Positions 1 to 64,000 of a stretch of 64,000 nucleotides of DNA are shown piece by piece. The stretch's first letter is position 1; every line of letters starts with the position of its first letter. Source of the stretch: a virus; IMG/VR virus record IMGVR_UViG_3300035183_000460, positions 32,001-96,000 of that record, one strand, 5' to 3'. The notes under the pieces are model-generated. The model saw nothing but the letters and a program-made list of their open reading frames with translations. It ran no database searches and was not told the DNA's origin. The translations under genes were made by a program, and so were the position numbers.

Positions 1-578
1 CTTTACCTCGTGATGGAACAGCTTATGATGGAACTGGTAATAAAACTGCAGAAACTAATTTACCATATGTTCCTGAAAATTATGATATAGTGTATCCCAA
101 AACAAATTCTATTGGTGAAGTTACTATTGGTGTAGGTGATATACCGTCAAAAATTAAAGTACAACCAACAATAGAAGCTCCACAATCATCAAATTCTTAT
201 GATAAATTATTTGATCCAAGAGCATTTGTAATTTTTCAGGATGCATCAAAAGAAGATCCTACATTACCTCCAAATATAAATAGAATATCTTTTACGTTAG
301 AAAATTCTGAGAGAGCAAGAACCGGAAATAATTTTTTTACGTCAGGCTTGGATTCTCAAGCAAATACTGGAACATTTTTACGTTCACATTTTAATCCAAG
401 AGATAATACTATTACATATTATTATTTAGACAACATTTCTAATAAATGGATTATTTCCAAGATTCCATATCAGCCAAAAGGTGATGTTGGTAATCTTTAT
501 AGTATTGTATTATCTAAAAATAAAGGAGCTGGAATGGTATTTCAGTGGTATCCATTTAACAGAAGAATATTATTTTAA
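1..578 (+). CDS. Hypothetical protein, 5' truncated by window edge
   Basis: Frame 3 is open from base 3 (LPRDGTAYDGTG...) through the track's GTG at 90 to TAA 578. Confidence 0.7.
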   Translation, partial: LPRDGTAYDGTGNKTAETNLPYVPENYDIVYPKTNSIGEVTIGVGDIPSKIKVQPTIEAPQSSNSYDKLFDPRAFVIFQDASKEDPTLPPNINRISFTLENSERARTGNNFFTSGLDSQANTGTFLRSHFNPRDNTITYYYLDNISNKWIISKIPYQPKGDVGNLYSIVLSKNKGAGMVFQWYPFNRRILF

Positions 579-642
579 TTAAAATATAATCTTGGATATA
601 TTATTGTTGTAATTTCTAAATTAAGTATAATAAGTATAGTTA

Positions 643-1428
643 ATGATAAATCATGATGAACAATTAAGATTGTCAGTGTCTAAAACTAAAACATTCTTGG
701 ATTGTCAGAAAAAATATTATTTTGCGTATGTTCTAAAATTACCTAGAAAAGAATTTTCTTTTCATACTTTTGGTAAATTTTGTCATAAAGTACTTGAGGA
801 TTTTCATTTAACATACATTAATGGTTCACAAGAACCTTATAATGAGGTTATGACACGTGTATTTAAATGCGCAATTCAGGAATATAAAAATAATATGACT
901 AAAGAGATGCGAAAGGAATGTTGGGATATTATAAATCAGTATTTAAAAATTGTATATAGTTGTAATATTGTAAAAAATGTAATTGCTTGTGAAAAAAATT
1001 TTGAATTAAATATTGAAAATAAAATTATTTTAAATGGTATGATTGACAGGATACAATTAGATGACGATAATACATTGCATGTATGTGATTATAAAACTAC
1101 AAAAAATAAATCATATATAAAGGATGATTTTTTTCAATTATTAACATATGCTTATGTATTAATGTGTGAAGATCCTACAATTACAAAAGTCAGGGCTTCT
1201 TATATCTTATTAAGACATAACTTTGAGTTTATTACTAAAGAATTTAATAAAGATGAAATACTATCAGTTAAAGATAAATATATAAAATACGCTGATACAA
1301 TATTATCAGAAATTGAATTTAAACCTAATCCAACTGTATTATGTAACTATTGTGATTTTTTAGAAAATTGTGATGCCGGTAAGGCTAAAACAAATAAATT
1401 GGACGTTTTCGGTGAGATAAATTGGTAA
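643..1428 (+). CDS. PD-(D/E)XK exonuclease, RecB/AddB/Cas4-like
   Basis: LSVSK..FLDCQKKY; E..F...GMIDRI; DYKT; Q..Y; C-terminal CxxC-x4-C Fe-S staple. Confidence 0.85.
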   Translation: MINHDEQLRLSVSKTKTFLDCQKKYYFAYVLKLPRKEFSFHTFGKFCHKVLEDFHLTYINGSQEPYNEVMTRVFKCAIQEYKNNMTKEMRKECWDIINQYLKIVYSCNIVKNVIACEKNFELNIENKIILNGMIDRIQLDDDNTLHVCDYKTTKNKSYIKDDFFQLLTYAYVLMCEDPTITKVRASYILLRHNFEFITKEFNKDEILSVKDKYIKYADTILSEIEFKPNPTVLCNYCDFLENCDAGKAKTNKLDVFGEINW

Positions 1429-1438
1429 AGGAAATAAC

Positions 1439-2683
1439 ATGCAAATAGAAGTTGATGAATTAGAATATTGTAAATTATCTGTAAATTATGAATCTTCTAC
1501 AGAAGAAATTGATAATAAACGAGAGGAAATTCTTTCAATTTTTAAGAAAGCGCCCGTACCTGGATTTAGACCAGGTAAGGCTAATATGGAAGCTATTAAA
1601 TTATATTATAAGTCTCAAATAAATGAATCCTTGAAAAGGGCGTTGGCAGAAGAAGCTTTTCATAATACTTTATTTGAAAAAAATATAAAGCCATTAGGAA
1701 GTCCAACATTTACTAATATGTTGTTAAAGGATGGCAAATTTATTTGTAATTTTATATTGAATGTTAAGCCAAAATTTGAATTGTTGCAGTATAAGGGGAT
1801 GGAAATTCCAAAACCACACTCTAAAACAATTAATGAAGTTGCTGAAGAAATGTTGCAACAACTTAGAATTAAGTTTGGAACTTCTTCTCCTTATGAAGAA
1901 GATGAATTTGTTATTGAAGGTGATAACATAATTATTAATTATACAGGATTTGTTGATGGAGAAAAATCAGATCAACTTTCTGCAGAAGGAGAATTACTAA
2001 CAGTAGGTTCTAGCGATTTAAAGGAATTTGATAGAAATTTATTAGGTATGAAATTAGGTGAAACTAGAAAATTTTCTATTTTAGTTCCTGAAAATAGTAT
2101 CCCCTCTTTAAGTGGTAAATCAGTTGATTTTGAAGTTACATTAGTTAATGGATCTAAAGTTTCTCCGTGTGCACTAGATGATGAATTAGCTAAAAAATTT
2201 AATAAATCAACTTTTGATGAACTTCATAAAAGTGTATTAGAAGCGGCATCTGTACGTGTAAATACTACTGTTAAAACACATATTTTATCTCAAATATCTA
2301 ATAAATTAATTTCTGAACATGATTTTAAGGTTCCAGATTGGTTGGTTTTATATGAAGCTAAATATTTAGCACAACAATCTAAATTGTCATGGGATTCTTT
2401 ATCGGATAAAGATAAAGAATATTATATGTCACACGCAACATCAAATGTCAAACTTTCTTTAATATTAGATGAAATTAGAGAAAAAGAGAGTGATGCACAA
2501 TTATCTGATCAAGAGGTTTTAGATATGATTAAAGATAATTTATCTAAAACAAATCCAGAAATTTCTACTGATGATGTTATAAAACAGATGTCAACTAACG
2601 GTTATTTACAAGTATTATTTATTAAGATTCGAGATGAATTTGTATTAGATTTTATAGCAAAACATGCTAAAATTATTGAATAA
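1439..2683 (+). CDS. tig: Trigger factor (ribosome-associated chaperone/PPIase)
   Basis: VPGFRPGKA ribosome-binding signature; FKBP-like middle (GD.III.YTG..DGE, LLGMKLGE, LSGKSVDFEVTL); helical C domain; 414 aa. Confidence 0.92.
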   Translation: MQIEVDELEYCKLSVNYESSTEEIDNKREEILSIFKKAPVPGFRPGKANMEAIKLYYKSQINESLKRALAEEAFHNTLFEKNIKPLGSPTFTNMLLKDGKFICNFILNVKPKFELLQYKGMEIPKPHSKTINEVAEEMLQQLRIKFGTSSPYEEDEFVIEGDNIIINYTGFVDGEKSDQLSAEGELLTVGSSDLKEFDRNLLGMKLGETRKFSILVPENSIPSLSGKSVDFEVTLVNGSKVSPCALDDELAKKFNKSTFDELHKSVLEAASVRVNTTVKTHILSQISNKLISEHDFKVPDWLVLYEAKYLAQQSKLSWDSLSDKDKEYYMSHATSNVKLSLILDEIREKESDAQLSDQEVLDMIKDNLSKTNPEISTDDVIKQMSTNGYLQVLFIKIRDEFVLDFIAKHAKIIE

Positions 2684-2697
2684 GGAGATAAATTGTT

Positions 2698-2988
2698 ATG
2701 TCAGATACACAATTTCCTGCAAAATGGCTTAAAAAATTGCCAATAGGTTTTGTAGATAATGTTGAGAGTATGTCAAATGAAGAAGTTAAAAAGATAATAT
2801 TAGAATCTGAAGCTAATATATACACTATAGAAAAAGAAAAAGAAAAAGATGTTAAACTAAATGGAGCAAAAGATTTAGTTAAAGAGTATTCTGCTTCATA
2901 TAATGAAGCTAAATCTACACAACAAGCTAAAATCAAATATTGTTTATTCTTGTTGGAAGGTAGAGGTATTGCATTAGACTCTAAATGA
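2698..2988 (+). CDS. Hypothetical coiled-coil protein
   Basis: SD aaggag upstream; tightly packed ORF. Confidence 0.7.
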   Translation: MSDTQFPAKWLKKLPIGFVDNVESMSNEEVKKIILESEANIYTIEKEKEKDVKLNGAKDLVKEYSASYNEAKSTQQAKIKYCLFLLEGRGIALDSK

Positions 2989-3278
2989 GTATAACAATCA
3001 TGAAAATAGATAGATTTATTACTAAGTCATGTTGTGGAAAAAGTTCAATTACATTAAAATTAGATAGACCAATTACAATTGATTTTTTAACATTGCTTGT
3101 AAGAAATGGTTTTTCTGAATTATCTAATTTTACTAAGTCTGGTATACTTTATGTTGAAAATGATTATATAATAGCTACAGGAGCTTTTGGTACAGATAAG
3201 TTACAAATTAGATGTAAAAAGTCAGATTGTCAAGAAAATATTAATAATTTTGAGGATATACTGAATAGTATAGTATGA
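2985..3278 (+). CDS. Hypothetical protein (CCG motif)
   Basis: ATGA overlap with upstream stop. Confidence 0.7.
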   Translation: MSITIMKIDRFITKSCCGKSSITLKLDRPITIDFLTLLVRNGFSELSNFTKSGILYVENDYIIATGAFGTDKLQIRCKKSDCQENINNFEDILNSIV

Positions 3279-3300
3279 CAAATTATTATATAGTGATTTT

Positions 3301-3936
3301 ATGAAGATACTTTCTAGAAATGATTCAATGATTTTTACATGTTATCATGAAGCTGGACATATAATTGTTGGATCATTGATGTTTTTTAACATAACTTATG
3401 TAATTATTAAAACTTCTAGAGAGGGTGATACAAATTATGAGACAATTGATGATAATATAATTGATAATTGTGAATTGTTATATTATCATAATATTGCTCA
3501 TATTAATATGTATTATGCTGGAATTATTTCAGATAGAATTTTGTATAAAGATATTACAGGTGCAAATATTTTACCGAGATCATTAGAAAGGTGTGCTAAT
3601 TATGATATGCAGAATGTTTCTTTATTATTAAAGAATAAAAAATTGGTTAAATCAGGAACATCAACAGAAAATTTTAAAAAGAAAATTATTAATTTATTAA
3701 ATAAATTAATGCTTAAATATTGGTCTGATATAAAATTAATTGCACATGCTCTATATAATAATAGAAAATTGTATCATTACGATATAAGAAATATTCTTAC
3801 TAAAAAAAGTGTTAATAAAAAATTTTGGAAACAACATTTTAAATACATAAATTTTTATGTTTATAAAAAGAAAAAACTTAATCCTAATGATATTAAATTT
3901 TTAATTAAAAAATATAAAAGCTATGTAAAATCTTAA
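3301..3936 (+). CDS. Stand-alone M41 (FtsH protease domain)-like metallopeptidase
   Basis: CYHEAGH (HExxH), later AG..S..I and 'IAHALY..RKL' as in M41 domains; no ATPase domain. Confidence 0.65.
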   Translation: MKILSRNDSMIFTCYHEAGHIIVGSLMFFNITYVIIKTSREGDTNYETIDDNIIDNCELLYYHNIAHINMYYAGIISDRILYKDITGANILPRSLERCANYDMQNVSLLLKNKKLVKSGTSTENFKKKIINLLNKLMLKYWSDIKLIAHALYNNRKLYHYDIRNILTKKSVNKKFWKQHFKYINFYVYKKKKLNPNDIKFLIKKYKSYVKS

Positions 3937-4444
3937 ATATTTAAGTATTTATGATATTTTTTACGATAAAATGCCACGTTTTTATTTTTATGATTCATCA
4001 TGCAAATACCAAAATATTGTTTATTCTTTAACTTTTAAAGTAGTTAAATAAATGTATTAATTTAATTAAATATTTTTGAAATATGATACATTTATCATTT
4101 TCTTTCAGTTAAATATTATTTATACCATGATGGTATGTAATAGTACATAATAAGTTATGAGGTCAACAATAAATATAAAAATTAAAATGTTATCTGCATT
4201 TTAATATTATTTATCAACTTACTCTATATACAAATCATAATGTATACAATTGTTGATATATTGAAATGACTAACAAACGTGGATTACATAGTGTATGTGA
4301 TAATTGTGTATACGAAAATGGTATAGCAAATATAGTTAATAATATACTCAACATAAATCAATTACATTGTATCGTAATTCATTATCATTATAAGTAATCA
4401 TAAATGGTACTTTTGATAATTGAAAAATATGAACAGGAATATCT

Positions 4445-7400
4445 ATGTCTATAGAATTTGTTAATTTACATAATCATACACATTTTTCTATTTTAGATTC
4501 TTTAATTTCTCCTAAAGATTTATTTGAACGTGTCAAAGAGTTAAGACAAACTGCAGTAGCGATAACAGATCATGGCACTTTATCTGGTATCTGGGATGCC
4601 TATAAAGAATATAAAAATACTGGTGTTAAATTAATTGTTGGTTGTGAATTTTATTTCGTAGATTCTGTTCTTAATAAAGAAGAAAAGTTTCGTCATGTAG
4701 TGTTGCTAGCCAAAAATGCAGTTGGATATAGAAATATTCTAACTCTAAATAGACGTGGTTTTGATAATTATACTTTGCATGGCAACAGAGTTTATTCTTT
4801 AATTGATTGGGAATTATTAGAAAAACATTCAGATGGAATTATTTGTTTAACATCTTGTGGTAACGGCATTATAGGACAACTTTTAACAAATTCAAGATTT
4901 GAAGAAGCAGAGTCTGCTGTACTTAGATTGAAATCTATCTTTAATGAAGATCTTGGTTTAGAAATACAAGCAAATAATATGTCTAGAGCATCTAGTATAT
5001 ATAATGATAAAGTTGAACAAAATTTTATTAATCGTCGTATAATTAAGTTAGGTCAAAAACATAATATAAGAATTGTTCCTACAACAAATTCTCATTACTT
5101 AAAGAAAGAAGATGCGGATATTCATGATGTACTTCTATCTATTGGTGCACATCAATCAATTTATTCTAATTTTAGATTAAAATATCCTGTAAAAGATTTT
5201 TATGTTAAAAGTGGTCAAGAAGTATTTGATTTCTTTGCTAGGATTTTTGATGAATCTAAAGCAGCAGAATGGTGTGCAAATACTATTTATTTTGCTAATA
5301 AATGTGAGAACCCAGATTGGGTAGATCCAAAATATTCTAATCCTTCTGGTAAGGAATTACCAGAATTTCCAGTTAAATTAGAAGATGATTACCAAGATTT
5401 CTTAAATTGGCTTAATTTACAGGGTAATGATGTTAAAGCTCTTGAAGAGGACAAACAATATTTACGATATAAATGTTTTAAGGTTTTTGATAAAAAAGTG
5501 CCAATAGATAAAATAGATATTTATAAAGCCAGATTGAATGAGGAATTAGATGTAATTGAGTATCACGGTTTTTCTAGTTATATGTTAATTGTTGCAGATT
5601 ATATAAATTGGGCGCGTAAAAATAATATTTCTGTTGGCGAAGGTCGCGGTTCTGTTGGCGGCTCATTAATTGCATATTTATTAGATATTCACAGGGCTGA
5701 TCCTATAAAATATAATTTGATTTTTGCCAGGTTCCATAATAAAGAGAAATCTTCTTTTCCAGATATTGACACTGATTTTGCTCCTTCTGGAAGAGAAAAA
5801 GTTCAAAACTATATTAGAAATAAATATGGCGAAGATCATGTGGCTCACGTATCAAATTTTAATACAATTACTCCAAAAGTATATGTTAGAGATATTTGTA
5901 GATCATGTGAATTGGGTGGAAATAAAGAAACTGCAATTAAATTAGGTAATGATATTGCAGATTGCATACCAGCTAAAGATATTCATTCTATACATGATGC
6001 TTTAGAAAAGGTTCCATTGTTTTCAGAATATGCTAACAAATATCCTGAATTAAAAAAATATGCAGAAATAAATGGAAAATATCGTGCATGGTCTACCCAT
6101 GCTGGAGGTATTATTATTTCTAAAAGACCATTAACTGGATTAGTTCCACTTAGAAAAGATAAAGATGGAATAATTGCAATAGAATATGACAAAGAACGTG
6201 CTGAAGAAAATGGTCTTATTAAGATGGATACTTTAGGCTTATCAACACTCGATATTATAGATACAACATATAAATTAATAAAATCGGCTGGAAAAGAATT
6301 GCCACCAGATCCATTAAATTATGATGAATATGACAAAAAAACATACGATTTAATTTCTAAAGGCGATACATTTTGTGTATTTCAATTAGGAACTAGTGCA
6401 GGTACTATTGAATTGTGTAAGCAAATAAAACCAAAATCTATTGAGGATATTAGCCATATTAATTCATTGGCTCGTCCCTCAGCTAAGGATATTAGAAATT
6501 TATTTATTCAAACTAAAAATGGTAAAAGGTCTTATTCTTTATTACACCCATCGTTAAATAGAGCTTTTGGAAGTACTTTTGGTTTTGGTTTGTATGAAGA
6601 ATCTCTTATGTATTTAGCACAAGATGTAGCGGGCTGGAGTCTTAATGATGCAGATCGTTTAAGAAAATTAACTAAGGAAAAAGGTAAAAATGCAAAAAAA
6701 GTGAAACAATGGCGTGAAGAATTTATTTCTGATGCAGTCACTAAGAATAATATTAATGAAGAAATCGCTAGAAAAATTTGGGATGATGTAATAGATAAGT
6801 TCCAAGGTTATGGATTTAATATGAGTCACTCTATTCTTTATTCTATGTTATCATATAAAACAGCTTATTTGAAAGCACATTATCCTATTGAATTTTTATT
6901 AGCAAATTTAATGTCTGAACTAAATTCTAATAGCCCAGATGCTTCTAAAAATATTTCTAAAATTAAACAAGAATTACGTGATAGAAATGTTAAAATTATT
7001 CCGCCAGATATCAATAAATCACAGCTAACATATTCATTAGTTGAAAATAATGTATTGATTACTGGATTAGATGCTCTTAAATTTGTAAGCAAAGATGCAA
7101 TTGAGGATATTATCTCTAAGAGACCATTTACAAGTTTTTATGATTTTATGAAAAGAGTTGATTCTAGTAAAGTTAGATCAAATACAATACAAGCACTAAT
7201 TTCTAGTGGGTGCCTGGATTCGTTTAACATTCCTAGAAAATTAATGTTTCTATATTGTTCTGATTATAGAAAGAAACTTACTAGTTGGCTTAAAAAGCAT
7301 GATCCTGAACGAGAACAATTTGTATATCCATGGACTAATGAAGATGAATGGACAAAGCCAGAATTATATGCTTTAGAAAAATTCTACATTGGTGAATCTT

Positions 7401-7975
7401 TTAGTTGTTCAATTAGAGAAGCTTATGGTGATTTTTTCAATGATAGAAACAATAAATGTGAACTTATTTCAAATATTAAAAAAATGCAAGATAAAGATAA
7501 GATTAAGCAATGTAAAGCAATAATTAAAAGTTTTTTTGAATTTAAAATTAAAAAAGTAGATAGTAAATATTATGGTCAATCTATGATTAAAGCTGAAATA
7601 GAAGATATCTGTGGTGACAGATGCACTTTAACTATCTTCCCAGATCGTTGGGAAAAAGAAGTTTTGCCTGTGCTTAAAAGAAAATGTGGTAAATTATCTT
7701 CCCTTGATGAAGGGATTGGATTATTTTTCTCTGGAACTGTAAATATTTATGAAGGAGATGTTGGTATAGTATTAGATAATTTATATGATTGTGTTTCAGC
7801 TCCAAAATTACCTTCTGACTTGAAGGCAAGAAAAGTCTTATTAAAAGATATTAAATATAAAATAGATACACCTATTACATCTATCAATATAACTTCAGAC
7901 GAGATATTTGAAGACATTGAAGATTCATTATTTGATGCTGGACTTATTGATCTAGATAGAATTGATGATTGTTGA
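4445..7975 (+). CDS. dnaE: DNA polymerase III alpha subunit
   Basis: PHP motifs LHNHTHFSILD and AITDHG; GRGSVGGSL; catalytic PDIDTD; STHAGG; KMDTLGL; YGFNMSHS; C-terminal OB fold. Confidence 0.97.
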   Translation: MSIEFVNLHNHTHFSILDSLISPKDLFERVKELRQTAVAITDHGTLSGIWDAYKEYKNTGVKLIVGCEFYFVDSVLNKEEKFRHVVLLAKNAVGYRNILTLNRRGFDNYTLHGNRVYSLIDWELLEKHSDGIICLTSCGNGIIGQLLTNSRFEEAESAVLRLKSIFNEDLGLEIQANNMSRASSIYNDKVEQNFINRRIIKLGQKHNIRIVPTTNSHYLKKEDADIHDVLLSIGAHQSIYSNFRLKYPVKDFYVKSGQEVFDFFARIFDESKAAEWCANTIYFANKCENPDWVDPKYSNPSGKELPEFPVKLEDDYQDFLNWLNLQGNDVKALEEDKQYLRYKCFKVFDKKVPIDKIDIYKARLNEELDVIEYHGFSSYMLIVADYINWARKNNISVGEGRGSVGGSLIAYLLDIHRADPIKYNLIFARFHNKEKSSFPDIDTDFAPSGREKVQNYIRNKYGEDHVAHVSNFNTITPKVYVRDICRSCELGGNKETAIKLGNDIADCIPAKDIHSIHDALEKVPLFSEYANKYPELKKYAEINGKYRAWSTHAGGIIISKRPLTGLVPLRKDKDGIIAIEYDKERAEENGLIKMDTLGLSTLDIIDTTYKLIKSAGKELPPDPLNYDEYDKKTYDLISKGDTFCVFQLGTSAGTIELCKQIKPKSIEDISHINSLARPSAKDIRNLFIQTKNGKRSYSLLHPSLNRAFGSTFGFGLYEESLMYLAQDVAGWSLNDADRLRKLTKEKGKNAKKVKQWREEFISDAVTKNNINEEIARKIWDDVIDKFQGYGFNMSHSILYSMLSYKTAYLKAHYPIEFLLANLMSELNSNSPDASKNISKIKQELRDRNVKIIPPDINKSQLTYSLVENNVLITGLDALKFVSKDAIEDIISKRPFTSFYDFMKRVDSSKVRSNTIQALISSGCLDSFNIPRKLMFLYCSDYRKKLTSWLKKHDPEREQFVYPWTNEDEWTKPELYALEKFYIGESFSCSIREAYGDFFNDRNNKCELISNIKKMQDKDKIKQCKAIIKSFFEFKIKKVDSKYYGQSMIKAEIEDICGDRCTLTIFPDRWEKEVLPVLKRKCGKLSSLDEGIGLFFSGTVNIYEGDVGIVLDNLYDCVSAPKLPSDLKARKVLLKDIKYKIDTPITSINITSDEIFEDIEDSLFDAGLIDLDRIDDC

Positions 7976-8012
7976 TCTTAAATATATTTCTTAATAATTT
8001 ATTGTGCTTTAT

Positions 8013-8219
8013 GATCTTATGCCAAGAAAACCACCAGCCTTGTGCTGGTGTATGAATTGGCGATCGTTGTTAGTATTATTGTTGATCTTCAATATACTTC
8101 TTGACCGTCTCTTCCGAAACATGTACAACTACACCATAGTAGGTGCTTCTTGACCACAATACACTACCACATAATTTCTTTGCTTTTAGTTTTGGAAAGA
8201 TAGTGAATAGATAAATGCT
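8013..8219 (-). mobile_element. IS200/IS605-family remnant: left end plus 3' part of tnpA
   Basis: TTTAT (8008-8012) then end with hairpin caccagc-cttgt-gctggtg inside outer stem gccaa...ttggc; tnpA fragment points into this end. Confidence 0.85.
8076..8219 (-). pseudogene. tnpA: Y1 HUH transposase C-terminal fragment
   Basis: Minus strand reads SIYLFTIFPKLKAKKLCGSVLWSRSTYYGVVVHVSEETVKKYIEDQQ*, with LWS.S.Y and catalytic Y-x3-Q motifs; N-terminal half missing. Confidence 0.88.
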
Positions 8220-8508
8220 GTATTGATATATAACCAGACATAGACATAAATGCAGAGAACGATAAACGTAAAAATTGATGTTGTTAGTATAGTTATACTA
8301 ACGCTAATAAATAATTATATAACGTATTAAGTATTAAATACTTAAATATGCTTTCTTATATTATTCAGTCTATTATAGATGTATCTTTAGAGAGTGTTAA
8401 AGCCTTTAAGTTAAAATTTAGAATTGTTTAATATGAAAACTTTATCACTTGCGTTATGATAAGAGAACAATTATTTTGATAGATGAATTAAAATAAAAGG
8501 AAATTAAT

Positions 8509-9273
8509 ATGAAATGTATGTCATGCCAATCAGATGTAAATCCTAAATGGAAATATGCTATAGATACCAATTTGTGTCCATGTTGTGGAAAAATTATTAT
8601 GCAGGAAGAAATTAAGAAATTATTAACTACATTGTCAGATAGTATAGAGGGATTATTAAAATATCCAGAATATTTAAATGATTGGTTATTTTTAAGATTT
8701 AATTTTGTTCCTGCATATAAAATTCAAATTCTTGAAAAACAAGTAGAGGAATTGAAATTAAAATTATCTGAAAATAGAATAACTGATAAAGATTGTATAG
8801 AATCAGTAGATAAAATAAATAATGAAGTTAATGAAGTTAATGAAGTTAATGAAGACTCTATAGATTCGGTAGATAAAAAGGAAGTTAATGAATCAACTTT
8901 AATTTCGGTGCAAAATGAAAAAATAACAAATGAATTCTTTAAACGTTCAAATGCTGATAAAATAGTTAAAAATTCTAAAAATATAAAAGATTTAGTATCA
9001 CGAATTAAAAATTCAAGTATTCAAGATACTATGGAAAATTCTTCAAATATTACAGAATATATTGAGCCTGAAATTACTTCATCTTTGGATACATCAGATG
9101 ATTTAGATCATATACCAGATTCAGTATTAGCATTTGCAAATGATGCAAAAGATTTTGTATCAAGCGGATACAACAAAAAAGATTTAGATAAGTTGCGAGA
9201 ATTGCAAGAAAAATCTAGAGGCGCACGTCAAAGAATGTTGTCAGGTGCAAATAAAGGAGGATTTTCGAGGTAA
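8509..9273 (+). CDS. Hypothetical protein with N-terminal Zn ribbon
   Basis: CMSC...CPCCG; SD aaagga; NEV tandem repeat. Confidence 0.75.
   Translation: MKCMSCQSDVNPKWKYAIDTNLCPCCGKIIMQEEIKKLLTTLSDSIEGLLKYPEYLNDWLFLRFNFVPAYKIQILEKQVEELKLKLSENRITDKDCIESVDKINNEVNEVNEVNEDSIDSVDKKEVNESTLISVQNEKITNEFFKRSNADKIVKNSKNIKDLVSRIKNSSIQDTMENSSNITEYIEPEITSSLDTSDDLDHIPDSVLAFANDAKDFVSSGYNKKDLDKLRELQEKSRGARQRMLSGANKGGFSR
8821..8853 (+). repeat. 9-bp coding tandem repeat (aatgaagtt x3+)
   Basis: Directly visible; encodes NEVNEVNEVNE. Confidence 0.85.
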
Positions 9274-9275
9274 AT

Positions 9276-9575
9276 ATGGCATTTAGAATTATTGATAATA
9301 AAAAAGTTGAAATGACCAATGATGAATGGATAATGTATGAGAATATTTGTAAATCATATGATGATGTTAATTTTAAAGGATCTGAATTATTTACTGGTTT
9401 ATTTGAAGTAGATGATAATGGAATTATAGTGTTTTTGAGACCGCCATCTACTAGAAAAACTAGTTTTGAAGTATTTTTGTTTCTTATGGCTTTGATGCAG
9501 AATCAACATTTAAGATTGATGCATAAACAAGTTGATGAATTATGTGCTGAAATTAGAAATAAAATTAAGGAATAG
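9276..9575 (+). CDS. Hypothetical protein
   Basis: SD gaggt; operon-packed. Confidence 0.75.
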   Translation: MAFRIIDNKKVEMTNDEWIMYENICKSYDDVNFKGSELFTGLFEVDDNGIIVFLRPPSTRKTSFEVFLFLMALMQNQHLRLMHKQVDELCAEIRNKIKE

Positions 9576-9577
9576 TT

Positions 9578-10000
9578 ATGATTGATTATTCAGATATTGA
9601 AGATCTTATTGGCGAATGCTTTGAACAGATGCAATCTGCTAGTAGAGAAAAATATGATTCTGAAAAGGCTGACAAAACAGCTGCATTATTCTTAATGGCA
9701 GAATTAAAGGTATCTCTATTAATTGAAGATATAGAGATGAAATCACGTGGAGCTAAAAACGAAATATCAAGAATTGAAGGTGAAAAATATTTTGAATATA
9801 AGACAAAAAATACGGATAAAAAAATAACTGAAAATATGATGTCTAGTTACTTATCAAAAGACGCTGATATAATATCAGCTAAAGCTGAATACGCAAAACA
9901 TGAATCTAATCTTAAAAAATGGAATTATATTTTAGACGTTTTAAAAGATGGTCATATATATTTTAGAAATATAGGAAAAAACAAAGTTTGGTCAGAATAA
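9578..10000 (+). CDS. Putative recombination mediator (UvsY-like)
   Basis: 140-aa helical protein directly upstream of RecA; 'KITENMMSSYLSKDADI' resembles the UvsY core. Confidence 0.45.
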   Translation: MIDYSDIEDLIGECFEQMQSASREKYDSEKADKTAALFLMAELKVSLLIEDIEMKSRGAKNEISRIEGEKYFEYKTKNTDKKITENMMSSYLSKDADIISAKAEYAKHESNLKKWNYILDVLKDGHIYFRNIGKNKVWSE

Positions 10001-10012
10001 AATAGAGGAAAT

Positions 10013-11008
10013 ATGACAGCAGAAGTTCAAAAAACAGATAAACATTCAAAACATATGGTTGCAGGTATAGATATCAATAAATTAGTTAAAAAAGCTCAAG
10101 AATCTTATAGTAAAAAAGAATCAGGCTTAGCTAAACAGCTGGTTACAGGAAAAACTATAGTTAGACCTAGTGATGATAAAGATTATATTGTGTGGACCAA
10201 TGGTAGTCATTGGTTTGAATTAACTCATTTAAAAGGATTACCATTTGGACGAATTATTCAAATTTCAGGTAAGCCTGATAGTGGTAAAAGTACGCATGCT
10301 ATGGCGTTCATGAAATTTGCTCAAGATCAGGGAGTATTAGTAATTCTTTGGGATAGTGAAAAAAAATTCTCTGCCAAGAGGTTTGATAATAAAATTGGCG
10401 GATGTTCCGATAATCTATTAATTGTAGATACTAATAACATTCTTAATGGCGCAAAAGCAGTTGCTCATTATGTCAATGCAGCAAAGGAAATGAACCCTGA
10501 TGTTAAAATACTTATTGTATGGGATTCTGTTGGCGCCAGTTTAAATTCAACCGAAGATCAGGATGATAGTGAAGATTATTCAAAACAACCTGGTGTAACA
10601 GCAAAAGAAAATGCTTATGCTATTAGAAAGTTTAACAAACTTGCCAATAAATATATGAATAGACAAACAGGTGAGGAAACTATTGCTACATTGATTATTA
10701 ATCAAACATATGCTAACCTTGGTTCAGTTGGTCAAACTGAGAAGGGTGGAGGAGAAATTTATTATCTTTCAAGTGTAATTATTCAATTATCAAGAAAACA
10801 AGACTTAGTGCGTACTAAAAATGGTGAAAAATATAAGTATGGTATTGTAACAAGAGCAAAAGTAAAAAAGAATCATTTGTTTGATGGTGACGAATGTATT
10901 TCTGAAATGGACTTAGTAGTTTCTGCAGAAGGTATCTTTTTAGCAAAAGATATTAAAAATTTTGATGATATTAAAGGCTGGAATGGCGAAGAAGATTTAG
11001 AAGAATAG
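10013..11008 (+). CDS. recA: RecA/UvsX-like recombinase
   Basis: GLPFGRIIQISGKPDSGKST Walker A; DSE; IVWDSV Walker B; IINQ; GG..IYY; KVKKN. Confidence 0.9.
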   Translation: MTAEVQKTDKHSKHMVAGIDINKLVKKAQESYSKKESGLAKQLVTGKTIVRPSDDKDYIVWTNGSHWFELTHLKGLPFGRIIQISGKPDSGKSTHAMAFMKFAQDQGVLVILWDSEKKFSAKRFDNKIGGCSDNLLIVDTNNILNGAKAVAHYVNAAKEMNPDVKILIVWDSVGASLNSTEDQDDSEDYSKQPGVTAKENAYAIRKFNKLANKYMNRQTGEETIATLIINQTYANLGSVGQTEKGGGEIYYLSSVIIQLSRKQDLVRTKNGEKYKYGIVTRAKVKKNHLFDGDECISEMDLVVSAEGIFLAKDIKNFDDIKGWNGEEDLEE

Positions 11009-11019
11009 TTGGAGATGTT

Positions 11020-11322
11020 ATGTCAGATATTATTATACAACCAATAAATAAATCAACTATTAACGCTAATATTAATAGTAAACCAATATATGCTATTTTC
11101 TTTGAAGGAAAGTCAAAGAAAATATTTCTAACAGTAGATAAACCAGATTTACAAATTTCTTACGTTTCTGCTAGAGGTATTTTTATAGAAAAAACAGAGG
11201 AGGAAATATTAAATAATTTTACAGAAATATTGACAAACATTTCCAAAGATGATATAGTAGAAATGATGTTTCCTTGGACAAAAATTTGTTCAATTAGAAA
11301 CTTGGTTTTTAAATCTAAATAA
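11020..11322 (+). CDS. Hypothetical protein
   Basis: SD ggag; operon-packed. Confidence 0.7.
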   Translation: MSDIIIQPINKSTINANINSKPIYAIFFEGKSKKIFLTVDKPDLQISYVSARGIFIEKTEEEILNNFTEILTNISKDDIVEMMFPWTKICSIRNLVFKSK

Positions 11323-11381
11323 TTAATTTAAATAATATTTATAGTAAAATAAAACATAATAATAAAGAAAGAGGTACTAAA

Positions 11382-11684
11382 ATGGTTAATAAAATGGTTA
11401 ATAATAGTAAAGCAAATGATAATCAAAATAATGTTTTAGATTTGATATTTAAAGGAGTTTTAACAATTTTGAAAAGAAAGAATACATGGGTTGGCACTAT
11501 GACACAGTTAAATGACTCTCTTGTAAGAGTTTTGGGAAAAAGGGTTTCTACAAGTTTACCAAAATCTCCTAGCGCTTTACGAGTATCATTAAACAAAACA
11601 TTAAATCGTTTAAGAAATAGAAGTATTAGTGTTAAATTTAGTCGCACAAATAGTGCCCGTTATGTTAAGTTTGTTAGTCGATAA
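11382..11684 (+). CDS. Small basic winged-helix-like DNA-binding protein
   Basis: WVGTMTQL...LPKSPSALRVSL..LNRLR..ISV resembles wHTH tails of phage primase/helicases; SD gaggt. Confidence 0.5.
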   Translation: MVNKMVNNSKANDNQNNVLDLIFKGVLTILKRKNTWVGTMTQLNDSLVRVLGKRVSTSLPKSPSALRVSLNKTLNRLRNRSISVKFSRTNSARYVKFVSR

Positions 11685-11732
11685 TCATATAGAGATAAGG
11701 TAATAAAAAGTTTTGTAAACTGGAGAAAAAAA

Positions 11733-12434
11733 ATGACTGTAATATATGGTGAAGTAGATTGGTCAGATGATAGTTTAGATTTTGGTGCAGATAGAAATTC
11801 TTTAAATAAAGATTTGTTTATGAGATTAAGTGATGGTGATAATGAACTTAGATTAATAACATCTCCATTTCAGTATTTGGTACATAAATATAAGAAAGAT
11901 CCAAACAATCCAAAAGATTATGGTAAGAAGATTATGTGTTCTTCTCCAGAAGGCAGGTGTCCATTATGTGAATTAGGTGATAAACAAAAACAAAGATGGT
12001 TTTTTGGAGTTATTGATAGAAAAACCAACACAACAAAAATTTTAGATGTTGGTCCAGGTGTTATGCAACATCTTAAGAAATTAGCTAGAAATCCAAAATT
12101 TGGAGATCCAACAAAATACGACATTAATATTGTCGTTGATGAAAAAGGTGGACCTGCCAATTACTATACTGTTCAAGCTTATCCTAAAGAACCTTTATCA
12201 GCTGAAGATCAACAAAAGAGAGATATGTTTAATGTTGATGATTTAAAGCGCAGAGTTACTCCACCATCTTATGAAAAAGTTAAAGAAATGCTTGATAAGA
12301 TTAATGCTGATTCTAATGTTTCCACTGTTCCACAATCACGTGAATTTCGTGCTAAATCACAAACATTAGCTTCTAGTGTAACTAATGATGATGATTTAGA
12401 TGAAGCTTTTCCTGCTTATAATGGAAACGCTTAA
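11733..12434 (+). CDS. Single-stranded DNA-binding protein (gp32-like)
   Basis: FMRL.DG.NELR, H..C..CPLC Zn site, FGDPTKYDI.I, acidic C-terminal tail. Confidence 0.75.
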   Translation: MTVIYGEVDWSDDSLDFGADRNSLNKDLFMRLSDGDNELRLITSPFQYLVHKYKKDPNNPKDYGKKIMCSSPEGRCPLCELGDKQKQRWFFGVIDRKTNTTKILDVGPGVMQHLKKLARNPKFGDPTKYDINIVVDEKGGPANYYTVQAYPKEPLSAEDQQKRDMFNVDDLKRRVTPPSYEKVKEMLDKINADSNVSTVPQSREFRAKSQTLASSVTNDDDLDEAFPAYNGNA

Positions 12435-12464
12435 TAATAATATATTTACCTTTACTTCCTTGTT

Positions 12465-12496
12465 AAGGACCAGAATTACATTGTTCTGGTCCTTTT
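12465..12496 (+). terminator. Rho-independent terminator
   Basis: aaggaccagaa-N8-ttctggtcctt stem followed by T-tract. Confidence 0.8.
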
Positions 12497-12560
12497 GTTA
12501 TTTTAACAAATACGTAAACATTAACTATAGTTAATAAATTAACTTTGATATATATCCAAT

Positions 12561-13124
12561 ATGATAAAAAGAATATTGGGTTTCGATGTATCAAGTACAA
12601 CTATAGGATATTGTACATTGGAATTAGATGAAAAAACAAATAATATTATATTTGTAAATTGTAATTTCATTAAACCAATTAAAAAAGGTTCTATAATTGA
12701 ACGAATAGTAGATACTAGGAATAAATTACAGAAAATTATTGAATCAATAGAGCCTGATTATATTGTAATTGAAGATATTATAAAATTCATGAAAGGTAAT
12801 AGTACTGCTCAAACTATTATAACACTAACTACGTTTAATAGAATGCTTTGTCTGTTGTCTTATGATTATCTAGGTAAATCTCCAAAATTGTTTAATGTTA
12901 TGTCTATTAGACATGGTATAAAAATAGATAAAATTTTGCCAAAAAAAGAACAAATACCAGAACTTGTATCCTATCATTTAGGAATTACATTTCCGTATAA
13001 ATATAATAAATTTGGTAAAATAAAAAATGAAAGCTATGATATGGCTGACGCAATTGCTGTTGCCTTATATTATGCTTTTATTTTATCTAAAAAAATAAAG
13101 GTGAAAAGAAATGAATTTATCTGA
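12561..13124 (+). CDS. ruvC: Holliday junction resolvase, RuvC-like
   Basis: ILGFDVSSTTIG, IVIED, DMADAIAVA catalytic acidic motifs. Confidence 0.85.
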   Translation: MIKRILGFDVSSTTIGYCTLELDEKTNNIIFVNCNFIKPIKKGSIIERIVDTRNKLQKIIESIEPDYIVIEDIIKFMKGNSTAQTIITLTTFNRMLCLLSYDYLGKSPKLFNVMSIRHGIKIDKILPKKEQIPELVSYHLGITFPYKYNKFGKIKNESYDMADAIAVALYYAFILSKKIKVKRNEFI

Positions 13125-14103
13125 AGCTTATAAAACTCTTGGATTATCTAAAGATGCTTCTCCAGAAGAAGCAAAAAAAAGATATAGAGAATTAACTAAA
13201 AAATATCATCCAGATGTAAATAAAGAACCTGATGCTGAAGAAAAATTTAAAAAAATAAATGAAGCTTATGAAATAATTAAATCTGGAAAAGATGATACTG
13301 TTATTGATCCATATGGTCAACGTGCATATCAAGATGTTATTAATATTTCAGATGTTCTTAATATAAACAATATAAGAAGAAAACAATCAAAATCAAAAGG
13401 TGTTAGATATGAAACAGACATATCATTACATACTACAATATCATTTAAGGAATCTGTTTTAGGTTGTAAAAAGAATTTTACTTATAAAAGAAAACTAAAG
13501 TGTGATTTATGTGGTGGTGATGGTTCATCACCAATTCATAATGGATGTACACAATGTAATGGTACCGGATTTATTACATCTATATATGGTAATATGATTA
13601 GTCAATCAACATGTAATAAATGTATGGGAAGACAACAAACTGAGGATTGTAAAAAGTGTAATACTACAGGTTTTTTGGAAGTTGATACATCTATTTCTAT
13701 TTCTATTCCTGCTGGTATTTTGGATGGTCAAATATTAAGATTACGACATATGGGAAATTACGCAGGTTATATAAATAATCTATTTAATGAAACAGATATA
13801 TATACAAATGCAAATTTGTTAGTTAATGTTGAAAAAATATCAGGACTTAGTATTGAAAATGAAGACGTAGTATCAATGATTAACATTTCTCTATTAGAAG
13901 CATTAGAAGGATGCACAAAATCAATTGAAACTATAGACGGCAATGTTGATGTATCAATTCCACAAAAAACTAAAAATAAAGATGAAGTTATATTACCAAA
14001 ATTAGGAGTAAATAGGAAAGGAAATCATCGCGTTATAATAAATATTGAATATCCTTCAAATATAGATAATTTAATTAGTTACTTAAAAAGTGAAACTGTA
14101 TAA
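13111..14103 (+). CDS. dnaJ: DnaJ co-chaperone
   Basis: J domain with HPD; four CxxCxGxG-type repeats; DnaJ C domains. Confidence 0.92.
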   Translation: MNLSEAYKTLGLSKDASPEEAKKRYRELTKKYHPDVNKEPDAEEKFKKINEAYEIIKSGKDDTVIDPYGQRAYQDVINISDVLNINNIRRKQSKSKGVRYETDISLHTTISFKESVLGCKKNFTYKRKLKCDLCGGDGSSPIHNGCTQCNGTGFITSIYGNMISQSTCNKCMGRQQTEDCKKCNTTGFLEVDTSISISIPAGILDGQILRLRHMGNYAGYINNLFNETDIYTNANLLVNVEKISGLSIENEDVVSMINISLLEALEGCTKSIETIDGNVDVSIPQKTKNKDEVILPKLGVNRKGNHRVIINIEYPSNIDNLISYLKSETV

Positions 14104-14428
14104 TGGGTATAATAATCAATTGTATTACTTGTAAGAAAAGTACAGAGCCAATATTGGATAAAATTACTAATAAGGTATATTGTTCTGTTTGTGATACTGA
14201 AATATCAGTCAGTCACTTTGTTAAAGTTCAACTTAAGGATTTAAAACAATATAGAAATAAAAAAAATCGTTTGCCGTTAAATGCTTGCACTGTAATAATG
14301 AAACAACACCTGTACAAATAGACAATGATATTCTATGCGGTGCTTGCAATAAGCCGTTATCAAATATTACTGCTATTTTTAAAAAAATGTTAATTGAAAA
14401 TTTAAATAAGTTAAAAGAAGATATTTAA
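14103..14428 (+). CDS. Double Zn-ribbon protein requiring a -1 shift at A8 (14259-14266)
   Basis: 0 frame CITC..CSVC; -1 frame continues SFAVKCLHC...CGAC...EDI* to TAA 14426-14428, abutting the primase ATG. Confidence 0.7.
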
Positions 14429-15187
14429 ATGAATACATTTGACTCAATAGTTGAAAAATGTTCTTATTTATTAAATAATTGTGAAGTAGCATCAGAATAT
14501 CTAAGTTATTTGGATACAAGATTATCTAAGGAAAGTCAAGCTAAATTTAATTTTGGATATTTTCCAGATTCAAAACATTTGAATGTTTTGCTATCTTTGG
14601 TTAGCAAAGAACAATTACAAGATTTATCTCTTTTATATCTAAAAGAGATAAATGATACTCAATCATTTAGAAGTGTATTAGTATCCTACTTCGAACATCA
14701 TCAGTTAATTCTTCCTTATAGAGATGTTTATGGAAACATTATTGCTTTAGTTGGTAGAACATTATTAGATGATGATAGTAGAAAAGCATTAAATATAGCA
14801 AAATATAAAAATACTATATTTAAAAAATCGTATCATTTGTTTGGTCTGTATGAATCTAAGGAAAGTATTTTAAAGAACAATCATGTATATGTAGTTGAAG
14901 GACAGTTTGATGTAATTAAAGCGCATGAAAAGGGTTTGACAAATGTTGTTGCACTTGGAAGCTCCAATATGTCAGCATATCAATTTTCTCTTATATTAAG
15001 ATATACTAACAATATTATTCTATTATTAGATAATGATGAAGCAGGGTTGAATGGTAGAAAGAAAATTGTAGAAAAATTTGGAAAGTTTGCATCTATTAGA
15101 CAGTTTTATGTACCAAGTCAATTTAAAGATATAGATGAATATTGTAGTGATCCTAATTTTTCAAATTTTTCTTTTGATTTAAAATAA
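14429..15187 (+). CDS. dnaG: DNA primase catalytic core (TOPRIM), lacking the Zn-binding domain
   Basis: FNFGYFP, LILPYRD..G.IIALVGR, KYKN, VVEGQFDVI, LLDNDEAG, KDIDE. Confidence 0.9.
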   Translation: MNTFDSIVEKCSYLLNNCEVASEYLSYLDTRLSKESQAKFNFGYFPDSKHLNVLLSLVSKEQLQDLSLLYLKEINDTQSFRSVLVSYFEHHQLILPYRDVYGNIIALVGRTLLDDDSRKALNIAKYKNTIFKKSYHLFGLYESKESILKNNHVYVVEGQFDVIKAHEKGLTNVVALGSSNMSAYQFSLILRYTNNIILLLDNDEAGLNGRKKIVEKFGKFASIRQFYVPSQFKDIDEYCSDPNFSNFSFDLK

Positions 15188-15252
15188 GAATACATATATC
15201 ATTCTAATGATATATAATATTCTGATATATGATGATTATAAGAAATTGTTAA

Positions 15253-15693
15253 ATGGAAAAACGTAAAAATAGATCTGATAGTTATCAATACTTGTTATTA
15301 GAAACGGTTTGTTCCAATGATATGATGGAATCTTTTTGTAATGCAGATAGCATATCTGCAAGACTTAATCCGTTTCAATATAATGAAGATTTGATTGATT
15401 TGGAAGAACAGCTTAAGAAAGAATTCTGGAGAATAGTAGATAACCTATTGACTCCTCGTCAAAGAGAAGTAATTAGGTTGTATGCTGATGGCTATACTCA
15501 GATGGAAATAGCTAAAATTTTAAATGTTAATCAATCATCAATAACAAAATCATTAAACGGTAACGTTGATTACAAAAATGGTAAAAAAATATATGGTGGT
15601 GCCAGGAAAAAGATAAGGAAAATCATAGAGAATGATGAAAAGATTAAATCTATACTTAAGCAGATGGCTGAAGTTCGTGAAGAAAAATGGTAA
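15253..15693 (+). CDS. Sigma70 region-4/LuxR-type HTH protein (phage sigma-like)
   Basis: LTPRQREVIRLYADGYTQMEIAKILNVNQSSI. Confidence 0.75.
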   Translation: MEKRKNRSDSYQYLLLETVCSNDMMESFCNADSISARLNPFQYNEDLIDLEEQLKKEFWRIVDNLLTPRQREVIRLYADGYTQMEIAKILNVNQSSITKSLNGNVDYKNGKKIYGGARKKIRKIIENDEKIKSILKQMAEVREEKW

Positions 15694-15729
15694 ATTAAAT
15701 AATATGTAATCAATTGTACACTGATTTAT

Positions 15730-15776
15730 GATCTTATGCCAAGAAAACCACCAGCCTTGTGCTGGTGGTAATTGAC
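15730..15776 (+). mobile_element. 47-bp IS200/IS605 mini-remnant (probable LE/RE hybrid, PATE-like)
   Basis: After TTTAT; identical to 8013-8050, then diverges to gtaattgac, resembling an IS605 right-end terminus. Confidence 0.75.
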
Positions 15777-15813
15777 ATATTTAGTGTAGCATGTTGTTTA
15801 AATAGGAATACTG

Positions 15814-16692
15814 GTGACCGAAAGACTAGATAAATGTACTATTTATGTGCTTACTAATGAAGTTAATGGTAAAATATATATTGGACAAAGTTGGTACCCA
15901 TTAAATATACGTATGGGTAAATATGGTGAAAATTATAAACATTCTATTTATTTGTATAATGCTATTAAAAAATATGGAGCTGATAAGTTTAAGTATGATA
16001 TCTTAGATGTTTGTTATGATCAAGATACAGCTGATTTTTTAGAAAATTTTTATATTGAAAAATATAATAGTAGGGATCATAATATTGGTTATAATATAAA
16101 AACAGGCGGTAATGCAGGATGTCATTCTGAAGAGACTAAGGCAAAGATATCTGCCACATTAAAATACAAAGCGTCTTTATGGACACAAGAAGAATTAGCT
16201 AGAAGATCGGAATGTATTGCTGGTTGGTGGGCAGGTAAAAAGAGGGGTCCACATACAGAAAAACGTAAAGAAGAAAATTCAACGAGAATGAAAGAGTGGC
16301 ATGCCAATCATGTTCATCCAATGTTGGGTAAACATCATTCAGAAGAAGCTAAACTTAATATAAGTAAGAAAAATACTGGCAGAAAATTTGATCCTGAAGT
16401 TATTAACAAAAGAAGATTAAAGCTAATGATGAATTTTCACAGAGAACAAAAGATTGTTAACGCTTACAAAAATGGTAAAACTATTTCTGATATAGAAGAA
16501 GAATTTAATACATGTAGATCTAGTATCTATAGAATTATTAAACGAAATAATATACCTTGTAATAGTAAGCGTAATACTTGGGCTGGTAGAAAGCACTCTG
16601 AAGAAACTAAAAAGAAAATGTCTATAGCTAGAAAAAACTATTGGAAATATAAAAAAGGAGATTTAAATCAATCACCAGCAGAACAAGCCTAA
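15814..16692 (+). CDS. GIY-YIG homing endonuclease with NUMOD3 repeats and HTH
   Basis: TIYVLTN.VNGKIYIGQS; GYNIKTGG; three HSEE(T/A)K.KIS NUMOD3 motifs. Confidence 0.9.
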   Translation: MTERLDKCTIYVLTNEVNGKIYIGQSWYPLNIRMGKYGENYKHSIYLYNAIKKYGADKFKYDILDVCYDQDTADFLENFYIEKYNSRDHNIGYNIKTGGNAGCHSEETKAKISATLKYKASLWTQEELARRSECIAGWWAGKKRGPHTEKRKEENSTRMKEWHANHVHPMLGKHHSEEAKLNISKKNTGRKFDPEVINKRRLKLMMNFHREQKIVNAYKNGKTISDIEEEFNTCRSSIYRIIKRNNIPCNSKRNTWAGRKHSEETKKKMSIARKNYWKYKKGDLNQSPAEQA

Positions 16693-17035
16693 TAATTTGT
16701 AATTATCATCACTTACGATACTATTGGTTGATTTGTCTACTATAGTATAGATTAATATATAGATATATAAGTATAATTTTGAATATTATCTTAATTGTAT
16801 ATTAATTTGAGACATATATAAGTATATTTGTTGATCTTAAATAATAAATGAAGCAGTCAATATTTGTTATTGTTAATAAACAAATCGTAACAATTATAAG
16901 ATAAAGGTAGTATGTATAGTGCTAATTTACTGGTAATAAAATGGAATGTATGTATACTAAAATTATAAATAAAGTTAATATTATTATCAATATTACTTTA
17001 TCTAATATAGGGTATTTTCCATTTATGGAGATGTA

Positions 17036-17506
17036 ATGTCAAAATTTTCTGTTGATTATAAATCAGTTGAGGACAAATTATATAAAAAAGTTTATAGGTT
17101 ATCAGAAGTTAATGATAAAATAGAAAAGGTGGCTTTTGATATAGTTAGATTTCGTGATGATGATAATGCTAGTAAGCTCTGGCAAATTCATAGTGCTGAT
17201 GATGGCGATTATATAGTTGCATTATATGATACAGAAGAGGATGTCGTTAAAACTGCAAGCGAAAAATCTAAATGGTCTGTAAGTATTAATAAAATATCAA
17301 AGGATTTAAATGTTTATTATAATGGAGATCCTATTGTTAGGCTATCTTCAGATTCTTTAGGTATTCCAGAATCAGAAATTCATTTAACAGCGCGTTATTT
17401 GCCGTCTAGATTATCAGAAAATAAGAAGTTAGTACGTGCTTTATTAAATAATTTGGATGAATTAACTAAAAAAGATGTATTAAGTAAATACCCAGAGTTG
17501 TTTTAA
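17036..17506 (+). CDS. Conserved hypothetical, head module (VVKTAS motif)
   Basis: SD ggag; first gene of the late block. Confidence 0.75.
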   Translation: MSKFSVDYKSVEDKLYKKVYRLSEVNDKIEKVAFDIVRFRDDDNASKLWQIHSADDGDYIVALYDTEEDVVKTASEKSKWSVSINKISKDLNVYYNGDPIVRLSSDSLGIPESEIHLTARYLPSRLSENKKLVRALLNNLDELTKKDVLSKYPELF

Positions 17507-17526
17507 GTTTTTGAAATAGGTGTGCA

Positions 17527-19143
17527 ATGGACATTGATAAAATCAATAAATTAACTGTTTCGCTGTCAAAGACAATCGAAGATAATCAAAAATTGGCTTT
17601 ACCTATTCTTTCAGCAAAGTTAAATAAATTAGCAAAATCATATCCCAACGATCAAACAATTTTAGCAATATCTAATATTGTTGATAAATTATCAGATAAA
17701 CAGTTTTTTATTACAAGAGCAGAATTAAAAAAGTTATACAATACACTTTATTCTAGAAATACAAAATTTGCAGAATTTTTTGTTGATGAATTAGGTAAAA
17801 TAGATAACGCACCTGCATCACCTACATTATATAAACGTGATTCTAGCTCTAATAATGAGCTAAATATATCTAAATTTGGAGATGCTGTTTTAGCATCTGC
17901 ATTAGAAAGTGTTTTTGATAAAACTATACCACTTAAAAATTATTCTAAAGATGCAGCTACAAAGGCAATAAAATCTGTTACATCTATTTTAGATTCTTGG
18001 AATTTAAAAGCCGCACATATTGATGTTGCGAATGGAAATGAAAAATTTTTAGTTGTTAGAGCAGAATATCATACACCTAAAGGTTCTACCAGCTTTTATA
18101 TACCAGTAGAGGTTAACAATAATGATATATCTGAACCAGATATATTCATGGGTAATACTGGACCTAAAACGTTAAATTATACAAATATTAAAGAATATTT
18201 AACGCAATTTGCTGGAGATAAGTTAAAGATCAAAGCTGATGAAATGTTAGATGTGTTAGTCTCTGTTGCATCTAGTAATAGAAAGATTTCGGATGCTGAA
18301 ATAGCACTTATTAAATTAAATGCTAATAAAAAATCTAGTTTGGGAGAATTTGGTAATCAAATAATTGGACAACGTGTAGAAGAAAAACCTGTCTCTGATA
18401 TTAAAACTGATAGATCTGAAGAATCATTCTGTTTTGAGAAAAAATTTAATTCTCCGTTTGGTATTGCATCTATTAATTTTGGACAAGATAAAGTTAAATT
18501 AGGCAGTGATTTGGTATCAAGACATTTGAAATCATTTGGTTACGATAATCATCGTATTACTGTAAATAGTTCTGACTCTAATACTATTTTTTATGGTGTA
18601 TCACTAGATTGTGGAAGAGTTGCATTTACCGTTCCGGTTAAAGTTGCCTCTAATAAGGTTTTTGAACCAACTGTATTATTGTGTGAAGGTTCAATTTCTC
18701 CATTTTCATCTAAAACAATTAATAAGTTATATATGGAAAATATTACTGATTCTAGGATTGCAGCAACCGCTTCTGCACAATATGGTCTAAAACCAAGTGA
18801 ACTTATTGATAATATAAGAAATGCTGTTAAAAATAATAATTTTGCTAGCGCAGAGGATTCTTTAAATGTGTTGAGAAATTATGGAGACGAAAAAGCTTAT
18901 GCTATTGGATTTAAAATTTATTCAAGTGCATTAGCTGGCAATATTCCATCTGGACCAGAAGAATCAGGATGTTCGCATACAATTAAATCTTCTAACAATC
19001 AGGTTCCAGTTTGTGTACATACTGGATTACCAATAAATAAAGTGTATCAAGATAAGTATGGAAATTGTCGTCCACTTTATCGTAAAGGTATGGATGAATC
19101 TTACGAAGGCGCTTACTTTATGAATCATAAGATTTTTGGATAA
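17527..19143 (+). CDS. Hypothetical protein with internal repeat and C-terminal Cys/His cluster
   Basis: SFYIPVEV...EP / AFTVPVKV...EP duplication; C..C.HTG...C. Confidence 0.75.
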   Translation: MDIDKINKLTVSLSKTIEDNQKLALPILSAKLNKLAKSYPNDQTILAISNIVDKLSDKQFFITRAELKKLYNTLYSRNTKFAEFFVDELGKIDNAPASPTLYKRDSSSNNELNISKFGDAVLASALESVFDKTIPLKNYSKDAATKAIKSVTSILDSWNLKAAHIDVANGNEKFLVVRAEYHTPKGSTSFYIPVEVNNNDISEPDIFMGNTGPKTLNYTNIKEYLTQFAGDKLKIKADEMLDVLVSVASSNRKISDAEIALIKLNANKKSSLGEFGNQIIGQRVEEKPVSDIKTDRSEESFCFEKKFNSPFGIASINFGQDKVKLGSDLVSRHLKSFGYDNHRITVNSSDSNTIFYGVSLDCGRVAFTVPVKVASNKVFEPTVLLCEGSISPFSSKTINKLYMENITDSRIAATASAQYGLKPSELIDNIRNAVKNNNFASAEDSLNVLRNYGDEKAYAIGFKIYSSALAGNIPSGPEESGCSHTIKSSNNQVPVCVHTGLPINKVYQDKYGNCRPLYRKGMDESYEGAYFMNHKIFG

Positions 19144-19146
19144 AAT

Positions 19147-19932
19147 ATGAAAACAGTTGTATTAGGAAGATTTTTTGAAAACAAATATTTTAGATCAAAC
19201 GCATCTTCTATAAGAGAAGTTATTTATGATATTAAAAAAGATCTAATTAATGCATATAAAAATTATGTATCTGGCAGCTCAGCAAAAGAACCTATATTAC
19301 AAATGTTAGCAGATGCTGGTGAGCCATTTAGTGTTTCATTTATTCATGAAATGGATAAAATGATTGCCAATATTGATACATTGGCAGAAACTCCATATTT
19401 ATTATTTAGACATTTAAATAAAATGTTGGAAATGATTACACAAGTTAAAGAGGATAATTCTGTAAGAGAATTTATACATAATGCAGTTCGTGTTACTAAA
19501 CAATCAGAAAAGAATTATAGAGAACATGTAAAATCTAAATTTGAGATGGTTTTAAGTAGGCTATCTTCTATATTAGAAAATAAAGCTAAAATTTTAAGAT
19601 CTTTTTTGTCAGAATCGGAGTCATTAAAGGGAGGTAGAACTTTACCAAAAAGAAAAGAATTAAGTCGTGATAAATTATTAATGTTTTCGTACACTCCTGC
19701 TGCAGAAAAATATGGACTAGATTCATTAGATGTTTTATCTAAATTATTAGAATATCCAGAAACTAAAGAAGCTTTGACAACTCTAATTAATGCTATAGAT
19801 AGAGGACACATTCCACGTGATGGAGCTAAAATTATGGAAGAAACGAAAGCTATTAGAGAAATGTTTGATACAATTAGTTCTAATAATGAAGATTTTTTGA
19901 AAAATCGTAATTTTACTATAAAAAACAACTAA
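19147..19932 (+). CDS. Hypothetical protein
   Basis: Operon-packed ORF. Confidence 0.7.
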   Translation: MKTVVLGRFFENKYFRSNASSIREVIYDIKKDLINAYKNYVSGSSAKEPILQMLADAGEPFSVSFIHEMDKMIANIDTLAETPYLLFRHLNKMLEMITQVKEDNSVREFIHNAVRVTKQSEKNYREHVKSKFEMVLSRLSSILENKAKILRSFLSESESLKGGRTLPKRKELSRDKLLMFSYTPAAEKYGLDSLDVLSKLLEYPETKEALTTLINAIDRGHIPRDGAKIMEETKAIREMFDTISSNNEDFLKNRNFTIKNN

Positions 19933-20063
19933 ATAAATTATAACAAGATATTAAAGATGTTTTTAAAAATATATGAAGAGGTAAACAATAATATATTGTA
20001 ATATTTGTATGCAGTTAATTATATAAAATTATATAATATATAAGTATTACTAAAGAGGTATTT

Positions 20064-20777
20064 ATGAGGATTTCTGAAATGTTATATACAATTGCTTCTT
20101 GGTTAGAAAGTCCAAATAATGAAGCTATATTACTTTCTGAATATGATGATGATTGTTTAAAAATTGTTGCCTCTTCTTGTGTTGAAGCTGCAGCTTGCTT
20201 ACGTAAAGCAGCTTTAGAAGTAGATAATATAGAGCCAGTTGAATCAACTAATTTAACTCCTGAATCATTAGATAGATTGGCTGATATAGCTACTGCTTTT
20301 GATGAATCTGGAGATCCAGAATTACAGAAGCAAGCATCTGCAATTGATGAATTATTATTTACAATTGCTTCACCTCCTAACTTAATGGAAAATAAAAAAA
20401 GAGCAGAAGATAATCGTTTAGAAGAATTGAAAAAAAAATATCATGATTCAGTAGAAGAATTAAAAAAAATTAATGATATAAATGAGTCTGAAAAAAAAAT
20501 TAAAGAGAGCGGATTAACTAAAGATTATAATATTTTAGAAGCTCCTTTGAGTTCACGTTGTTGTCCAGATCATCCAGGCGTTCAAATGGCTAGGGTTGGT
20601 GATGATATGTGGCAATGTTCTTTAGATAAGAAGATATATAATTATAGTACAGGTTATACATTACAAAATGGATCAAAGGTTCCTGGTGGAAGTGTAGCAA
20701 ATCAAACACAAACTTTGCAAAATTATCATGCAATTTTTGATACTAGAGAATCTCGTTTAGGTGGATTTAAACCTTAA
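20064..20777 (+). CDS. Putative head-associated protein (A..FD..G motif; CPDH..C Zn site)
   Basis: SD gaggt; LADIATAFDESG..LQKQASAID. Confidence 0.7.
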   Translation: MRISEMLYTIASWLESPNNEAILLSEYDDDCLKIVASSCVEAAACLRKAALEVDNIEPVESTNLTPESLDRLADIATAFDESGDPELQKQASAIDELLFTIASPPNLMENKKRAEDNRLEELKKKYHDSVEELKKINDINESEKKIKESGLTKDYNILEAPLSSRCCPDHPGVQMARVGDDMWQCSLDKKIYNYSTGYTLQNGSKVPGGSVANQTQTLQNYHAIFDTRESRLGGFKP

Positions 20778-20806
20778 TTTTAAATGTTTAGTAAAAATGA
20801 ACCTTA

Positions 20807-21565
20807 ATGAACAAAACATCTTTAGAAAAAATATTACAACATCCAGATAAAGATGAAATTATTTCTAAACTTATTATCGGCATTTCGCCTAAAACTATTA
20901 CCGAATGGCTTAAAGGAAAGTATACAAATGTCGATGAGTCAAAATTTGTTATTTCAGAAAAAACAATAAAATCTTTTAAAGATAATTATTTAGATATTTA
21001 TAAAATATTAAAAGAAGATTTTGACAAAACTAAAAATGCATTAGCTACTAATGCAGAAGATCAGTTAATGCTTTCTGTTCAAAATAATCCAACTTATAAA
21101 AATAAAATGATTGAGTTGGCAAGCCAAGAAATAGATATTAAAAAAATGTTGGCTAATATGATTATTGCTATAGAAACAAGGGCTGCGCAAATATTTGATT
21201 CTATTCAAGAAGATCCAAGAAATATAAATTCTAGAAATGATAGAGTATTGCGAGAATGGTTTGATACTTTGGGAGCTAATTTAGAAAGATTTCATAAATT
21301 AGTAAATGGTGCACCTGATCAAATTATTCAACATAATATTACATTACAAGCAGTAGATCAGCATATTTCTGTATTTCATGATGTTATTAGAGACGTTTTA
21401 TCTAAAATGGATTTAGAAAGTTCAATGTATTTTATGGAATTATTTAATGAAAGAATGTCTAAACTCAAGCAACCTGATACAAATAACATGTCTACTGAAG
21501 AACGATTAGTTGAAGCAAAAATATTAAATGAAACAATTACTAAAAAAATAAATGAAACAGGATAA
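20807..21565 (+). CDS. Hypothetical protein, possibly terminase small subunit
   Basis: N-terminal HTH-like HPD..EI...L..G.S...I.EWL followed by a coiled coil; lies upstream of terL. Confidence 0.4.
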   Translation: MNKTSLEKILQHPDKDEIISKLIIGISPKTITEWLKGKYTNVDESKFVISEKTIKSFKDNYLDIYKILKEDFDKTKNALATNAEDQLMLSVQNNPTYKNKMIELASQEIDIKKMLANMIIAIETRAAQIFDSIQEDPRNINSRNDRVLREWFDTLGANLERFHKLVNGAPDQIIQHNITLQAVDQHISVFHDVIRDVLSKMDLESSMYFMELFNERMSKLKQPDTNNMSTEERLVEAKILNETITKKINETG

Positions 21566-23282
21566 TAAATATTTATTAGATCAACAATATGAAATTGATT
21601 TTAATGACCCTTATGTCCAAAAACGGCTTAAGAGTATTAAAAAATTTTTTGATCAATATGATATTGATGTTGATGAAAAATTCGAGATTCCTAACTTAGA
21701 ACTAAAATCTAAGGCATATCCAAATTTTGAAAGTTATTTTCCCGTTTCATCTCCTAGAAATTTACAAAAATGGTTAAAAGCGATACAAGATATCTATAAT
21801 CTAGAAAATTCTGGGATTGGTAGAAATCAAGCATTATTTCGCATAATTGGTAGGTGGGATGATATGGAAAAATTAGATTTTATGCACTGGCTTAGATTTT
21901 ATGAAGAAGGTAATCATTTAAAATATAAAACTGCATCTAATTGGTATGAAGGTATTGCGCCAGGCTATATTTTGCCACTTGGAAATTCTAATACAGTAAC
22001 AGATTATCACAAATCACAAGATTCAGAAAACAGTGAATCTCTAGATAAGAGACAAATAATAGAGAAGCAACGTTCCAAAATTATTGGAAGGTTAGACTCT
22101 ACTGAAAAATTACTTAGATCACAAGAAGGACAATTATTTGCAGGTAAAGAATTTGAAACATTATTAGAGATAATTTATCAATTGAAAAAGAAAATTCAAA
22201 TGATAAATAAAAAAAGTGCTTCTACAAAGCTATATGAAGATATAATTATTAGAGAAGCTAATGTTTTGAAACGTGATGGCTTTGTTAAAGCTGCTGATTT
22301 TCTTTATACTATTGCACAAATGCCATCAGATATTAGCACAATTCCTGCTCCGATGCCTCCAGCATCGCCTACTGATGTATCTGGTTCACCAACTACTGTT
22401 CCTGCAGCCGCTATTGGTAATACACCACCGGATAATAATCCGCCTGATATTTTTAATAAAAAAGATGAACAAATTAATGAAGGAATTAGTGAATTTTTAA
22501 GTGGACTTAAAGGTGGAAATATATCTGGTGAGATTGATAAAGCTGATGATGCGCTAGAAATAAATGATTCAAATGATGAACTAGAAATAAATGATTCAAC
22601 TGATGAATTAGTTGTTGAAGCTCAAGTGGTCTCTAAAGATCAAGCAACTGTTTCATCGCCATCTGCTACAACACAACCAGTAAAAGCAGATGAAAAGACT
22701 AATATTAAATTAGAAGATAAGAGTAAAACTTTTGATAATTTAATTGATGCAGCATTTGCTAACATTAAAGTAGATGATGTAATTAATAAATTAGATGAGT
22801 TGTCTAAAATATTTAAGATTAGAGAGGTTCCTCGTCAACTGGCAATAGTAGATATGATGTTAGATACTTTAGGTCTATCGTCATTTTTCCCATCTTTAGC
22901 AGAGGCAACGAATAAATCATTAGAATCAAATCAATATATTCTTACACGTATAGAAGACGTTTTATCAAAATTGCGTGGAAGCCTTGAATCAATTCATAAA
23001 ATTGATATTTCTCCTGAAGATACAGAAAGATCTGATGTGAAAGAATTAAAGAAACAGTTACAGCAAAACATAGATAAAGAAAAAGCAAGAAAACAAATTA
23101 GAAAAGAGCTAGAAGATCAAGCTATTGAACAACAAGTTAAAGAAACGCCAGAAGTAAAAATTGAAGAGGATTTAGCAGCACCAACTACAATTTCTACACC
23201 AGAAGCAGTTCCAACTTCTAAACCAGCAACTTCTGTTCAAACACCTTCTCAAACAACACCTTCTAAAACACAAACTAAATAA
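21552..23282 (+). CDS. Putative internal head protein with Pro/Thr-rich linkers
   Basis: K-x-A motifs; low-complexity linkers; 24-bp repeat. Confidence 0.65.
   Translation: MKQDNKYLLDQQYEIDFNDPYVQKRLKSIKKFFDQYDIDVDEKFEIPNLELKSKAYPNFESYFPVSSPRNLQKWLKAIQDIYNLENSGIGRNQALFRIIGRWDDMEKLDFMHWLRFYEEGNHLKYKTASNWYEGIAPGYILPLGNSNTVTDYHKSQDSENSESLDKRQIIEKQRSKIIGRLDSTEKLLRSQEGQLFAGKEFETLLEIIYQLKKKIQMINKKSASTKLYEDIIIREANVLKRDGFVKAADFLYTIAQMPSDISTIPAPMPPASPTDVSGSPTTVPAAAIGNTPPDNNPPDIFNKKDEQINEGISEFLSGLKGGNISGEIDKADDALEINDSNDELEINDSTDELVVEAQVVSKDQATVSSPSATTQPVKADEKTNIKLEDKSKTFDNLIDAAFANIKVDDVINKLDELSKIFKIREVPRQLAIVDMMLDTLGLSSFFPSLAEATNKSLESNQYILTRIEDVLSKLRGSLESIHKIDISPEDTERSDVKELKKQLQQNIDKEKARKQIRKELEDQAIEQQVKETPEVKIEEDLAAPTTISTPEAVPTSKPATSVQTPSQTTPSKTQTK
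22554..22608 (+). repeat. 24-bp coding tandem duplication (LEINDSxDE x2)
   Basis: ctagaaataaatgattcaa occurs twice, 24 bp apart. Confidence 0.8.
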
Positions 23283-23423
23283 TACATAAGTATGAATAAA
23301 ATATAATATGTTTATGATTTTAAAGTAGTGTTTTTGTGTTAATTGTAGTTAATAAATATAAGAATAAACAATATTTTGTAAAATAAAATTAATTAAACAG
23401 TAAGTATATGATGGACATATTAA

Positions 23424-24182
23424 ATGAGATTAAAAGATTTATTAAATATAATGCAAAATATTGCAAAAGAAAAATTAATATCATCACCAATGATATGTGG
23501 TGGAACTCCAAGAGATAAATTATTAGGTCGTTTAGATATAGTTTCTGATTTGGATATTACAACTGGCGATAAAACTGTTAGTTATTTAGCAAAAGAATTA
23601 TCTATAATTTTATCAAAAAAATATAATATTATAACTAAAACAATGGATGATGGACATTCATCTATTTTTATAGGAAATCTAAAACTTGATTTTTCTTCTA
23701 ATTTTAATATTCCAAATATAGATAAAATATTGTATAATATAGGAATTAAAGATCCAACAAGTATGCAGAAAGAATTATATAGTAGAGATTTTACATGTAA
23801 CGCATTATTAATGTCTTTAGATTTAAAGAATATTTATGATATACTTGGTCGTGGAATAGATGATATTAAAAATAAAAAAATATCTACATGTTTGGATCCT
23901 TCTATTACCCTTACAGTTAATAAAAATAGAGTTATAAGATCTATTTATCTATCAGCAAAGTTAGATTTTGATATTGATTTAAATATTGTTAATTGGGTTT
24001 CTAAAAATCCAGAATCTATAAGATTTGCTTCGGAAAAATCTATGTCAGAAAAATTAAATAAGGCTATGGAATATAATCCAGAAAGAACATTATATTGGTT
24101 AAATAAAATGAATGTGTGGAATTATATTCCTATTACTGAATCTTTATACCCATATTATATTAAACATGTTAAAGGTAAATAA
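23424..24182 (+). CDS. CCA-adding/poly(A) polymerase-family nucleotidyltransferase
   Basis: CGGTPRD.LLG...DLDI; RDFTCNAL; G..DI..K.I; R..R..Y. Confidence 0.85.
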
Positions 24183-24694
24183 TGTCAAACGGTAATGATT
24201 TAGGTCATATAAATTCTAGAAAATTATTCTTTAAGAATTATGATTTATATGATACTGATGGAACTGATAATTCTGACAAGAATGGTCCAGGTACTGGATT
24301 GTATCAAAATATGATTAAATATAAAAGTGTTTATGATTTTTTAAAACAAAAAAGAAAAAAAAGAATGAAAAATAGAAAAAATGCATTATTAAAGTTTTTG
24401 TGTGCATCGTATGATATCAATAGTATTGATTTTCCTTTGGATGAAAGTTCTAATACAATTATGTATGACAATACAGAATTATCAAATATTGGTTTACTTG
24501 ATGGTATTAATCCAGAACAAATTGATGATGAATGGCATACTGTTGGAAAGTTATATTATGGTACTAAAGATTCTCCTACTACAATTTTATATAATCCTTT
24601 AGGAATTCAAGATGGTAATAAAAGAGCCATTGATGAAGAGCCAGAAGAAATTAAGAATATTTATTATGGCATAAATAGAATGGGGCACCCCTAA
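24182..24694 (+). CDS. Hypothetical protein
   Basis: TAATG overlap; basic patch QKRKKR. Confidence 0.7.
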
Positions 24695-24750
24695 TATTTT
24701 ATCATTATTAATGTATATATATAATAAAATGGTATAATTTTGAGGTATTT

Positions 24751-25731
24751 ATGTCTTTGCAAACAACAGCACAAGAGCTAGAAGTAGTAGAAGAGACGCC
24801 ATCTGAATATGTAGTTTTACAGCCTGTATCTACTCAAATACAACCATCTATGATAACTGTACATACAACGGCTGAACCAACAACGTCTAAACCAACAATA
24901 TCTGAAGAATATGTTGAAAGTGTAAAGCCTGTTGAGTGTTTAGAACTTGTTGAATGTGTAGAACCTACAGATGAAATTGTTGTTGAAGATTTGGGAGAAA
25001 TACCTGGATTAAATGGTAAATTGGATCCGGTTAAAGAAAAAGTTCTTGAAGTATCAGAATCTGATTCTAATGAAGAAGATAAGTTAGATGTTAATGATAA
25101 TACCAAATCTAAAAAAGATGATCGTTGGGATTGGGAGTCTAAAGGTCCAGTAGGATTTGTAGCTTGGGTATATGATAGATTTGCATCTGTACCAAAACAT
25201 TCTGGATATGATTCTGCTGGAATAGAACGAGCAATTGCATTTTTAGAAAAATTAGATAATGAAATTTCTAGGGCTATGCGATTGGACCTAGATGGTGAAT
25301 TAGATTTTAATCAAATAGAAGATATTCGTTCCAAAATAGAAGATGGAATTGAAAGACTATATAATAGATTAGATAAAATTAAAAGCAAATCAAAAAAGAA
25401 ACGTAAAAAAGCTGATGAATCGTATGAGCTAATCAAAGAAGCTCAAAAAATTCCTGGTGTTTCTGGAATATATGTAACTGTTCCTTTATTAATTTCTAGA
25501 ATTGCTAGAGTTTGTATAAATGGTATGGTATCTGCAGGGCATGATATTGAAGATCTGTTTAATCGACAAGTTAAAAAATATAAACTTAATGATCGTGAAA
25601 AAGCAGAAACAATGCAATTATTATCAGATATGGGGTATCCATTAAGACAAGATCGTGGATTTTTGTTAGATGAAGATGTAGATACTCGTTCTTCTGATAA
25701 TTTTGATTGGAATGCAAACTATAAGGGATAA
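24751..25731 (+). CDS. Putative head-associated protein
   Basis: SD gaggt; acidic N-terminus; LIKEAQ motif. Confidence 0.7.
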   Translation: MSLQTTAQELEVVEETPSEYVVLQPVSTQIQPSMITVHTTAEPTTSKPTISEEYVESVKPVECLELVECVEPTDEIVVEDLGEIPGLNGKLDPVKEKVLEVSESDSNEEDKLDVNDNTKSKKDDRWDWESKGPVGFVAWVYDRFASVPKHSGYDSAGIERAIAFLEKLDNEISRAMRLDLDGELDFNQIEDIRSKIEDGIERLYNRLDKIKSKSKKKRKKADESYELIKEAQKIPGVSGIYVTVPLLISRIARVCINGMVSAGHDIEDLFNRQVKKYKLNDREKAETMQLLSDMGYPLRQDRGFLLDEDVDTRSSDNFDWNANYKG

Positions 25732-25732
25732 T

Positions 25733-26341
25733 ATGTCAAGAAATAGATATCAAAATATAATTTCTAGAGAATCTGATGCTTCAATTGTTGATGACTATTG
25801 GTTTAAACAATATCAAAAAATGTTAGATAAAAATGCCGTACAACCATTATCTAAGACAAAATCTATTTATGATCAAATATCTGCAATCATAAATAAAAAA
25901 TCTAAATTTCCTTCAGTAGAAGCTGCAGTTAAAGATATGCAAGAACGAAGTGGAATTATTGCTTATTGGGAAAAATTATCTAAAAAATCAAATGTTAATT
26001 TAAAAAAAGCTGATGTAGAGACTACAGAACCTGAAATATTAAAAAAATTTCCTAATATTAAAAAAACTTTAGAAAATTATATTCGTGATACTAAAGGTAA
26101 TTTAGATTTGCCTGCTATAATAGAGAAAGTTAAAACCATACATAAACTTGATGGTCCACAATCCAAAGATTGGGAAGATGAGAATTTCATTAGGTTTGTA
26201 TATAAAATGAATTTTGATGAGAAATCAAAATATGATCAAAATTCTTCTGATTTTGCAAATTTAGGAAAATTAGATCGCGATAATGATATTGATCCTGCAA
26301 ATACTGATGCATTTTTTGGATTGATGCCATATAAAATATAA
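25733..26341 (+). CDS. Hypothetical protein
   Basis: ATG 25733 just after upstream stop (track start 25703 is TTG inside the previous gene). Confidence 0.7.
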   Translation: MSRNRYQNIISRESDASIVDDYWFKQYQKMLDKNAVQPLSKTKSIYDQISAIINKKSKFPSVEAAVKDMQERSGIIAYWEKLSKKSNVNLKKADVETTEPEILKKFPNIKKTLENYIRDTKGNLDLPAIIEKVKTIHKLDGPQSKDWEDENFIRFVYKMNFDEKSKYDQNSSDFANLGKLDRDNDIDPANTDAFFGLMPYKI

Positions 26342-26369
26342 TATATGTCAATATATTGTAATAGTTTAT

Positions 26370-28232
26370 ATGACAAGTAGCTCTAAAGAACTATTTGATA
26401 AATTAAGAATATCTTTATTAAATATTGATCCTGTAGCGTTTGTTGAATCCTATTTAACATTGGACGGACATCCATTTTCATTAACTAATAATGGATATAA
26501 ACCCTTTGCAGATATTTATAGATATGTTGGCATTAAAGCATTAGAACCAGATTCTAAACCTGTTATTTTAGTAAAAGGTCGTCAGGTAGGCGGTACAACA
26601 ATGGCAACCGCTTTGGAAATGTATTTTATGGGCAGCGGATTATTTGGTACAGGAAATAAGCCTCCAATTAGAATCATACACGCTTTTCCTCAATTGGAAG
26701 TTGCTGCAGCATATTCTAAAACTAAATTAAATCCAATGATTTCTGGGTCAGTTCGTAGAGACTCACATTCAAAAAAATCTGGAGAAAAAAACAAATCTTA
26801 TTTGCAATCATTATTAGATACTACAACAGATACAAATAATTCTTTACATTTTAAACAGTTTGTTGGTGGTAATCATATTTGGATTGAATCTACAGGTTTA
26901 GATGCTGACCGTCTTCGTGGTCGTACCGCAGATGTTATTTTTTTTGATGAATGTCAAGATATTCCAGATGTTGCAATTAACAATGCAACTAAAATGCTTT
27001 CACAGGCAAAATATGGTGCTATTGGATCTGGGGTTCAAATGTATTTTGGTACTCCTAAGAAAAAAGGATCTGGATATCACAAAATGTGGCTGGCATCCAA
27101 CCAACAATATTATTATCTTGGTTGTGAAAAATGTAAAAAACATTTTCCTTTATATACACCAGAATCAGATGATTGGGAGAAAATTTGGTTGTATGAATAC
27201 ATTGTAAGATGTACTCACTGCAATCATGAACAAGATAAAAGACAGGCTGCTGAGAGAGGTAAATGGGTAGCATCTACTAATACAGAAGACGCTATTTATA
27301 TAGGATTTCATATTAATCAATTATATATGCCTTTATTGAAAAAGGAGCATATTTTATCACAAAAACCTGGAGTACATCCAACTGCAACTGAAAGATCTTA
27401 TCGTAATGAAGTTTTAGGAGAATTTTTTCAAGGAGATGCAAGTCCTATTACTCCAGAAGAAATTAGAATTAATTGTGGTGATATTGAAAGGAAATTTAGA
27501 GCAAGAATACAACCAAATGAAGAAAAAATGGTTGTATTAGGAATTGACTATGGTGCTAGATCTGATTTAGAGCAATTAGCAAATCCAAATACATCTAAGA
27601 TTCAGGGACAATCATATAGTACTGCAGTTGTTTTATCAGTTAAAGGTCCCGGTCTATTATCTATAGAATTCGCTACAAAATTTAAAAGAAATGATATGGA
27701 TAGTAAAAAGGGAATTATTGATCAAATAATGAGGCAATATAGTGTAAATTTAGCAATTGGAGATATAGGATATTCAAATGATTTTTCTACTATGCTTCAT
27801 AACAGTTATGGTGACAGATATATCGTATCTAGAGCTCATAATAAAGTAAATAATCACATAAAGTATAATAAGGATTCATATCCTAAAGAATTAGTTTTTG
27901 AGAGAGATTTTTATATTAGCGAATTATTTGAAATTATGAAAAAAGGACAAATAAGGTTTCCATTAGGAGATTTTGAAAAAGTAGGATGGTTAATAAATCA
28001 TTGTTCTAGCATGGAAATTAAATCGTCTATATCTAGATCTGGAGATCCAACTGTTCATTATGTTAAAGGTAGTACACCTAATGATGGATTTATGGCATTA
28101 CTAAATGCTTATTTAGCATATAAGTTTTTATTAACTGACGGATTTACAAATTTTAACCCATTATTACAAAAACAAGAATTAAAAAATAATAAGCCTTTGG
28201 CTGTAATTGGATTTATTCCTCGTAGATTTTAA
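26370..28232 (+). CDS. terL: Terminase large subunit (GpA-like)
   Basis: KGRQVGGTT Walker A variant; IFFDE Walker B; FGTP; CxxC..CxxC; GFHINQL; NEVLGE; RNase H-like GIDYG. Confidence 0.88.
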   Translation: MTSSSKELFDKLRISLLNIDPVAFVESYLTLDGHPFSLTNNGYKPFADIYRYVGIKALEPDSKPVILVKGRQVGGTTMATALEMYFMGSGLFGTGNKPPIRIIHAFPQLEVAAAYSKTKLNPMISGSVRRDSHSKKSGEKNKSYLQSLLDTTTDTNNSLHFKQFVGGNHIWIESTGLDADRLRGRTADVIFFDECQDIPDVAINNATKMLSQAKYGAIGSGVQMYFGTPKKKGSGYHKMWLASNQQYYYLGCEKCKKHFPLYTPESDDWEKIWLYEYIVRCTHCNHEQDKRQAAERGKWVASTNTEDAIYIGFHINQLYMPLLKKEHILSQKPGVHPTATERSYRNEVLGEFFQGDASPITPEEIRINCGDIERKFRARIQPNEEKMVVLGIDYGARSDLEQLANPNTSKIQGQSYSTAVVLSVKGPGLLSIEFATKFKRNDMDSKKGIIDQIMRQYSVNLAIGDIGYSNDFSTMLHNSYGDRYIVSRAHNKVNNHIKYNKDSYPKELVFERDFYISELFEIMKKGQIRFPLGDFEKVGWLINHCSSMEIKSSISRSGDPTVHYVKGSTPNDGFMALLNAYLAYKFLLTDGFTNFNPLLQKQELKNNKPLAVIGFIPRRF

Positions 28233-28539
28233 ATATTTAATTGTTTTATGCAAATAAAACAATAAGATTCGTTATAATGATCATTTACATATAATTTAAT
28301 GTATTGTTATATATTTTCACAATAGTATATGTTTTCATTATAACCAACTATTATACTGATATATCTAAAGATAGAATATACATTGAAAATAAATAAATAA
28401 CTTTATATATTTTGCTATGAAAACACAAAAAGTATAGACGTCAGAACATCAATAAGTCTATTTTACAGTATAAATAATGATAGTTACAAGATATCTACAT
28501 TATATTGTTAATAATTGACAGTCTACTATAAAAGGAAAT

Positions 28540-30297
28540 ATGTCTTTTATTAAATCAAAATCAGAAAAGTTCTTAGAGCGTAGAGGAAATGTTCCTCAAA
28601 TTAGTGCTATAATGGCACAATCAGTATCAGAATATAGACGTGATATGTTAGCAAACGAAGTTGCTCACGGATTATTTTCAGATGGATCAGATAGAAATAT
28701 AAAAAATGAATTAACTGATGCTGGAAATGTTACATCATCAGTTGGCATTATTAAAAATGCACAGGTTACTACCACTAATTATCGTGGTAACAATGATACA
28801 GTAAAACAAACACCTGAAATTTATTCTCCTTTATGGTTAAATTCAAATCTTAATTTACCAAGAGATCGTGCAACTATTAATGCGTGGTGTCGTAGTTTTT
28901 ATGCATTAAATCCATTTGTTCATAATGCTATAAATCTTCATAGTACATATCCTATTAGCAAATTAAATATAAAATGTGCCAACAAGGAAGTTGAAAATTT
29001 CTTTAATGATATGATTGAAGAAATTGATTTGATGAATATTTGTGTTCAAATAGCACAAGAATTTTGGTTATTAGGAGAAGCTTTTGTTTATGCCGAATTA
29101 GATATTTCTAAGGGAAAATGGAGTAGGTTATTTATTCAAAATCCTGACTACATGATAGTTAAACGTACAGCAATAGCATCAGATCCTATAATAATGTTAA
29201 GACCTGATGAAAATTTGAAACGAATAGTATTTTCTAATAAGCCGTCAGATATTGAGCAAAGAAAGCAATTAAATAATCATATTATTGATTGTGTTAAGCG
29301 TGGAGAAAATATTCCTTTAGATGGATTCAATGTTTCTCATTTATCAAGAAAAATTAGCCCATATGAAATTCGTGGAACCGGTTTACCTGTATGTATTTTT
29401 CGTCAATTAATGCTTTTTGATAAACTTCGTGAAAGCAAATATGCTCAAGCCGATAATATGATTAATCCGCTAACATTAGTTAAAGTTGGTGGCGGTGATG
29501 GTGGATATAAGCCTACTTTTGCTGATCTTGAAAATTGGAGATCGATTTTTGAAGAAGCTCAATATGATAAAGATTTTAAAATATTTACTCATGAAGGTGT
29601 TACTATAGAGCGTATTGGTGCAGGTAGTGGCATATATGATATTTCTTCTGATATTACTCAATTAGTTAAAGAAATTTATACAGGTTTGCAAGTTCCATCA
29701 GTATTAATGGATGGCGGATCTGATACCACTTATGCAAACGGAGGGGTAGCTTTAGATGTATTAAGACAACGCTATATGCAGTTTAGAAATATGTTAGCAA
29801 TATGGCTAAAAAGAAAAATATTTGCTCCAATTTCTAAATTACAAGGATTTTATGAATATAAGGGTAATGGTAATAAATCTGAAAAGCAATTAATCGTGCC
29901 AGAAGTAGAATGGAATCATATGTCATTATTTGATGCTGGCGATTATATTCAAAATTTGATTAATTTAACTCAAGGAGAAGGTGAAGCAAAACGTGTATCA
30001 TTGACTACATTATATAAGTCGCTAGGACTAGAATGGGAAGATGAAATGCGTAAAATGCGTAAAGAGGCTATTTGTGCTGCTATTGCTAAAAAAGAAAAAG
30101 CAGCATTAGAGGCAATGGATTTGACAGCATTGAGATCTTTAAGTGATGATGATGAGATTATGGAGCCATCATCTACCAATGAATCTGCTGTACCTGGTGA
30201 ACCGTCTGGAGAAAAATCTGATTTAGGTACGTTACCAGGAATGGAATCACCAACTGCATCTCCATCTATGCCTCCTGCAACTCCACCTACATCATAA
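28540..30297 (+). CDS. Portal protein
   Basis: Follows terL; P.VHNAINLH, EFWLLGEAF, HL.RK.SPYE.RG, TGLQVP, SYA-like TYAN; Pro-rich tail. Confidence 0.82.
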   Translation: MSFIKSKSEKFLERRGNVPQISAIMAQSVSEYRRDMLANEVAHGLFSDGSDRNIKNELTDAGNVTSSVGIIKNAQVTTTNYRGNNDTVKQTPEIYSPLWLNSNLNLPRDRATINAWCRSFYALNPFVHNAINLHSTYPISKLNIKCANKEVENFFNDMIEEIDLMNICVQIAQEFWLLGEAFVYAELDISKGKWSRLFIQNPDYMIVKRTAIASDPIIMLRPDENLKRIVFSNKPSDIEQRKQLNNHIIDCVKRGENIPLDGFNVSHLSRKISPYEIRGTGLPVCIFRQLMLFDKLRESKYAQADNMINPLTLVKVGGGDGGYKPTFADLENWRSIFEEAQYDKDFKIFTHEGVTIERIGAGSGIYDISSDITQLVKEIYTGLQVPSVLMDGGSDTTYANGGVALDVLRQRYMQFRNMLAIWLKRKIFAPISKLQGFYEYKGNGNKSEKQLIVPEVEWNHMSLFDAGDYIQNLINLTQGEGEAKRVSLTTLYKSLGLEWEDEMRKMRKEAICAAIAKKEKAALEAMDLTALRSLSDDDEIMEPSSTNESAVPGEPSGEKSDLGTLPGMESPTASPSMPPATPPTS

Positions 30298-30551
30298 TAT
30301 AGATTATAGGCGGCAAATAATCATTAGTTTATTATTGTTATTTTGATGTTATAATGTACTTATTAACATACATCACACTATATTTATAATTGTATTAATA
30401 ATTACATATTGAGCAACATGAGATATGTATCATAAGACTATACAAAGAAATCTTATAATCATACTATTTTGGTAGTCTGAATACATAAGACTATGTATAT
30501 TTAGGTATCAATTATGTTAAATATACTAGTTACATTAGTATTGGAGTATTT

Positions 30552-31772
30552 ATGAATAAAATAGCTCAGAGAAGAAGTCTACTCAGTAAATTGCGTGAAA
30601 AATTAGATATTGGTGGTCATGCTGCTGAAATGTTTAGTCCTACATTTGCTAAAATTATGGAAGATCTAAATAATATTGATGATTCTATTAGAGAAATATT
30701 ATTAGAATCTGATTTAAAGGGTTTACTTGCAGAGGCAAGATCTAATTTTAATCGTCGAGAATATATGTTATCAGTTTCAAAATTAAAAGATTTTCATACA
30801 ATATTAGATAAAATTTATAAGATTCTTAGTAATTTTAAAGCAGATGTTTCTCGTGTTCATGAAGAATTTTTATTTAAAGATTTAGATGAAGAAACAAAAC
30901 AAAGTTTGCTTGGATTAAAATCAAAATTTGATACAACTGCATCTTTATCTAATATCTTGTTTAAAGAAGCAGGCATTTTAGATTGGTGGTATACTATTAC
31001 TACTGATCGTGGTAAAGCTATGAGGGCTTGGGAAAAAAGATATCCTGATAAAATGAGACAATTAAAATCTCAAACAGATTTATTAATTTCTAGGTCTGAG
31101 CAGCTTTTTGATCTACTATTAAAAGAATTAAAAAATATGTCTTGGGCTCGCGCCAAAAGAAAAGTTGAAGACTATTTAAAATCATCTGAAAAATTCATTA
31201 AAAAATATGAAGAATATAATAAACAATTTAAACAATATTATGTAGATAATATTAAAAATTTTGTTGAAAAATTACAACTAGAAACATCTAAAAAAGTTGT
31301 AACTGATGACGATGAAGGTAAGCAATTAATTTCTTTGCCTAAGACAGAACCTATTAAGCCAAAGATACCTACCGAACAGGCTAAACAAGAATCTTTGAGT
31401 AAGTTAGACACTATTTATGGTCCTGATACAGAAACTGCTGAAAAAAGGCGCCAGAAAGCTGAATTAAGAAAAGAATTAGAGTATGCCGAACAACAGAAAA
31501 AAAAGCAACTTGCAGAGGAAAGTGCAAAAAATACAGTAGATAAAGATAAAGAAAAAAATACAGTAGATAAAGAAAAAGATAAAGATAACGATAAAAATGT
31601 AAAATCATCAAAATCTTCTCATCAGAGATTTCTAAATACTTTAGAGATATTAGCAAATGAGCATCCTATAATTTTAGCTAAAGAAATATATAAATACGCT
31701 AAATATATAGAAAATACAGACAAACAAACTAGTTTAAAACTTTTTAAAATTGTTGATGGTATTATAAAGTAA
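30552..31772 (+). CDS. Putative internal head protein
   Basis: MNKIAQ and LFKEAG motifs; KD-rich repeat. Confidence 0.65.
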   Translation: MNKIAQRRSLLSKLREKLDIGGHAAEMFSPTFAKIMEDLNNIDDSIREILLESDLKGLLAEARSNFNRREYMLSVSKLKDFHTILDKIYKILSNFKADVSRVHEEFLFKDLDEETKQSLLGLKSKFDTTASLSNILFKEAGILDWWYTITTDRGKAMRAWEKRYPDKMRQLKSQTDLLISRSEQLFDLLLKELKNMSWARAKRKVEDYLKSSEKFIKKYEEYNKQFKQYYVDNIKNFVEKLQLETSKKVVTDDDEGKQLISLPKTEPIKPKIPTEQAKQESLSKLDTIYGPDTETAEKRRQKAELRKELEYAEQQKKKQLAEESAKNTVDKDKEKNTVDKEKDKDNDKNVKSSKSSHQRFLNTLEILANEHPIILAKEIYKYAKYIENTDKQTSLKLFKIVDGIIK

Positions 31773-32542
31773 TGGGTCAAAGAGTTCCACGTATTAGAAC
31801 AGAAGTCTCTGAATCAGAACTGGTAAAAGCATTAATTGATGCTTGGCAGAAACTTTTTGGTTCTATGCCAACTAAAGAACAAATAGCTATGCTATTGGCA
31901 CAAAATGCTTTGGAAACTGGGCATAGAAGAAGTATGTGGAACTACAATATTGGTAATGTAACTACTGATGGCAAAGGAAAATACAATTATTTTGATGATC
32001 TTACAACAAATGAACAAATTTCTCCAGGTAAATGGAAGAAAATGAATTTGAAGTATCGTGCTTTTAATACTTTAGAGGAGGGTGCGTTAGATTATATTCA
32101 ATTTTTGAAAAATAATTATGCTAATGCATGGCAGCATATAATAAATCCAAATCCAGAAGAATATTCTAAAGCATTAAAAAAAGCCGGATATTATACTGCA
32201 GATGAAATTCCATATACACAAAATATGGTTAGTTTGTTTTCACATTTTAATAAGTCGCCTGAATATGATAAAGTAAAATCTGGAATTACAGAAGAATCAA
32301 ACGTGATGGTAAATAACGATTCTATATCTAATAAATCTAATTTTATTATGAAAATAAAGGACTTGTTAGATGAGTTAATGGTATCATTATCATCGTTAGA
32401 AAAATATAATATTGTTAAAAAACAAAAATTAAATATTAATACTTTTTCATATATAGATAGGGCGTATAAAAATAAAAAAATTGCTAGGAAAAATTTTATT
32501 AAAATAATGGATAAAATATGGTATCCGAACAAGAATGTTTAA
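31772..32542 (+). CDS. GH73/FlgJ-like peptidoglycan hydrolase
   Basis: LAQNALETG, NYNIGNV, KYRAF.T.EEG..DY, LKKAGYYTA..Y. Confidence 0.75.
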   Translation: MGQRVPRIRTEVSESELVKALIDAWQKLFGSMPTKEQIAMLLAQNALETGHRRSMWNYNIGNVTTDGKGKYNYFDDLTTNEQISPGKWKKMNLKYRAFNTLEEGALDYIQFLKNNYANAWQHIINPNPEEYSKALKKAGYYTADEIPYTQNMVSLFSHFNKSPEYDKVKSGITEESNVMVNNDSISNKSNFIMKIKDLLDELMVSLSSLEKYNIVKKQKLNINTFSYIDRAYKNKKIARKNFIKIMDKIWYPNKNV

Positions 32543-32901
32543 ATTTGGCGTCAGAATTAAGTAGTAAAGAACATACTTTTGCAGAATACATTGCCAAATT
32601 ATTTACAGGAAAATTAATTGAATTATATGTTGGTGATTCATATGAGCATATTACTTTAGATCAGCATTCTTCACAATATCCTGCAGTGTTTTGTGGTAAA
32701 GTAGTTGGAGCATATAAAGAATGTTTAATTATAAATTCTGTTTATGTTAAAGAAAAACAAATTACATTTGGTAAAATAATATTAATTAATGAAAGATCTA
32801 TTAAAGCTTTAAGTGAAGTTGATGGAAAAGGTAAATTACAAGAATTATTTTTGAGTAGTGCCGATACAGTTAGGGTAATAAAAGATTTGGTTGGTAAATA
32901 A
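32518..32901 (+). CDS. Hypothetical protein (Sm/SH3-like beta fold?)
   Basis: Operon-packed ORF. Confidence 0.65.
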   Translation: MVSEQECLNLASELSSKEHTFAEYIAKLFTGKLIELYVGDSYEHITLDQHSSQYPAVFCGKVVGAYKECLIINSVYVKEKQITFGKIILINERSIKALSEVDGKGKLQELFLSSADTVRVIKDLVGK

Positions 32902-33584
32902 TGAATGAAAATTATATTTATAAAATCGCTTATATTAAAAAATTGCCTGGCAATAAATGGAGAGTCCTTTCAGAAAAAGGAAAAAATTTAGGAACATATG
33001 ATTCAAAAGAAGAGGCAGAAAAGCGATTAAAACAAATTGAAATGTTTAAACATATGAAAAAAAAGAAGGCTTCTGTTATTGATTTAACAGATGTAGATAA
33101 TTTTAGTCTATCTGCAATTATGAGAAAAATGAGAAAAGAATGTTCTAATGAACAGATATTAGACTTTCTTAAAATTTATAAAAATTATTTTGATGATGCT
33201 ATTAAAAGGGGATTGGAAAATCCAGAAAAATTATCTTTATCAAAATCATTGGTAGATTTTAATAAAATTAATCCAATAAAAATAAATAAAAATGTAATTA
33301 AAACTGCAGCTATTACAGAGCTTGGAAATCCTGCTCAAGTAGGTCAATATTTAGCTAATATTATTAAATTTATATTAAGAAGGATATCTGAAAAAAATCG
33401 TGTAAAAGCAATTTTAAATCTTAAAAGTAAATTATATAATTTAAATGTTAATGAAATTGCTTCTAAGCAAATGCCAGCATCATCTGCACTTGGACAATCT
33501 ATTACTTTAGTTAAACATATTTTATTTAATCATGATCCTAAATATGTTAAAGAAGTTATTGATAACATAATAATAAACTTATAA
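32901..33584 (+). CDS. Head-associated hypothetical protein
   Basis: W.V.SEKGKNLGTY.SK.EA.KRL.QIE.FKH motif typical of phage head-region genes; K-x-A motifs. Confidence 0.65.
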   Translation: MNENYIYKIAYIKKLPGNKWRVLSEKGKNLGTYDSKEEAEKRLKQIEMFKHMKKKKASVIDLTDVDNFSLSAIMRKMRKECSNEQILDFLKIYKNYFDDAIKRGLENPEKLSLSKSLVDFNKINPIKINKNVIKTAAITELGNPAQVGQYLANIIKFILRRISEKNRVKAILNLKSKLYNLNVNEIASKQMPASSALGQSITLVKHILFNHDPKYVKEVIDNIIINL

Positions 33585-33593
33585 TGATAAAAA

Positions 33594-34328
33594 ATGATAA
33601 AACGATTTAGAAAAGTAACAAATAATTTGTATAGAGGCGGTGCTCCATCAGTAAAAGATGTAGTTAAGCTTAATAAATTATTTGGTATACAAAAAATTGT
33701 AAGTTTAGATGCTTCTGCAGGAGAAAAAATACATAATATATGCAAAATGTTAAACATAGAACATATTATTATTCCTTTAGATGGTTCTAGAAAAAGTATA
33801 TTTAATTTATTTTCTTATGATTTAAAAGAATTATTGGATAGTGGTGTTCCTACATTTGTACATTGTCAAGAAGGCAAAGATAGAACTGGTTTTGTTATAG
33901 CATTATTTAAATGTAAATATTTAAATGTAGATCCTTCAGATGCTATTAAAGAAGCGGAAGGTTTAGGGTTTGGTAAAGGAGTATCTCCATCTGTTATTAA
34001 TCTATATAAAAAAATAATTAATTCAAATGCAGACATAAATAATTCTGATATTGTATCAAATGAAAGAGAGTATATACAAGATGAAAAATCATCTGCTTTA
34101 GATAGAGCAGATAGGGGTTCTTTTGCTCCTTATCTAGATAAGACTAGGCAATATCCATACGATTCGGTATATCAATATCAAAATAGACAGGGAGATACTA
34201 GAGATAGTTGCAATGAAAAATATTATGTAAAAACCACACATATTCCGTTAGTTGGATTGTATGATAATACTTCTGGGATAAAAGGAGTTGGACCAGTAGA
34301 AATTGGTGGAGGTTTTGTTGGAATATAA
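33594..34328 (+). CDS. Protein tyrosine/dual-specificity phosphatase
   Basis: LYRGGAP; P.FVHCQEGKDRTG (HCX5R). Confidence 0.88.
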   Translation: MIKRFRKVTNNLYRGGAPSVKDVVKLNKLFGIQKIVSLDASAGEKIHNICKMLNIEHIIIPLDGSRKSIFNLFSYDLKELLDSGVPTFVHCQEGKDRTGFVIALFKCKYLNVDPSDAIKEAEGLGFGKGVSPSVINLYKKIINSNADINNSDIVSNEREYIQDEKSSALDRADRGSFAPYLDKTRQYPYDSVYQYQNRQGDTRDSCNEKYYVKTTHIPLVGLYDNTSGIKGVGPVEIGGGFVGI

Positions 34329-34401
34329 TCATATTTTAAGTAAATATAATAATTATAAGTACAATATTAATATTAAAATTCAATAGATGTTGGAAAAATA
34401 A

Positions 34402-35019
34402 ATGAAAAAAGTAGGACTCTCCATAGAAATGTCATATGATATAACTGATGCTGAAAAACAACAGGCAGAAAAAGCTGTTTATGCATTTAAACAATCTCTA
34501 AAAGTTTTAAAACAAGCTAAAGATCATTTAAATATTATGCTTACTCCATTTAAAGATCATCCAGATATATCAGAAGATCAAATATTTAAATTTAGAGCAG
34601 CATTAAGGCGTTATCGTGATAAATCTATAGAAAATTTTAATAATTTTAAAATTATGGCATTCAAATGCATTACATTAATGCAAATGTTTTCTTTTGATAC
34701 TCAAATTTATAAATTAATGAAATCATTTATTGCTTCGATTGAAAAATTAGAAATAGAGGTAAATAAATTTGCAGACTTGTTTTCAAATTTAAAATCAAAA
34801 GAATTTGTATCAGATATTGTAAAAAGTATTGAGTCTATTAAGAAAGAATGCGACAATATTTATAATATTGTTGATTCTCGTCTTATAAGTCATATTAGTA
34901 CTAATATATTAGCTACTAATTGGGTAGATGAAGTTGGTAAAAAAATTAATAAATCAATAGAGTATAAAGCTCCATTGATTATTGATTTGTTTAATAAACA
35001 CAATAATGAAAATAGTTAG
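34402..35019 (+). CDS. Hypothetical helical protein
   Basis: Operon ORF. Confidence 0.7.
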   Translation: MKKVGLSIEMSYDITDAEKQQAEKAVYAFKQSLKVLKQAKDHLNIMLTPFKDHPDISEDQIFKFRAALRRYRDKSIENFNNFKIMAFKCITLMQMFSFDTQIYKLMKSFIASIEKLEIEVNKFADLFSNLKSKEFVSDIVKSIESIKKECDNIYNIVDSRLISHISTNILATNWVDEVGKKINKSIEYKAPLIIDLFNKHNNENS

Positions 35020-35143
35020 TAATAATATTAAAAATAATTCTATGAATATTATAATATAGGTGTTGTATAACTATTTTAGTTGCTTTTTGGTAATAATTAG
35101 TTATAATTGTGTGATTATTAAATAATCTTTATAAGGATATATA

Positions 35144-35305
35144 ATGTTTATTAAACATGGTGATGGTAAAATAATCTCAGTTTTTAAAAAAGAAGATATT
35201 GACGAACAACAAAAAACAGCAATTAATGAAGTCGAAAGTGAAATAAAAAAAGAATCATATATAGATCATAAAGATCTTAAAAGTAAAGAACAGAGGTTTA
35301 ATTAA
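35144..35305 (+). CDS. Small 53-aa protein missed by the ORF track
   Basis: SD aagga; MFIKHGDGKIISVFKKEDIDEQQKTAINEVESEIKKESYIDHKDLKSKEQRFN*; TAATG overlap with the protease gene. Confidence 0.65.
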   Translation: MFIKHGDGKIISVFKKEDIDEQQKTAINEVESEIKKESYIDHKDLKSKEQRFN

Positions 35306-38300
35306 TGCAATATGGATTTATTAAATTAGGTGAATGGCTAGAAGCTAGCAGAGTTGAAGAATTTTCCTCAGTAGCTCCAATTATTGATGATTTTGTTGTT
35401 CAAGAACATTTTAAGAAGATAGCCGCAGGTTTGAAAACAATAGCTCCCAAAGCAGAGGATTTTTTATATTTTTCTGCTGTAATGATGCATGCCGCTGAAG
35501 CTAGCGCGCTTAATCCAGATGGCACACCAAAATTAACAGCAACTGGTGAGCCAGTTAAAGTTGGTTGGATTAAAGATAAAGGATCTTGGCGTTGGACTAC
35601 AAATGATAAATCTATTAGACCATATAAAAATTCTAATGGAGACATCTTTCCAGAAGAAGAATTAATAAAAGCCCATAGAAAATGGGTTGGTAAACCTCTT
35701 TGTGTCGATCATAAATCTGATTCTGTAGATCATGTAAGAGGTTTTATAGTTGATACTTATTATGATCGTAATTTAAAACGTGTAGTTGCTTTATGTGCAC
35801 TTGATAAACATAATTATCCTGAATTAGCTAGAAAAGTAGCAACAGGTTATTCAACATGTGTTTCTATGGGTACTGCAGTAGGTCAAGCTATTTGTTCTGA
35901 TTGTGGTCAAGTAGCTAGAACTGAAAAAGATTTTTGTAATCATATGCGCAGTAAAACATGTTATGGTGAAATTAATATTGATTTAAGTCCAATTGAATTA
36001 TCAATTGTTGTTAATGGGGCAGATCCTCAGGCTAAAATTAAACACATTATTGCTGCGGCTAATAATTTAAATAATTATGTTTCTTTAAAAGAAAAAGAAT
36101 TAAACAAACTATCAGTTAATAATAATGCATATGAATTAATTAATATTAGAAAAGATTTAGATGAAACTATAACAAAGTTGGCTAAATTGGAAGAAATTAT
36201 ATTAGAAGAAAAATTACAAAAAGATACTAATGATTTAGCATTAAATCAAACGGCTAGTACAGCAACGATGCAAGAAACTGATGTACCTAGCACAGATTTT
36301 AATATAGCTCCGCCAGCTCAAAGATTAGCATCTAAAGAAAAAGATGCTTTAATTAAAGAATTTCAAGCTATTGCAACTTCATTAGAGGCAAAGGTTGCTG
36401 ACATGAAAAAAAATTTGGATAAGTTATCAAATAATAATATTTTAAATAAAGAGGAACATATGTCTGAATCAAAGGATAATTTAAATAAACAAGCATTTTA
36501 TCAAGGAACAGAAGAACCTACTCCAGGTCAAGCTAAATATACTAAAGATCCATTAAATGAAAAACTTCGTACTGATGGAGATAAACACATGAATCTTAAT
36601 CCTAAAGATATTGGAGAAGTTGATGAAATTTTCCCTGGAGATCTAGAAAAGAAAAAAATGCTGGCTAGGGCTCAGGCTGAAGAACGCGCAATGCGTAGAC
36701 AATATGCCATATCTAAAGCAAAAGAAGCTTTGGAAAAAAAGTCTTGGTTTCAAGGTGGTGGTGGCGTTAATGAACCAACTCCTGGTAAAACAAAATATAC
36801 ACCTGATAAAATGAATGAAGATTTGCGTGAAAAATCTGATAAGCAAATGGTTGGCAAAAAACCTTTCCCAGGTGTCGGAGATGTAGATGATATGTATCCG
36901 AATGATAGAAAAGTTAAAGAGCCACTTAAGAGAGCTTCATTAAGGGCACGATTCGTTAAGGCTGCTAATAAAGATGGCACTCAAAATCTTGGTGATAGTG
37001 CATGGGAAGTTTATTTGGGTGACGAATTATTACTTACTGCTTCCGTATCTGATCTTTCTGGTCAACGTGCAGAATTACTATATGATACTATTGCTACAAA
37101 AGATTTTGGTAGCAAATTAATTGAAAAGATAAAAGTGTTTGGTGCTGATAAAGTTGCTAAAATGTACAAAATTGCACAAGATGTTGCTCCAGGTACTGCA
37201 GCACAAAACGTAGCTCCAGCACAAAACGCAGCTCCAGCACAAGTTACACCTCCAAATCCTAATGTAGTTCCAGCTAAAGATGCTGTTCAGACACCTGATG
37301 CAACTCAAACATCAAGTACTGATGCAACTACAGATGCTGGTTCAGCAAAAGGTGATCCAAAAGAAACAGTTAAAGATTTAATGAATAAGACAGTAGATGT
37401 AGTATCTGATCTTAAAGAATCAGTTGATGCATTAATTGGTGAGCAATCTGAAATGGGTGATTTGGGAGAGTTGGGCAAATCTGCTTCAGATACCAATACT
37501 GCTTTAAATAAGATGAGAGTTGAACTTAATGGCGCTCTTATTGATGCTATGAAAGAAACAATTGCAGAATTAGAAGATCATCATGAAGAATTAAAGATGA
37601 TTTATGCAATGTATGATAAAGGCACAATTAGTTCGTCAAATGATGAATTTGTTAAATCTATTGTTGAAGACGCTATAACTGACGCAAAAACTTCACTTGC
37701 TGACTCATTTAAATTAATGAGTGCGTTTGTTAAATATGCCCGTGGTACTGAGGCTATTGTAAAGCGTGCATCATTAGAGGCAGATTTAAATAAATTAGCA
37801 GAATCAAATATGGAATTAGAAGAATCAGATTTAGATGATTTAGATCGTGATAATAATGGAGAATTAATGGATATGATAGAGTCTACCGATACAGATCTCT
37901 CTAATCTAAAAAAAGAAGTTGATTATGTAGATGATTCATCATCTGTTGATTCGTCTTCTTCTGATTCATCATCTGTTGATTCGTCTTCTTATGATTCATC
38001 ATCTGTTGATTCATCTTCTTCTGATTCATCATCAGTTGATGATTCTTGTGATGAACAATCTGCAGATATGGTAGCTGTAGAAACACCATCTGGTAAAAAA
38101 GTAACAGTTCCACAAGGTTCTAAGGTTTCTGAAGCTTCATTTGATTTACAAACAAAAGAAGGCAGGGCATTATATAGAGCTAAATTAGCATCTGAAATGT
38201 TAGAAACAAGCCCTCATTTAAATGAAGCTCATCCAAAAGGTGGGTATACTACTGATTTAGATGTTAAGCCAAGTGGCGATTTAGCTAAGGTTGAAGATCT

Positions 38301-38862
38301 TAATGAACAACATGATGCTATGATGGATGTTGCAACTGCTCCTCCAAAAGTACGTAAAGAAGCAGAAGCAATTCAACAATTAATTGTTGAAGGCAAGCTT
38401 GATCCAAATGAAGTAGATGCATTAGTTGCAGAAGGTCTTGATAAAGACGCTGTTGCTTATTGGAAGAAATTCTATGGTCAAGTCGGTTCTGAAGGATCAG
38501 AATTCGCTGCTGAATTAGTTAAAGAGCATGCTAAGGCAAAAGCACAAGAAGAAATGGAAGCTTATAAAGTTAAGCTTGCTAGAGCTTATGAATTAACCTA
38601 TGATATGGTTGATCGTGGACTATGCGCTCGTGATAGATCAGCCATTACTGCTCAAGTTAACGAAATTATGAAATTTAACGATGAAGGATTTGAATCACTT
38701 AAACGTGTGGTTTCAAGACATAATTTAGTTAAAGAGGCTGGTCATGTACCGCAAGTTGGATTAATTGGTTCTAGCGAATCCGTTGCCGCTAAAGTTGAAT
38801 CAGATAATTTATTTGAACAATTAAATGCCGCGTTTTCAAAATCAACAAAGAGATTGTTTTAA
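35305..38862 (+). CDS. Prohead protease fused to scaffold/core protein
   Basis: NSNGDIF..EEL...W.GKP..DH, VSMG, CxxC, ELSIV..GADPQAKI (HK97/herpes-type protease motifs), then a long coiled-coil/low-complexity region. Confidence 0.8.
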   Translation: MQYGFIKLGEWLEASRVEEFSSVAPIIDDFVVQEHFKKIAAGLKTIAPKAEDFLYFSAVMMHAAEASALNPDGTPKLTATGEPVKVGWIKDKGSWRWTTNDKSIRPYKNSNGDIFPEEELIKAHRKWVGKPLCVDHKSDSVDHVRGFIVDTYYDRNLKRVVALCALDKHNYPELARKVATGYSTCVSMGTAVGQAICSDCGQVARTEKDFCNHMRSKTCYGEINIDLSPIELSIVVNGADPQAKIKHIIAAANNLNNYVSLKEKELNKLSVNNNAYELINIRKDLDETITKLAKLEEIILEEKLQKDTNDLALNQTASTATMQETDVPSTDFNIAPPAQRLASKEKDALIKEFQAIATSLEAKVADMKKNLDKLSNNNILNKEEHMSESKDNLNKQAFYQGTEEPTPGQAKYTKDPLNEKLRTDGDKHMNLNPKDIGEVDEIFPGDLEKKKMLARAQAEERAMRRQYAISKAKEALEKKSWFQGGGGVNEPTPGKTKYTPDKMNEDLREKSDKQMVGKKPFPGVGDVDDMYPNDRKVKEPLKRASLRARFVKAANKDGTQNLGDSAWEVYLGDELLLTASVSDLSGQRAELLYDTIATKDFGSKLIEKIKVFGADKVAKMYKIAQDVAPGTAAQNVAPAQNAAPAQVTPPNPNVVPAKDAVQTPDATQTSSTDATTDAGSAKGDPKETVKDLMNKTVDVVSDLKESVDALIGEQSEMGDLGELGKSASDTNTALNKMRVELNGALIDAMKETIAELEDHHEELKMIYAMYDKGTISSSNDEFVKSIVEDAITDAKTSLADSFKLMSAFVKYARGTEAIVKRASLEADLNKLAESNMELEESDLDDLDRDNNGELMDMIESTDTDLSNLKKEVDYVDDSSSVDSSSSDSSSVDSSSYDSSSVDSSSSDSSSVDDSCDEQSADMVAVETPSGKKVTVPQGSKVSEASFDLQTKEGRALYRAKLASEMLETSPHLNEAHPKGGYTTDLDVKPSGDLAKVEDLNEQHDAMMDVATAPPKVRKEAEAIQQLIVEGKLDPNEVDALVAEGLDKDAVAYWKKFYGQVGSEGSEFAAELVKEHAKAKAQEEMEAYKVKLARAYELTYDMVDRGLCARDRSAITAQVNEIMKFNDEGFESLKRVVSRHNLVKEAGHVPQVGLIGSSESVAAKVESDNLFEQLNAAFSKSTKRLF
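37933..38040 (+). repeat. 15-bp coding tandem repeat x7 (DSSS[V/S/Y])
   Basis: gattcatcatctgtt / gattcgtcttct units. Confidence 0.9.
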
Positions 38863-38871
38863 TAAGGGGCA

Positions 38872-39513
38872 ATGAATATGAAAACAAAAAGCGTATCTGA
38901 ATTAATAGCACTAGGAATGAACGACGTTCTTAATAGCGAAGAGATGTCAAATTTATTCAATACTAATTATAAAACAGCCAAACATAAATGTGACTGTGAA
39001 TGTGAATGTGAAATGGATCATGATAATTCTTTGGATAAAGAAGACTGTAGCATGTCATCTGTTGAAGAGTACGATGATGATTCTAAAGAAGTTGAAGCAT
39101 ATAATATTGCAATAGAAGGTTTGATAAAAGCATCGGCAGCACTTGATTATGTTGGATTTGAAAAGGGTGCGTTTGCTAGCCTTGGACTAGCTAGTTTGGT
39201 TGCAGAAGCAAAAAAGAAAAAACAAAAAGATAAGAAAGATAAAAAAGATAAACAAGATAAAAAAGATTCTACAAAATCTTTAAAAGATAGTGGTAAATCA
39301 ATGAAAGATTCTACAAAATCTTTAAAAGATAGTGGTAAATCAATGAAAGATTCTACAAAATCTTTAAAAGATAGCGGTAAATCAATGAAAGATTCTACAA
39401 AATCTTCAAATTCAAAAGATAGCGGTAAATCAATGAATGATTCTACAAAATCTTCAAAAGATAGTGTTAGATCAATGAAAGATGCTACGAAATATGTAAA
39501 AAAATATGTATAA
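38872..39513 (+). CDS. Putative internal head protein with Lys/Ser repeat tail
   Basis: NYKTAK; ASAALDYVGFEKGA; KDSTKSLKDSGKSM repeats. Confidence 0.7.
   Translation: MNMKTKSVSELIALGMNDVLNSEEMSNLFNTNYKTAKHKCDCECECEMDHDNSLDKEDCSMSSVEEYDDDSKEVEAYNIAIEGLIKASAALDYVGFEKGAFASLGLASLVAEAKKKKQKDKKDKKDKQDKKDSTKSLKDSGKSMKDSTKSLKDSGKSMKDSTKSLKDSGKSMKDSTKSSNSKDSGKSMNDSTKSSKDSVRSMKDATKYVKKYV
39262..39489 (+). repeat. 42-bp coding tandem repeat (~5 copies of KDSTKSLKDSGKSM)
   Basis: aaagattctacaaaatctttaaaagatagtggtaaatcaatg repeated. Confidence 0.9.
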
Positions 39514-39626
39514 GTTGTATAAAACATTAAATTAAATTTTTATAAATATTGAAAATAAATAAACACTTATACTAATAAAATATTTGTGTTAATTTTATCT
39601 ATAAAATAGAAATAATAAGGTATAAT

Positions 39627-40022
39627 ATGACCGATAGATTGTTTAAATTGGGAAGCGTTGCAGATGAATTGATGACAAATATGGAAAAAGAGCTTTCCTC
39701 TATTCAGAAAGATAATAAAATAGCAAAAGTGTCAAAAGCTTTTGATTATTTAAATTATGCAGCAGAATTATTTGATGATGTTGGTCGTATTAAAGAAGCA
39801 GAAGTAATTACTAAATTAATTGAAAAAATGGCTAGTGATGATATTCCAGAAGTATTTGAAATAAAAAGTTTGTTGCATGATACTGAAGAAAAATCATCTG
39901 AAGAACCTGAAGGTAAACTTTTAAAGTTCAAAAGTTTGTTACATAAAGAAAAGCCAAAGTCTCATCCAGGTGATGAGCTTTTTGAATTTGATGAAAAAGA
40001 TTTTACTAAAAAAAAAGTATAG
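39627..40022 (+). CDS. Putative internal head protein (0-frame product; -1 shift extends it to 40216)
   Basis: AAELFDDVG..KEAEVI..EKMAS; ends just after the A9 run at 40008-40016. Confidence 0.7.
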   Translation: MTDRLFKLGSVADELMTNMEKELSSIQKDNKIAKVSKAFDYLNYAAELFDDVGRIKEAEVITKLIEKMASDDIPEVFEIKSLLHDTEEKSSEEPEGKLLKFKSLLHKEKPKSHPGDELFEFDEKDFTKKKV

Positions 40023-40261
40023 CTACTAATAAAAATAAAAATATTAATTTATCATCTAAGCAAATAATAAAAAATTTATTAGAAACAGGTAATTCATTTT
40101 ATTATTATGCTGATGATAAAAATTATGCTGATTTATTAAATTCAGATATTGAAGATTGTATCGAAGTAAATAATTCAGATTCTTATTTAGATATGGAATT
40201 TGAGGACGAGATATAATTTTATATATATATTTGATATATTCAAATATAAAAAGGTAAGATA

Positions 40262-40948
40262 ATGCTTCGATTGGTTAATATTGGAAATTCTCAGCCAGTT
40301 AGTTTTATATGTGATCCAAGTGCTCAATTTGAGCCAGGAATGATTGCAGAATTAACAGTAATAGGTAATCAGGTAATGGCAACGGTTTCTAAAGGAACCG
40401 CTCCAATTGGAGTAATTGATGATATTAGGACTAAAGCATTTTATGCAGTTTCCTGGAATGAAGTAGTAATTGTTCCTGCTACTGGAGTTATGAGTGGTGG
40501 TAAATTAGTTACTCCAGTAGATATTACTGCTAATTTAAAATATCCATATATTACAGCATCAAGCTTTGCTTCAACAGTTGATGTTAAATTAAATGCTATA
40601 AATGGAACTATTACTTTTATAGCTGGAACTGAACTTAATTTTGATGCGACTGGAAGCGGATCGCCAAATGCAATTAGAACTATTGTCAGTTATACTTATC
40701 AAGTTCCTAATATTCCAGGAGATGATAGCACCCAAGGTTCTGGACGCATTACAGTCTGGTATCAACGAATGTTTTTTCAGACTAATAAATATGAAACTAA
40801 TCAACAATATCCAGTTAAAGCAAATCTTTATGTTAGCGAAAATGGATTATTAACTACTAGAAAGCCTAGTAATATTCATCCTGCTGTTGCTATGGTTACT
40901 GCGCCACCTTCCCCAATTAATTCTTTTATTGAAGCGCTTTGGTTTTAA
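40262..40948 (+). CDS. Capsid decoration/cement-like protein
   Basis: Beta-rich; F.PG, PIGVID, GSGRITVW, Y.....LYVSENGLLT; paralogous to 47798. Confidence 0.6.
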   Translation: MLRLVNIGNSQPVSFICDPSAQFEPGMIAELTVIGNQVMATVSKGTAPIGVIDDIRTKAFYAVSWNEVVIVPATGVMSGGKLVTPVDITANLKYPYITASSFASTVDVKLNAINGTITFIAGTELNFDATGSGSPNAIRTIVSYTYQVPNIPGDDSTQGSGRITVWYQRMFFQTNKYETNQQYPVKANLYVSENGLLTTRKPSNIHPAVAMVTAPPSPINSFIEALWF

Positions 40949-41047
40949 ATTATATTCAATAAATTAAAAATATCGATAATAAGACATCATTTATATCTAT
41001 ACTTTAGCATAGTTATAGATTAATTTTATTTTATTGAGGTCTAAATA

Positions 41048-42529
41048 ATGTCTTTTAAACATATTAAATTTGAAGATTCAATCACTATGAGATCATTAGA
41101 AAAATTAGCAGTTTCTAAGGGTTTGATTAAACCTGATGCTGTTATTAAAATTGCAAACAAATCAGAAAACAAGGATTTTAGACCAACAAATGATTTTACA
41201 GTGAATATAATTAAATTATGTGAAGGTTTAAGATCATTTGGTTTTACTAAACAAGCAGAAGAAATTGAATTAAAATTTTTATTATTTAAAAAAGCTTCTG
41301 CAGATAATTATAACACTTCAAAAGAAGTTGGAGAAGATTTGGTTGAAGCTGCACATCCAGAAGGAAGTCATACTATTGAAAATGTTTTAGGTGATGCCGT
41401 CGTAGAAACAATTGTTGATCAAAAAAAGAAAATTGAAGATATTGTTAATAAAAAGCCAACCGGCAAATTTGCATCAAATAAAGATATTGTAGAGGCAGTA
41501 AAATTATCTTTAGGTGGAGTTGCAGAATTTAGTGCGGCAGATTTAGGATCCAAACAAGGTGTATTTGCAAAAATTTTGCAGTTATTAACTAGATCTTCTC
41601 CAGCTACTATAGAAACAGGAGGAGCTGTAGGAGCAGGAGAAGTGGCAGCTACAGGAATAGGAGCAACTACAGTTTCTACTACCGCTTCTGCATTAGCAAT
41701 TCCATTAGCTGCCATTGTTGGTGGATACATTGGATACAAAATATTTGAGAATAAATTTTATTCTACTGATTTAAAAAAAGCTTATGACAATTGCATTTCA
41801 GAGGCAAATGATGTTTTAAAATTGATGTCAGATAAACAAATTGTTGATTTGAAACATTTAAAAGAAAATTTTATGGCTGCAATGGATTTATCTGAAAAAA
41901 TGTCTGCAAATGCAAAAGATCCAAAAGTTAAAGATGTCATGATGATGAAATCATATATTAATCATTTACTAGATGCTATGAATGCAGCCGCATCATTAAT
42001 GTCATGGGCTCGTGGTAAACGCACTAAAACAGAAGGTATGAAACCTGGAACGTTTGTTAGCGATGACAGTATATGGTCAGAATATATAGCTTCGTCGCCT
42101 TTTCTTTTGCTGTCTGATGCATCTCAGCTAAAAGATTTAGAACTGGCTGCTGGTAATTTTATTAATGTTGCTTCAAAAGCAAAAGCAGAAACTCAGCATA
42201 CAATTAATTCTATAATTTCTGATGTTACAGAAAAAGCTAATGAAGAAATAAAACAACAAGGTGGAGAATCAGTTGTAGAGTTACAAAAAGCACAAGATGA
42301 AGCATTAAAAACTATTAATATATGGAAATACAAAATCAATGCTGGACAATATGAAAATAAAAATGTTTTATTAAGCTTTTTAAATAAAGCTGAAAAAATT
42401 ATTACAGATCAGAAAAATGCTTTTGACTCTGCAAAAGAAAACAAAGTATATATTGTTAAAGAATATAAAGAGAAATTAGATAAAGTTTTACAAAAATTAG
42501 AAATATTTAAGAGCCACTGGATAAAGTAA
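41048..42529 (+). CDS. Putative internal/ejection protein with hydrophobic Gly/Ala segment
   Basis: AHP..VE module; ALAIPLAAIVGGYIGY hydrophobic helix. Confidence 0.6.
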   Translation: MSFKHIKFEDSITMRSLEKLAVSKGLIKPDAVIKIANKSENKDFRPTNDFTVNIIKLCEGLRSFGFTKQAEEIELKFLLFKKASADNYNTSKEVGEDLVEAAHPEGSHTIENVLGDAVVETIVDQKKKIEDIVNKKPTGKFASNKDIVEAVKLSLGGVAEFSAADLGSKQGVFAKILQLLTRSSPATIETGGAVGAGEVAATGIGATTVSTTASALAIPLAAIVGGYIGYKIFENKFYSTDLKKAYDNCISEANDVLKLMSDKQIVDLKHLKENFMAAMDLSEKMSANAKDPKVKDVMMMKSYINHLLDAMNAAASLMSWARGKRTKTEGMKPGTFVSDDSIWSEYIASSPFLLLSDASQLKDLELAAGNFINVASKAKAETQHTINSIISDVTEKANEEIKQQGGESVVELQKAQDEALKTINIWKYKINAGQYENKNVLLSFLNKAEKIITDQKNAFDSAKENKVYIVKEYKEKLDKVLQKLEIFKSHWIK

Positions 42530-42532
42530 TAA

Positions 42533-43729
42533 ATGAAAAATATAGTTCAATTAATAAAAAAAATAGCAAAAGACGATGATTTAGATGTTCCTTTAAATCC
42601 AAACATTTCTAAACCATCATCCGTGTCAAAAGACGATGATTTAGATGTTCCTTTAAATCCAAACATTTCTAAACCATCATCTGTGTCAAAAGACAATAAT
42701 GTAAGTGTCCCTTCTGATACAACTGCACAAAAATCTAAATATGTGTTAGCCAGATCTCCTCTCATTAAAGAAATGCAAGAAAAAATGCAAAAATTGGCTG
42801 ACATTATTTCTGAACAAATTGATTTCGATTCATTATTTCAAGGTATACTGTATCCTCAAGCAGCAAATCTTCAAAATATCAGTAAATCATTAGGTCGTAC
42901 ATCATTTAGTAATTTTATGGTTTTATCATATTTAAGAGATTCTGCTGTAAAAGGTGTTGAATTTGATCCTGATCCTAAGAAATCAAAATTAAGTCAAAAA
43001 ATGCCATCAGATTTAAAAAATATGTATGTTGTTTTAGATTCAATTAAAAGATTAGGTTCAGAAAGTAATGAATTTGCTGTGGATGGTATATGGGGTCCAA
43101 GAACTAATAATTCTTTGAGAAATATTGTTGCAATTGCAGATGCTATTTTAAGAATTAGTGATGATTTAGGTTTTAAAGTAAAATCATTTAATTCATTACA
43201 ATTAAAAGATTTGCAATCAATGATTCCTTTAACTGATAAAGATATTTCATTACAAGAAAAAAATATACGCGCACCATTTATTTCTAAATATTTAGATGAT
43301 TTGATTTCTTTATTTAAAGAATTTAATGAAGAAATATTGAATAGTCCATATAATAAACAACAAATAGAGGGCGCTAGTTTTATAACATACAAAAAAAGTA
43401 AAACTAAAGATGTTCCAGATATGAGTGATGATGAGAAAAATATTTATTTAGATTTGGTAAAAAATAAAAATCAAAGTTTTTATGTACAGCCAGATCAAGC
43501 AAAATTTAAAATAAATTTGGGTAGTGGTACACCATTTATAATTACAGCCGCTGATTTACTAAATGCACAATCTTTAGACAATTGGGCAAGTCGTAATTCA
43601 TATACTAATGAATGGCGTAAAAATCCTGAACACTGGAAAATTGTAGTTGATCAAATAATAAAGCAGGTTAAACAACAAATAAATCAACAACTTTCATTAA
43701 CGAGAGTACCAGAACCAAAAGGAATATAA
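42533..43729 (+). CDS. Virion protein with PG-binding-like motif
   Basis: VDGIWGPRTNNSL (DG..GP.T..L); 20-aa duplication right after KKIAK. Confidence 0.55.
   Translation: MKNIVQLIKKIAKDDDLDVPLNPNISKPSSVSKDDDLDVPLNPNISKPSSVSKDNNVSVPSDTTAQKSKYVLARSPLIKEMQEKMQKLADIISEQIDFDSLFQGILYPQAANLQNISKSLGRTSFSNFMVLSYLRDSAVKGVEFDPDPKKSKLSQKMPSDLKNMYVVLDSIKRLGSESNEFAVDGIWGPRTNNSLRNIVAIADAILRISDDLGFKVKSFNSLQLKDLQSMIPLTDKDISLQEKNIRAPFISKYLDDLISLFKEFNEEILNSPYNKQQIEGASFITYKKSKTKDVPDMSDDEKNIYLDLVKNKNQSFYVQPDQAKFKINLGSGTPFIITAADLLNAQSLDNWASRNSYTNEWRKNPEHWKIVVDQIIKQVKQQINQQLSLTRVPEPKGI
42567..42694 (+). repeat. 60-bp near-perfect tandem duplication
   Basis: Two copies with 1 mismatch, plus an 8-bp third start. 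Confidence 0.92.
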
Positions 43730-43735
43730 AATATT

Positions 43736-45262
43736 ATGAGTTTTATATATAATGATAAAAACTTAATACTTACTTTAATTAAAAGTGGTATTGATTTTGA
43801 GAATAAATATGTTCGAAAAAATGCGCAAACTTTACCTTTGGATCCAAATGCAGATCCAAGTGTTAAAAATTATTTATTATTAACTCGTAAACTAGTTGAT
43901 CAATTAGAGCAAAATTTTTATAATAAAGATAAAGGTCAAAATGTTCCTGCAGAAATTTCAACAGAATTAGATGTGTCATCACCATTAAATGTTTCCAGTT
44001 TAAGTTCTTTTGGAAATTTTTTGCAATATCTAGAACAAAATAAAATATTAGTTAATGGCAACCGTGTTGTATATTTTGGAGAAAATCCAGATCCTAAATC
44101 ATATTTGCCAGTTTCTGGTGAACTTGATAATATGATGGAAACTGGTAAACGAGAATCTATAAAACAAGAATATTTTGTTAATATAAAATTACTTCAAGAT
44201 TATTTACTTTCATTACAAAAATTAGCTCAAGATACAAAAGATAAAGTGTTAGAGATAATGGTAGGTAAGAGAGTTGAAGATGTTAATAAGATTTTTAGAA
44301 TGAGTTTACCTAAAAAATATCAAGAACCAGAATATGTATTATCTCAAGAAGAAACATTAACCACATTTCCACGTACTATTGATTATAGTAATTATACTGC
44401 TGATGGATCAATTCAATTATTATACAAAGATATTGCTGACGCTAATTCTTTTAGGTCATGGGCTTTTTCTAATAAAATACAACTTAAGATACCTGGATAT
44501 GATAAAGAATTTAATGTAACTGATGCCGATTTTGATTTCTGTAATTTAATTAAGGTTGTATACTTAAAGGCGCGTTGGTTATTAAGTAGATCAATATCTA
44601 AAGATCAAGAAAGAAAATATAATATTTTTGTAAAACAAATAGAAATGGTTAGTAAAGGAATTAGTGGTCCTAATGGAGAAGCTTGCTCATTAACTTCATA
44701 TGAATATGATAATAAATCAAAAAGTACTAATAAATCAAAAAGTCCTAATGTAACAGATCGTAGTGAAGTTGAAAAATCTGATGTAGATTATAATAGGGCA
44801 AAAATAATTAATTCAATGAAAAATATGTTTCCTTATAAGGAAGGTGAAATAGATTTTGATAGAATAACTAGATTTGTTGATAAATATTCACAAATAGAAC
44901 CAAGCATTTCTTCATTTGCAAATACTGTTAAACAGCAAATTAAAAAAGCGAAAAGTATGCTTGGTGAGGCAGCAACAGGACAGTTTCTTAATGAAGAGGT
45001 TGATGATATTCAAAAGAAATTAGAACATCCAGAAAGAATTGCCGAATATTTATTGACATTGCAATATATAATTGAAACTGTTGCTAAAATAATGATGGTT
45101 TTCAAATCTAAAGATTTTGATTATATGGATGATCACACAAAAGATGAATTTATAAAACAAGTTGGTAGCGATGCCAATGATGCGTCTGCACTTCGTTACA
45201 ATAATGCTTTGGTTATTAAAAACTGGCAAAGTAATTTACATAGAGTTCTTAGAAATAATTAG
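43736..45262 (+). CDS. Putative internal head protein
   Basis: VRKNAQ at ~aa 30. Confidence 0.65.
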   Translation: MSFIYNDKNLILTLIKSGIDFENKYVRKNAQTLPLDPNADPSVKNYLLLTRKLVDQLEQNFYNKDKGQNVPAEISTELDVSSPLNVSSLSSFGNFLQYLEQNKILVNGNRVVYFGENPDPKSYLPVSGELDNMMETGKRESIKQEYFVNIKLLQDYLLSLQKLAQDTKDKVLEIMVGKRVEDVNKIFRMSLPKKYQEPEYVLSQEETLTTFPRTIDYSNYTADGSIQLLYKDIADANSFRSWAFSNKIQLKIPGYDKEFNVTDADFDFCNLIKVVYLKARWLLSRSISKDQERKYNIFVKQIEMVSKGISGPNGEACSLTSYEYDNKSKSTNKSKSPNVTDRSEVEKSDVDYNRAKIINSMKNMFPYKEGEIDFDRITRFVDKYSQIEPSISSFANTVKQQIKKAKSMLGEAATGQFLNEEVDDIQKKLEHPERIAEYLLTLQYIIETVAKIMMVFKSKDFDYMDDHTKDEFIKQVGSDANDASALRYNNALVIKNWQSNLHRVLRNN

Positions 45263-45280
45263 AATTTTTAGAAGGATATA

Positions 45281-46351
45281 ATGTTGTATAAAAAGAATAG
45301 AGCAATAAATCTTTATGTTGATGCATTGATAATTCAAGCAGCTTTTGGTGATGAAGTTATTACTAAAAAAGCTGAAGGAGAATTTGTTGCATCGCTTATT
45401 TCTTCTGTTAAAGATTATGTTGATGCACACATAGATCCAAATGATAAAGTTGGTAGTGTAGTTAATTTATTGGCTCCTGGAGCGTTTTCTACATTAGTTA
45501 GTTCATTATTTCCTAGTTTGAAATGGCTGTCATTTATTTTTGGTTTAGCAATGCGTATATTCAATATTGATGTTGCTAGTATATTAAAAAATATTTCTTC
45601 AGACATAAAATCGTTAATTTCTGGAGGTAAAGAAATCTCCTCAGATCATGTAGATAATATTGTTACATCGCACTTTAGTGCAGTTCCACCAGCTACACAA
45701 GAAGATGCAGAGCGGTTTTTAAAATCTTCTCATATACGAATTAGAGAGGCAAAATTAATTAAATTAGCACTTATTAATATAAATGATCAATTAATTAAAA
45801 ATTCAAAATCTGATAATACTGCCTCTTCATTTATTCTTGGTAAACGCAACACTGTTAACTTATTAGCTAAAGCTATAGGATGGATCATAAAAATTATTTT
45901 AGCTTCTGCAGGTTTAATGGTTGCGGGTGATGCAGCAAATGCTTTACTAGGAAAACCTAGCGCATTTACAGGTACACTACAACATGGTAAACCTATTGAT
46001 GCTACCAAATCTAAACAAACTAGGTTTAAAGTTAATACATCATATTCTGATATTGCTAAAAATACTAACTCATCTGTATGGGTAGAGAATGTTAGCCCAT
46101 CACGTAATAATATTATAAATTTAGTTCTTGATTTTATGGAAGAGGTCTATCCAGAAACTAAAGATTTTAACAATGAGGCAATGTCAACTCCAGGATTTCA
46201 GGTAATAGTAGATGAAATTTTAGATTATAATGAAGCTAATCAAAATAGACAAATGACATATATACCAAAAGCTTTTGATACAAAAAAAAGACTTGTAGAT
46301 ATGTTTATTGATCAAGTGGCAGAAAAAGCTGGAAATATGCAAAAATCTTAA
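45281..46351 (+). CDS. Putative internal/ejection protein with hydrophobic helices
   Basis: TKKAE at ~aa 30; WLSFIFGLAM and IGWIIKIILASAGLMVAG segments. Confidence 0.6.
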   Translation: MLYKKNRAINLYVDALIIQAAFGDEVITKKAEGEFVASLISSVKDYVDAHIDPNDKVGSVVNLLAPGAFSTLVSSLFPSLKWLSFIFGLAMRIFNIDVASILKNISSDIKSLISGGKEISSDHVDNIVTSHFSAVPPATQEDAERFLKSSHIRIREAKLIKLALININDQLIKNSKSDNTASSFILGKRNTVNLLAKAIGWIIKIILASAGLMVAGDAANALLGKPSAFTGTLQHGKPIDATKSKQTRFKVNTSYSDIAKNTNSSVWVENVSPSRNNIINLVLDFMEEVYPETKDFNNEAMSTPGFQVIVDEILDYNEANQNRQMTYIPKAFDTKKRLVDMFIDQVAEKAGNMQKS

Positions 46352-46387
46352 ATGAATGAATATAATGTCATATTAATAAGGTGAACA

Positions 46388-47656
46388 ATGTCAAATAGTG
46401 AGATTTTTGATAAATATGCAGAACGTGCTATAGAAAATGGTCTTATTTCTAGGGCAGATACAAAAGAAAAATTAGAAAGTGGAGCTGGTGTTGATTCATT
46501 AGATATTTCAGCTATTGAATCTCTTTATGGTATTAAACCAAATCTTCCTAAAAACATGCAATATAAAAAAAATATAGTTGAAGATGCTCATCCAAATGCG
46601 GTAATAGTATCTCCTTCCTATGATAAATTAAATGGATTGGTTGAAAATATTAATGAGCGTCAAAATATTATATTAAATATTGTTAATAAGCCTGCTGATG
46701 GACATCATACACAGCATAAATATGCAAATGACTTAATATTATCTTTAGTTAGAGTAGCTAATTATATGGATAATATTGATAATAATGAATTAATGATACT
46801 CGCAGATAAATGTATTGAACAATTAAATATGAAAAAGACCATTGCATCCCCATTGGGATGGGCTGCTGGGGTTGCCGCAGTGGCAGTTATTGGAGGACTA
46901 ATTTATTGGTCTCAACATACTGATGAGATAAATAAGGGTTTTGTACAAAATGCAGAAAATCTAATTAAACAATTAGAAGATTTAATTACTTCTGGTACTG
47001 GATCTTTGTCTACTAGAACAGAATATCGTGATGAATTTAAAAATCAATTGAAAGATGTACAAAATAAGATAAAAGAAGTTTTACAATCTTACGATAAGAT
47101 TAATGAAATTATTGATGAAATTGAAGCTCCAAAAGCTGCTACTTCTTTATATAATCAATTGCAAGCAGCCAAACAAATATCTAATAAACCATCATATATT
47201 GATATTTATAATAAATTTAAAGTTCAGGTTCAAGATTTAGAGCCTATGCTAATTAGTTTAGAGAAGAATTTTAAGAATGAATCATATAAGCGTCGTCAAG
47301 TTAAAAAAGATGAAAGTGTTTGGTCAAAAATAAATGATATGTTTGGCGGAATATTCTATGGTGGTAAAGGACTTATTGCAGATGAATTTGATGATGTCGT
47401 TCATGCAATTCCACCGTTTAGAAAATCAATAGAAGAAATTCAAGAAATTATTCAACATGCACAACAAGCTGAGAAAACGGCTATAAATAAATATAAAGAT
47501 TCTTTGCTTCAAATGCAGAAATACGAATTAAAACCTGAAACATCATCATCTTCTCAAAATAAAAATGATGAATTTAAATTAACTAATCTTCCTTCAAACG
47601 TAGAAGATTTAATAAAGTATATGAAAACTATGGAAGATTATGATAATAAGTTATAA
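46388..47656 (+). CDS. Putative internal/ejection protein with TM-like helix
   Basis: AHP..VE module; LGWAAGVAAVAVIGGLIYW. Confidence 0.6.
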   Translation: MSNSEIFDKYAERAIENGLISRADTKEKLESGAGVDSLDISAIESLYGIKPNLPKNMQYKKNIVEDAHPNAVIVSPSYDKLNGLVENINERQNIILNIVNKPADGHHTQHKYANDLILSLVRVANYMDNIDNNELMILADKCIEQLNMKKTIASPLGWAAGVAAVAVIGGLIYWSQHTDEINKGFVQNAENLIKQLEDLITSGTGSLSTRTEYRDEFKNQLKDVQNKIKEVLQSYDKINEIIDEIEAPKAATSLYNQLQAAKQISNKPSYIDIYNKFKVQVQDLEPMLISLEKNFKNESYKRRQVKKDESVWSKINDMFGGIFYGGKGLIADEFDDVVHAIPPFRKSIEEIQEIIQHAQQAEKTAINKYKDSLLQMQKYELKPETSSSSQNKNDEFKLTNLPSNVEDLIKYMKTMEDYDNKL

Positions 47657-47797
47657 AATTTTAATGTAATATATCAATAATGTGATATTTTGTTGTATCC
47701 AATAATTAAAATTATTGGTAGTTCACATATTTTAGTAAGTTTTGGTGTAAGTCTGCCGTAATCTATTCGGCATTTTAACATTTAAAAGGAAAAACAA

Positions 47798-48481
47798 ATG
47801 GCTTTAAGATTATTACAACCAGGTACACAACCACTTGGTCAATTTGATGGTTATGATGCAGATTTAACAGTCACCGGTCTGAAAGGTGGTGAAGTTGTTA
47901 CTTTAGTTGGTTATCCTTTAACAGGTACTGATAAAGCAGCATCTGATGTTTTTGACGGTTATACTAACACGGGCTCACAAGAGAAGCGTGTTGTTGTTAC
48001 AAAGAACCTTCCAGTTGGCGCAAAATTATTAATGTTAGCTGATGAAGGTACATCTGACTATGGAACAATACTTGGTTATGTAGTCGGTGGAACTGCCGGA
48101 CAATCAGTTTCTGGTGGTGCCGTTCTAGGACCTCATACTGCAACTGGTTCTGGCAAAGTTACTTGCTGGGATAAGCCAGGTCTATATGCTGTATCTCTAG
48201 ATGCATGTGATACAAACGCATCTACCGGTTTGCAACCAACAAATACTACTTTAGCTTCAGGTGATTTGCTTTATGCAACATCATCTGGATTAATTACTCC
48301 AAATGCATCACTATCTTTCGCAGGTGCTGGACAAAAACCAATCGGACAATTTGTTTCTTTCGAGACAAATGGTTCTTTGGTAAATACTCCATCTAAACTT
48401 GCTCAGGCTTTAAATAGCCCAAGTGGTTCATCTGCAGTAGCAAAATCATTCAAGTGGGCAGTATTCCACTTTAATCCATAA
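47798..48481 (+). CDS. Capsid decoration/cement-like protein
   Basis: Strong SD; high-expression codon usage; GSGKVTCW, LLYATSSGLIT; nearest + strand gene upstream of MCP. Confidence 0.65.
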   Translation: MALRLLQPGTQPLGQFDGYDADLTVTGLKGGEVVTLVGYPLTGTDKAASDVFDGYTNTGSQEKRVVVTKNLPVGAKLLMLADEGTSDYGTILGYVVGGTAGQSVSGGAVLGPHTATGSGKVTCWDKPGLYAVSLDACDTNASTGLQPTNTTLASGDLLYATSSGLITPNASLSFAGAGQKPIGQFVSFETNGSLVNTPSKLAQALNSPSGSSAVAKSFKWAVFHFNP

Positions 48482-48504
48482 TATATAATAATTGAATAAA
48501 TAAA

Positions 48505-48536
48505 AAAAAAGCCGGGATTTAATTCCCGGCTTTTTT
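48505..48536. terminator. Bidirectional rho-independent terminator
   Basis: A-tract gccggga-tttaat-tcccggc T-tract between convergent genes. Confidence 0.88.
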
Positions 48537-49671
48537 ATTTTTTGTAGGTTTTAATTCTATGAATCCAACTATAAAATTCATTCATTGACAAATTTCTTTT
48601 TATAAAATTACAAGATTTACAACATGGCACTACATTATTTTTATTGTGTGGCATAGTATAATCTATACGGTTTAATAAATTATAATTAAATTTATAAATT
48701 TTATTTTTACCACGTTGAATGCAATTTGATGATTTTGAATTACAAAAATGACATGTCATTTGAGATAAATAAAAAAAGTCTTCTATTGATAAATCGCCAT
48801 CATTATAATTTGATTTATAAATAAATTTAACTAAATTTTTGAAGCGTTTATCATGTAATTTGTTTAAATTAACATCATCATTTATATGATAATGTAAATT
48901 ATTCTTAATATTTAATTTTTGAATAAATTTATAAAATTCTTCAACACTTTTTTTATTTTTTGCTCTACTACACAATAAACAACAAGATACGCAATTATCA
49001 TTAATATATGGTTTATTGTTATTTAACTTATCTAATATATTATAAATAAAAGTTCCGTTGCTAATCGAATAATTCGATCCTTTATTATGCGCATATTTAA
49101 ATAAATTAAATTTATTTGATGGTAATATACCACAGTAATAACATGGCATTTGTGATTTTTTATAAAATTCTTCAAATGTTAATAGTGGTGATTTGCTTGT
49201 TACCCCATCTGCATAACAATAATTTTGCCAAATTCTTCTTGCTGATGCTATTTCTGGTTTAAATTTTCTCCTCTTGTTTATGGCAATATTTATATTTTTT
49301 TTGTTTATTTCTTTTTTAAGACAACCACATGATTTCGTTTTTCCACTAATTAATCTATTAGATTTAATATTTTTAATTGTTCCGCATACACATTTACATT
49401 CCCATAAACTAGATCCTAAATATTTTTCAGTAACTAATCTTCCAAAAATTTGTTTTGGTTTTATTTTTAAACGCAAATGTTCTCTTAAACATCCACATGA
49501 TTTAGTTCCACCACGTGTTAAATCGATTGTTTTAGCTAATATTTTTTTACCACATTCGCATACACATATCCATGTGGTATATTTTTTATTAGTTTTGCTA
49601 ATAATTGTTTTACCTTCTGAAACTACAGTTAATCTACCAAATTTTAAATTAGATAAATTTTGTTTTTTCAT
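48535..49671 (-). CDS. HNH-like homing endonuclease (two degenerate nuclease repeats)
   Basis: Two FGRL.V..W.C.C.CG..KSCGC repeats; two C.YC...D..NN..Y..N.V.CC..CN..K units. Confidence 0.75.
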   Translation of the reverse strand: MKKQNLSNLKFGRLTVVSEGKTIISKTNKKYTTWICVCECGKKILAKTIDLTRGGTKSCGCLREHLRLKIKPKQIFGRLVTEKYLGSSLWECKCVCGTIKNIKSNRLISGKTKSCGCLKKEINKKNINIAINKRRKFKPEIASARRIWQNYCYADGVTSKSPLLTFEEFYKKSQMPCYYCGILPSNKFNLFKYAHNKGSNYSISNGTFIYNILDKLNNNKPYINDNCVSCCLLCSRAKNKKSVEEFYKFIQKLNIKNNLHYHINDDVNLNKLHDKRFKNLVKFIYKSNYNDGDLSIEDFFYLSQMTCHFCNSKSSNCIQRGKNKIYKFNYNLLNRIDYTMPHNKNNVVPCCKSCNFIKRNLSMNEFYSWIHRIKTYKK

Positions 49672-49858
49672 TAATAATCATGCATTAATATAACCCTTTC
49701 TATTTGTTTATCAAATAATATTATTTTTATATTATTTTTATGGTATTATTATTGAATAATTTTAGATGTTTCTAAACATCTATGTACTTAGATGTTTTAC
49801 ATTTGTATACAAAAGCTGGTAAGACTGGCAAATAATTCTAAACTAGGAGAATATAAAA

Positions 49859-50875
49859 ATGAGTTCAATGTTCAACAATAAAGGTGAACTTAATGCGTCA
49901 TCATTAAAAGATGCATTACAGACACTTGTAAAATATGCTTCAATTCTTGAAGAAAATCAACCATCTAATGTAGGTTTAGCTGGACAACCAGCTCTTTCTG
50001 ATGAAAAGCGCGATGAGTTAATTTCTCGTGCTATTATGACTCAGGAAGGTAAAATAGCTTTAGCTCAAGCTATGGCAAACCCAATTCGTAGAAACTTGGA
50101 TTATCATGGAATTGCTCGTAGAGCACTTGTAGTAGATCCATTACCTCAAGGCGCAATGCCAACATACGATCGTGATATCGACGTAGCTGCTGTTGTTATT
50201 TCTAGCAATGGCACTGGTCCAGAAAGCCGCGTATTCGGTGAGCGCGTTGTTGTTCCTGAATTCGAAATCTTTTCTAACCCAACTGTACGTATTGCTGAAG
50301 TTAAACGTCGTAGATTTAATGTAATTGATCGTGCAGTTCAAAAGGCTCGCCAGGAAATTATGGCTCAAGAGGATGCAAACGTTTTTGCTGCTCTTGATGC
50401 TGCAGCCAGTGTTGAAAATACACTACAAGATGTATCAGACTTTGGTATGTTGAAGAAAGATCTTATAGAAATTAAGGCTCAAGTTGATCGTTGGGACTTA
50501 GTTACAACCAAATTCTTCATGAATATCAATGAGTTTAATGATATCTTAAAGTGGGGATCTGGTGGTGGACAAGGCGTTGGTGGTGGAGAAGTTGATCCAG
50601 TTACCATGCGCGAAGTTCTACAAACTGGATTATATGCTCGTATTTGGGGCGCTGATGTAATGGTTAGCAAGATTGTTCCTCCCGGAACTGTCTATGGATG
50701 CGCAGATCCTGAATTCGTAGGTGTAATGCCAGTTCGTCAGGATATTGAAGTTCTTCCAGCCGATGAACCAAAACAGTTAAAATTAGGTTGGGTTGTGAGC
50801 GAAATAATTGGAATTGGAATCGTAAACCCACGCGGTGTTGCAGCTGGTCGTAAGAGTGTAGTAATCGGCAGCTAA
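49859..50875 (+). CDS. Major capsid protein (HK97-like fold)
   Basis: Strong SD aggag; most biased codon usage; PEFEI.S.P, A.QEI..QED, G.....WGA.V.VS..VP.G, GW..SE.IG..I.NP.GV; followed by a terminator. Confidence 0.85.
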   Translation: MSSMFNNKGELNASSLKDALQTLVKYASILEENQPSNVGLAGQPALSDEKRDELISRAIMTQEGKIALAQAMANPIRRNLDYHGIARRALVVDPLPQGAMPTYDRDIDVAAVVISSNGTGPESRVFGERVVVPEFEIFSNPTVRIAEVKRRRFNVIDRAVQKARQEIMAQEDANVFAALDAAASVENTLQDVSDFGMLKKDLIEIKAQVDRWDLVTTKFFMNINEFNDILKWGSGGGQGVGGGEVDPVTMREVLQTGLYARIWGADVMVSKIVPPGTVYGCADPEFVGVMPVRQDIEVLPADEPKQLKLGWVVSEIIGIGIVNPRGVAAGRKSVVIGS

Positions 50876-50908
50876 TTCCAATTAAACAAAATAATTGCCT
50901 AATTAAAG

Positions 50909-50935
50909 AAAAAGCCGCTTAATTAGCGGCTTTTT
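50909..50935 (+). terminator. Rho-independent terminator after MCP
   Basis: aaaaagccgct-taatt-agcggcttttt. Confidence 0.88.
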
Positions 50936-50944
50936 CATTTTTAT

Positions 50945-50985
50945 GATCTTATGCCAAGAAACCCACCAGCCTTGTGCTGGTGTAT
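50945..50985 (+). mobile_element. IS200/IS605 left-end remnant (third copy)
   Basis: After TTTAT; 40/41 identical to 8013-8053; truncated just after the hairpin. Confidence 0.8.
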
Positions 50986-51000
50986 ATATGTATATTATTG

Positions 51001-51894
51001 ATGTCATGTATTATAATAAAACCAATTAAACAAAGAAATACTAAAAATAATATTCTTATCGATTTGTACATTAATGAAATTAATAAACTTTATAATAGAG
51101 GTTTATCTCTTACAAAAATTTCAGAAAAATTTGGCATTAGTAGAAAATCTTTAACAAGATTATTTAAGAAGAATGGCGTAAGTTCTAGAAAAGGTTTTCA
51201 TTATGTAAGAAAATATAATTTAAATGAACATTATTTAGATGTAGTAAATACAGAAGAAAAAGCTTATATGCTTGGATTCATTTATGCTGATGGTAATAAT
51301 TTATTTAAATTAAATAGAATTAGTATTCACTTATCTAAGAAAGATGAGGAAATTTTAAGAAAATTTTCTCGTATATTATATAATGGAGATGAAATCATTA
51401 AATATACAAAAATTAAAAATAATAAAGGAAAAGAATTTGTTTATGCATGGCTAAATATCTATAGTAATCATATGTCTAAGCATCTTGCTTCGCTTGGTGT
51501 CATTGAAAGAAAATCTCATAAATTAGTTTTTCCAGATTGGTTGGATAAATCGCTATATCGACATTTCATAAGAGGATTGATAGACGGAGATGGATGGATT
51601 TATGTTCCAAACAGCAATAGAGATAGTCCAAATGTTGGTTTAATTTGTACTAGACAAGTTAATGATACATTAAAAAATATATTTGAAAAAGAATTAAATT
51701 TAAAATCATATATAATTAAAGCGTATAAACAAGATATTAATATTATGTGCGAAATTCGCATTAAAAATTATCATCAATGTAAAATTTTTCTTGATTGGAT
51801 ATACAATAATGCTACAATTTATCTTGAGAGAAAATACGATTTATATAAAAAATTTTTAAATATATGGGAAAATCTTAGAAAACAAAATAAATAA
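51001..51894 (+). CDS. LAGLIDADG homing endonuclease with N-terminal HTH
   Basis: EEKAYMLGFIYADG and HFIRGLIDGDG; YLERKY; the track's GTG start (50974) lies inside the IS hairpin, so ATG 51001 is preferred. Confidence 0.88.
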   Translation: MSCIIIKPIKQRNTKNNILIDLYINEINKLYNRGLSLTKISEKFGISRKSLTRLFKKNGVSSRKGFHYVRKYNLNEHYLDVVNTEEKAYMLGFIYADGNNLFKLNRISIHLSKKDEEILRKFSRILYNGDEIIKYTKIKNNKGKEFVYAWLNIYSNHMSKHLASLGVIERKSHKLVFPDWLDKSLYRHFIRGLIDGDGWIYVPNSNRDSPNVGLICTRQVNDTLKNIFEKELNLKSYIIKAYKQDINIMCEIRIKNYHQCKIFLDWIYNNATIYLERKYDLYKKFLNIWENLRKQNK

Positions 51895-51982
51895 TAATAT
51901 ATACAATATTATATTTTTAGGTAATTATTATATAAATTATAATTATTGAGTCAAAATAACTTAATAGTTATATAATATATTT

Positions 51983-54088
51983 GTGTATGAGATAAATGTA
52001 AAAATGTATAAAGAAAAAATTAAACAAATGGTACAAGATGGTTTTGCTAATAAAAGAATTGCAAAACTGTTATCTTTACCTACTAAAGAAGTTAAAAAAA
52101 TTGTTACGGAAAATAACTGGAAATTGCTAAATGAAGAATTCACAAATGATAAAATTGATCATATATGTGAATTATATAAACAAGGTGTATCATCTAAAGC
52201 ATTAGGAATTAAATACTCTATTGATAAAAGAAGAATTCAAAGGTGGGCAAAAAGTAAAAATATTTTGAGAGATAAAAGCCTATCACACAGATTTACACAT
52301 TTTAATCAAAATATTTTTGATGAAATTGATACCGAAGAAAAGGCATATTGGTTAGGATTTTTTTATGCAGATGCTTATAATTGTGATATAACAAATACAA
52401 TTTCATTATCATTACAAGTATTAGATAAAAACCATTTAGAAAAATTATCAAAATTTATTGATTTACCATCGGATAAGATAATTTATTATAAAAATAAAGA
52501 AGGTCATGAATATTTTACATTAAAAATGTATAGTAAGCATTTATCTGAAGTTTTAACCTCAAAAGGGTGTCCCAGAGCTAAAAGTTTTATTATTAAATAC
52601 CCATCTTGGTTATTACCTAGACTAAATGTGCATTTTATTAGAGGCATGTTTGATGGAGATGGTAGTTTAGCACGTAGGTTTAATAATGAATGGAAATGGT
52701 CATTAACTACTACTTTAGAATGTGGAGAGTATATACAAAAAATAATTTTTGATGAGTTAAATTTAATGGTTAATTTATCTTATATTTCAAAAACTGGAAA
52801 TAATACATATGAATTAGAAAGCAATGGAAATAAAAAAGTATTAATGTTATCAGAATGGTTATATAAAAATTCCACATATTCTACTAGATTAGATAGAAAA
52901 TATGAAAGATATTTGGAACTATTAGATCAACAAAATAATAAACATATAAATCAATTATCAAAAGAAAATTATATTATTATTGATGAAGGTAAATTTAAAG
53001 CAAATAATTTGAATGTTGATAGAAACAATAAAATGACTGTTTTTAATTATAAAAATAATAAAAATAAATCTATTTATAATAAAGTAGCTTCTATTAATGG
53101 ACAACCAATTACTGCTAAATATGTGAAAACATTAAATTATAATGAGAGGGAGGCATTAGTTGAGCCGTTATTTAATTATTTTAGGGCTCAAGGTTGGCTT
53201 TATCCAGATGATGATTCTAAACTACATAAAAGTTATAAAAAATTGTGTAATTGGACGCCTGATTTATCTACATGTGAATTATTTAATAATAATTCTTTAG
53301 CAACTGACATTTGTAAGTATTTTTGTCATAAATTTTATGATGCTACTGAACGTAATAAACCTACCATGAAAGAAATATTTCATGATGATGATAAATTAAA
53401 ATATCTTATTAGAAATAGACTTGGTCTTGATTGGTATGGTACAGGTAATGATGAAACGTTTAATATTTCTTTTAGAATGTTAATTCAAGGCATGAGGTCG
53501 TCAAGATTAGTTCCAAGTATTTCAATATTTAAACCAAATATTGCTAAATTTTTATATTTAAAATATTCTAGTGAAAATGATGTAGTTTATGATTATTCTG
53601 CAGGATGGGGAGGCAGAATGCTTGGAGCAACATCATGTAATAGAAGGTATATTGGAGTTGATCCATTTACAACAGATGAATTATCTAAAATGTCAGATTA
53701 TTTATCATTAAATAATGTTAAATTAATTAATGATGGTTCTGAAAATGTAAGATTAATGGAAAATAGTGTTGATTTTAGTTTCAGTAGTCCTCCATATTAT
53801 TCACAAGAATATTATTCTTCAGAATATACTCAAGCTTATAATAAAGGAGAAGATTATTTTTATAATACGTATTGGAAAAATACATTAGAGAACATTAAAT
53901 ATATGTTAAAGCCAGGTAAGTATTTTGGATTGAATGTTAAAAATTATCCAAAAATGGTTGATATGGCTAAGTATTATTTTGGAGACATTATTGAAGAAAT
54001 AAAATTAAAGACAGTTAGAAGCCATCTAAATAAAATGGCTGGTACTATTAAATATGAGCCTATTTATATATTTAAAAATATTAAATAA
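51983..54088 (+). CDS. LAGLIDADG endonuclease fused to amino-DNA methyltransferase
   Basis: AYWLGFFYADA / FIRGMFDGDG; C-half VYDYSAGWGGR (motif I), YIGVDP, FSSPPYY (motif IV), LKPGKYF. Confidence 0.85.
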   Translation: MYEINVKMYKEKIKQMVQDGFANKRIAKLLSLPTKEVKKIVTENNWKLLNEEFTNDKIDHICELYKQGVSSKALGIKYSIDKRRIQRWAKSKNILRDKSLSHRFTHFNQNIFDEIDTEEKAYWLGFFYADAYNCDITNTISLSLQVLDKNHLEKLSKFIDLPSDKIIYYKNKEGHEYFTLKMYSKHLSEVLTSKGCPRAKSFIIKYPSWLLPRLNVHFIRGMFDGDGSLARRFNNEWKWSLTTTLECGEYIQKIIFDELNLMVNLSYISKTGNNTYELESNGNKKVLMLSEWLYKNSTYSTRLDRKYERYLELLDQQNNKHINQLSKENYIIIDEGKFKANNLNVDRNNKMTVFNYKNNKNKSIYNKVASINGQPITAKYVKTLNYNEREALVEPLFNYFRAQGWLYPDDDSKLHKSYKKLCNWTPDLSTCELFNNNSLATDICKYFCHKFYDATERNKPTMKEIFHDDDKLKYLIRNRLGLDWYGTGNDETFNISFRMLIQGMRSSRLVPSISIFKPNIAKFLYLKYSSENDVVYDYSAGWGGRMLGATSCNRRYIGVDPFTTDELSKMSDYLSLNNVKLINDGSENVRLMENSVDFSFSSPPYYSQEYYSSEYTQAYNKGEDYFYNTYWKNTLENIKYMLKPGKYFGLNVKNYPKMVDMAKYYFGDIIEEIKLKTVRSHLNKMAGTIKYEPIYIFKNIK

Positions 54089-54256
54089 GTAATGTATGAT
54101 GTTATGCTAATAAAATCGTAAATTTTGTTGCTGTAATTTATTCTACGATATCCAATACCTACGAATCTAATAATATTAAGAAGTTATAGCATATCAGTAT
54201 TCATTGATAATATTAATAATCTTGTATTAATAAGTAGTTCAACTTTTAGTAATAGC

Positions 54257-54961
54257 ATGAATATCGAAGACTTTTCAGAATTATATTTATTAGTTTTTGG
54301 AAGTTCTAAAGATATATACTCTCGTAAAGAGTCTATTTCTTTAAGAAAAGATAGTTTAAATTCACTAATTAATAGTGGATTTAAGAAAATTGCTTTCGAT
54401 ACTAGAAGAATTAATCAAGAAATAGATTTTAATCCGCGCCGTGGTTTGCAAAATTATCATCGTAGCGAAAAGTTTATTTCAGAAGCAACTTCTCAAAAAA
54501 TCAAAAATTTTCTTAAATTAAAAAAAGTATTACAGGATTTAAAAGATAAATATGGTAGAGAGCCTGAATGGCAAGATAGTTATGCTCGCGTATTATTAAA
54601 TGCATTGGAAAAATCGTTAAGAATTGAAGAAAAAGATGGAGATTATGCTGAAGGACAACCAGGCATAGGAAGTTTCGATTATTTAGAAGAATTGCTTTAT
54701 GTTAGATATAGATTAGATATGAATAATATACAATCTATGTCTGAGGAAAAATTGAAGAAAGTAATTTTAGATAAAGATGAAAATTTGACACATACAGATC
54801 CTAATGCTGCTACAACTTGTGAAATATCTAAGCGAGATATTGCTACTCAATCATATGATACGTTATTAGAAAAATTATTTGGTGGAGTTAAAGCTACAGC
54901 TGAAAATCCTGAAGTTGAGCGAACTGTAACTATTACAATTAGAGACAAATTTGTGGGATAA
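54257..54961 (+). CDS. Hypothetical protein
   Basis: FKKIAF motif at ~aa 45. Confidence 0.7.
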   Translation: MNIEDFSELYLLVFGSSKDIYSRKESISLRKDSLNSLINSGFKKIAFDTRRINQEIDFNPRRGLQNYHRSEKFISEATSQKIKNFLKLKKVLQDLKDKYGREPEWQDSYARVLLNALEKSLRIEEKDGDYAEGQPGIGSFDYLEELLYVRYRLDMNNIQSMSEEKLKKVILDKDENLTHTDPNAATTCEISKRDIATQSYDTLLEKLFGGVKATAENPEVERTVTITIRDKFVG

Positions 54962-54964
54962 ATT

Positions 54965-55594
54965 ATGAGTGGCTTAGACGACTTCGCTCCGTATCGTAAA
55001 AAATATGGATGTTTTACAGTTTTAAATATTTCTCATTTAAATCAGAATTATGGTCCATATAGAAAAAAAGTAGTTAAAATTTTTAATTATCCAATTTTAC
55101 CTGGACACACCAGAGACTTATTAGCAATTCCTGGAGTTTCAGAAGCTGATATTAGAGCTTCTTTATTAAAAGGAGAAATTCGTCATAAGATATTAGCTCA
55201 AGATATTATAGTAGTTTGTAGTGATATTGATTTATTACAATTTAATAATGACCAAAAGCAATTTTTAATGCAAGCCGGAATAACCAACGGTTTGGAAATT
55301 AATATACCACCAGGTAATTTATCTTATGCTTGGAGAGAAAAAATACCATTAATTGGATTAAGGAACGGTATTAATAGAATATTTTTTACACCAGATAAAT
55401 TTATTAATGGTTCATATAATGGAAATATATTTCATATATCTATAGAGCATAATGGTAAAGCATTATATGAAGGAATAGATTTTAATATAAAGGAATCTGG
55501 AGGTTTAGGCACTGGTTATGATACTATAGAGATGTTTTCTCTAACACCAAATTCACATAGTTTATTGTTTGCAACATATGCGATAAAAATTTAA
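54965..55594 (+). CDS. Putative virion structural protein
   Basis: C-terminal G..NG.N..F....HNG..L.EG.DF beta domain common in phage structural proteins. Confidence 0.55.
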   Translation: MSGLDDFAPYRKKYGCFTVLNISHLNQNYGPYRKKVVKIFNYPILPGHTRDLLAIPGVSEADIRASLLKGEIRHKILAQDIIVVCSDIDLLQFNNDQKQFLMQAGITNGLEINIPPGNLSYAWREKIPLIGLRNGINRIFFTPDKFINGSYNGNIFHISIEHNGKALYEGIDFNIKESGGLGTGYDTIEMFSLTPNSHSLLFATYAIKI

Positions 55595-55691
55595 TAAATT
55601 TAATAAACTATTATAATAATGTAATATACATATATAATAGTATAATATAAAGTTATAATTTTTTAATATCCTAAAAAAAGGGAAAATTATC

Positions 55692-57188
55692 ATGACTGCA
55701 TATGTGCGACAAAATGCGCTCGATCAAGCTCTTGATATAGCAGGTTCTTTGTTGCAGTCAGATACAAGAATCCTATCTAACGAGCCAGATGGTTATGGTG
55801 CCCCAGTTGCTGGACAATCAGGTACAGATGGATATGTATCAGCAGTTAACGCAGGTATTGCTACTATAACCGGTTTAACTGGTATGACTGTGCAATCTGT
55901 AGGTAGATTTTTAACTTTGGTAGATAGCTCAAATTCTGGTAACACCGGAACATTTTTGATTGTTGGTTATAATTCAGCCACTTCTGTTAATATTTCTAAT
56001 GCTAATGCAGTAGTTAATACTTCAAACCCAATAATTTGGACTGAAAGAAATCCATATACTTTAGAAGACGATCTTAATTTTGCTCGTACAGATCGAAGAT
56101 TAATTAAAGGTACTTCAACATTTTATAGCGATATTCCAACTTATCAGCGTCCAACTGCTATTGGTACTAACGTTCCTGCCAATTTAACAAATATTTCTGG
56201 TAAGACTTTGGATGCTCATGCATGGATAGTTAATAGAGTTTTTCGTGCTGATACTGTTGCAGTTGGTGATGGTTACACTACAATTACTGCAACTGGACAG
56301 TTACAATATGCTGATGCCATAGATAGGACTGGTATCCCAATTTGGGACGGATTTGATGCTGGAAATTGGGCAGCTACTTATGTAGAAATTATTAATCCTG
56401 TAACAGAAAATTCTTTAATTGCAGTTGGCGGATCAGTTGATGGTTATAGAATTTTTGGACGTACTCGTCAAGGAACAACTGGTGTTGAGCCAAATAGCGT
56501 AGAAATTGAGTTTAGAGCTGTTCCAATGGGTGCAGATATTTCAACATCTGTAGCTTATACTTGGGACGGTTATCAACCAACAGTAGTTGATTATTATTAT
56601 CCTTATCGAGAGAGAGCAGATCAATTAACGGAAACTGCTTTTAGAACAACATTAATAAATGGTTTGTTTGCAGATTCCAATAATTCCACTAATACAAACA
56701 GTATTTTACAGATTCTTGGATCTATTTCTGGAGATACTTATCTTACCGGCTTAACAAATACTGGCATTTATTATCCATTTAATAATTTGCCTGATGCAAC
56801 ACCTTCAGTTACTGAAGCATTAAATACACTTAATGCACAAATTGGCAATCGTAATTATACTGGAAACATTTTAACTGATGGTTATACTATTACTGCTTCA
56901 TTACAGCAATTAGCTGATGCAATAGCTTCTGCTAATTTTGTAAGAATTATTGAGCGCCTTACATCTGATATTGCTGCTAATACAGCACATACAATTCCTG
57001 GTGGAAATACATATACCCCTGATCCGACAAATAATGGACAGAATTTAATTGTATATACAAGAGGAATATTACGTGATCCTGGACCTGTAATTAATGGAAA
57101 TGATTATGCTGAAACTAGCACAACTCAAATCACATTCTATACAAAACAAAAATCAGGAGATCATATTAACTACTTTATTTACGCATAA
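55692..57188 (+). CDS. Virion structural protein (Thr/Gly/Asn-rich, fibre/whisker-like)
   Basis: Beta-rich composition, short coiled segments, six DGY motifs, own terminator. Confidence 0.6.
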   Translation: MTAYVRQNALDQALDIAGSLLQSDTRILSNEPDGYGAPVAGQSGTDGYVSAVNAGIATITGLTGMTVQSVGRFLTLVDSSNSGNTGTFLIVGYNSATSVNISNANAVVNTSNPIIWTERNPYTLEDDLNFARTDRRLIKGTSTFYSDIPTYQRPTAIGTNVPANLTNISGKTLDAHAWIVNRVFRADTVAVGDGYTTITATGQLQYADAIDRTGIPIWDGFDAGNWAATYVEIINPVTENSLIAVGGSVDGYRIFGRTRQGTTGVEPNSVEIEFRAVPMGADISTSVAYTWDGYQPTVVDYYYPYRERADQLTETAFRTTLINGLFADSNNSTNTNSILQILGSISGDTYLTGLTNTGIYYPFNNLPDATPSVTEALNTLNAQIGNRNYTGNILTDGYTITASLQQLADAIASANFVRIIERLTSDIAANTAHTIPGGNTYTPDPTNNGQNLIVYTRGILRDPGPVINGNDYAETSTTQITFYTKQKSGDHINYFIYA

Positions 57189-57196
57189 TAATTAAC

Positions 57197-57273
<77 letters not shown>

Positions 57274-57311
57274 GTAATAATATATACATATCTGATATAT
57301 TAAAAAAAAAG

Positions 57312-57530
57312 ATGAATTTAAAAAATCCAGATTTAACTTATAAACAAGTTTTTTCTACAAATTTGCAATGTTCTTCTGGACATATAGCTCCAATGAATTT
57401 TAAAATAGATGGTAATGAAGCGCCAACTAGATTTTTTGAAATTCATAAGGATACTATATATTTAGGAACTTTTTGTGAACCGTGTTTAATAATTGCAAAT
57501 TATATAGCCAAATTACAAAAAAAGAGGTAA
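57312..57530 (+). CDS. Small Zn-binding hypothetical protein
   Basis: C..GH ... CEPC. Confidence 0.6.
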   Translation: MNLKNPDLTYKQVFSTNLQCSSGHIAPMNFKIDGNEAPTRFFEIHKDTIYLGTFCEPCLIIANYIAKLQKKR

Positions 57531-57533
57531 GAA

Positions 57534-57944
57534 ATGGTATATGCTGATGAATTAGTTAAATTAAGAAAAAGAATGTTAGACGCTTTAAATTTAGGTGTTA
57601 TTGATACTAATTCTAAGGATATATATGAAGCAACTTTAATTCAAATTATGAATGAAGCTGAGCGCCAACGGCAAACATGTGTAGCTAGAGCCGAGGATCT
57701 AAGACGTCAAGCGGCTATTGCCGATGGACAAGCAGCAGCATTTACTCAAGTTGGAAGTATTGTGTATAATGTTCTAAATGGATATATTATTGTTGCTGAA
57801 AGACAAAAAAGAGAAGAGCAAGAACGTGCTGCTGAAATGGAAGAAAAGCGTGCAGCCATGGAAGCAGCAGCGCAGAATAAATCTGCAGAAGAATTGGAAA
57901 ATGATTCCACTATAGAAGTAACAAATAAACGTCGTAAAAAGTAA
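57534..57944 (+). CDS. Coiled-coil hypothetical protein
   Basis: SD gaggt; heptad-rich. Confidence 0.7.
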   Translation: MVYADELVKLRKRMLDALNLGVIDTNSKDIYEATLIQIMNEAERQRQTCVARAEDLRRQAAIADGQAAAFTQVGSIVYNVLNGYIIVAERQKREEQERAAEMEEKRAAMEAAAQNKSAEELENDSTIEVTNKRRKK

Positions 57945-57990
57945 TATTTTATTTAAAACATTCCATTCGATATTTTTGTATTATTATGAA

Positions 57991-59121
57991 ATGAATGGAA
58001 TTCGTAAGGAAGATTTAGTTGATTTAGATATTATTGATGCATCTGAACTTGCTTCAGATGGTTATTCTGTTTATTTAACAACTACATTAGTTTCAACTAC
58101 AAATGCCGGCAGTCTAGTTACTATTAATTTACCACAAGATGGTGAAGGGTTAATTACTGGTAAAGATCATCCATTATCACCAGGTGATAGAGTTTGGATA
58201 ACCGGAACTTCCGGTGGTTTAGCCGATGGATATTATATTTGTAATAATGTAATTTCTGATACAAGTTTTTCTGTAACATCTCCAATATTATCTTCTACTG
58301 GCGGTACAATATATTTTATGCATCCTGCAGGAGCATTTAATGTTGGATTTGATTTATCAAATTATACAGCAATACATGTAACTCATAAAAATGTTCAAGA
58401 GGCTATTCAAGATTTAGATTTAGCTATTTCTGGATCTGGTGGAGGAATAACTGCATCTCAACATGAAACATTAAGGCAACTTATACATTTAGCAGATGGT
58501 GTTGGTGGACCATTTGAAGGATTTGCAACTAATGCATATCGTGAAGTTTTACCAATTAATTCGGCTTTTCCAACATCCATTATTTGGTGGAAAAATGCTG
58601 CTAAAACACATAAATATGTGGAAAAAACTATTACGTTTAATACAAATAAAACTCCAGCACTTATTGAATGGAAAGTATATGGTACTGATGGATTTACTGT
58701 TTTAGCCACTGTCACAGATACGATAACTTATTCTGGTCCATTTGAATTATATAGAGTTCGTGGAATTATAGATAATACTATAGATTTTAGTAATCTAACA
58801 ATAGAATCTCATAAATATGTTAGGCAGCTTATACATTTAGCAGATGGTGTTGGTGGACCGTTTGAAGGATTTACTTCTGGAGCGTACAGGGAAATATTGC
58901 CTATGGCTAGCCCATTTCCTACCTCTATTATTTGGTACGATAATAACACTAAAACTAAAAAAATTGTTGAAAAAACAATTGTTTATAATACCAATAAAAC
59001 CGTATCATTAATAACTTGGAAAGTATATGACATTGATGGAATTACTGTATTAGCAACAGTTTCTGATAATATGACATACTCAGGTATATTTGAAAATAAT
59101 AGAACAAGATCGATAAGTTAA
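57991..59121 (+). CDS. Virion structural protein with tandem ~116-aa domain duplication
   Basis: H..(L/V)RQLIHLADGVGGPFEGF...FPTSIIW...VEKTI...WKVY occurs twice. Confidence 0.65.
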   Translation: MNGIRKEDLVDLDIIDASELASDGYSVYLTTTLVSTTNAGSLVTINLPQDGEGLITGKDHPLSPGDRVWITGTSGGLADGYYICNNVISDTSFSVTSPILSSTGGTIYFMHPAGAFNVGFDLSNYTAIHVTHKNVQEAIQDLDLAISGSGGGITASQHETLRQLIHLADGVGGPFEGFATNAYREVLPINSAFPTSIIWWKNAAKTHKYVEKTITFNTNKTPALIEWKVYGTDGFTVLATVTDTITYSGPFELYRVRGIIDNTIDFSNLTIESHKYVRQLIHLADGVGGPFEGFTSGAYREILPMASPFPTSIIWYDNNTKTKKIVEKTIVYNTNKTVSLITWKVYDIDGITVLATVSDNMTYSGIFENNRTRSIS

Positions 59122-59134
59122 AGGTAAATGATAA

Positions 59135-60487
59135 ATGGCAACTGATTCTCCCGTAGCAATATTATTTAATACTGATGGTTATGAAGTTAATGTCAGACCA
59201 AACGTTACAATACCATCCGGCACTAGCGCTATTATTGCTGGAGGTTCAGATTCAGGTACTGCAAGATTTTTATCTGTTGATTCTTCTGGTAGACCTATTA
59301 TTTCAGGAGCTGGTACAGCAGGAACACCTATTGGCGGAGTTGTTACTGTTCAAGGAATTTCTGGAGGTGTAGCAATACCTATTTCTGGCACTGTTACAGC
59401 ATCTAATCCATCAGTTGGCGCTAATGGATCACCTATACTAGGTTCTTCAACTCAAATTGGAGTTTCTGATGGAACTAATATTCAGGTGCCAAGATGTTAT
59501 GATTTAGATACAGGAAGTGGAACTCAATATAATTTAGGAGTTAATTTAAGAATTTCTGCAAATGGTGGATCAGTAGAATTTGGTACAAATACGAACCCTA
59601 TTCGTATTGATCCAACAGGTACTACAACGCAACCAATTTCTGGTACAATTACAGCCAATGCAGGAACTGGAAATTTTAATACTAATATTTCTCAGTATGG
59701 TGGCACTAATGTAGGCGCAGGAAATGCGATTCATGTGCAACCTGGAACTGGAGCAACTTTTAACATAGCTGGCACTGTATCTGCCACTCAATCTGGTATT
59801 TGGACAGTACAGCCAGGAAATACGGCAAATACTACTCCTTGGTTAACTACTATCAGTCAAGGTGGTAACTCTGCCGCTGTAAAACCAGCTTCTACGGCAG
59901 CTGTTTCAACTGATCCGGCTTTGGTAGTTGCAACATCTCCTAATAATACAACATTTATAAGACATAAAGAATTTGCTACTTTTACCGCGTTAGCTACAAA
60001 TGTTACTCTTGCTAGTAACAAATCACTATTATCAATTGGTAATGCTTCAGGTAGTACTGTTAAATGTAAAATTCTTGAAGTCTATATTATTAATGTTCAA
60101 TTGGTTGCTGTCACTGGCGTTGTAGTTAATTTTGAATTGCGAAGAGCAACCTCTCATACAGCAGGCACTCAAATTACAGCAATTGAAACAATGGAAACAA
60201 CAGATAGTCTTAATCCAAATATTACTGTTAGAACAAATGCAACTATTTCAGGTGAATCTTCTAATTTGCTTTGGCGTACACTATTTAGTTCTGATGAATG
60301 GGCTGCAGGAACATTAGACCTTGACGGTATGGATCATATAAATCAAGCACTGTTTCCAATTTATAGTAGAAAAGATCCATCTACTAAACCAATAACATTA
60401 AATGCAAATGAAGCGTTAACTATCAAATGTGCAACAAATACGACAGTTGGTACTTTTGATGTATTTGTTGTGTTTACTCAGGAATAA
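59135..60487 (+). CDS. Virion fibre/spike-like structural protein
   Basis: Gly/Thr-rich repeats (PISGT.TA) plus a beta-sandwich-like C domain. Confidence 0.6.
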   Translation: MATDSPVAILFNTDGYEVNVRPNVTIPSGTSAIIAGGSDSGTARFLSVDSSGRPIISGAGTAGTPIGGVVTVQGISGGVAIPISGTVTASNPSVGANGSPILGSSTQIGVSDGTNIQVPRCYDLDTGSGTQYNLGVNLRISANGGSVEFGTNTNPIRIDPTGTTTQPISGTITANAGTGNFNTNISQYGGTNVGAGNAIHVQPGTGATFNIAGTVSATQSGIWTVQPGNTANTTPWLTTISQGGNSAAVKPASTAAVSTDPALVVATSPNNTTFIRHKEFATFTALATNVTLASNKSLLSIGNASGSTVKCKILEVYIINVQLVAVTGVVVNFELRRATSHTAGTQITAIETMETTDSLNPNITVRTNATISGESSNLLWRTLFSSDEWAAGTLDLDGMDHINQALFPIYSRKDPSTKPITLNANEALTIKCATNTTVGTFDVFVVFTQE

Positions 60488-60492
60488 TTAAA

Positions 60493-61260
60493 ATGGTATC
60501 TTATAATGGTATAATAACGTTAAATGTATCTTGGTCTAGTTTAAAATCTATTGCTAGATCTAAAAATCTTAGTATTCAATACGAGCAAACTGAAAATGCT
60601 TATGAAATTTTTTGTTTAGATGGCAATGTTTGTTATAAGGCTATTATTTTTAAATTCTCTGTTCCTGATACAATTAATTTTAATCAAAGTACAAATGATG
60701 AAGACAAATTTGATTTTGAGACTAATTATAAAGATATTATTACTAATAAAAAAATTTCAGCAAATTATACTATTGCAACATACTCTGCTGTTGCTTTAAA
60801 CTTTGCACCACCAACTACTCCAACTGATATTTTTACCATTTCTGGTAGTGATAGTAAGATAGTATATGTTAATAGAATAGTTATTACAGGAACTCAAAAT
60901 TATGGTGCATTTAGAGACATTCTATTTATAAAAAGATCTACTAAAAATACTGGTGGTGCCTTTACTATATTAAAATCAATTCCATACGATTCTATTAGTC
61001 CTAATGCTACAGCGGAAGTTCGTGCATATACTGCAAATCCAATACTAGGAACCGCTATTGGAACAATTTTTGCAGCTAAAGTTTTTATTCCTAGTAATAA
61101 TGCTTTAGCATCACAAAATGATAAATATATAAATTTTGGTATAAATAATGGTAAACCGATTATTCTTAGAGGTACAAGTGAACTACTTGCAGTAAACTTA
61201 AATTCTATTACAAGTCCTGGTAACTTAATAAGTATAAGCATTGAATGGACAGAGGAATAA
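60493..61260 (+). CDS. Structural protein sharing domains with both neighbours
   Basis: N domain similar to 61262; C domain similar to the C-terminus of 59135. Confidence 0.6.
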   Translation: MVSYNGIITLNVSWSSLKSIARSKNLSIQYEQTENAYEIFCLDGNVCYKAIIFKFSVPDTINFNQSTNDEDKFDFETNYKDIITNKKISANYTIATYSAVALNFAPPTTPTDIFTISGSDSKIVYVNRIVITGTQNYGAFRDILFIKRSTKNTGGAFTILKSIPYDSISPNATAEVRAYTANPILGTAIGTIFAAKVFIPSNNALASQNDKYINFGINNGKPIILRGTSELLAVNLNSITSPGNLISISIEWTEE

Positions 61261-61261
61261 T

Positions 61262-62437
61262 ATGCCTGTTGAATTTTCTAATAATCTGACAAAAAGACAA
61301 TATGTTTGGAGTGAATTCAAAATACATCTTTCTGCAAGAAACGGCGCATTGCAATGTGAAAAATTTTCAGATCATTATATGATTTGGTTTTATGATGGTC
61401 CAGAAGTGTTCATTTGTAATATTTGGATTGGACCTGTTCCACATGATATATCATTACAATGGAATTTAACACAAAAACAAAATGATGATGATAAAAAAGA
61501 ATTTGAACAATATTATTTAAATACATGTAATTTGTCTATTTCTAAATTAGATAATACATCTAGATGTATAGTTGTTCCAGAACCAAGACTTGGTAATGAA
61601 GTAATTTATACTACTCACAATTTTTGTGATAAAGTAACTTGGTTTTCTACCAGTGAAAGAATTAATGATGAAGTATTAACATCTAAAGATGGTCATGTAT
61701 GGAAATCTGTTAATACTTATTGGATTGACATGATCTCAGGAAGAGTTCAAGATGATGATGGTTGGGTAGAACAACAAAGACAATTAAATCCGTCAGATCC
61801 TCATGGATACCAAGTTATTGTTAAAGTAGATGGAATTGAGAAAACAATGAGAGAACCATTTATGGAAGATGGTGGTGATTACGAAGTTTTTTGGGAAGAT
61901 GGCTACATCAAATCTTTTGAAGATTGGACAGGAAAAATTGTAACAGCGTCATATTCTAAAGCTATAGATAGCACATTTATTTTATCTCCATTGCCAGGTA
62001 CCAAATTAAATATTGAGGCTGCCGAGGCAGATTTTACTACAGATGTAGAAATGTGTGATTCTATTGAGTACAATATTTATGGTTATGCTAATATTTTTGC
62101 TCCAGAATTAGGACTGCCTGAAGGTACTAAAATTCCTCTTAAAAGAACTGTATACAAAAGATTATCTCAAATTTTTAATGAAGCTATTGGTGCGTATCCA
62201 TTGGTAGAAATTCATGGATCAAACCCTTATTATAATGCTATGAACAATAAAGATCGCAGAAAAGTTTCTCGTGGAATTTCTTCATATTTACAATCTATTC
62301 CATTTAGATATGGTACAATAAGACCACTTCAATCTAGCTTAGGTCTAGAAGTAAGAATAAAATTAACTCATAATATAGAGTTTAAAGGAGATATGGCTGT
62401 ATGTACTTTCTATTGTATATCAGAACCAGAAATTTAA
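61262..62437 (+). CDS. Putative structural protein
   Basis: SD gagga before ATG 61262; N domain paralogous to 60493. Confidence 0.6.
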   Translation: MPVEFSNNLTKRQYVWSEFKIHLSARNGALQCEKFSDHYMIWFYDGPEVFICNIWIGPVPHDISLQWNLTQKQNDDDKKEFEQYYLNTCNLSISKLDNTSRCIVVPEPRLGNEVIYTTHNFCDKVTWFSTSERINDEVLTSKDGHVWKSVNTYWIDMISGRVQDDDGWVEQQRQLNPSDPHGYQVIVKVDGIEKTMREPFMEDGGDYEVFWEDGYIKSFEDWTGKIVTASYSKAIDSTFILSPLPGTKLNIEAAEADFTTDVEMCDSIEYNIYGYANIFAPELGLPEGTKIPLKRTVYKRLSQIFNEAIGAYPLVEIHGSNPYYNAMNNKDRRKVSRGISSYLQSIPFRYGTIRPLQSSLGLEVRIKLTHNIEFKGDMAVCTFYCISEPEI

Positions 62438-62500
62438 TTAAATAATAAAGCATTATATTAATATTAATTCATTTAAATAACAATATGTGGAGTTGTATAT

Positions 62501-63364
62501 ATGAAAGCTCTTGTACTCAGTGGTGGCGGCTCTAAGGGAGCATATCAAGTTGGAGCTTTAAAATATATTTTAGGGGAACTTAAAATATCCTATGACGCCT
62601 TTTGTGGAATTTCTGTTGGTGCTATTAATAGTGCTTTTCTTGGTCAATTTAAATATGGAGAAGAACAATTATCAATAAATGAATTATGTAAACTTTGGAG
62701 TAGAGTAGAAACCAACAAAATATATAAACGATGGTTTCCATTTGGAATTTTACACGGATTTTGGTTACCTAGTCTAAAAAATAGCCGTCCATTACTTAAT
62801 TGGATAGAGTCAGAATTAGATATTAATAAAGTAAGAAATAGTGGTAAAATAGTTAAAGTTGGCGCCGTTTCTCTTAATACCGGAGAATATAAATTATTTG
62901 ATCAAAATTATGCAGATTTTCATAAGGCTGTTGCAGCATCATCATCATTTCCTGGATATTTAATACCAATTGAAATGGAAAATCAAATTTGGTCTGATGG
63001 TGGTGTTAAAGAAATAACACCATTACAAGCTGCTATTGATTTAGGGGCAGATGAAATAGATGTAATTATAACATCTCCGGAATATGATATATCCACTTTT
63101 GATAAAAAACCAAATGCTATTAATGTATTAAAAAGAACATTAGATTTAATGTCTGACGAGATCATAGCTAATGATATTGATAAAGCCTTACTTTATAATA
63201 AATTAGTAAAAGCAAATGTGGCACCAGATAAGAGATATATTAAATTGAATATAATTAGACCAGAAAAAGTTTTAATTGATGATTCTTTAGATTTTAGCCC
63301 ATCAAAAATAAAAGAAATGATGGATATTGGTTATTCTATGGCTAAATCTAAATATATATTATAA
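62501..63364 (+). CDS. Patatin-like phospholipase
   Basis: LVLSGGGSKGAYQVG; GISVG nucleophile elbow; ASSSFP; DGG. Confidence 0.92.
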   Translation: MKALVLSGGGSKGAYQVGALKYILGELKISYDAFCGISVGAINSAFLGQFKYGEEQLSINELCKLWSRVETNKIYKRWFPFGILHGFWLPSLKNSRPLLNWIESELDINKVRNSGKIVKVGAVSLNTGEYKLFDQNYADFHKAVAASSSFPGYLIPIEMENQIWSDGGVKEITPLQAAIDLGADEIDVIITSPEYDISTFDKKPNAINVLKRTLDLMSDEIIANDIDKALLYNKLVKANVAPDKRYIKLNIIRPEKVLIDDSLDFSPSKIKEMMDIGYSMAKSKYIL

Positions 63365-63392
63365 TTATATTGCATATATTTGGAGCTAATTA

Positions 63393-63740
63393 ATGGTAGT
63401 ATATACTAATATAGGTAAAAAAATACTTGGTAGAGATTTTAATTTTTTTCAAAAAAAAGCAATTTCTAATACTACTTTTGGCACAGTGGTTGATGGATAT
63501 AAGCCAGATATGATTATTACTGTTGCTACTAAATATGGAGGAGTAATATTTAATACAGAAGGAACTGGAACCAATACAGTTGAATATTCTTTTAATGGCA
63601 ACACTGTTCACGGTGAATTGGTTCCTGGAACAAACAGAGCAACTTTATATTTTAGAAATAGAAATATTAGTATGATATGGTTTAGGGTTAAACAAGGAAG
63701 TTCTGGACCAATTACTGTAAGTGTTGAGGCTTGGGAATAA
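63393..63740 (+). CDS. Small beta-rich hypothetical (structural?) protein
   Basis: SD ggag; VEYSFNG.TVHG.L. Confidence 0.65.
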   Translation: MVVYTNIGKKILGRDFNFFQKKAISNTTFGTVVDGYKPDMIITVATKYGGVIFNTEGTGTNTVEYSFNGNTVHGELVPGTNRATLYFRNRNISMIWFRVKQGSSGPITVSVEAWE

Positions 63741-63761
63741 TATGACATATCTCATACATAT

Positions 63762-64000
63762 ATGAGAGTTAAAAAGTTAGTTAAGCATAAATGTGAAATA
63801 GAATCGTGCAATGTAACTGACCCTAAATTGTTACATTTTCATCATATAATTGAAAGAACAGATATTAATACTACAAACCATACATATAATTTAGCAATTT
63901 TGTGTGCTAATTGTCATTCACTATGTCATACAGGACGATTAAATATTATCGGAGTTTATCCTGCAACAATACCACCTAATAATAGGATATTAATTTATGA
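63762..64000 (+). CDS. HNH endonuclease, 3' truncated by window edge
   Basis: MRVKKLVKHKCEIESC...LHFHHIIER...NHTYNLAILCANCHSLCH; absent from the ORF track. Confidence 0.8.
   Translation, partial: MRVKKLVKHKCEIESCNVTDPKLLHFHHIIERTDINTTNHTYNLAILCANCHSLCHTGRLNIIGVYPATIPPNNRILIY

What the first reader, a model, noticed from the sequence alone, without database searches (positions are those of the whole stretch)
17036..54961. K-x-A motif recurring across ~20 head-module proteins: candidate prohead-protease processing code
Seen: otherwise unrelated proteins carry [hydrophobic/K]-K-x-A-[S/Q/E/A/G], often 5-80 aa from the N-terminus or at the edge of low-complexity linkers. Examples: VVKTAS (17036); YKTAS, KKSAS (21552); LIKEAQ (24751); IIKNAQ (portal); MNKIAQ, LFKEAG (30552); YKIAY, KKKAS, IKTAA (32901); nine or more in the protease-scaffold (KKIAA, NKQAF, LKRAS, YKIAQ, GKSAS, VKRAS, NKLAE, RKEAE, VKEAG); YKTAK (38872); EKMAS (39627); IKIAN, FKKAS, GKFAS (41048); KKIAK (42533); RKNAQ (43736); TKKAE (45281); HKYAN (46388); KKIAF (54257). 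Known: T4 gp21 and phiKZ gp175 cut many head proteins after short x-x-Glu motifs, and herpes-type proteases cut after Ala. Inference: the protease at 35305 matures a large internal cargo set at K-x-A|, an Ala-specific counterpart of the T4/phiKZ system.
Basis: partly seen in the sequence, partly recalled or inferred. Interest (0 to 1): 0.8.

Follow-up and report, generated by a model that had tools for sequence, protein, structure and literature searches.

The report
Lys-x-Ala head-protease cleavage code
Head proteins of this uncultured 113-kb relative of Bacillus phage G carry a conserved hydrophobic-x-Lys-x-Ala signal at domain edges; it most likely marks where the phage's T4/herpesvirus-type capsid protease cuts, after alanine rather than glutamate, but no cut has been measured.

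Summary
The motif is real. Raw counting overstates it: K-x-A is only 1.34-fold enriched in 17-55 kb, and the sharper form, hydrophobic-x-K-x-A, is also about 2-fold enriched in the replication genes and in a metabolic region of phage G. The persuasive evidence is comparative. Across 28 orthologue families, K-x-A is the most over-conserved of 283 gapped dipeptides (26 sites against 12.8 expected, p=3e-5). Other K/A spacings, R-x-A, K-x-G and the T4, phiKZ and herpes-type motifs show nothing, and neither does K-x-A in the replication module. Conserved sites sit beside indel-rich linkers (12 of 26 against 3.9 expected). They share a consensus: P5 hydrophobic, P3 Lys, P1 Ala, P1' Gln/Ser/Gly/Ala. 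The 1185-aa product of 35305-38862 is a protease-scaffold fusion. Its N-terminal domain has the T4 gp21/herpes assemblin fold (Z about 10), and invariant His136 and Ser187 align with gp21 His85 and Ser140. Its best-conserved K-x-A sites mostly lie at domain boundaries, one of them 40 residues from the C-terminus as in herpes M-sites. About 14 proteins, not 20, have supported sites. Cleavage and the "internal cargo" role are inferred. The scan reached the same reading earlier on at least five related genomes.

The parts
35305..38862 (+). Protease-scaffold fusion protein, 1185 aa (P0001)
   Evidence: PHROG head maturation protease; phage G gp19 33% over residues 38-277; over 600 full-length homologues, nearly all 1100-1300 aa; AF2 domain map
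35449..36054 (+). Protease domain (about residues 49-250) with invariant His136 and Ser187
   Evidence: AF2 pLDDT 86.5; VIA Z 10.0 VZV protease, 9.9 T4 gp21; hhalign maps H136/S187 to gp21 H85/S140; invariant columns
35410..35427 (+). Scaffold site K38 (FKKIA|A), just before the protease domain
   Evidence: Joint conservation 0.91 in 117 homologues; retained in diverse representatives; phage G gp19 has LVKTA|A at the aligned place
36481..36498 (+). Scaffold site K395 (LNKQA|F; clade consensus K-x-[A/G]-Y-F-Q-G), repeated about 85 aa downstream
   Evidence: [KR]x[AGS] 0.99; in a disordered coil; retained in diverse representatives
37162..37179 (+). Scaffold site K622 (MYKIA|Q): conserved island followed by a 60-aa disordered Pro/Ala linker
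   Evidence: K 0.99, A 0.90, Q 0.91 against flanks near 0.1; last turn of folded domain 546-623; retained in diverse representatives
38176..38193 (+). Scaffold site K960 (RAKLA|S)
   Evidence: Joint 1.00; retained in diverse representatives; lies in helix 951-964, so accessibility is uncertain
38725..38742 (+). Scaffold site K1143 (LVKEA|G), 40 aa from the C-terminus; candidate M-site analogue
   Evidence: Joint 0.84; in a disordered linker before C-terminal helix 1169-1178; K-x-A-[SG] 42-45 aa from the C-terminus in Myrna gp97 and E3 gp77
28747..28764 (+). Portal site K72 (IIKNA|Q)
   Evidence: K 1.00, A/G/S 0.99, Q 1.00 in 60 orthologues, flanks variable
30552..30569 (+). Gene 30552 site K3 (MNKIA|Q); the same protein also has K138 (30957-30974) and K381 (31686-31703)
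   Evidence: All three K-x-A sites conserved (0.93, 0.93, 0.82) in a family with a 4% base rate
33294..33311 (+). Gene 32901 site K134 (VIKTA|A); weaker site K8 (32916-32933)
   Evidence: Joint 1.00 and 0.77 in 44 orthologues
41141..41299 (+). Gene 41048 N-terminal cluster of sites K34, K68, K81
   Evidence: Consensus l.K.As, G..K.A.E and nYK.AqT, each at least 0.8 conserved
42554..42571 (+). Gene 42533 site K10 (IKKIA|K), followed by a Pro-rich indel linker
   Evidence: One of only 2 conserved K and 2 conserved A in a 24%-identity family
43811..43828 (+). Gene 43736 site K28 (VRKNA|Q); most orthologues have K-x-G-Q
   Evidence: K 0.90, P1' Q 0.80, followed by an indel linker
45359..45376 (+). 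Gene 45281 site K29 (ITKKA|E)
   Evidence: Joint 0.90-0.95 in 40 orthologues of 34% identity; indels directly after the site
46712..46729 (+). Gene 46388 site K111 (QHKYA|N)
   Evidence: Joint 0.94, follows an indel-prone loop
49925..49942 (+). Major capsid protein site K25 (LVKYA|S), in a 45-aa N-terminal extension that phage G gp27 lacks
   Evidence: MCP is phrog_2522; extension and site; not informative for conservation because the MCP is 88% identical throughout
54380..54397 (+). Gene 54257 site K44 (FKKIA|F), at the switch from a variable N-terminus to an invariant block
   Evidence: Joint 1.00 in 50 orthologues
21921..22298 (+). Gene 21552 sites K126 (KYKTA|S) and K246 (FVKAA|D), upstream of the terminase gene
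   Evidence: Joint 1.00 and 0.97 in a 41%-identity family
25429..25446 (+). Gene 24751 site K229 (LIKEA|Q)
   Evidence: K 1.00, A 0.90, Q 1.00, indels just upstream

Best explanation
K-x-A, more exactly hydrophobic(P5)-x-Lys(P3)-x-Ala(P1) followed by Gln/Ser/Gly/Ala, is the recognition and cleavage motif of the phage's own prohead protease.

Shown here: that protease is the N-terminal assemblin-fold domain of the 1185-aa protease-scaffold fusion encoded at 35305-38862.

Inferred: inside the assembled prohead the enzyme cuts itself and its scaffold at about five or six boundary sites. Candidates are after residues 40, 397, about 480, 624, possibly 962, and 1145. The last cut would release a 40-residue C-terminal tail, as herpesvirus M-site cleavage releases the scaffold from the capsid protein. 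The enzyme would also trim about a dozen other structural proteins, mostly removing N-terminal propeptides of 5 to about 130 residues. These include the portal, the capsid protein, and the products of genes 30552, 32901, 41048, 42533, 43736, 45281, 46388 and 54257, and perhaps 21552 and 24751.

The protease fold, the candidate catalytic residues and the conservation and placement of the motif are shown. Cleavage itself, the exact scissile bond and the fate of the fragments are inferred.
For: Protease identity:
- PHROG head maturation protease.
- Homology to phage G gp19 and to actinophage prohead proteases.
- AF2 domain model at pLDDT 86.5. The top 36 structural matches are all T4 gp21 or herpes assemblins, Z 10.0 to 6.8.
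- Invariant H136 and S187 align to gp21 H85 and S140.

Motif under selection:
- K.A is rank 1 of 283 gapped dipeptides in a family-stratified conservation test, p=3.2e-5. It is stable at thresholds 0.6-0.8, and rank 1 of 212 in diverged families without the scaffold.
- Specific to spacing and residues: KA, K..A, K...A, A.K, R.A, K.G, K.S, Q.A and K.L are not significant. T4-type [LI].E, phiKZ-type [SAG].E and [VLI].A are not significant.
- Negative control: replication-module orthologues show no excess, whereas head genes at matched divergence do.

Placement:
- 12 of 26 conserved sites lie within 8 residues of an indel hotspot, against 3.9 expected.
- N-terminal islands followed by Pro-rich linkers occur in unrelated families.
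- Among diverse scaffold homologues, five conserved K(i)-A(i+2) pairs remain where about 0.6 is expected. Four lie at boundaries or in flexible segments; site 960 is inside a helix.

Lineage:
- Phage G gp19 has K-x-A-[AS] before and after its protease domain, and K.AS is 7 vs 1.7 expected in its head region.
- Myrna and E3 fusions keep K-x-A-[SG] 42-45 aa from the C-terminus.

Precedent: SPN3US gp245 cuts MCP, portal, ejection proteins and itself at a three-residue motif with P4 and P1' preferences (PMC10052503).
Against: - No experimental N-terminus exists for any protein of this clade. The phage G proteomics searched tryptic peptides only.
- Shuffle-based enrichment is not specific: replication proteins and a phage G metabolic region carry the extended motif 2-3-fold above expectation.
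- Several strongly conserved scaffold sites (810, 820, 1018, 1090, and 960) lie inside confidently modelled helices, where a protease could not easily reach them.
- P1' is aromatic at two conserved sites (395 and 54257:44).
- A 5-residue propeptide (30552:K3) is unusually short.
- The MCP site cannot be judged, because the whole MCP is 88% conserved, and it is not clearly homologous in actinophages.
- The His/Ser mapping rests on a statistically weak alignment (E 0.1).
Confidence: 0.62

Rival explanations
1. K-x-A is a docking or capsid-targeting motif rather than a scissile site. In this reading it is a short linear motif through which scaffold, portal and minor head proteins bind a common partner (protease, scaffold or shell interior) for incorporation, and they are not cut there.
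For: Conservation, the N-terminal position and the linker that follows are equally expected of a targeting peptide. Many sites sit at the end of a short amphipathic helix. A motif starting at Met1 (30552:K3) suits binding better than removal of five residues.
Against: There are several sites per protein: four within 85 aa in 41048, and five or six spread along the scaffold. That fits degradation into fragments better than docking. The motif flanks the protease domain itself in phage G and here. In T4 the targeting sequence and the cleavage site coincide, so the two readings do not exclude each other.
Confidence: 0.15
2. Ordinary sequence bias. K-x-A, especially hydrophobic-x-K-x-A, is a common amphipathic-helix pattern in the Lys-rich proteins of AT-rich phages, and the apparent code is a by-product of helical scaffold-like proteins.
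For: K.A is only rank 18 of 1428 for enrichment. L-x-K and phi-x-K-x-L/I/M/F are also enriched about 1.5-fold. The replication module (15 vs 7.5) and a phage G metabolic region (12 vs 4.1 for the full motif; K.AQ 8 vs 2) are enriched too. About half of the quoted instances are unconserved.
Against: Bias does not explain the over-conservation that is specific to K.A: rank 1 of 283, with the helix-face spacings K..A and K...A and the analogues R.A, K.L and Q.A at chance. It does not explain why this is absent from replication genes, why conserved sites lie next to indel linkers, or why there is a P1' Q/S preference only in 17-55 kb. Phi.E.A, phi.D.A and phi.R.A are not enriched.
Confidence: 0.13
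3. The sites are cleaved, but by a different enzyme: a host protease or a second phage protease, as Staphylococcus phage 80-alpha capsid and scaffold proteins are trimmed by the host Prp protease before Ala-Ser-type junctions (from my own knowledge).
For: No direct link between the 35305 protease and the sites has been shown. Gene 24751 has a faint match to another head-maturation-protease family (E 0.006).
Against: The motif is densest in, and flanks, the protease-scaffold protein itself. It tracks this protease lineage across very different hosts: Bacillus/Lysinibacillus, actinobacteria and uncultured hosts. No second protease was recognised in the window.
Confidence: 0.05

Closest known systems
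Bacteriophage T4 prohead protease gp21 with its substrates (gp22, gp67, gp68, IPI-III, Alt, gp23, gp24); MEROPS S77, PDB 5jbl
   Same: Same fold (Z 9.9, 132 of 165 residues aligned). His and Ser lie at aligned positions. One protease matures many head proteins at a three-residue motif, mostly removing N-terminal propeptides and fragmenting the scaffold.
   Different: T4 cuts after Glu in (L/I)-x-E, and that motif shows no conservation signal here. T4 gp21 is a separate 212-aa protein, not fused to a roughly 900-aa scaffold. There is no detectable sequence similarity (E 0.1).
phiKZ gp175 / Salmonella phage SPN3US gp245 prohead protease (MEROPS S80)
   Same: A virion-wide cleavage code with P4 and P1' preferences; the substrates include MCP, portal, abundant internal proteins and the protease itself (PMC10052503).
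   Different: The code there is A-X-E with P1 Glu (S/A/G-x-E in phiKZ, from my own knowledge). Here P1 is Ala and P3 is Lys. [SAG].E shows no signal.
Herpesvirus assemblin / UL26-type protease-scaffold precursor (MEROPS S21)
   Same: Same fold (VZV Z 10.0, PRV 9.5, HSV-2 and HCMV about 8). The protease is at the N-terminus of the scaffold in one polypeptide. The predicted P1 is Ala with a small or polar P1'. There is a candidate release site about 40 residues from the C-terminus, like the M-site.
   Different: The herpes consensus is (V/L/I)-x-A|S with a hydrophobic P3 (from my own knowledge). Here P3 is Lys and the hydrophobic residue is at P5, and [VLI].A shows no signal. Many more sites and substrates are predicted. 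A third catalytic residue was not identified.
Bacillus phage G gp19 (head maturation protease), with gp14 portal and gp27 MCP
   Same: The nearest cultured relative: MCP 53%, portal 31-33%, protease 33% identical. K-x-A-[AS] flanks its protease domain, and K.AS is 7 vs 1.7 expected in its head region.
   Different: In phage G the protease is a separate 300-aa protein and the MCP lacks the 45-aa N-terminal extension. Its specificity has not been determined.
Mycobacterium phage Myrna gp97 / Rhodococcus phage E3 gp77 protease-scaffold fusions
   Same: The same fusion architecture directly upstream of the MCP, with K-x-A-[SG] 42-45 residues from the C-terminus.
   Different: Only the protease domain aligns (about 35% identity). 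These proteins are Lys-poor, and no cleavage data were found. Myrna gp97 is labelled tape measure in its record.

Membership tests
Assemblin-fold prohead proteases (clan SH: T4 gp21 S77, phiKZ gp175 S80, HK97 gp4 S78, herpes S21) | Herpesvirus-protease-like beta-barrel fold | tested here: met
   AF2 pLDDT 86.5. Foldseek top hit 5jbl, probability 0.99. VIA Z 10.0 (1vzv, rmsd 2.4, 114 aligned) and 9.9 (5jbl_A, rmsd 2.9, 132 aligned). The top 36 rows are all this clan; unrelated folds start at Z 6.4 or below.
Assemblin-fold prohead proteases (clan SH) | Catalytic His followed about 50-70 residues later by catalytic Ser | tested here: met
   H136 and S187 are invariant in 110 and 57 homologues. 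hhalign places them on T4 gp21 H85 and S140, but the alignment is weak (E 0.1). That these are the gp21 catalytic residues comes from my own knowledge.
Assemblin-fold prohead proteases (clan SH) | Encoded in the head module between the portal and the major capsid protein, next to or fused with the scaffold | tested here: met
   TerL 26370, portal 28540, protease-scaffold 35305, MCP 49859.
Assemblin-fold prohead proteases (clan SH) | Proteolytic activity on head proteins | not testable with these tools
   Needs proteomics or an enzyme assay.
T4 gp21-type (S77) specificity | Cleavage after Glu in (L/I)-x-E | tested here: inconclusive
   [LI].E is conserved 21 times against 20.8 expected (p 0.52), so there is no sign of selection. 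Actual cleavage was not measured.
phiKZ/SPN3US-type (S80) specificity | Cleavage after Glu in (S/A/G)-x-E | tested here: inconclusive
   [SAG].E is conserved 21 times against 23.6 expected (p 0.78). Actual cleavage was not measured.
Herpesvirus assemblin (S21) | Protease fused N-terminally to the scaffold, with release (R) and maturation (M) sites at Ala|Ser | tested here: inconclusive
   The fusion architecture is met. A candidate M-like site K1143-E-A|G lies 40 aa from the C-terminus and is 0.84 conserved. No conserved K-x-A lies directly after the protease domain; the first is at 395. Cleavage is unmeasured.
Herpesvirus assemblin (S21) | Ser-His-His catalytic triad | not tested
   The third residue was not identified, and model coordinates could not be inspected.

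The most novel reading that the evidence does not exclude
Prohead proteases of the whole phage G / actinophage cluster-C lineage (hundreds of uncultured phages of 100-480 kb) cut after alanine, the P1 preference of herpesvirus assemblins, rather than after glutamate as in T4 and phiKZ. If so, Ala specificity would be an old trait of the shared assemblin fold, and K-x-A would define a processed virion proteome of a dozen or more proteins that can be read straight from sequence, including proteins encoded upstream of the terminase.
Probability: 0.3. Interest if true: 0.8.

Novelty: new variant of a known kind. Interest (0 to 1): 0.6.

Why it matters
Virion-wide cleavage codes have been established by experiment for only a few phage groups: T4, phiKZ/SPN3US, and to some extent HK97 and T5. 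A sequence-readable code for the large, mostly uncultured phage G-related clade would have three uses. It would allow prediction of mature virion proteins and propeptides directly from metagenomes. It would flag candidate packaged proteins. It would also give a phage counterpart to the Ala-specific herpesvirus assemblins, which bears on how specificity evolved in the protease shared by tailed phages and herpesviruses. The idea can be tested now, because phage G is cultivable and virion LC-MS/MS data for it have been deposited.

Tried and rejected
- **Plain K-x-A enrichment as proof:** rejected. It is rank 18 of 1428, and the P5-extended motif is equally enriched in replication genes and in phage G metabolic genes.
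- **Pooled conservation test on the first 8 families:** underpowered (4 of 19, p 0.10). It was superseded after the portal-flank loci were added.
- **All-vs-all BLAST for shared leader modules among window proteins:** nothing relevant found.
- **Phage G orthologues for site conservation:** only portal, protease and MCP are alignable.
- **MCP N-terminal site homology in Myrna and E3:** rejected after direct alignment. Their KLA[SH]IL aligns with the MCP body, not with our LVKYAS.
- **Full-length AF2 model for the protease fold:** that domain folded poorly, so it was refolded alone.
- **Profile search of PDB sequences:** no hit.
- **Pfam on 19 proteins and PHROGs on the unknown head genes:** no useful annotation.
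- **Literature:** no cleavage-site data for phage G or this clade.
- **Generic amphipathic-helix explanation:** accounts for about 1.5-fold of the phi-x-K-x-hydrophobic excess, but not for the K/A specificity or the conservation.
Full report
**Setting.** The window is bases 32001-96000 of a single 112.6-kb contig with about 27% G+C and nearly all genes on the + strand.
- Bases 1-17 kb hold a replication module: exonuclease, DNA polymerase, UvsX-like recombinase, SSB, primase.
- The structural block holds the large terminase (26370), portal (28540), a 1185-aa protein whose N-terminus matches head maturation proteases (35305-38862), and the major capsid protein (49859-50875, phrog_2522, E 7e-77) flanked by homing endonucleases.
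- The nearest cultured relative is Bacillus phage G: MCP 53%, portal 31-33%, protease gp19 33% identical. Actinophages of the Myrna/E3 type are more distant.
- The MCP is 85-90% identical in about 390 IMG/VR contigs of 2-480 kb, so the phage belongs to a large uncultured clade.

**Is the motif more than chance? Enrichment.**
- K-x-A occurs 95 times in the 33 proteins of 17-55 kb against 71 expected (z 3.1). It occurs 22 vs 23.5 times in 1-16 kb and 78 vs 81 times in the rest of the genome.
- The excess survives local shuffling in 15-60-residue blocks and removal of the scaffold.
- It is only rank 18 of 1428 gapped dipeptides.
- The orthologue consensus suggested a hydrophobic P5. Phi-x-K-x-A occurs 49 times against 22 expected (z 6.0), rank 1 of 282 phi-x-X-x-Z patterns, while phi.E.A, phi.D.A and phi.R.A are at or below 1.07.
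- That form is also 2-fold enriched in the replication module (15 vs 7.5). In phage G, a metabolic control region is enriched as well (full motif 12 vs 4.1; K.AQ 8 vs 2.0).
- Shuffle nulls are therefore too lenient. Measured against the genome's own background the head block is about 2-fold enriched (for example K.A[SQ] 24 vs 8.5 in the block, 11 vs 8.7 elsewhere; p about 0.02). The scaffold alone stands out at 3.3-4-fold.
- The P1' preference for Ser (16 vs 6.2) and Gln (8 vs 2.4) is confined to 17-55 kb.

**Is the motif more than chance? Conservation.** I collected orthologues from 160 related contigs and 117 full-length homologues of the scaffold, and built 28 family alignments. For every gapped dipeptide I counted the sites where both residues are kept in at least 80% of orthologues, against each family's own base rate.
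- K.A is first of 283 patterns: 26 sites vs 12.8 expected, p=3.2e-5.
- It is first of 272 without the scaffold (p=0.0027), and first of 212 in diverged families without the scaffold (10 vs 2.5, p=7e-5).
- It stays first at thresholds 0.6 and 0.7 and is fourth at 0.9.
- KA, K..A, K...A, A.K, R.A, K.G, K.S, Q.A, K.L and K.V are all at chance. So are T4-type [LI].E, phiKZ-type [SAG].E and [VLI].A.
- Family 30552 is the clearest case: 31% mean identity, a 4% base rate, and all three of its K-x-A sites conserved.
- As a negative control I used two relatives that carry the replication module at matched divergence. There K-x-A is kept 8/19 vs 32% for control pairs (p 0.24) and 4/21 vs 22% (p 0.70). 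Head genes gave 24/39 vs 40% and 10/31 vs 21%.

**Where the conserved sites lie.**
- Twelve of 26 conserved sites are within 8 residues of an indel hotspot, against 3.9 expected from other equally conserved pairs in the same families (p=9e-5).
- In the unrelated families 42533, 43736 and 45281, a short conserved N-terminal segment ends in phi-x-K-x-[A/G] and the alignment then breaks into Pro/Ala-rich, length-variable linkers.
- In 54257 the motif marks the switch from a variable N-terminus to an invariant block.
- Family 41048 has three or four conserved sites within its first 85 residues.
- The pooled consensus is P5 L/I/F/M, P3 K, P2 free (often Y/F/I/E), P1 A (minor G/S), and P1' Q most often, otherwise G/A/S.

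**The protease-scaffold.**
- AlphaFold on the full protein shows a protease region, coiled coils, a folded beta-rich domain (546-623), a helical hairpin (685-833), an acidic Ser-rich disordered stretch, a helical domain (about 950-1140) and a C-terminal helix (1169-1178).
- Ten of its 21 K-x-A sites are at least 84% conserved in 117 homologues, and K.A is the top over-conserved pattern within this alignment (p 0.007).
- In a more diverse set (41-71% identity), only 25 Lys and 27 Ala columns remain conserved out of 1086. Yet five K(i)-A(i+2) pairs persist where about 0.6 is expected: sites 38, 395, 622, 960 and 1143.
- Their structural contexts differ. Site 38 is just before the protease domain. 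Site 395 is in a coil. Site 622 is the last turn of the beta-domain, followed by 60 disordered residues. Site 960 is inside helix 951-964. Site 1143 is in the linker 40 residues from the C-terminus.
- The helix-buried sites 810, 820, 1018 and 1090 drop out of the diverse set.
- Phage G gp19 has K-x-A-[AS] before and after its protease domain. Myrna gp97 and E3 gp77, which are also fusions, keep K-x-A-[SG] 42-45 residues from their C-termini.

**Protease family.**
- The isolated domain folds with pLDDT 86.5.
- Foldseek ranks T4 gp21 first (probability 0.99), followed by herpesvirus proteases.
- VIA-align gives Z 10.0 (VZV), 9.9 (T4 gp21, 132 of 165 residues) and 9.5 (PRV). The first 36 rows are all this clan, and unrelated MCE domains start at Z 6.4.
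- His136 and Ser187 are invariant. A statistically weak profile alignment (E 0.1) places them on gp21 His85 and Ser140, which I recall as the catalytic pair.

**Interpretation.** The most economical reading is a T4/phiKZ-style maturation system with a different code. The prohead protease would cut after Ala in phi-x-K-x-A|(Q/S/G/A), fragmenting its own scaffold and trimming about a dozen structural proteins. SPN3US gives the experimental precedent for such a code with P4 and P1' preferences acting on MCP, portal, internal proteins and the protease itself (PMC10052503). The P1 Ala with a small P1', the fusion of protease to scaffold and the site near the C-terminus resemble herpesvirus assemblins. 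The P3 Lys and P5 hydrophobic residue do not. What is shown: the fold, the candidate catalytic residues, and the selective conservation and boundary placement of the motif. What is inferred: cleavage, the scissile bond and the substrate list. I put this reading at about 0.62. The rivals are a docking motif without cleavage (0.15), ordinary helix or composition bias (0.13) and cleavage by another protease (0.05).

Others are background: EKMAS, GKSAS and NKLAE, plus the Lys of LKRAS. "About 20 proteins" is closer to 14, and "internal cargo" is untested.

**Prior notes and literature.** Earlier follow-ups of this scan reached the same reading on at least five other genomes of this group. I read them only after my own tests, and they are not independent evidence. 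The published phage G work annotates gp19 as a head maturation protease but gives no cleavage data and searched tryptic peptides only.

Noticed in passing
window 49859-50875 vs neighbours (L005-L084): The major capsid protein is 85-90% identical across about 390 contigs of 2-480 kb, while the flanking head genes are only 25-55% identical. That is an unusually strong constraint on the shell protein, or a sign of recent spread.
   Followed up: partly
window 36480-36900 (scaffold residues about 393-530): There is a tandem internal duplication in the scaffold. Each copy starts with K-x-A/G/S-Y/W-F-Q-G and continues with EPTPG...KY...R..DK[HQ]M. It is conserved across the clade.
   Followed up: partly
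window 38212-38310 (scaffold residues about 970-1003) and 41048 residues about 100-125: An AHP[KE]G[GS]... module is shared by the scaffold and the 41048 product. It is conserved in 41048 orthologues as AHPkGSHkL, which suggests 41048 is a scaffold-like core protein.
   Followed up: partly
homologues P0039, P0101, P0111 and others of 35305 (about 1400-1600 aa): Many homologues of the protease-scaffold carry an intein with a homing endonuclease (Pfam PF14890, PF05203, PF14528) inserted inside the protease domain near query residue 108.
   Followed up: no
window 48535-49671 (-), 50974-51894, 51983-54088: Three homing-endonuclease-like genes bracket the capsid gene. 50974 and the N-terminal part of 51983 are paralogues, 34% identical.
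   Followed up: no
window 26370-28232: The large terminase has no K-x-A at all in 620 residues, where 2.7 are expected. This could be avoidance of the motif but is not significant on its own.
   Followed up: no
L179:9201-12836 (Mycobacterium phage Myrna gp97): This gene is noted as 'tape measure' in the record, but it is a 1211-aa protease-scaffold fusion homologous to 35305 and lies directly upstream of the capsid gene. The label is probably a misannotation.
   Followed up: partly
window 40262-40948 and 47798-48481: Two well-conserved small proteins (69% and 58% mean identity) start alike (M.LRL.. / MALRLLQPG) and carry no conserved K-x-A. They are possibly shell or decoration proteins, in the position of phage G gp26 and E3 gp78.
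   Followed up: no
window 31772-32542: A protein between the portal and the protease matches an endolysin family (phrog_3513, E 1e-12). Phage G likewise has an endolysin gene inside its head module, and E3 has a LysM-like protein upstream of its protease. This may be a virion-associated lysin.
   Followed up: no
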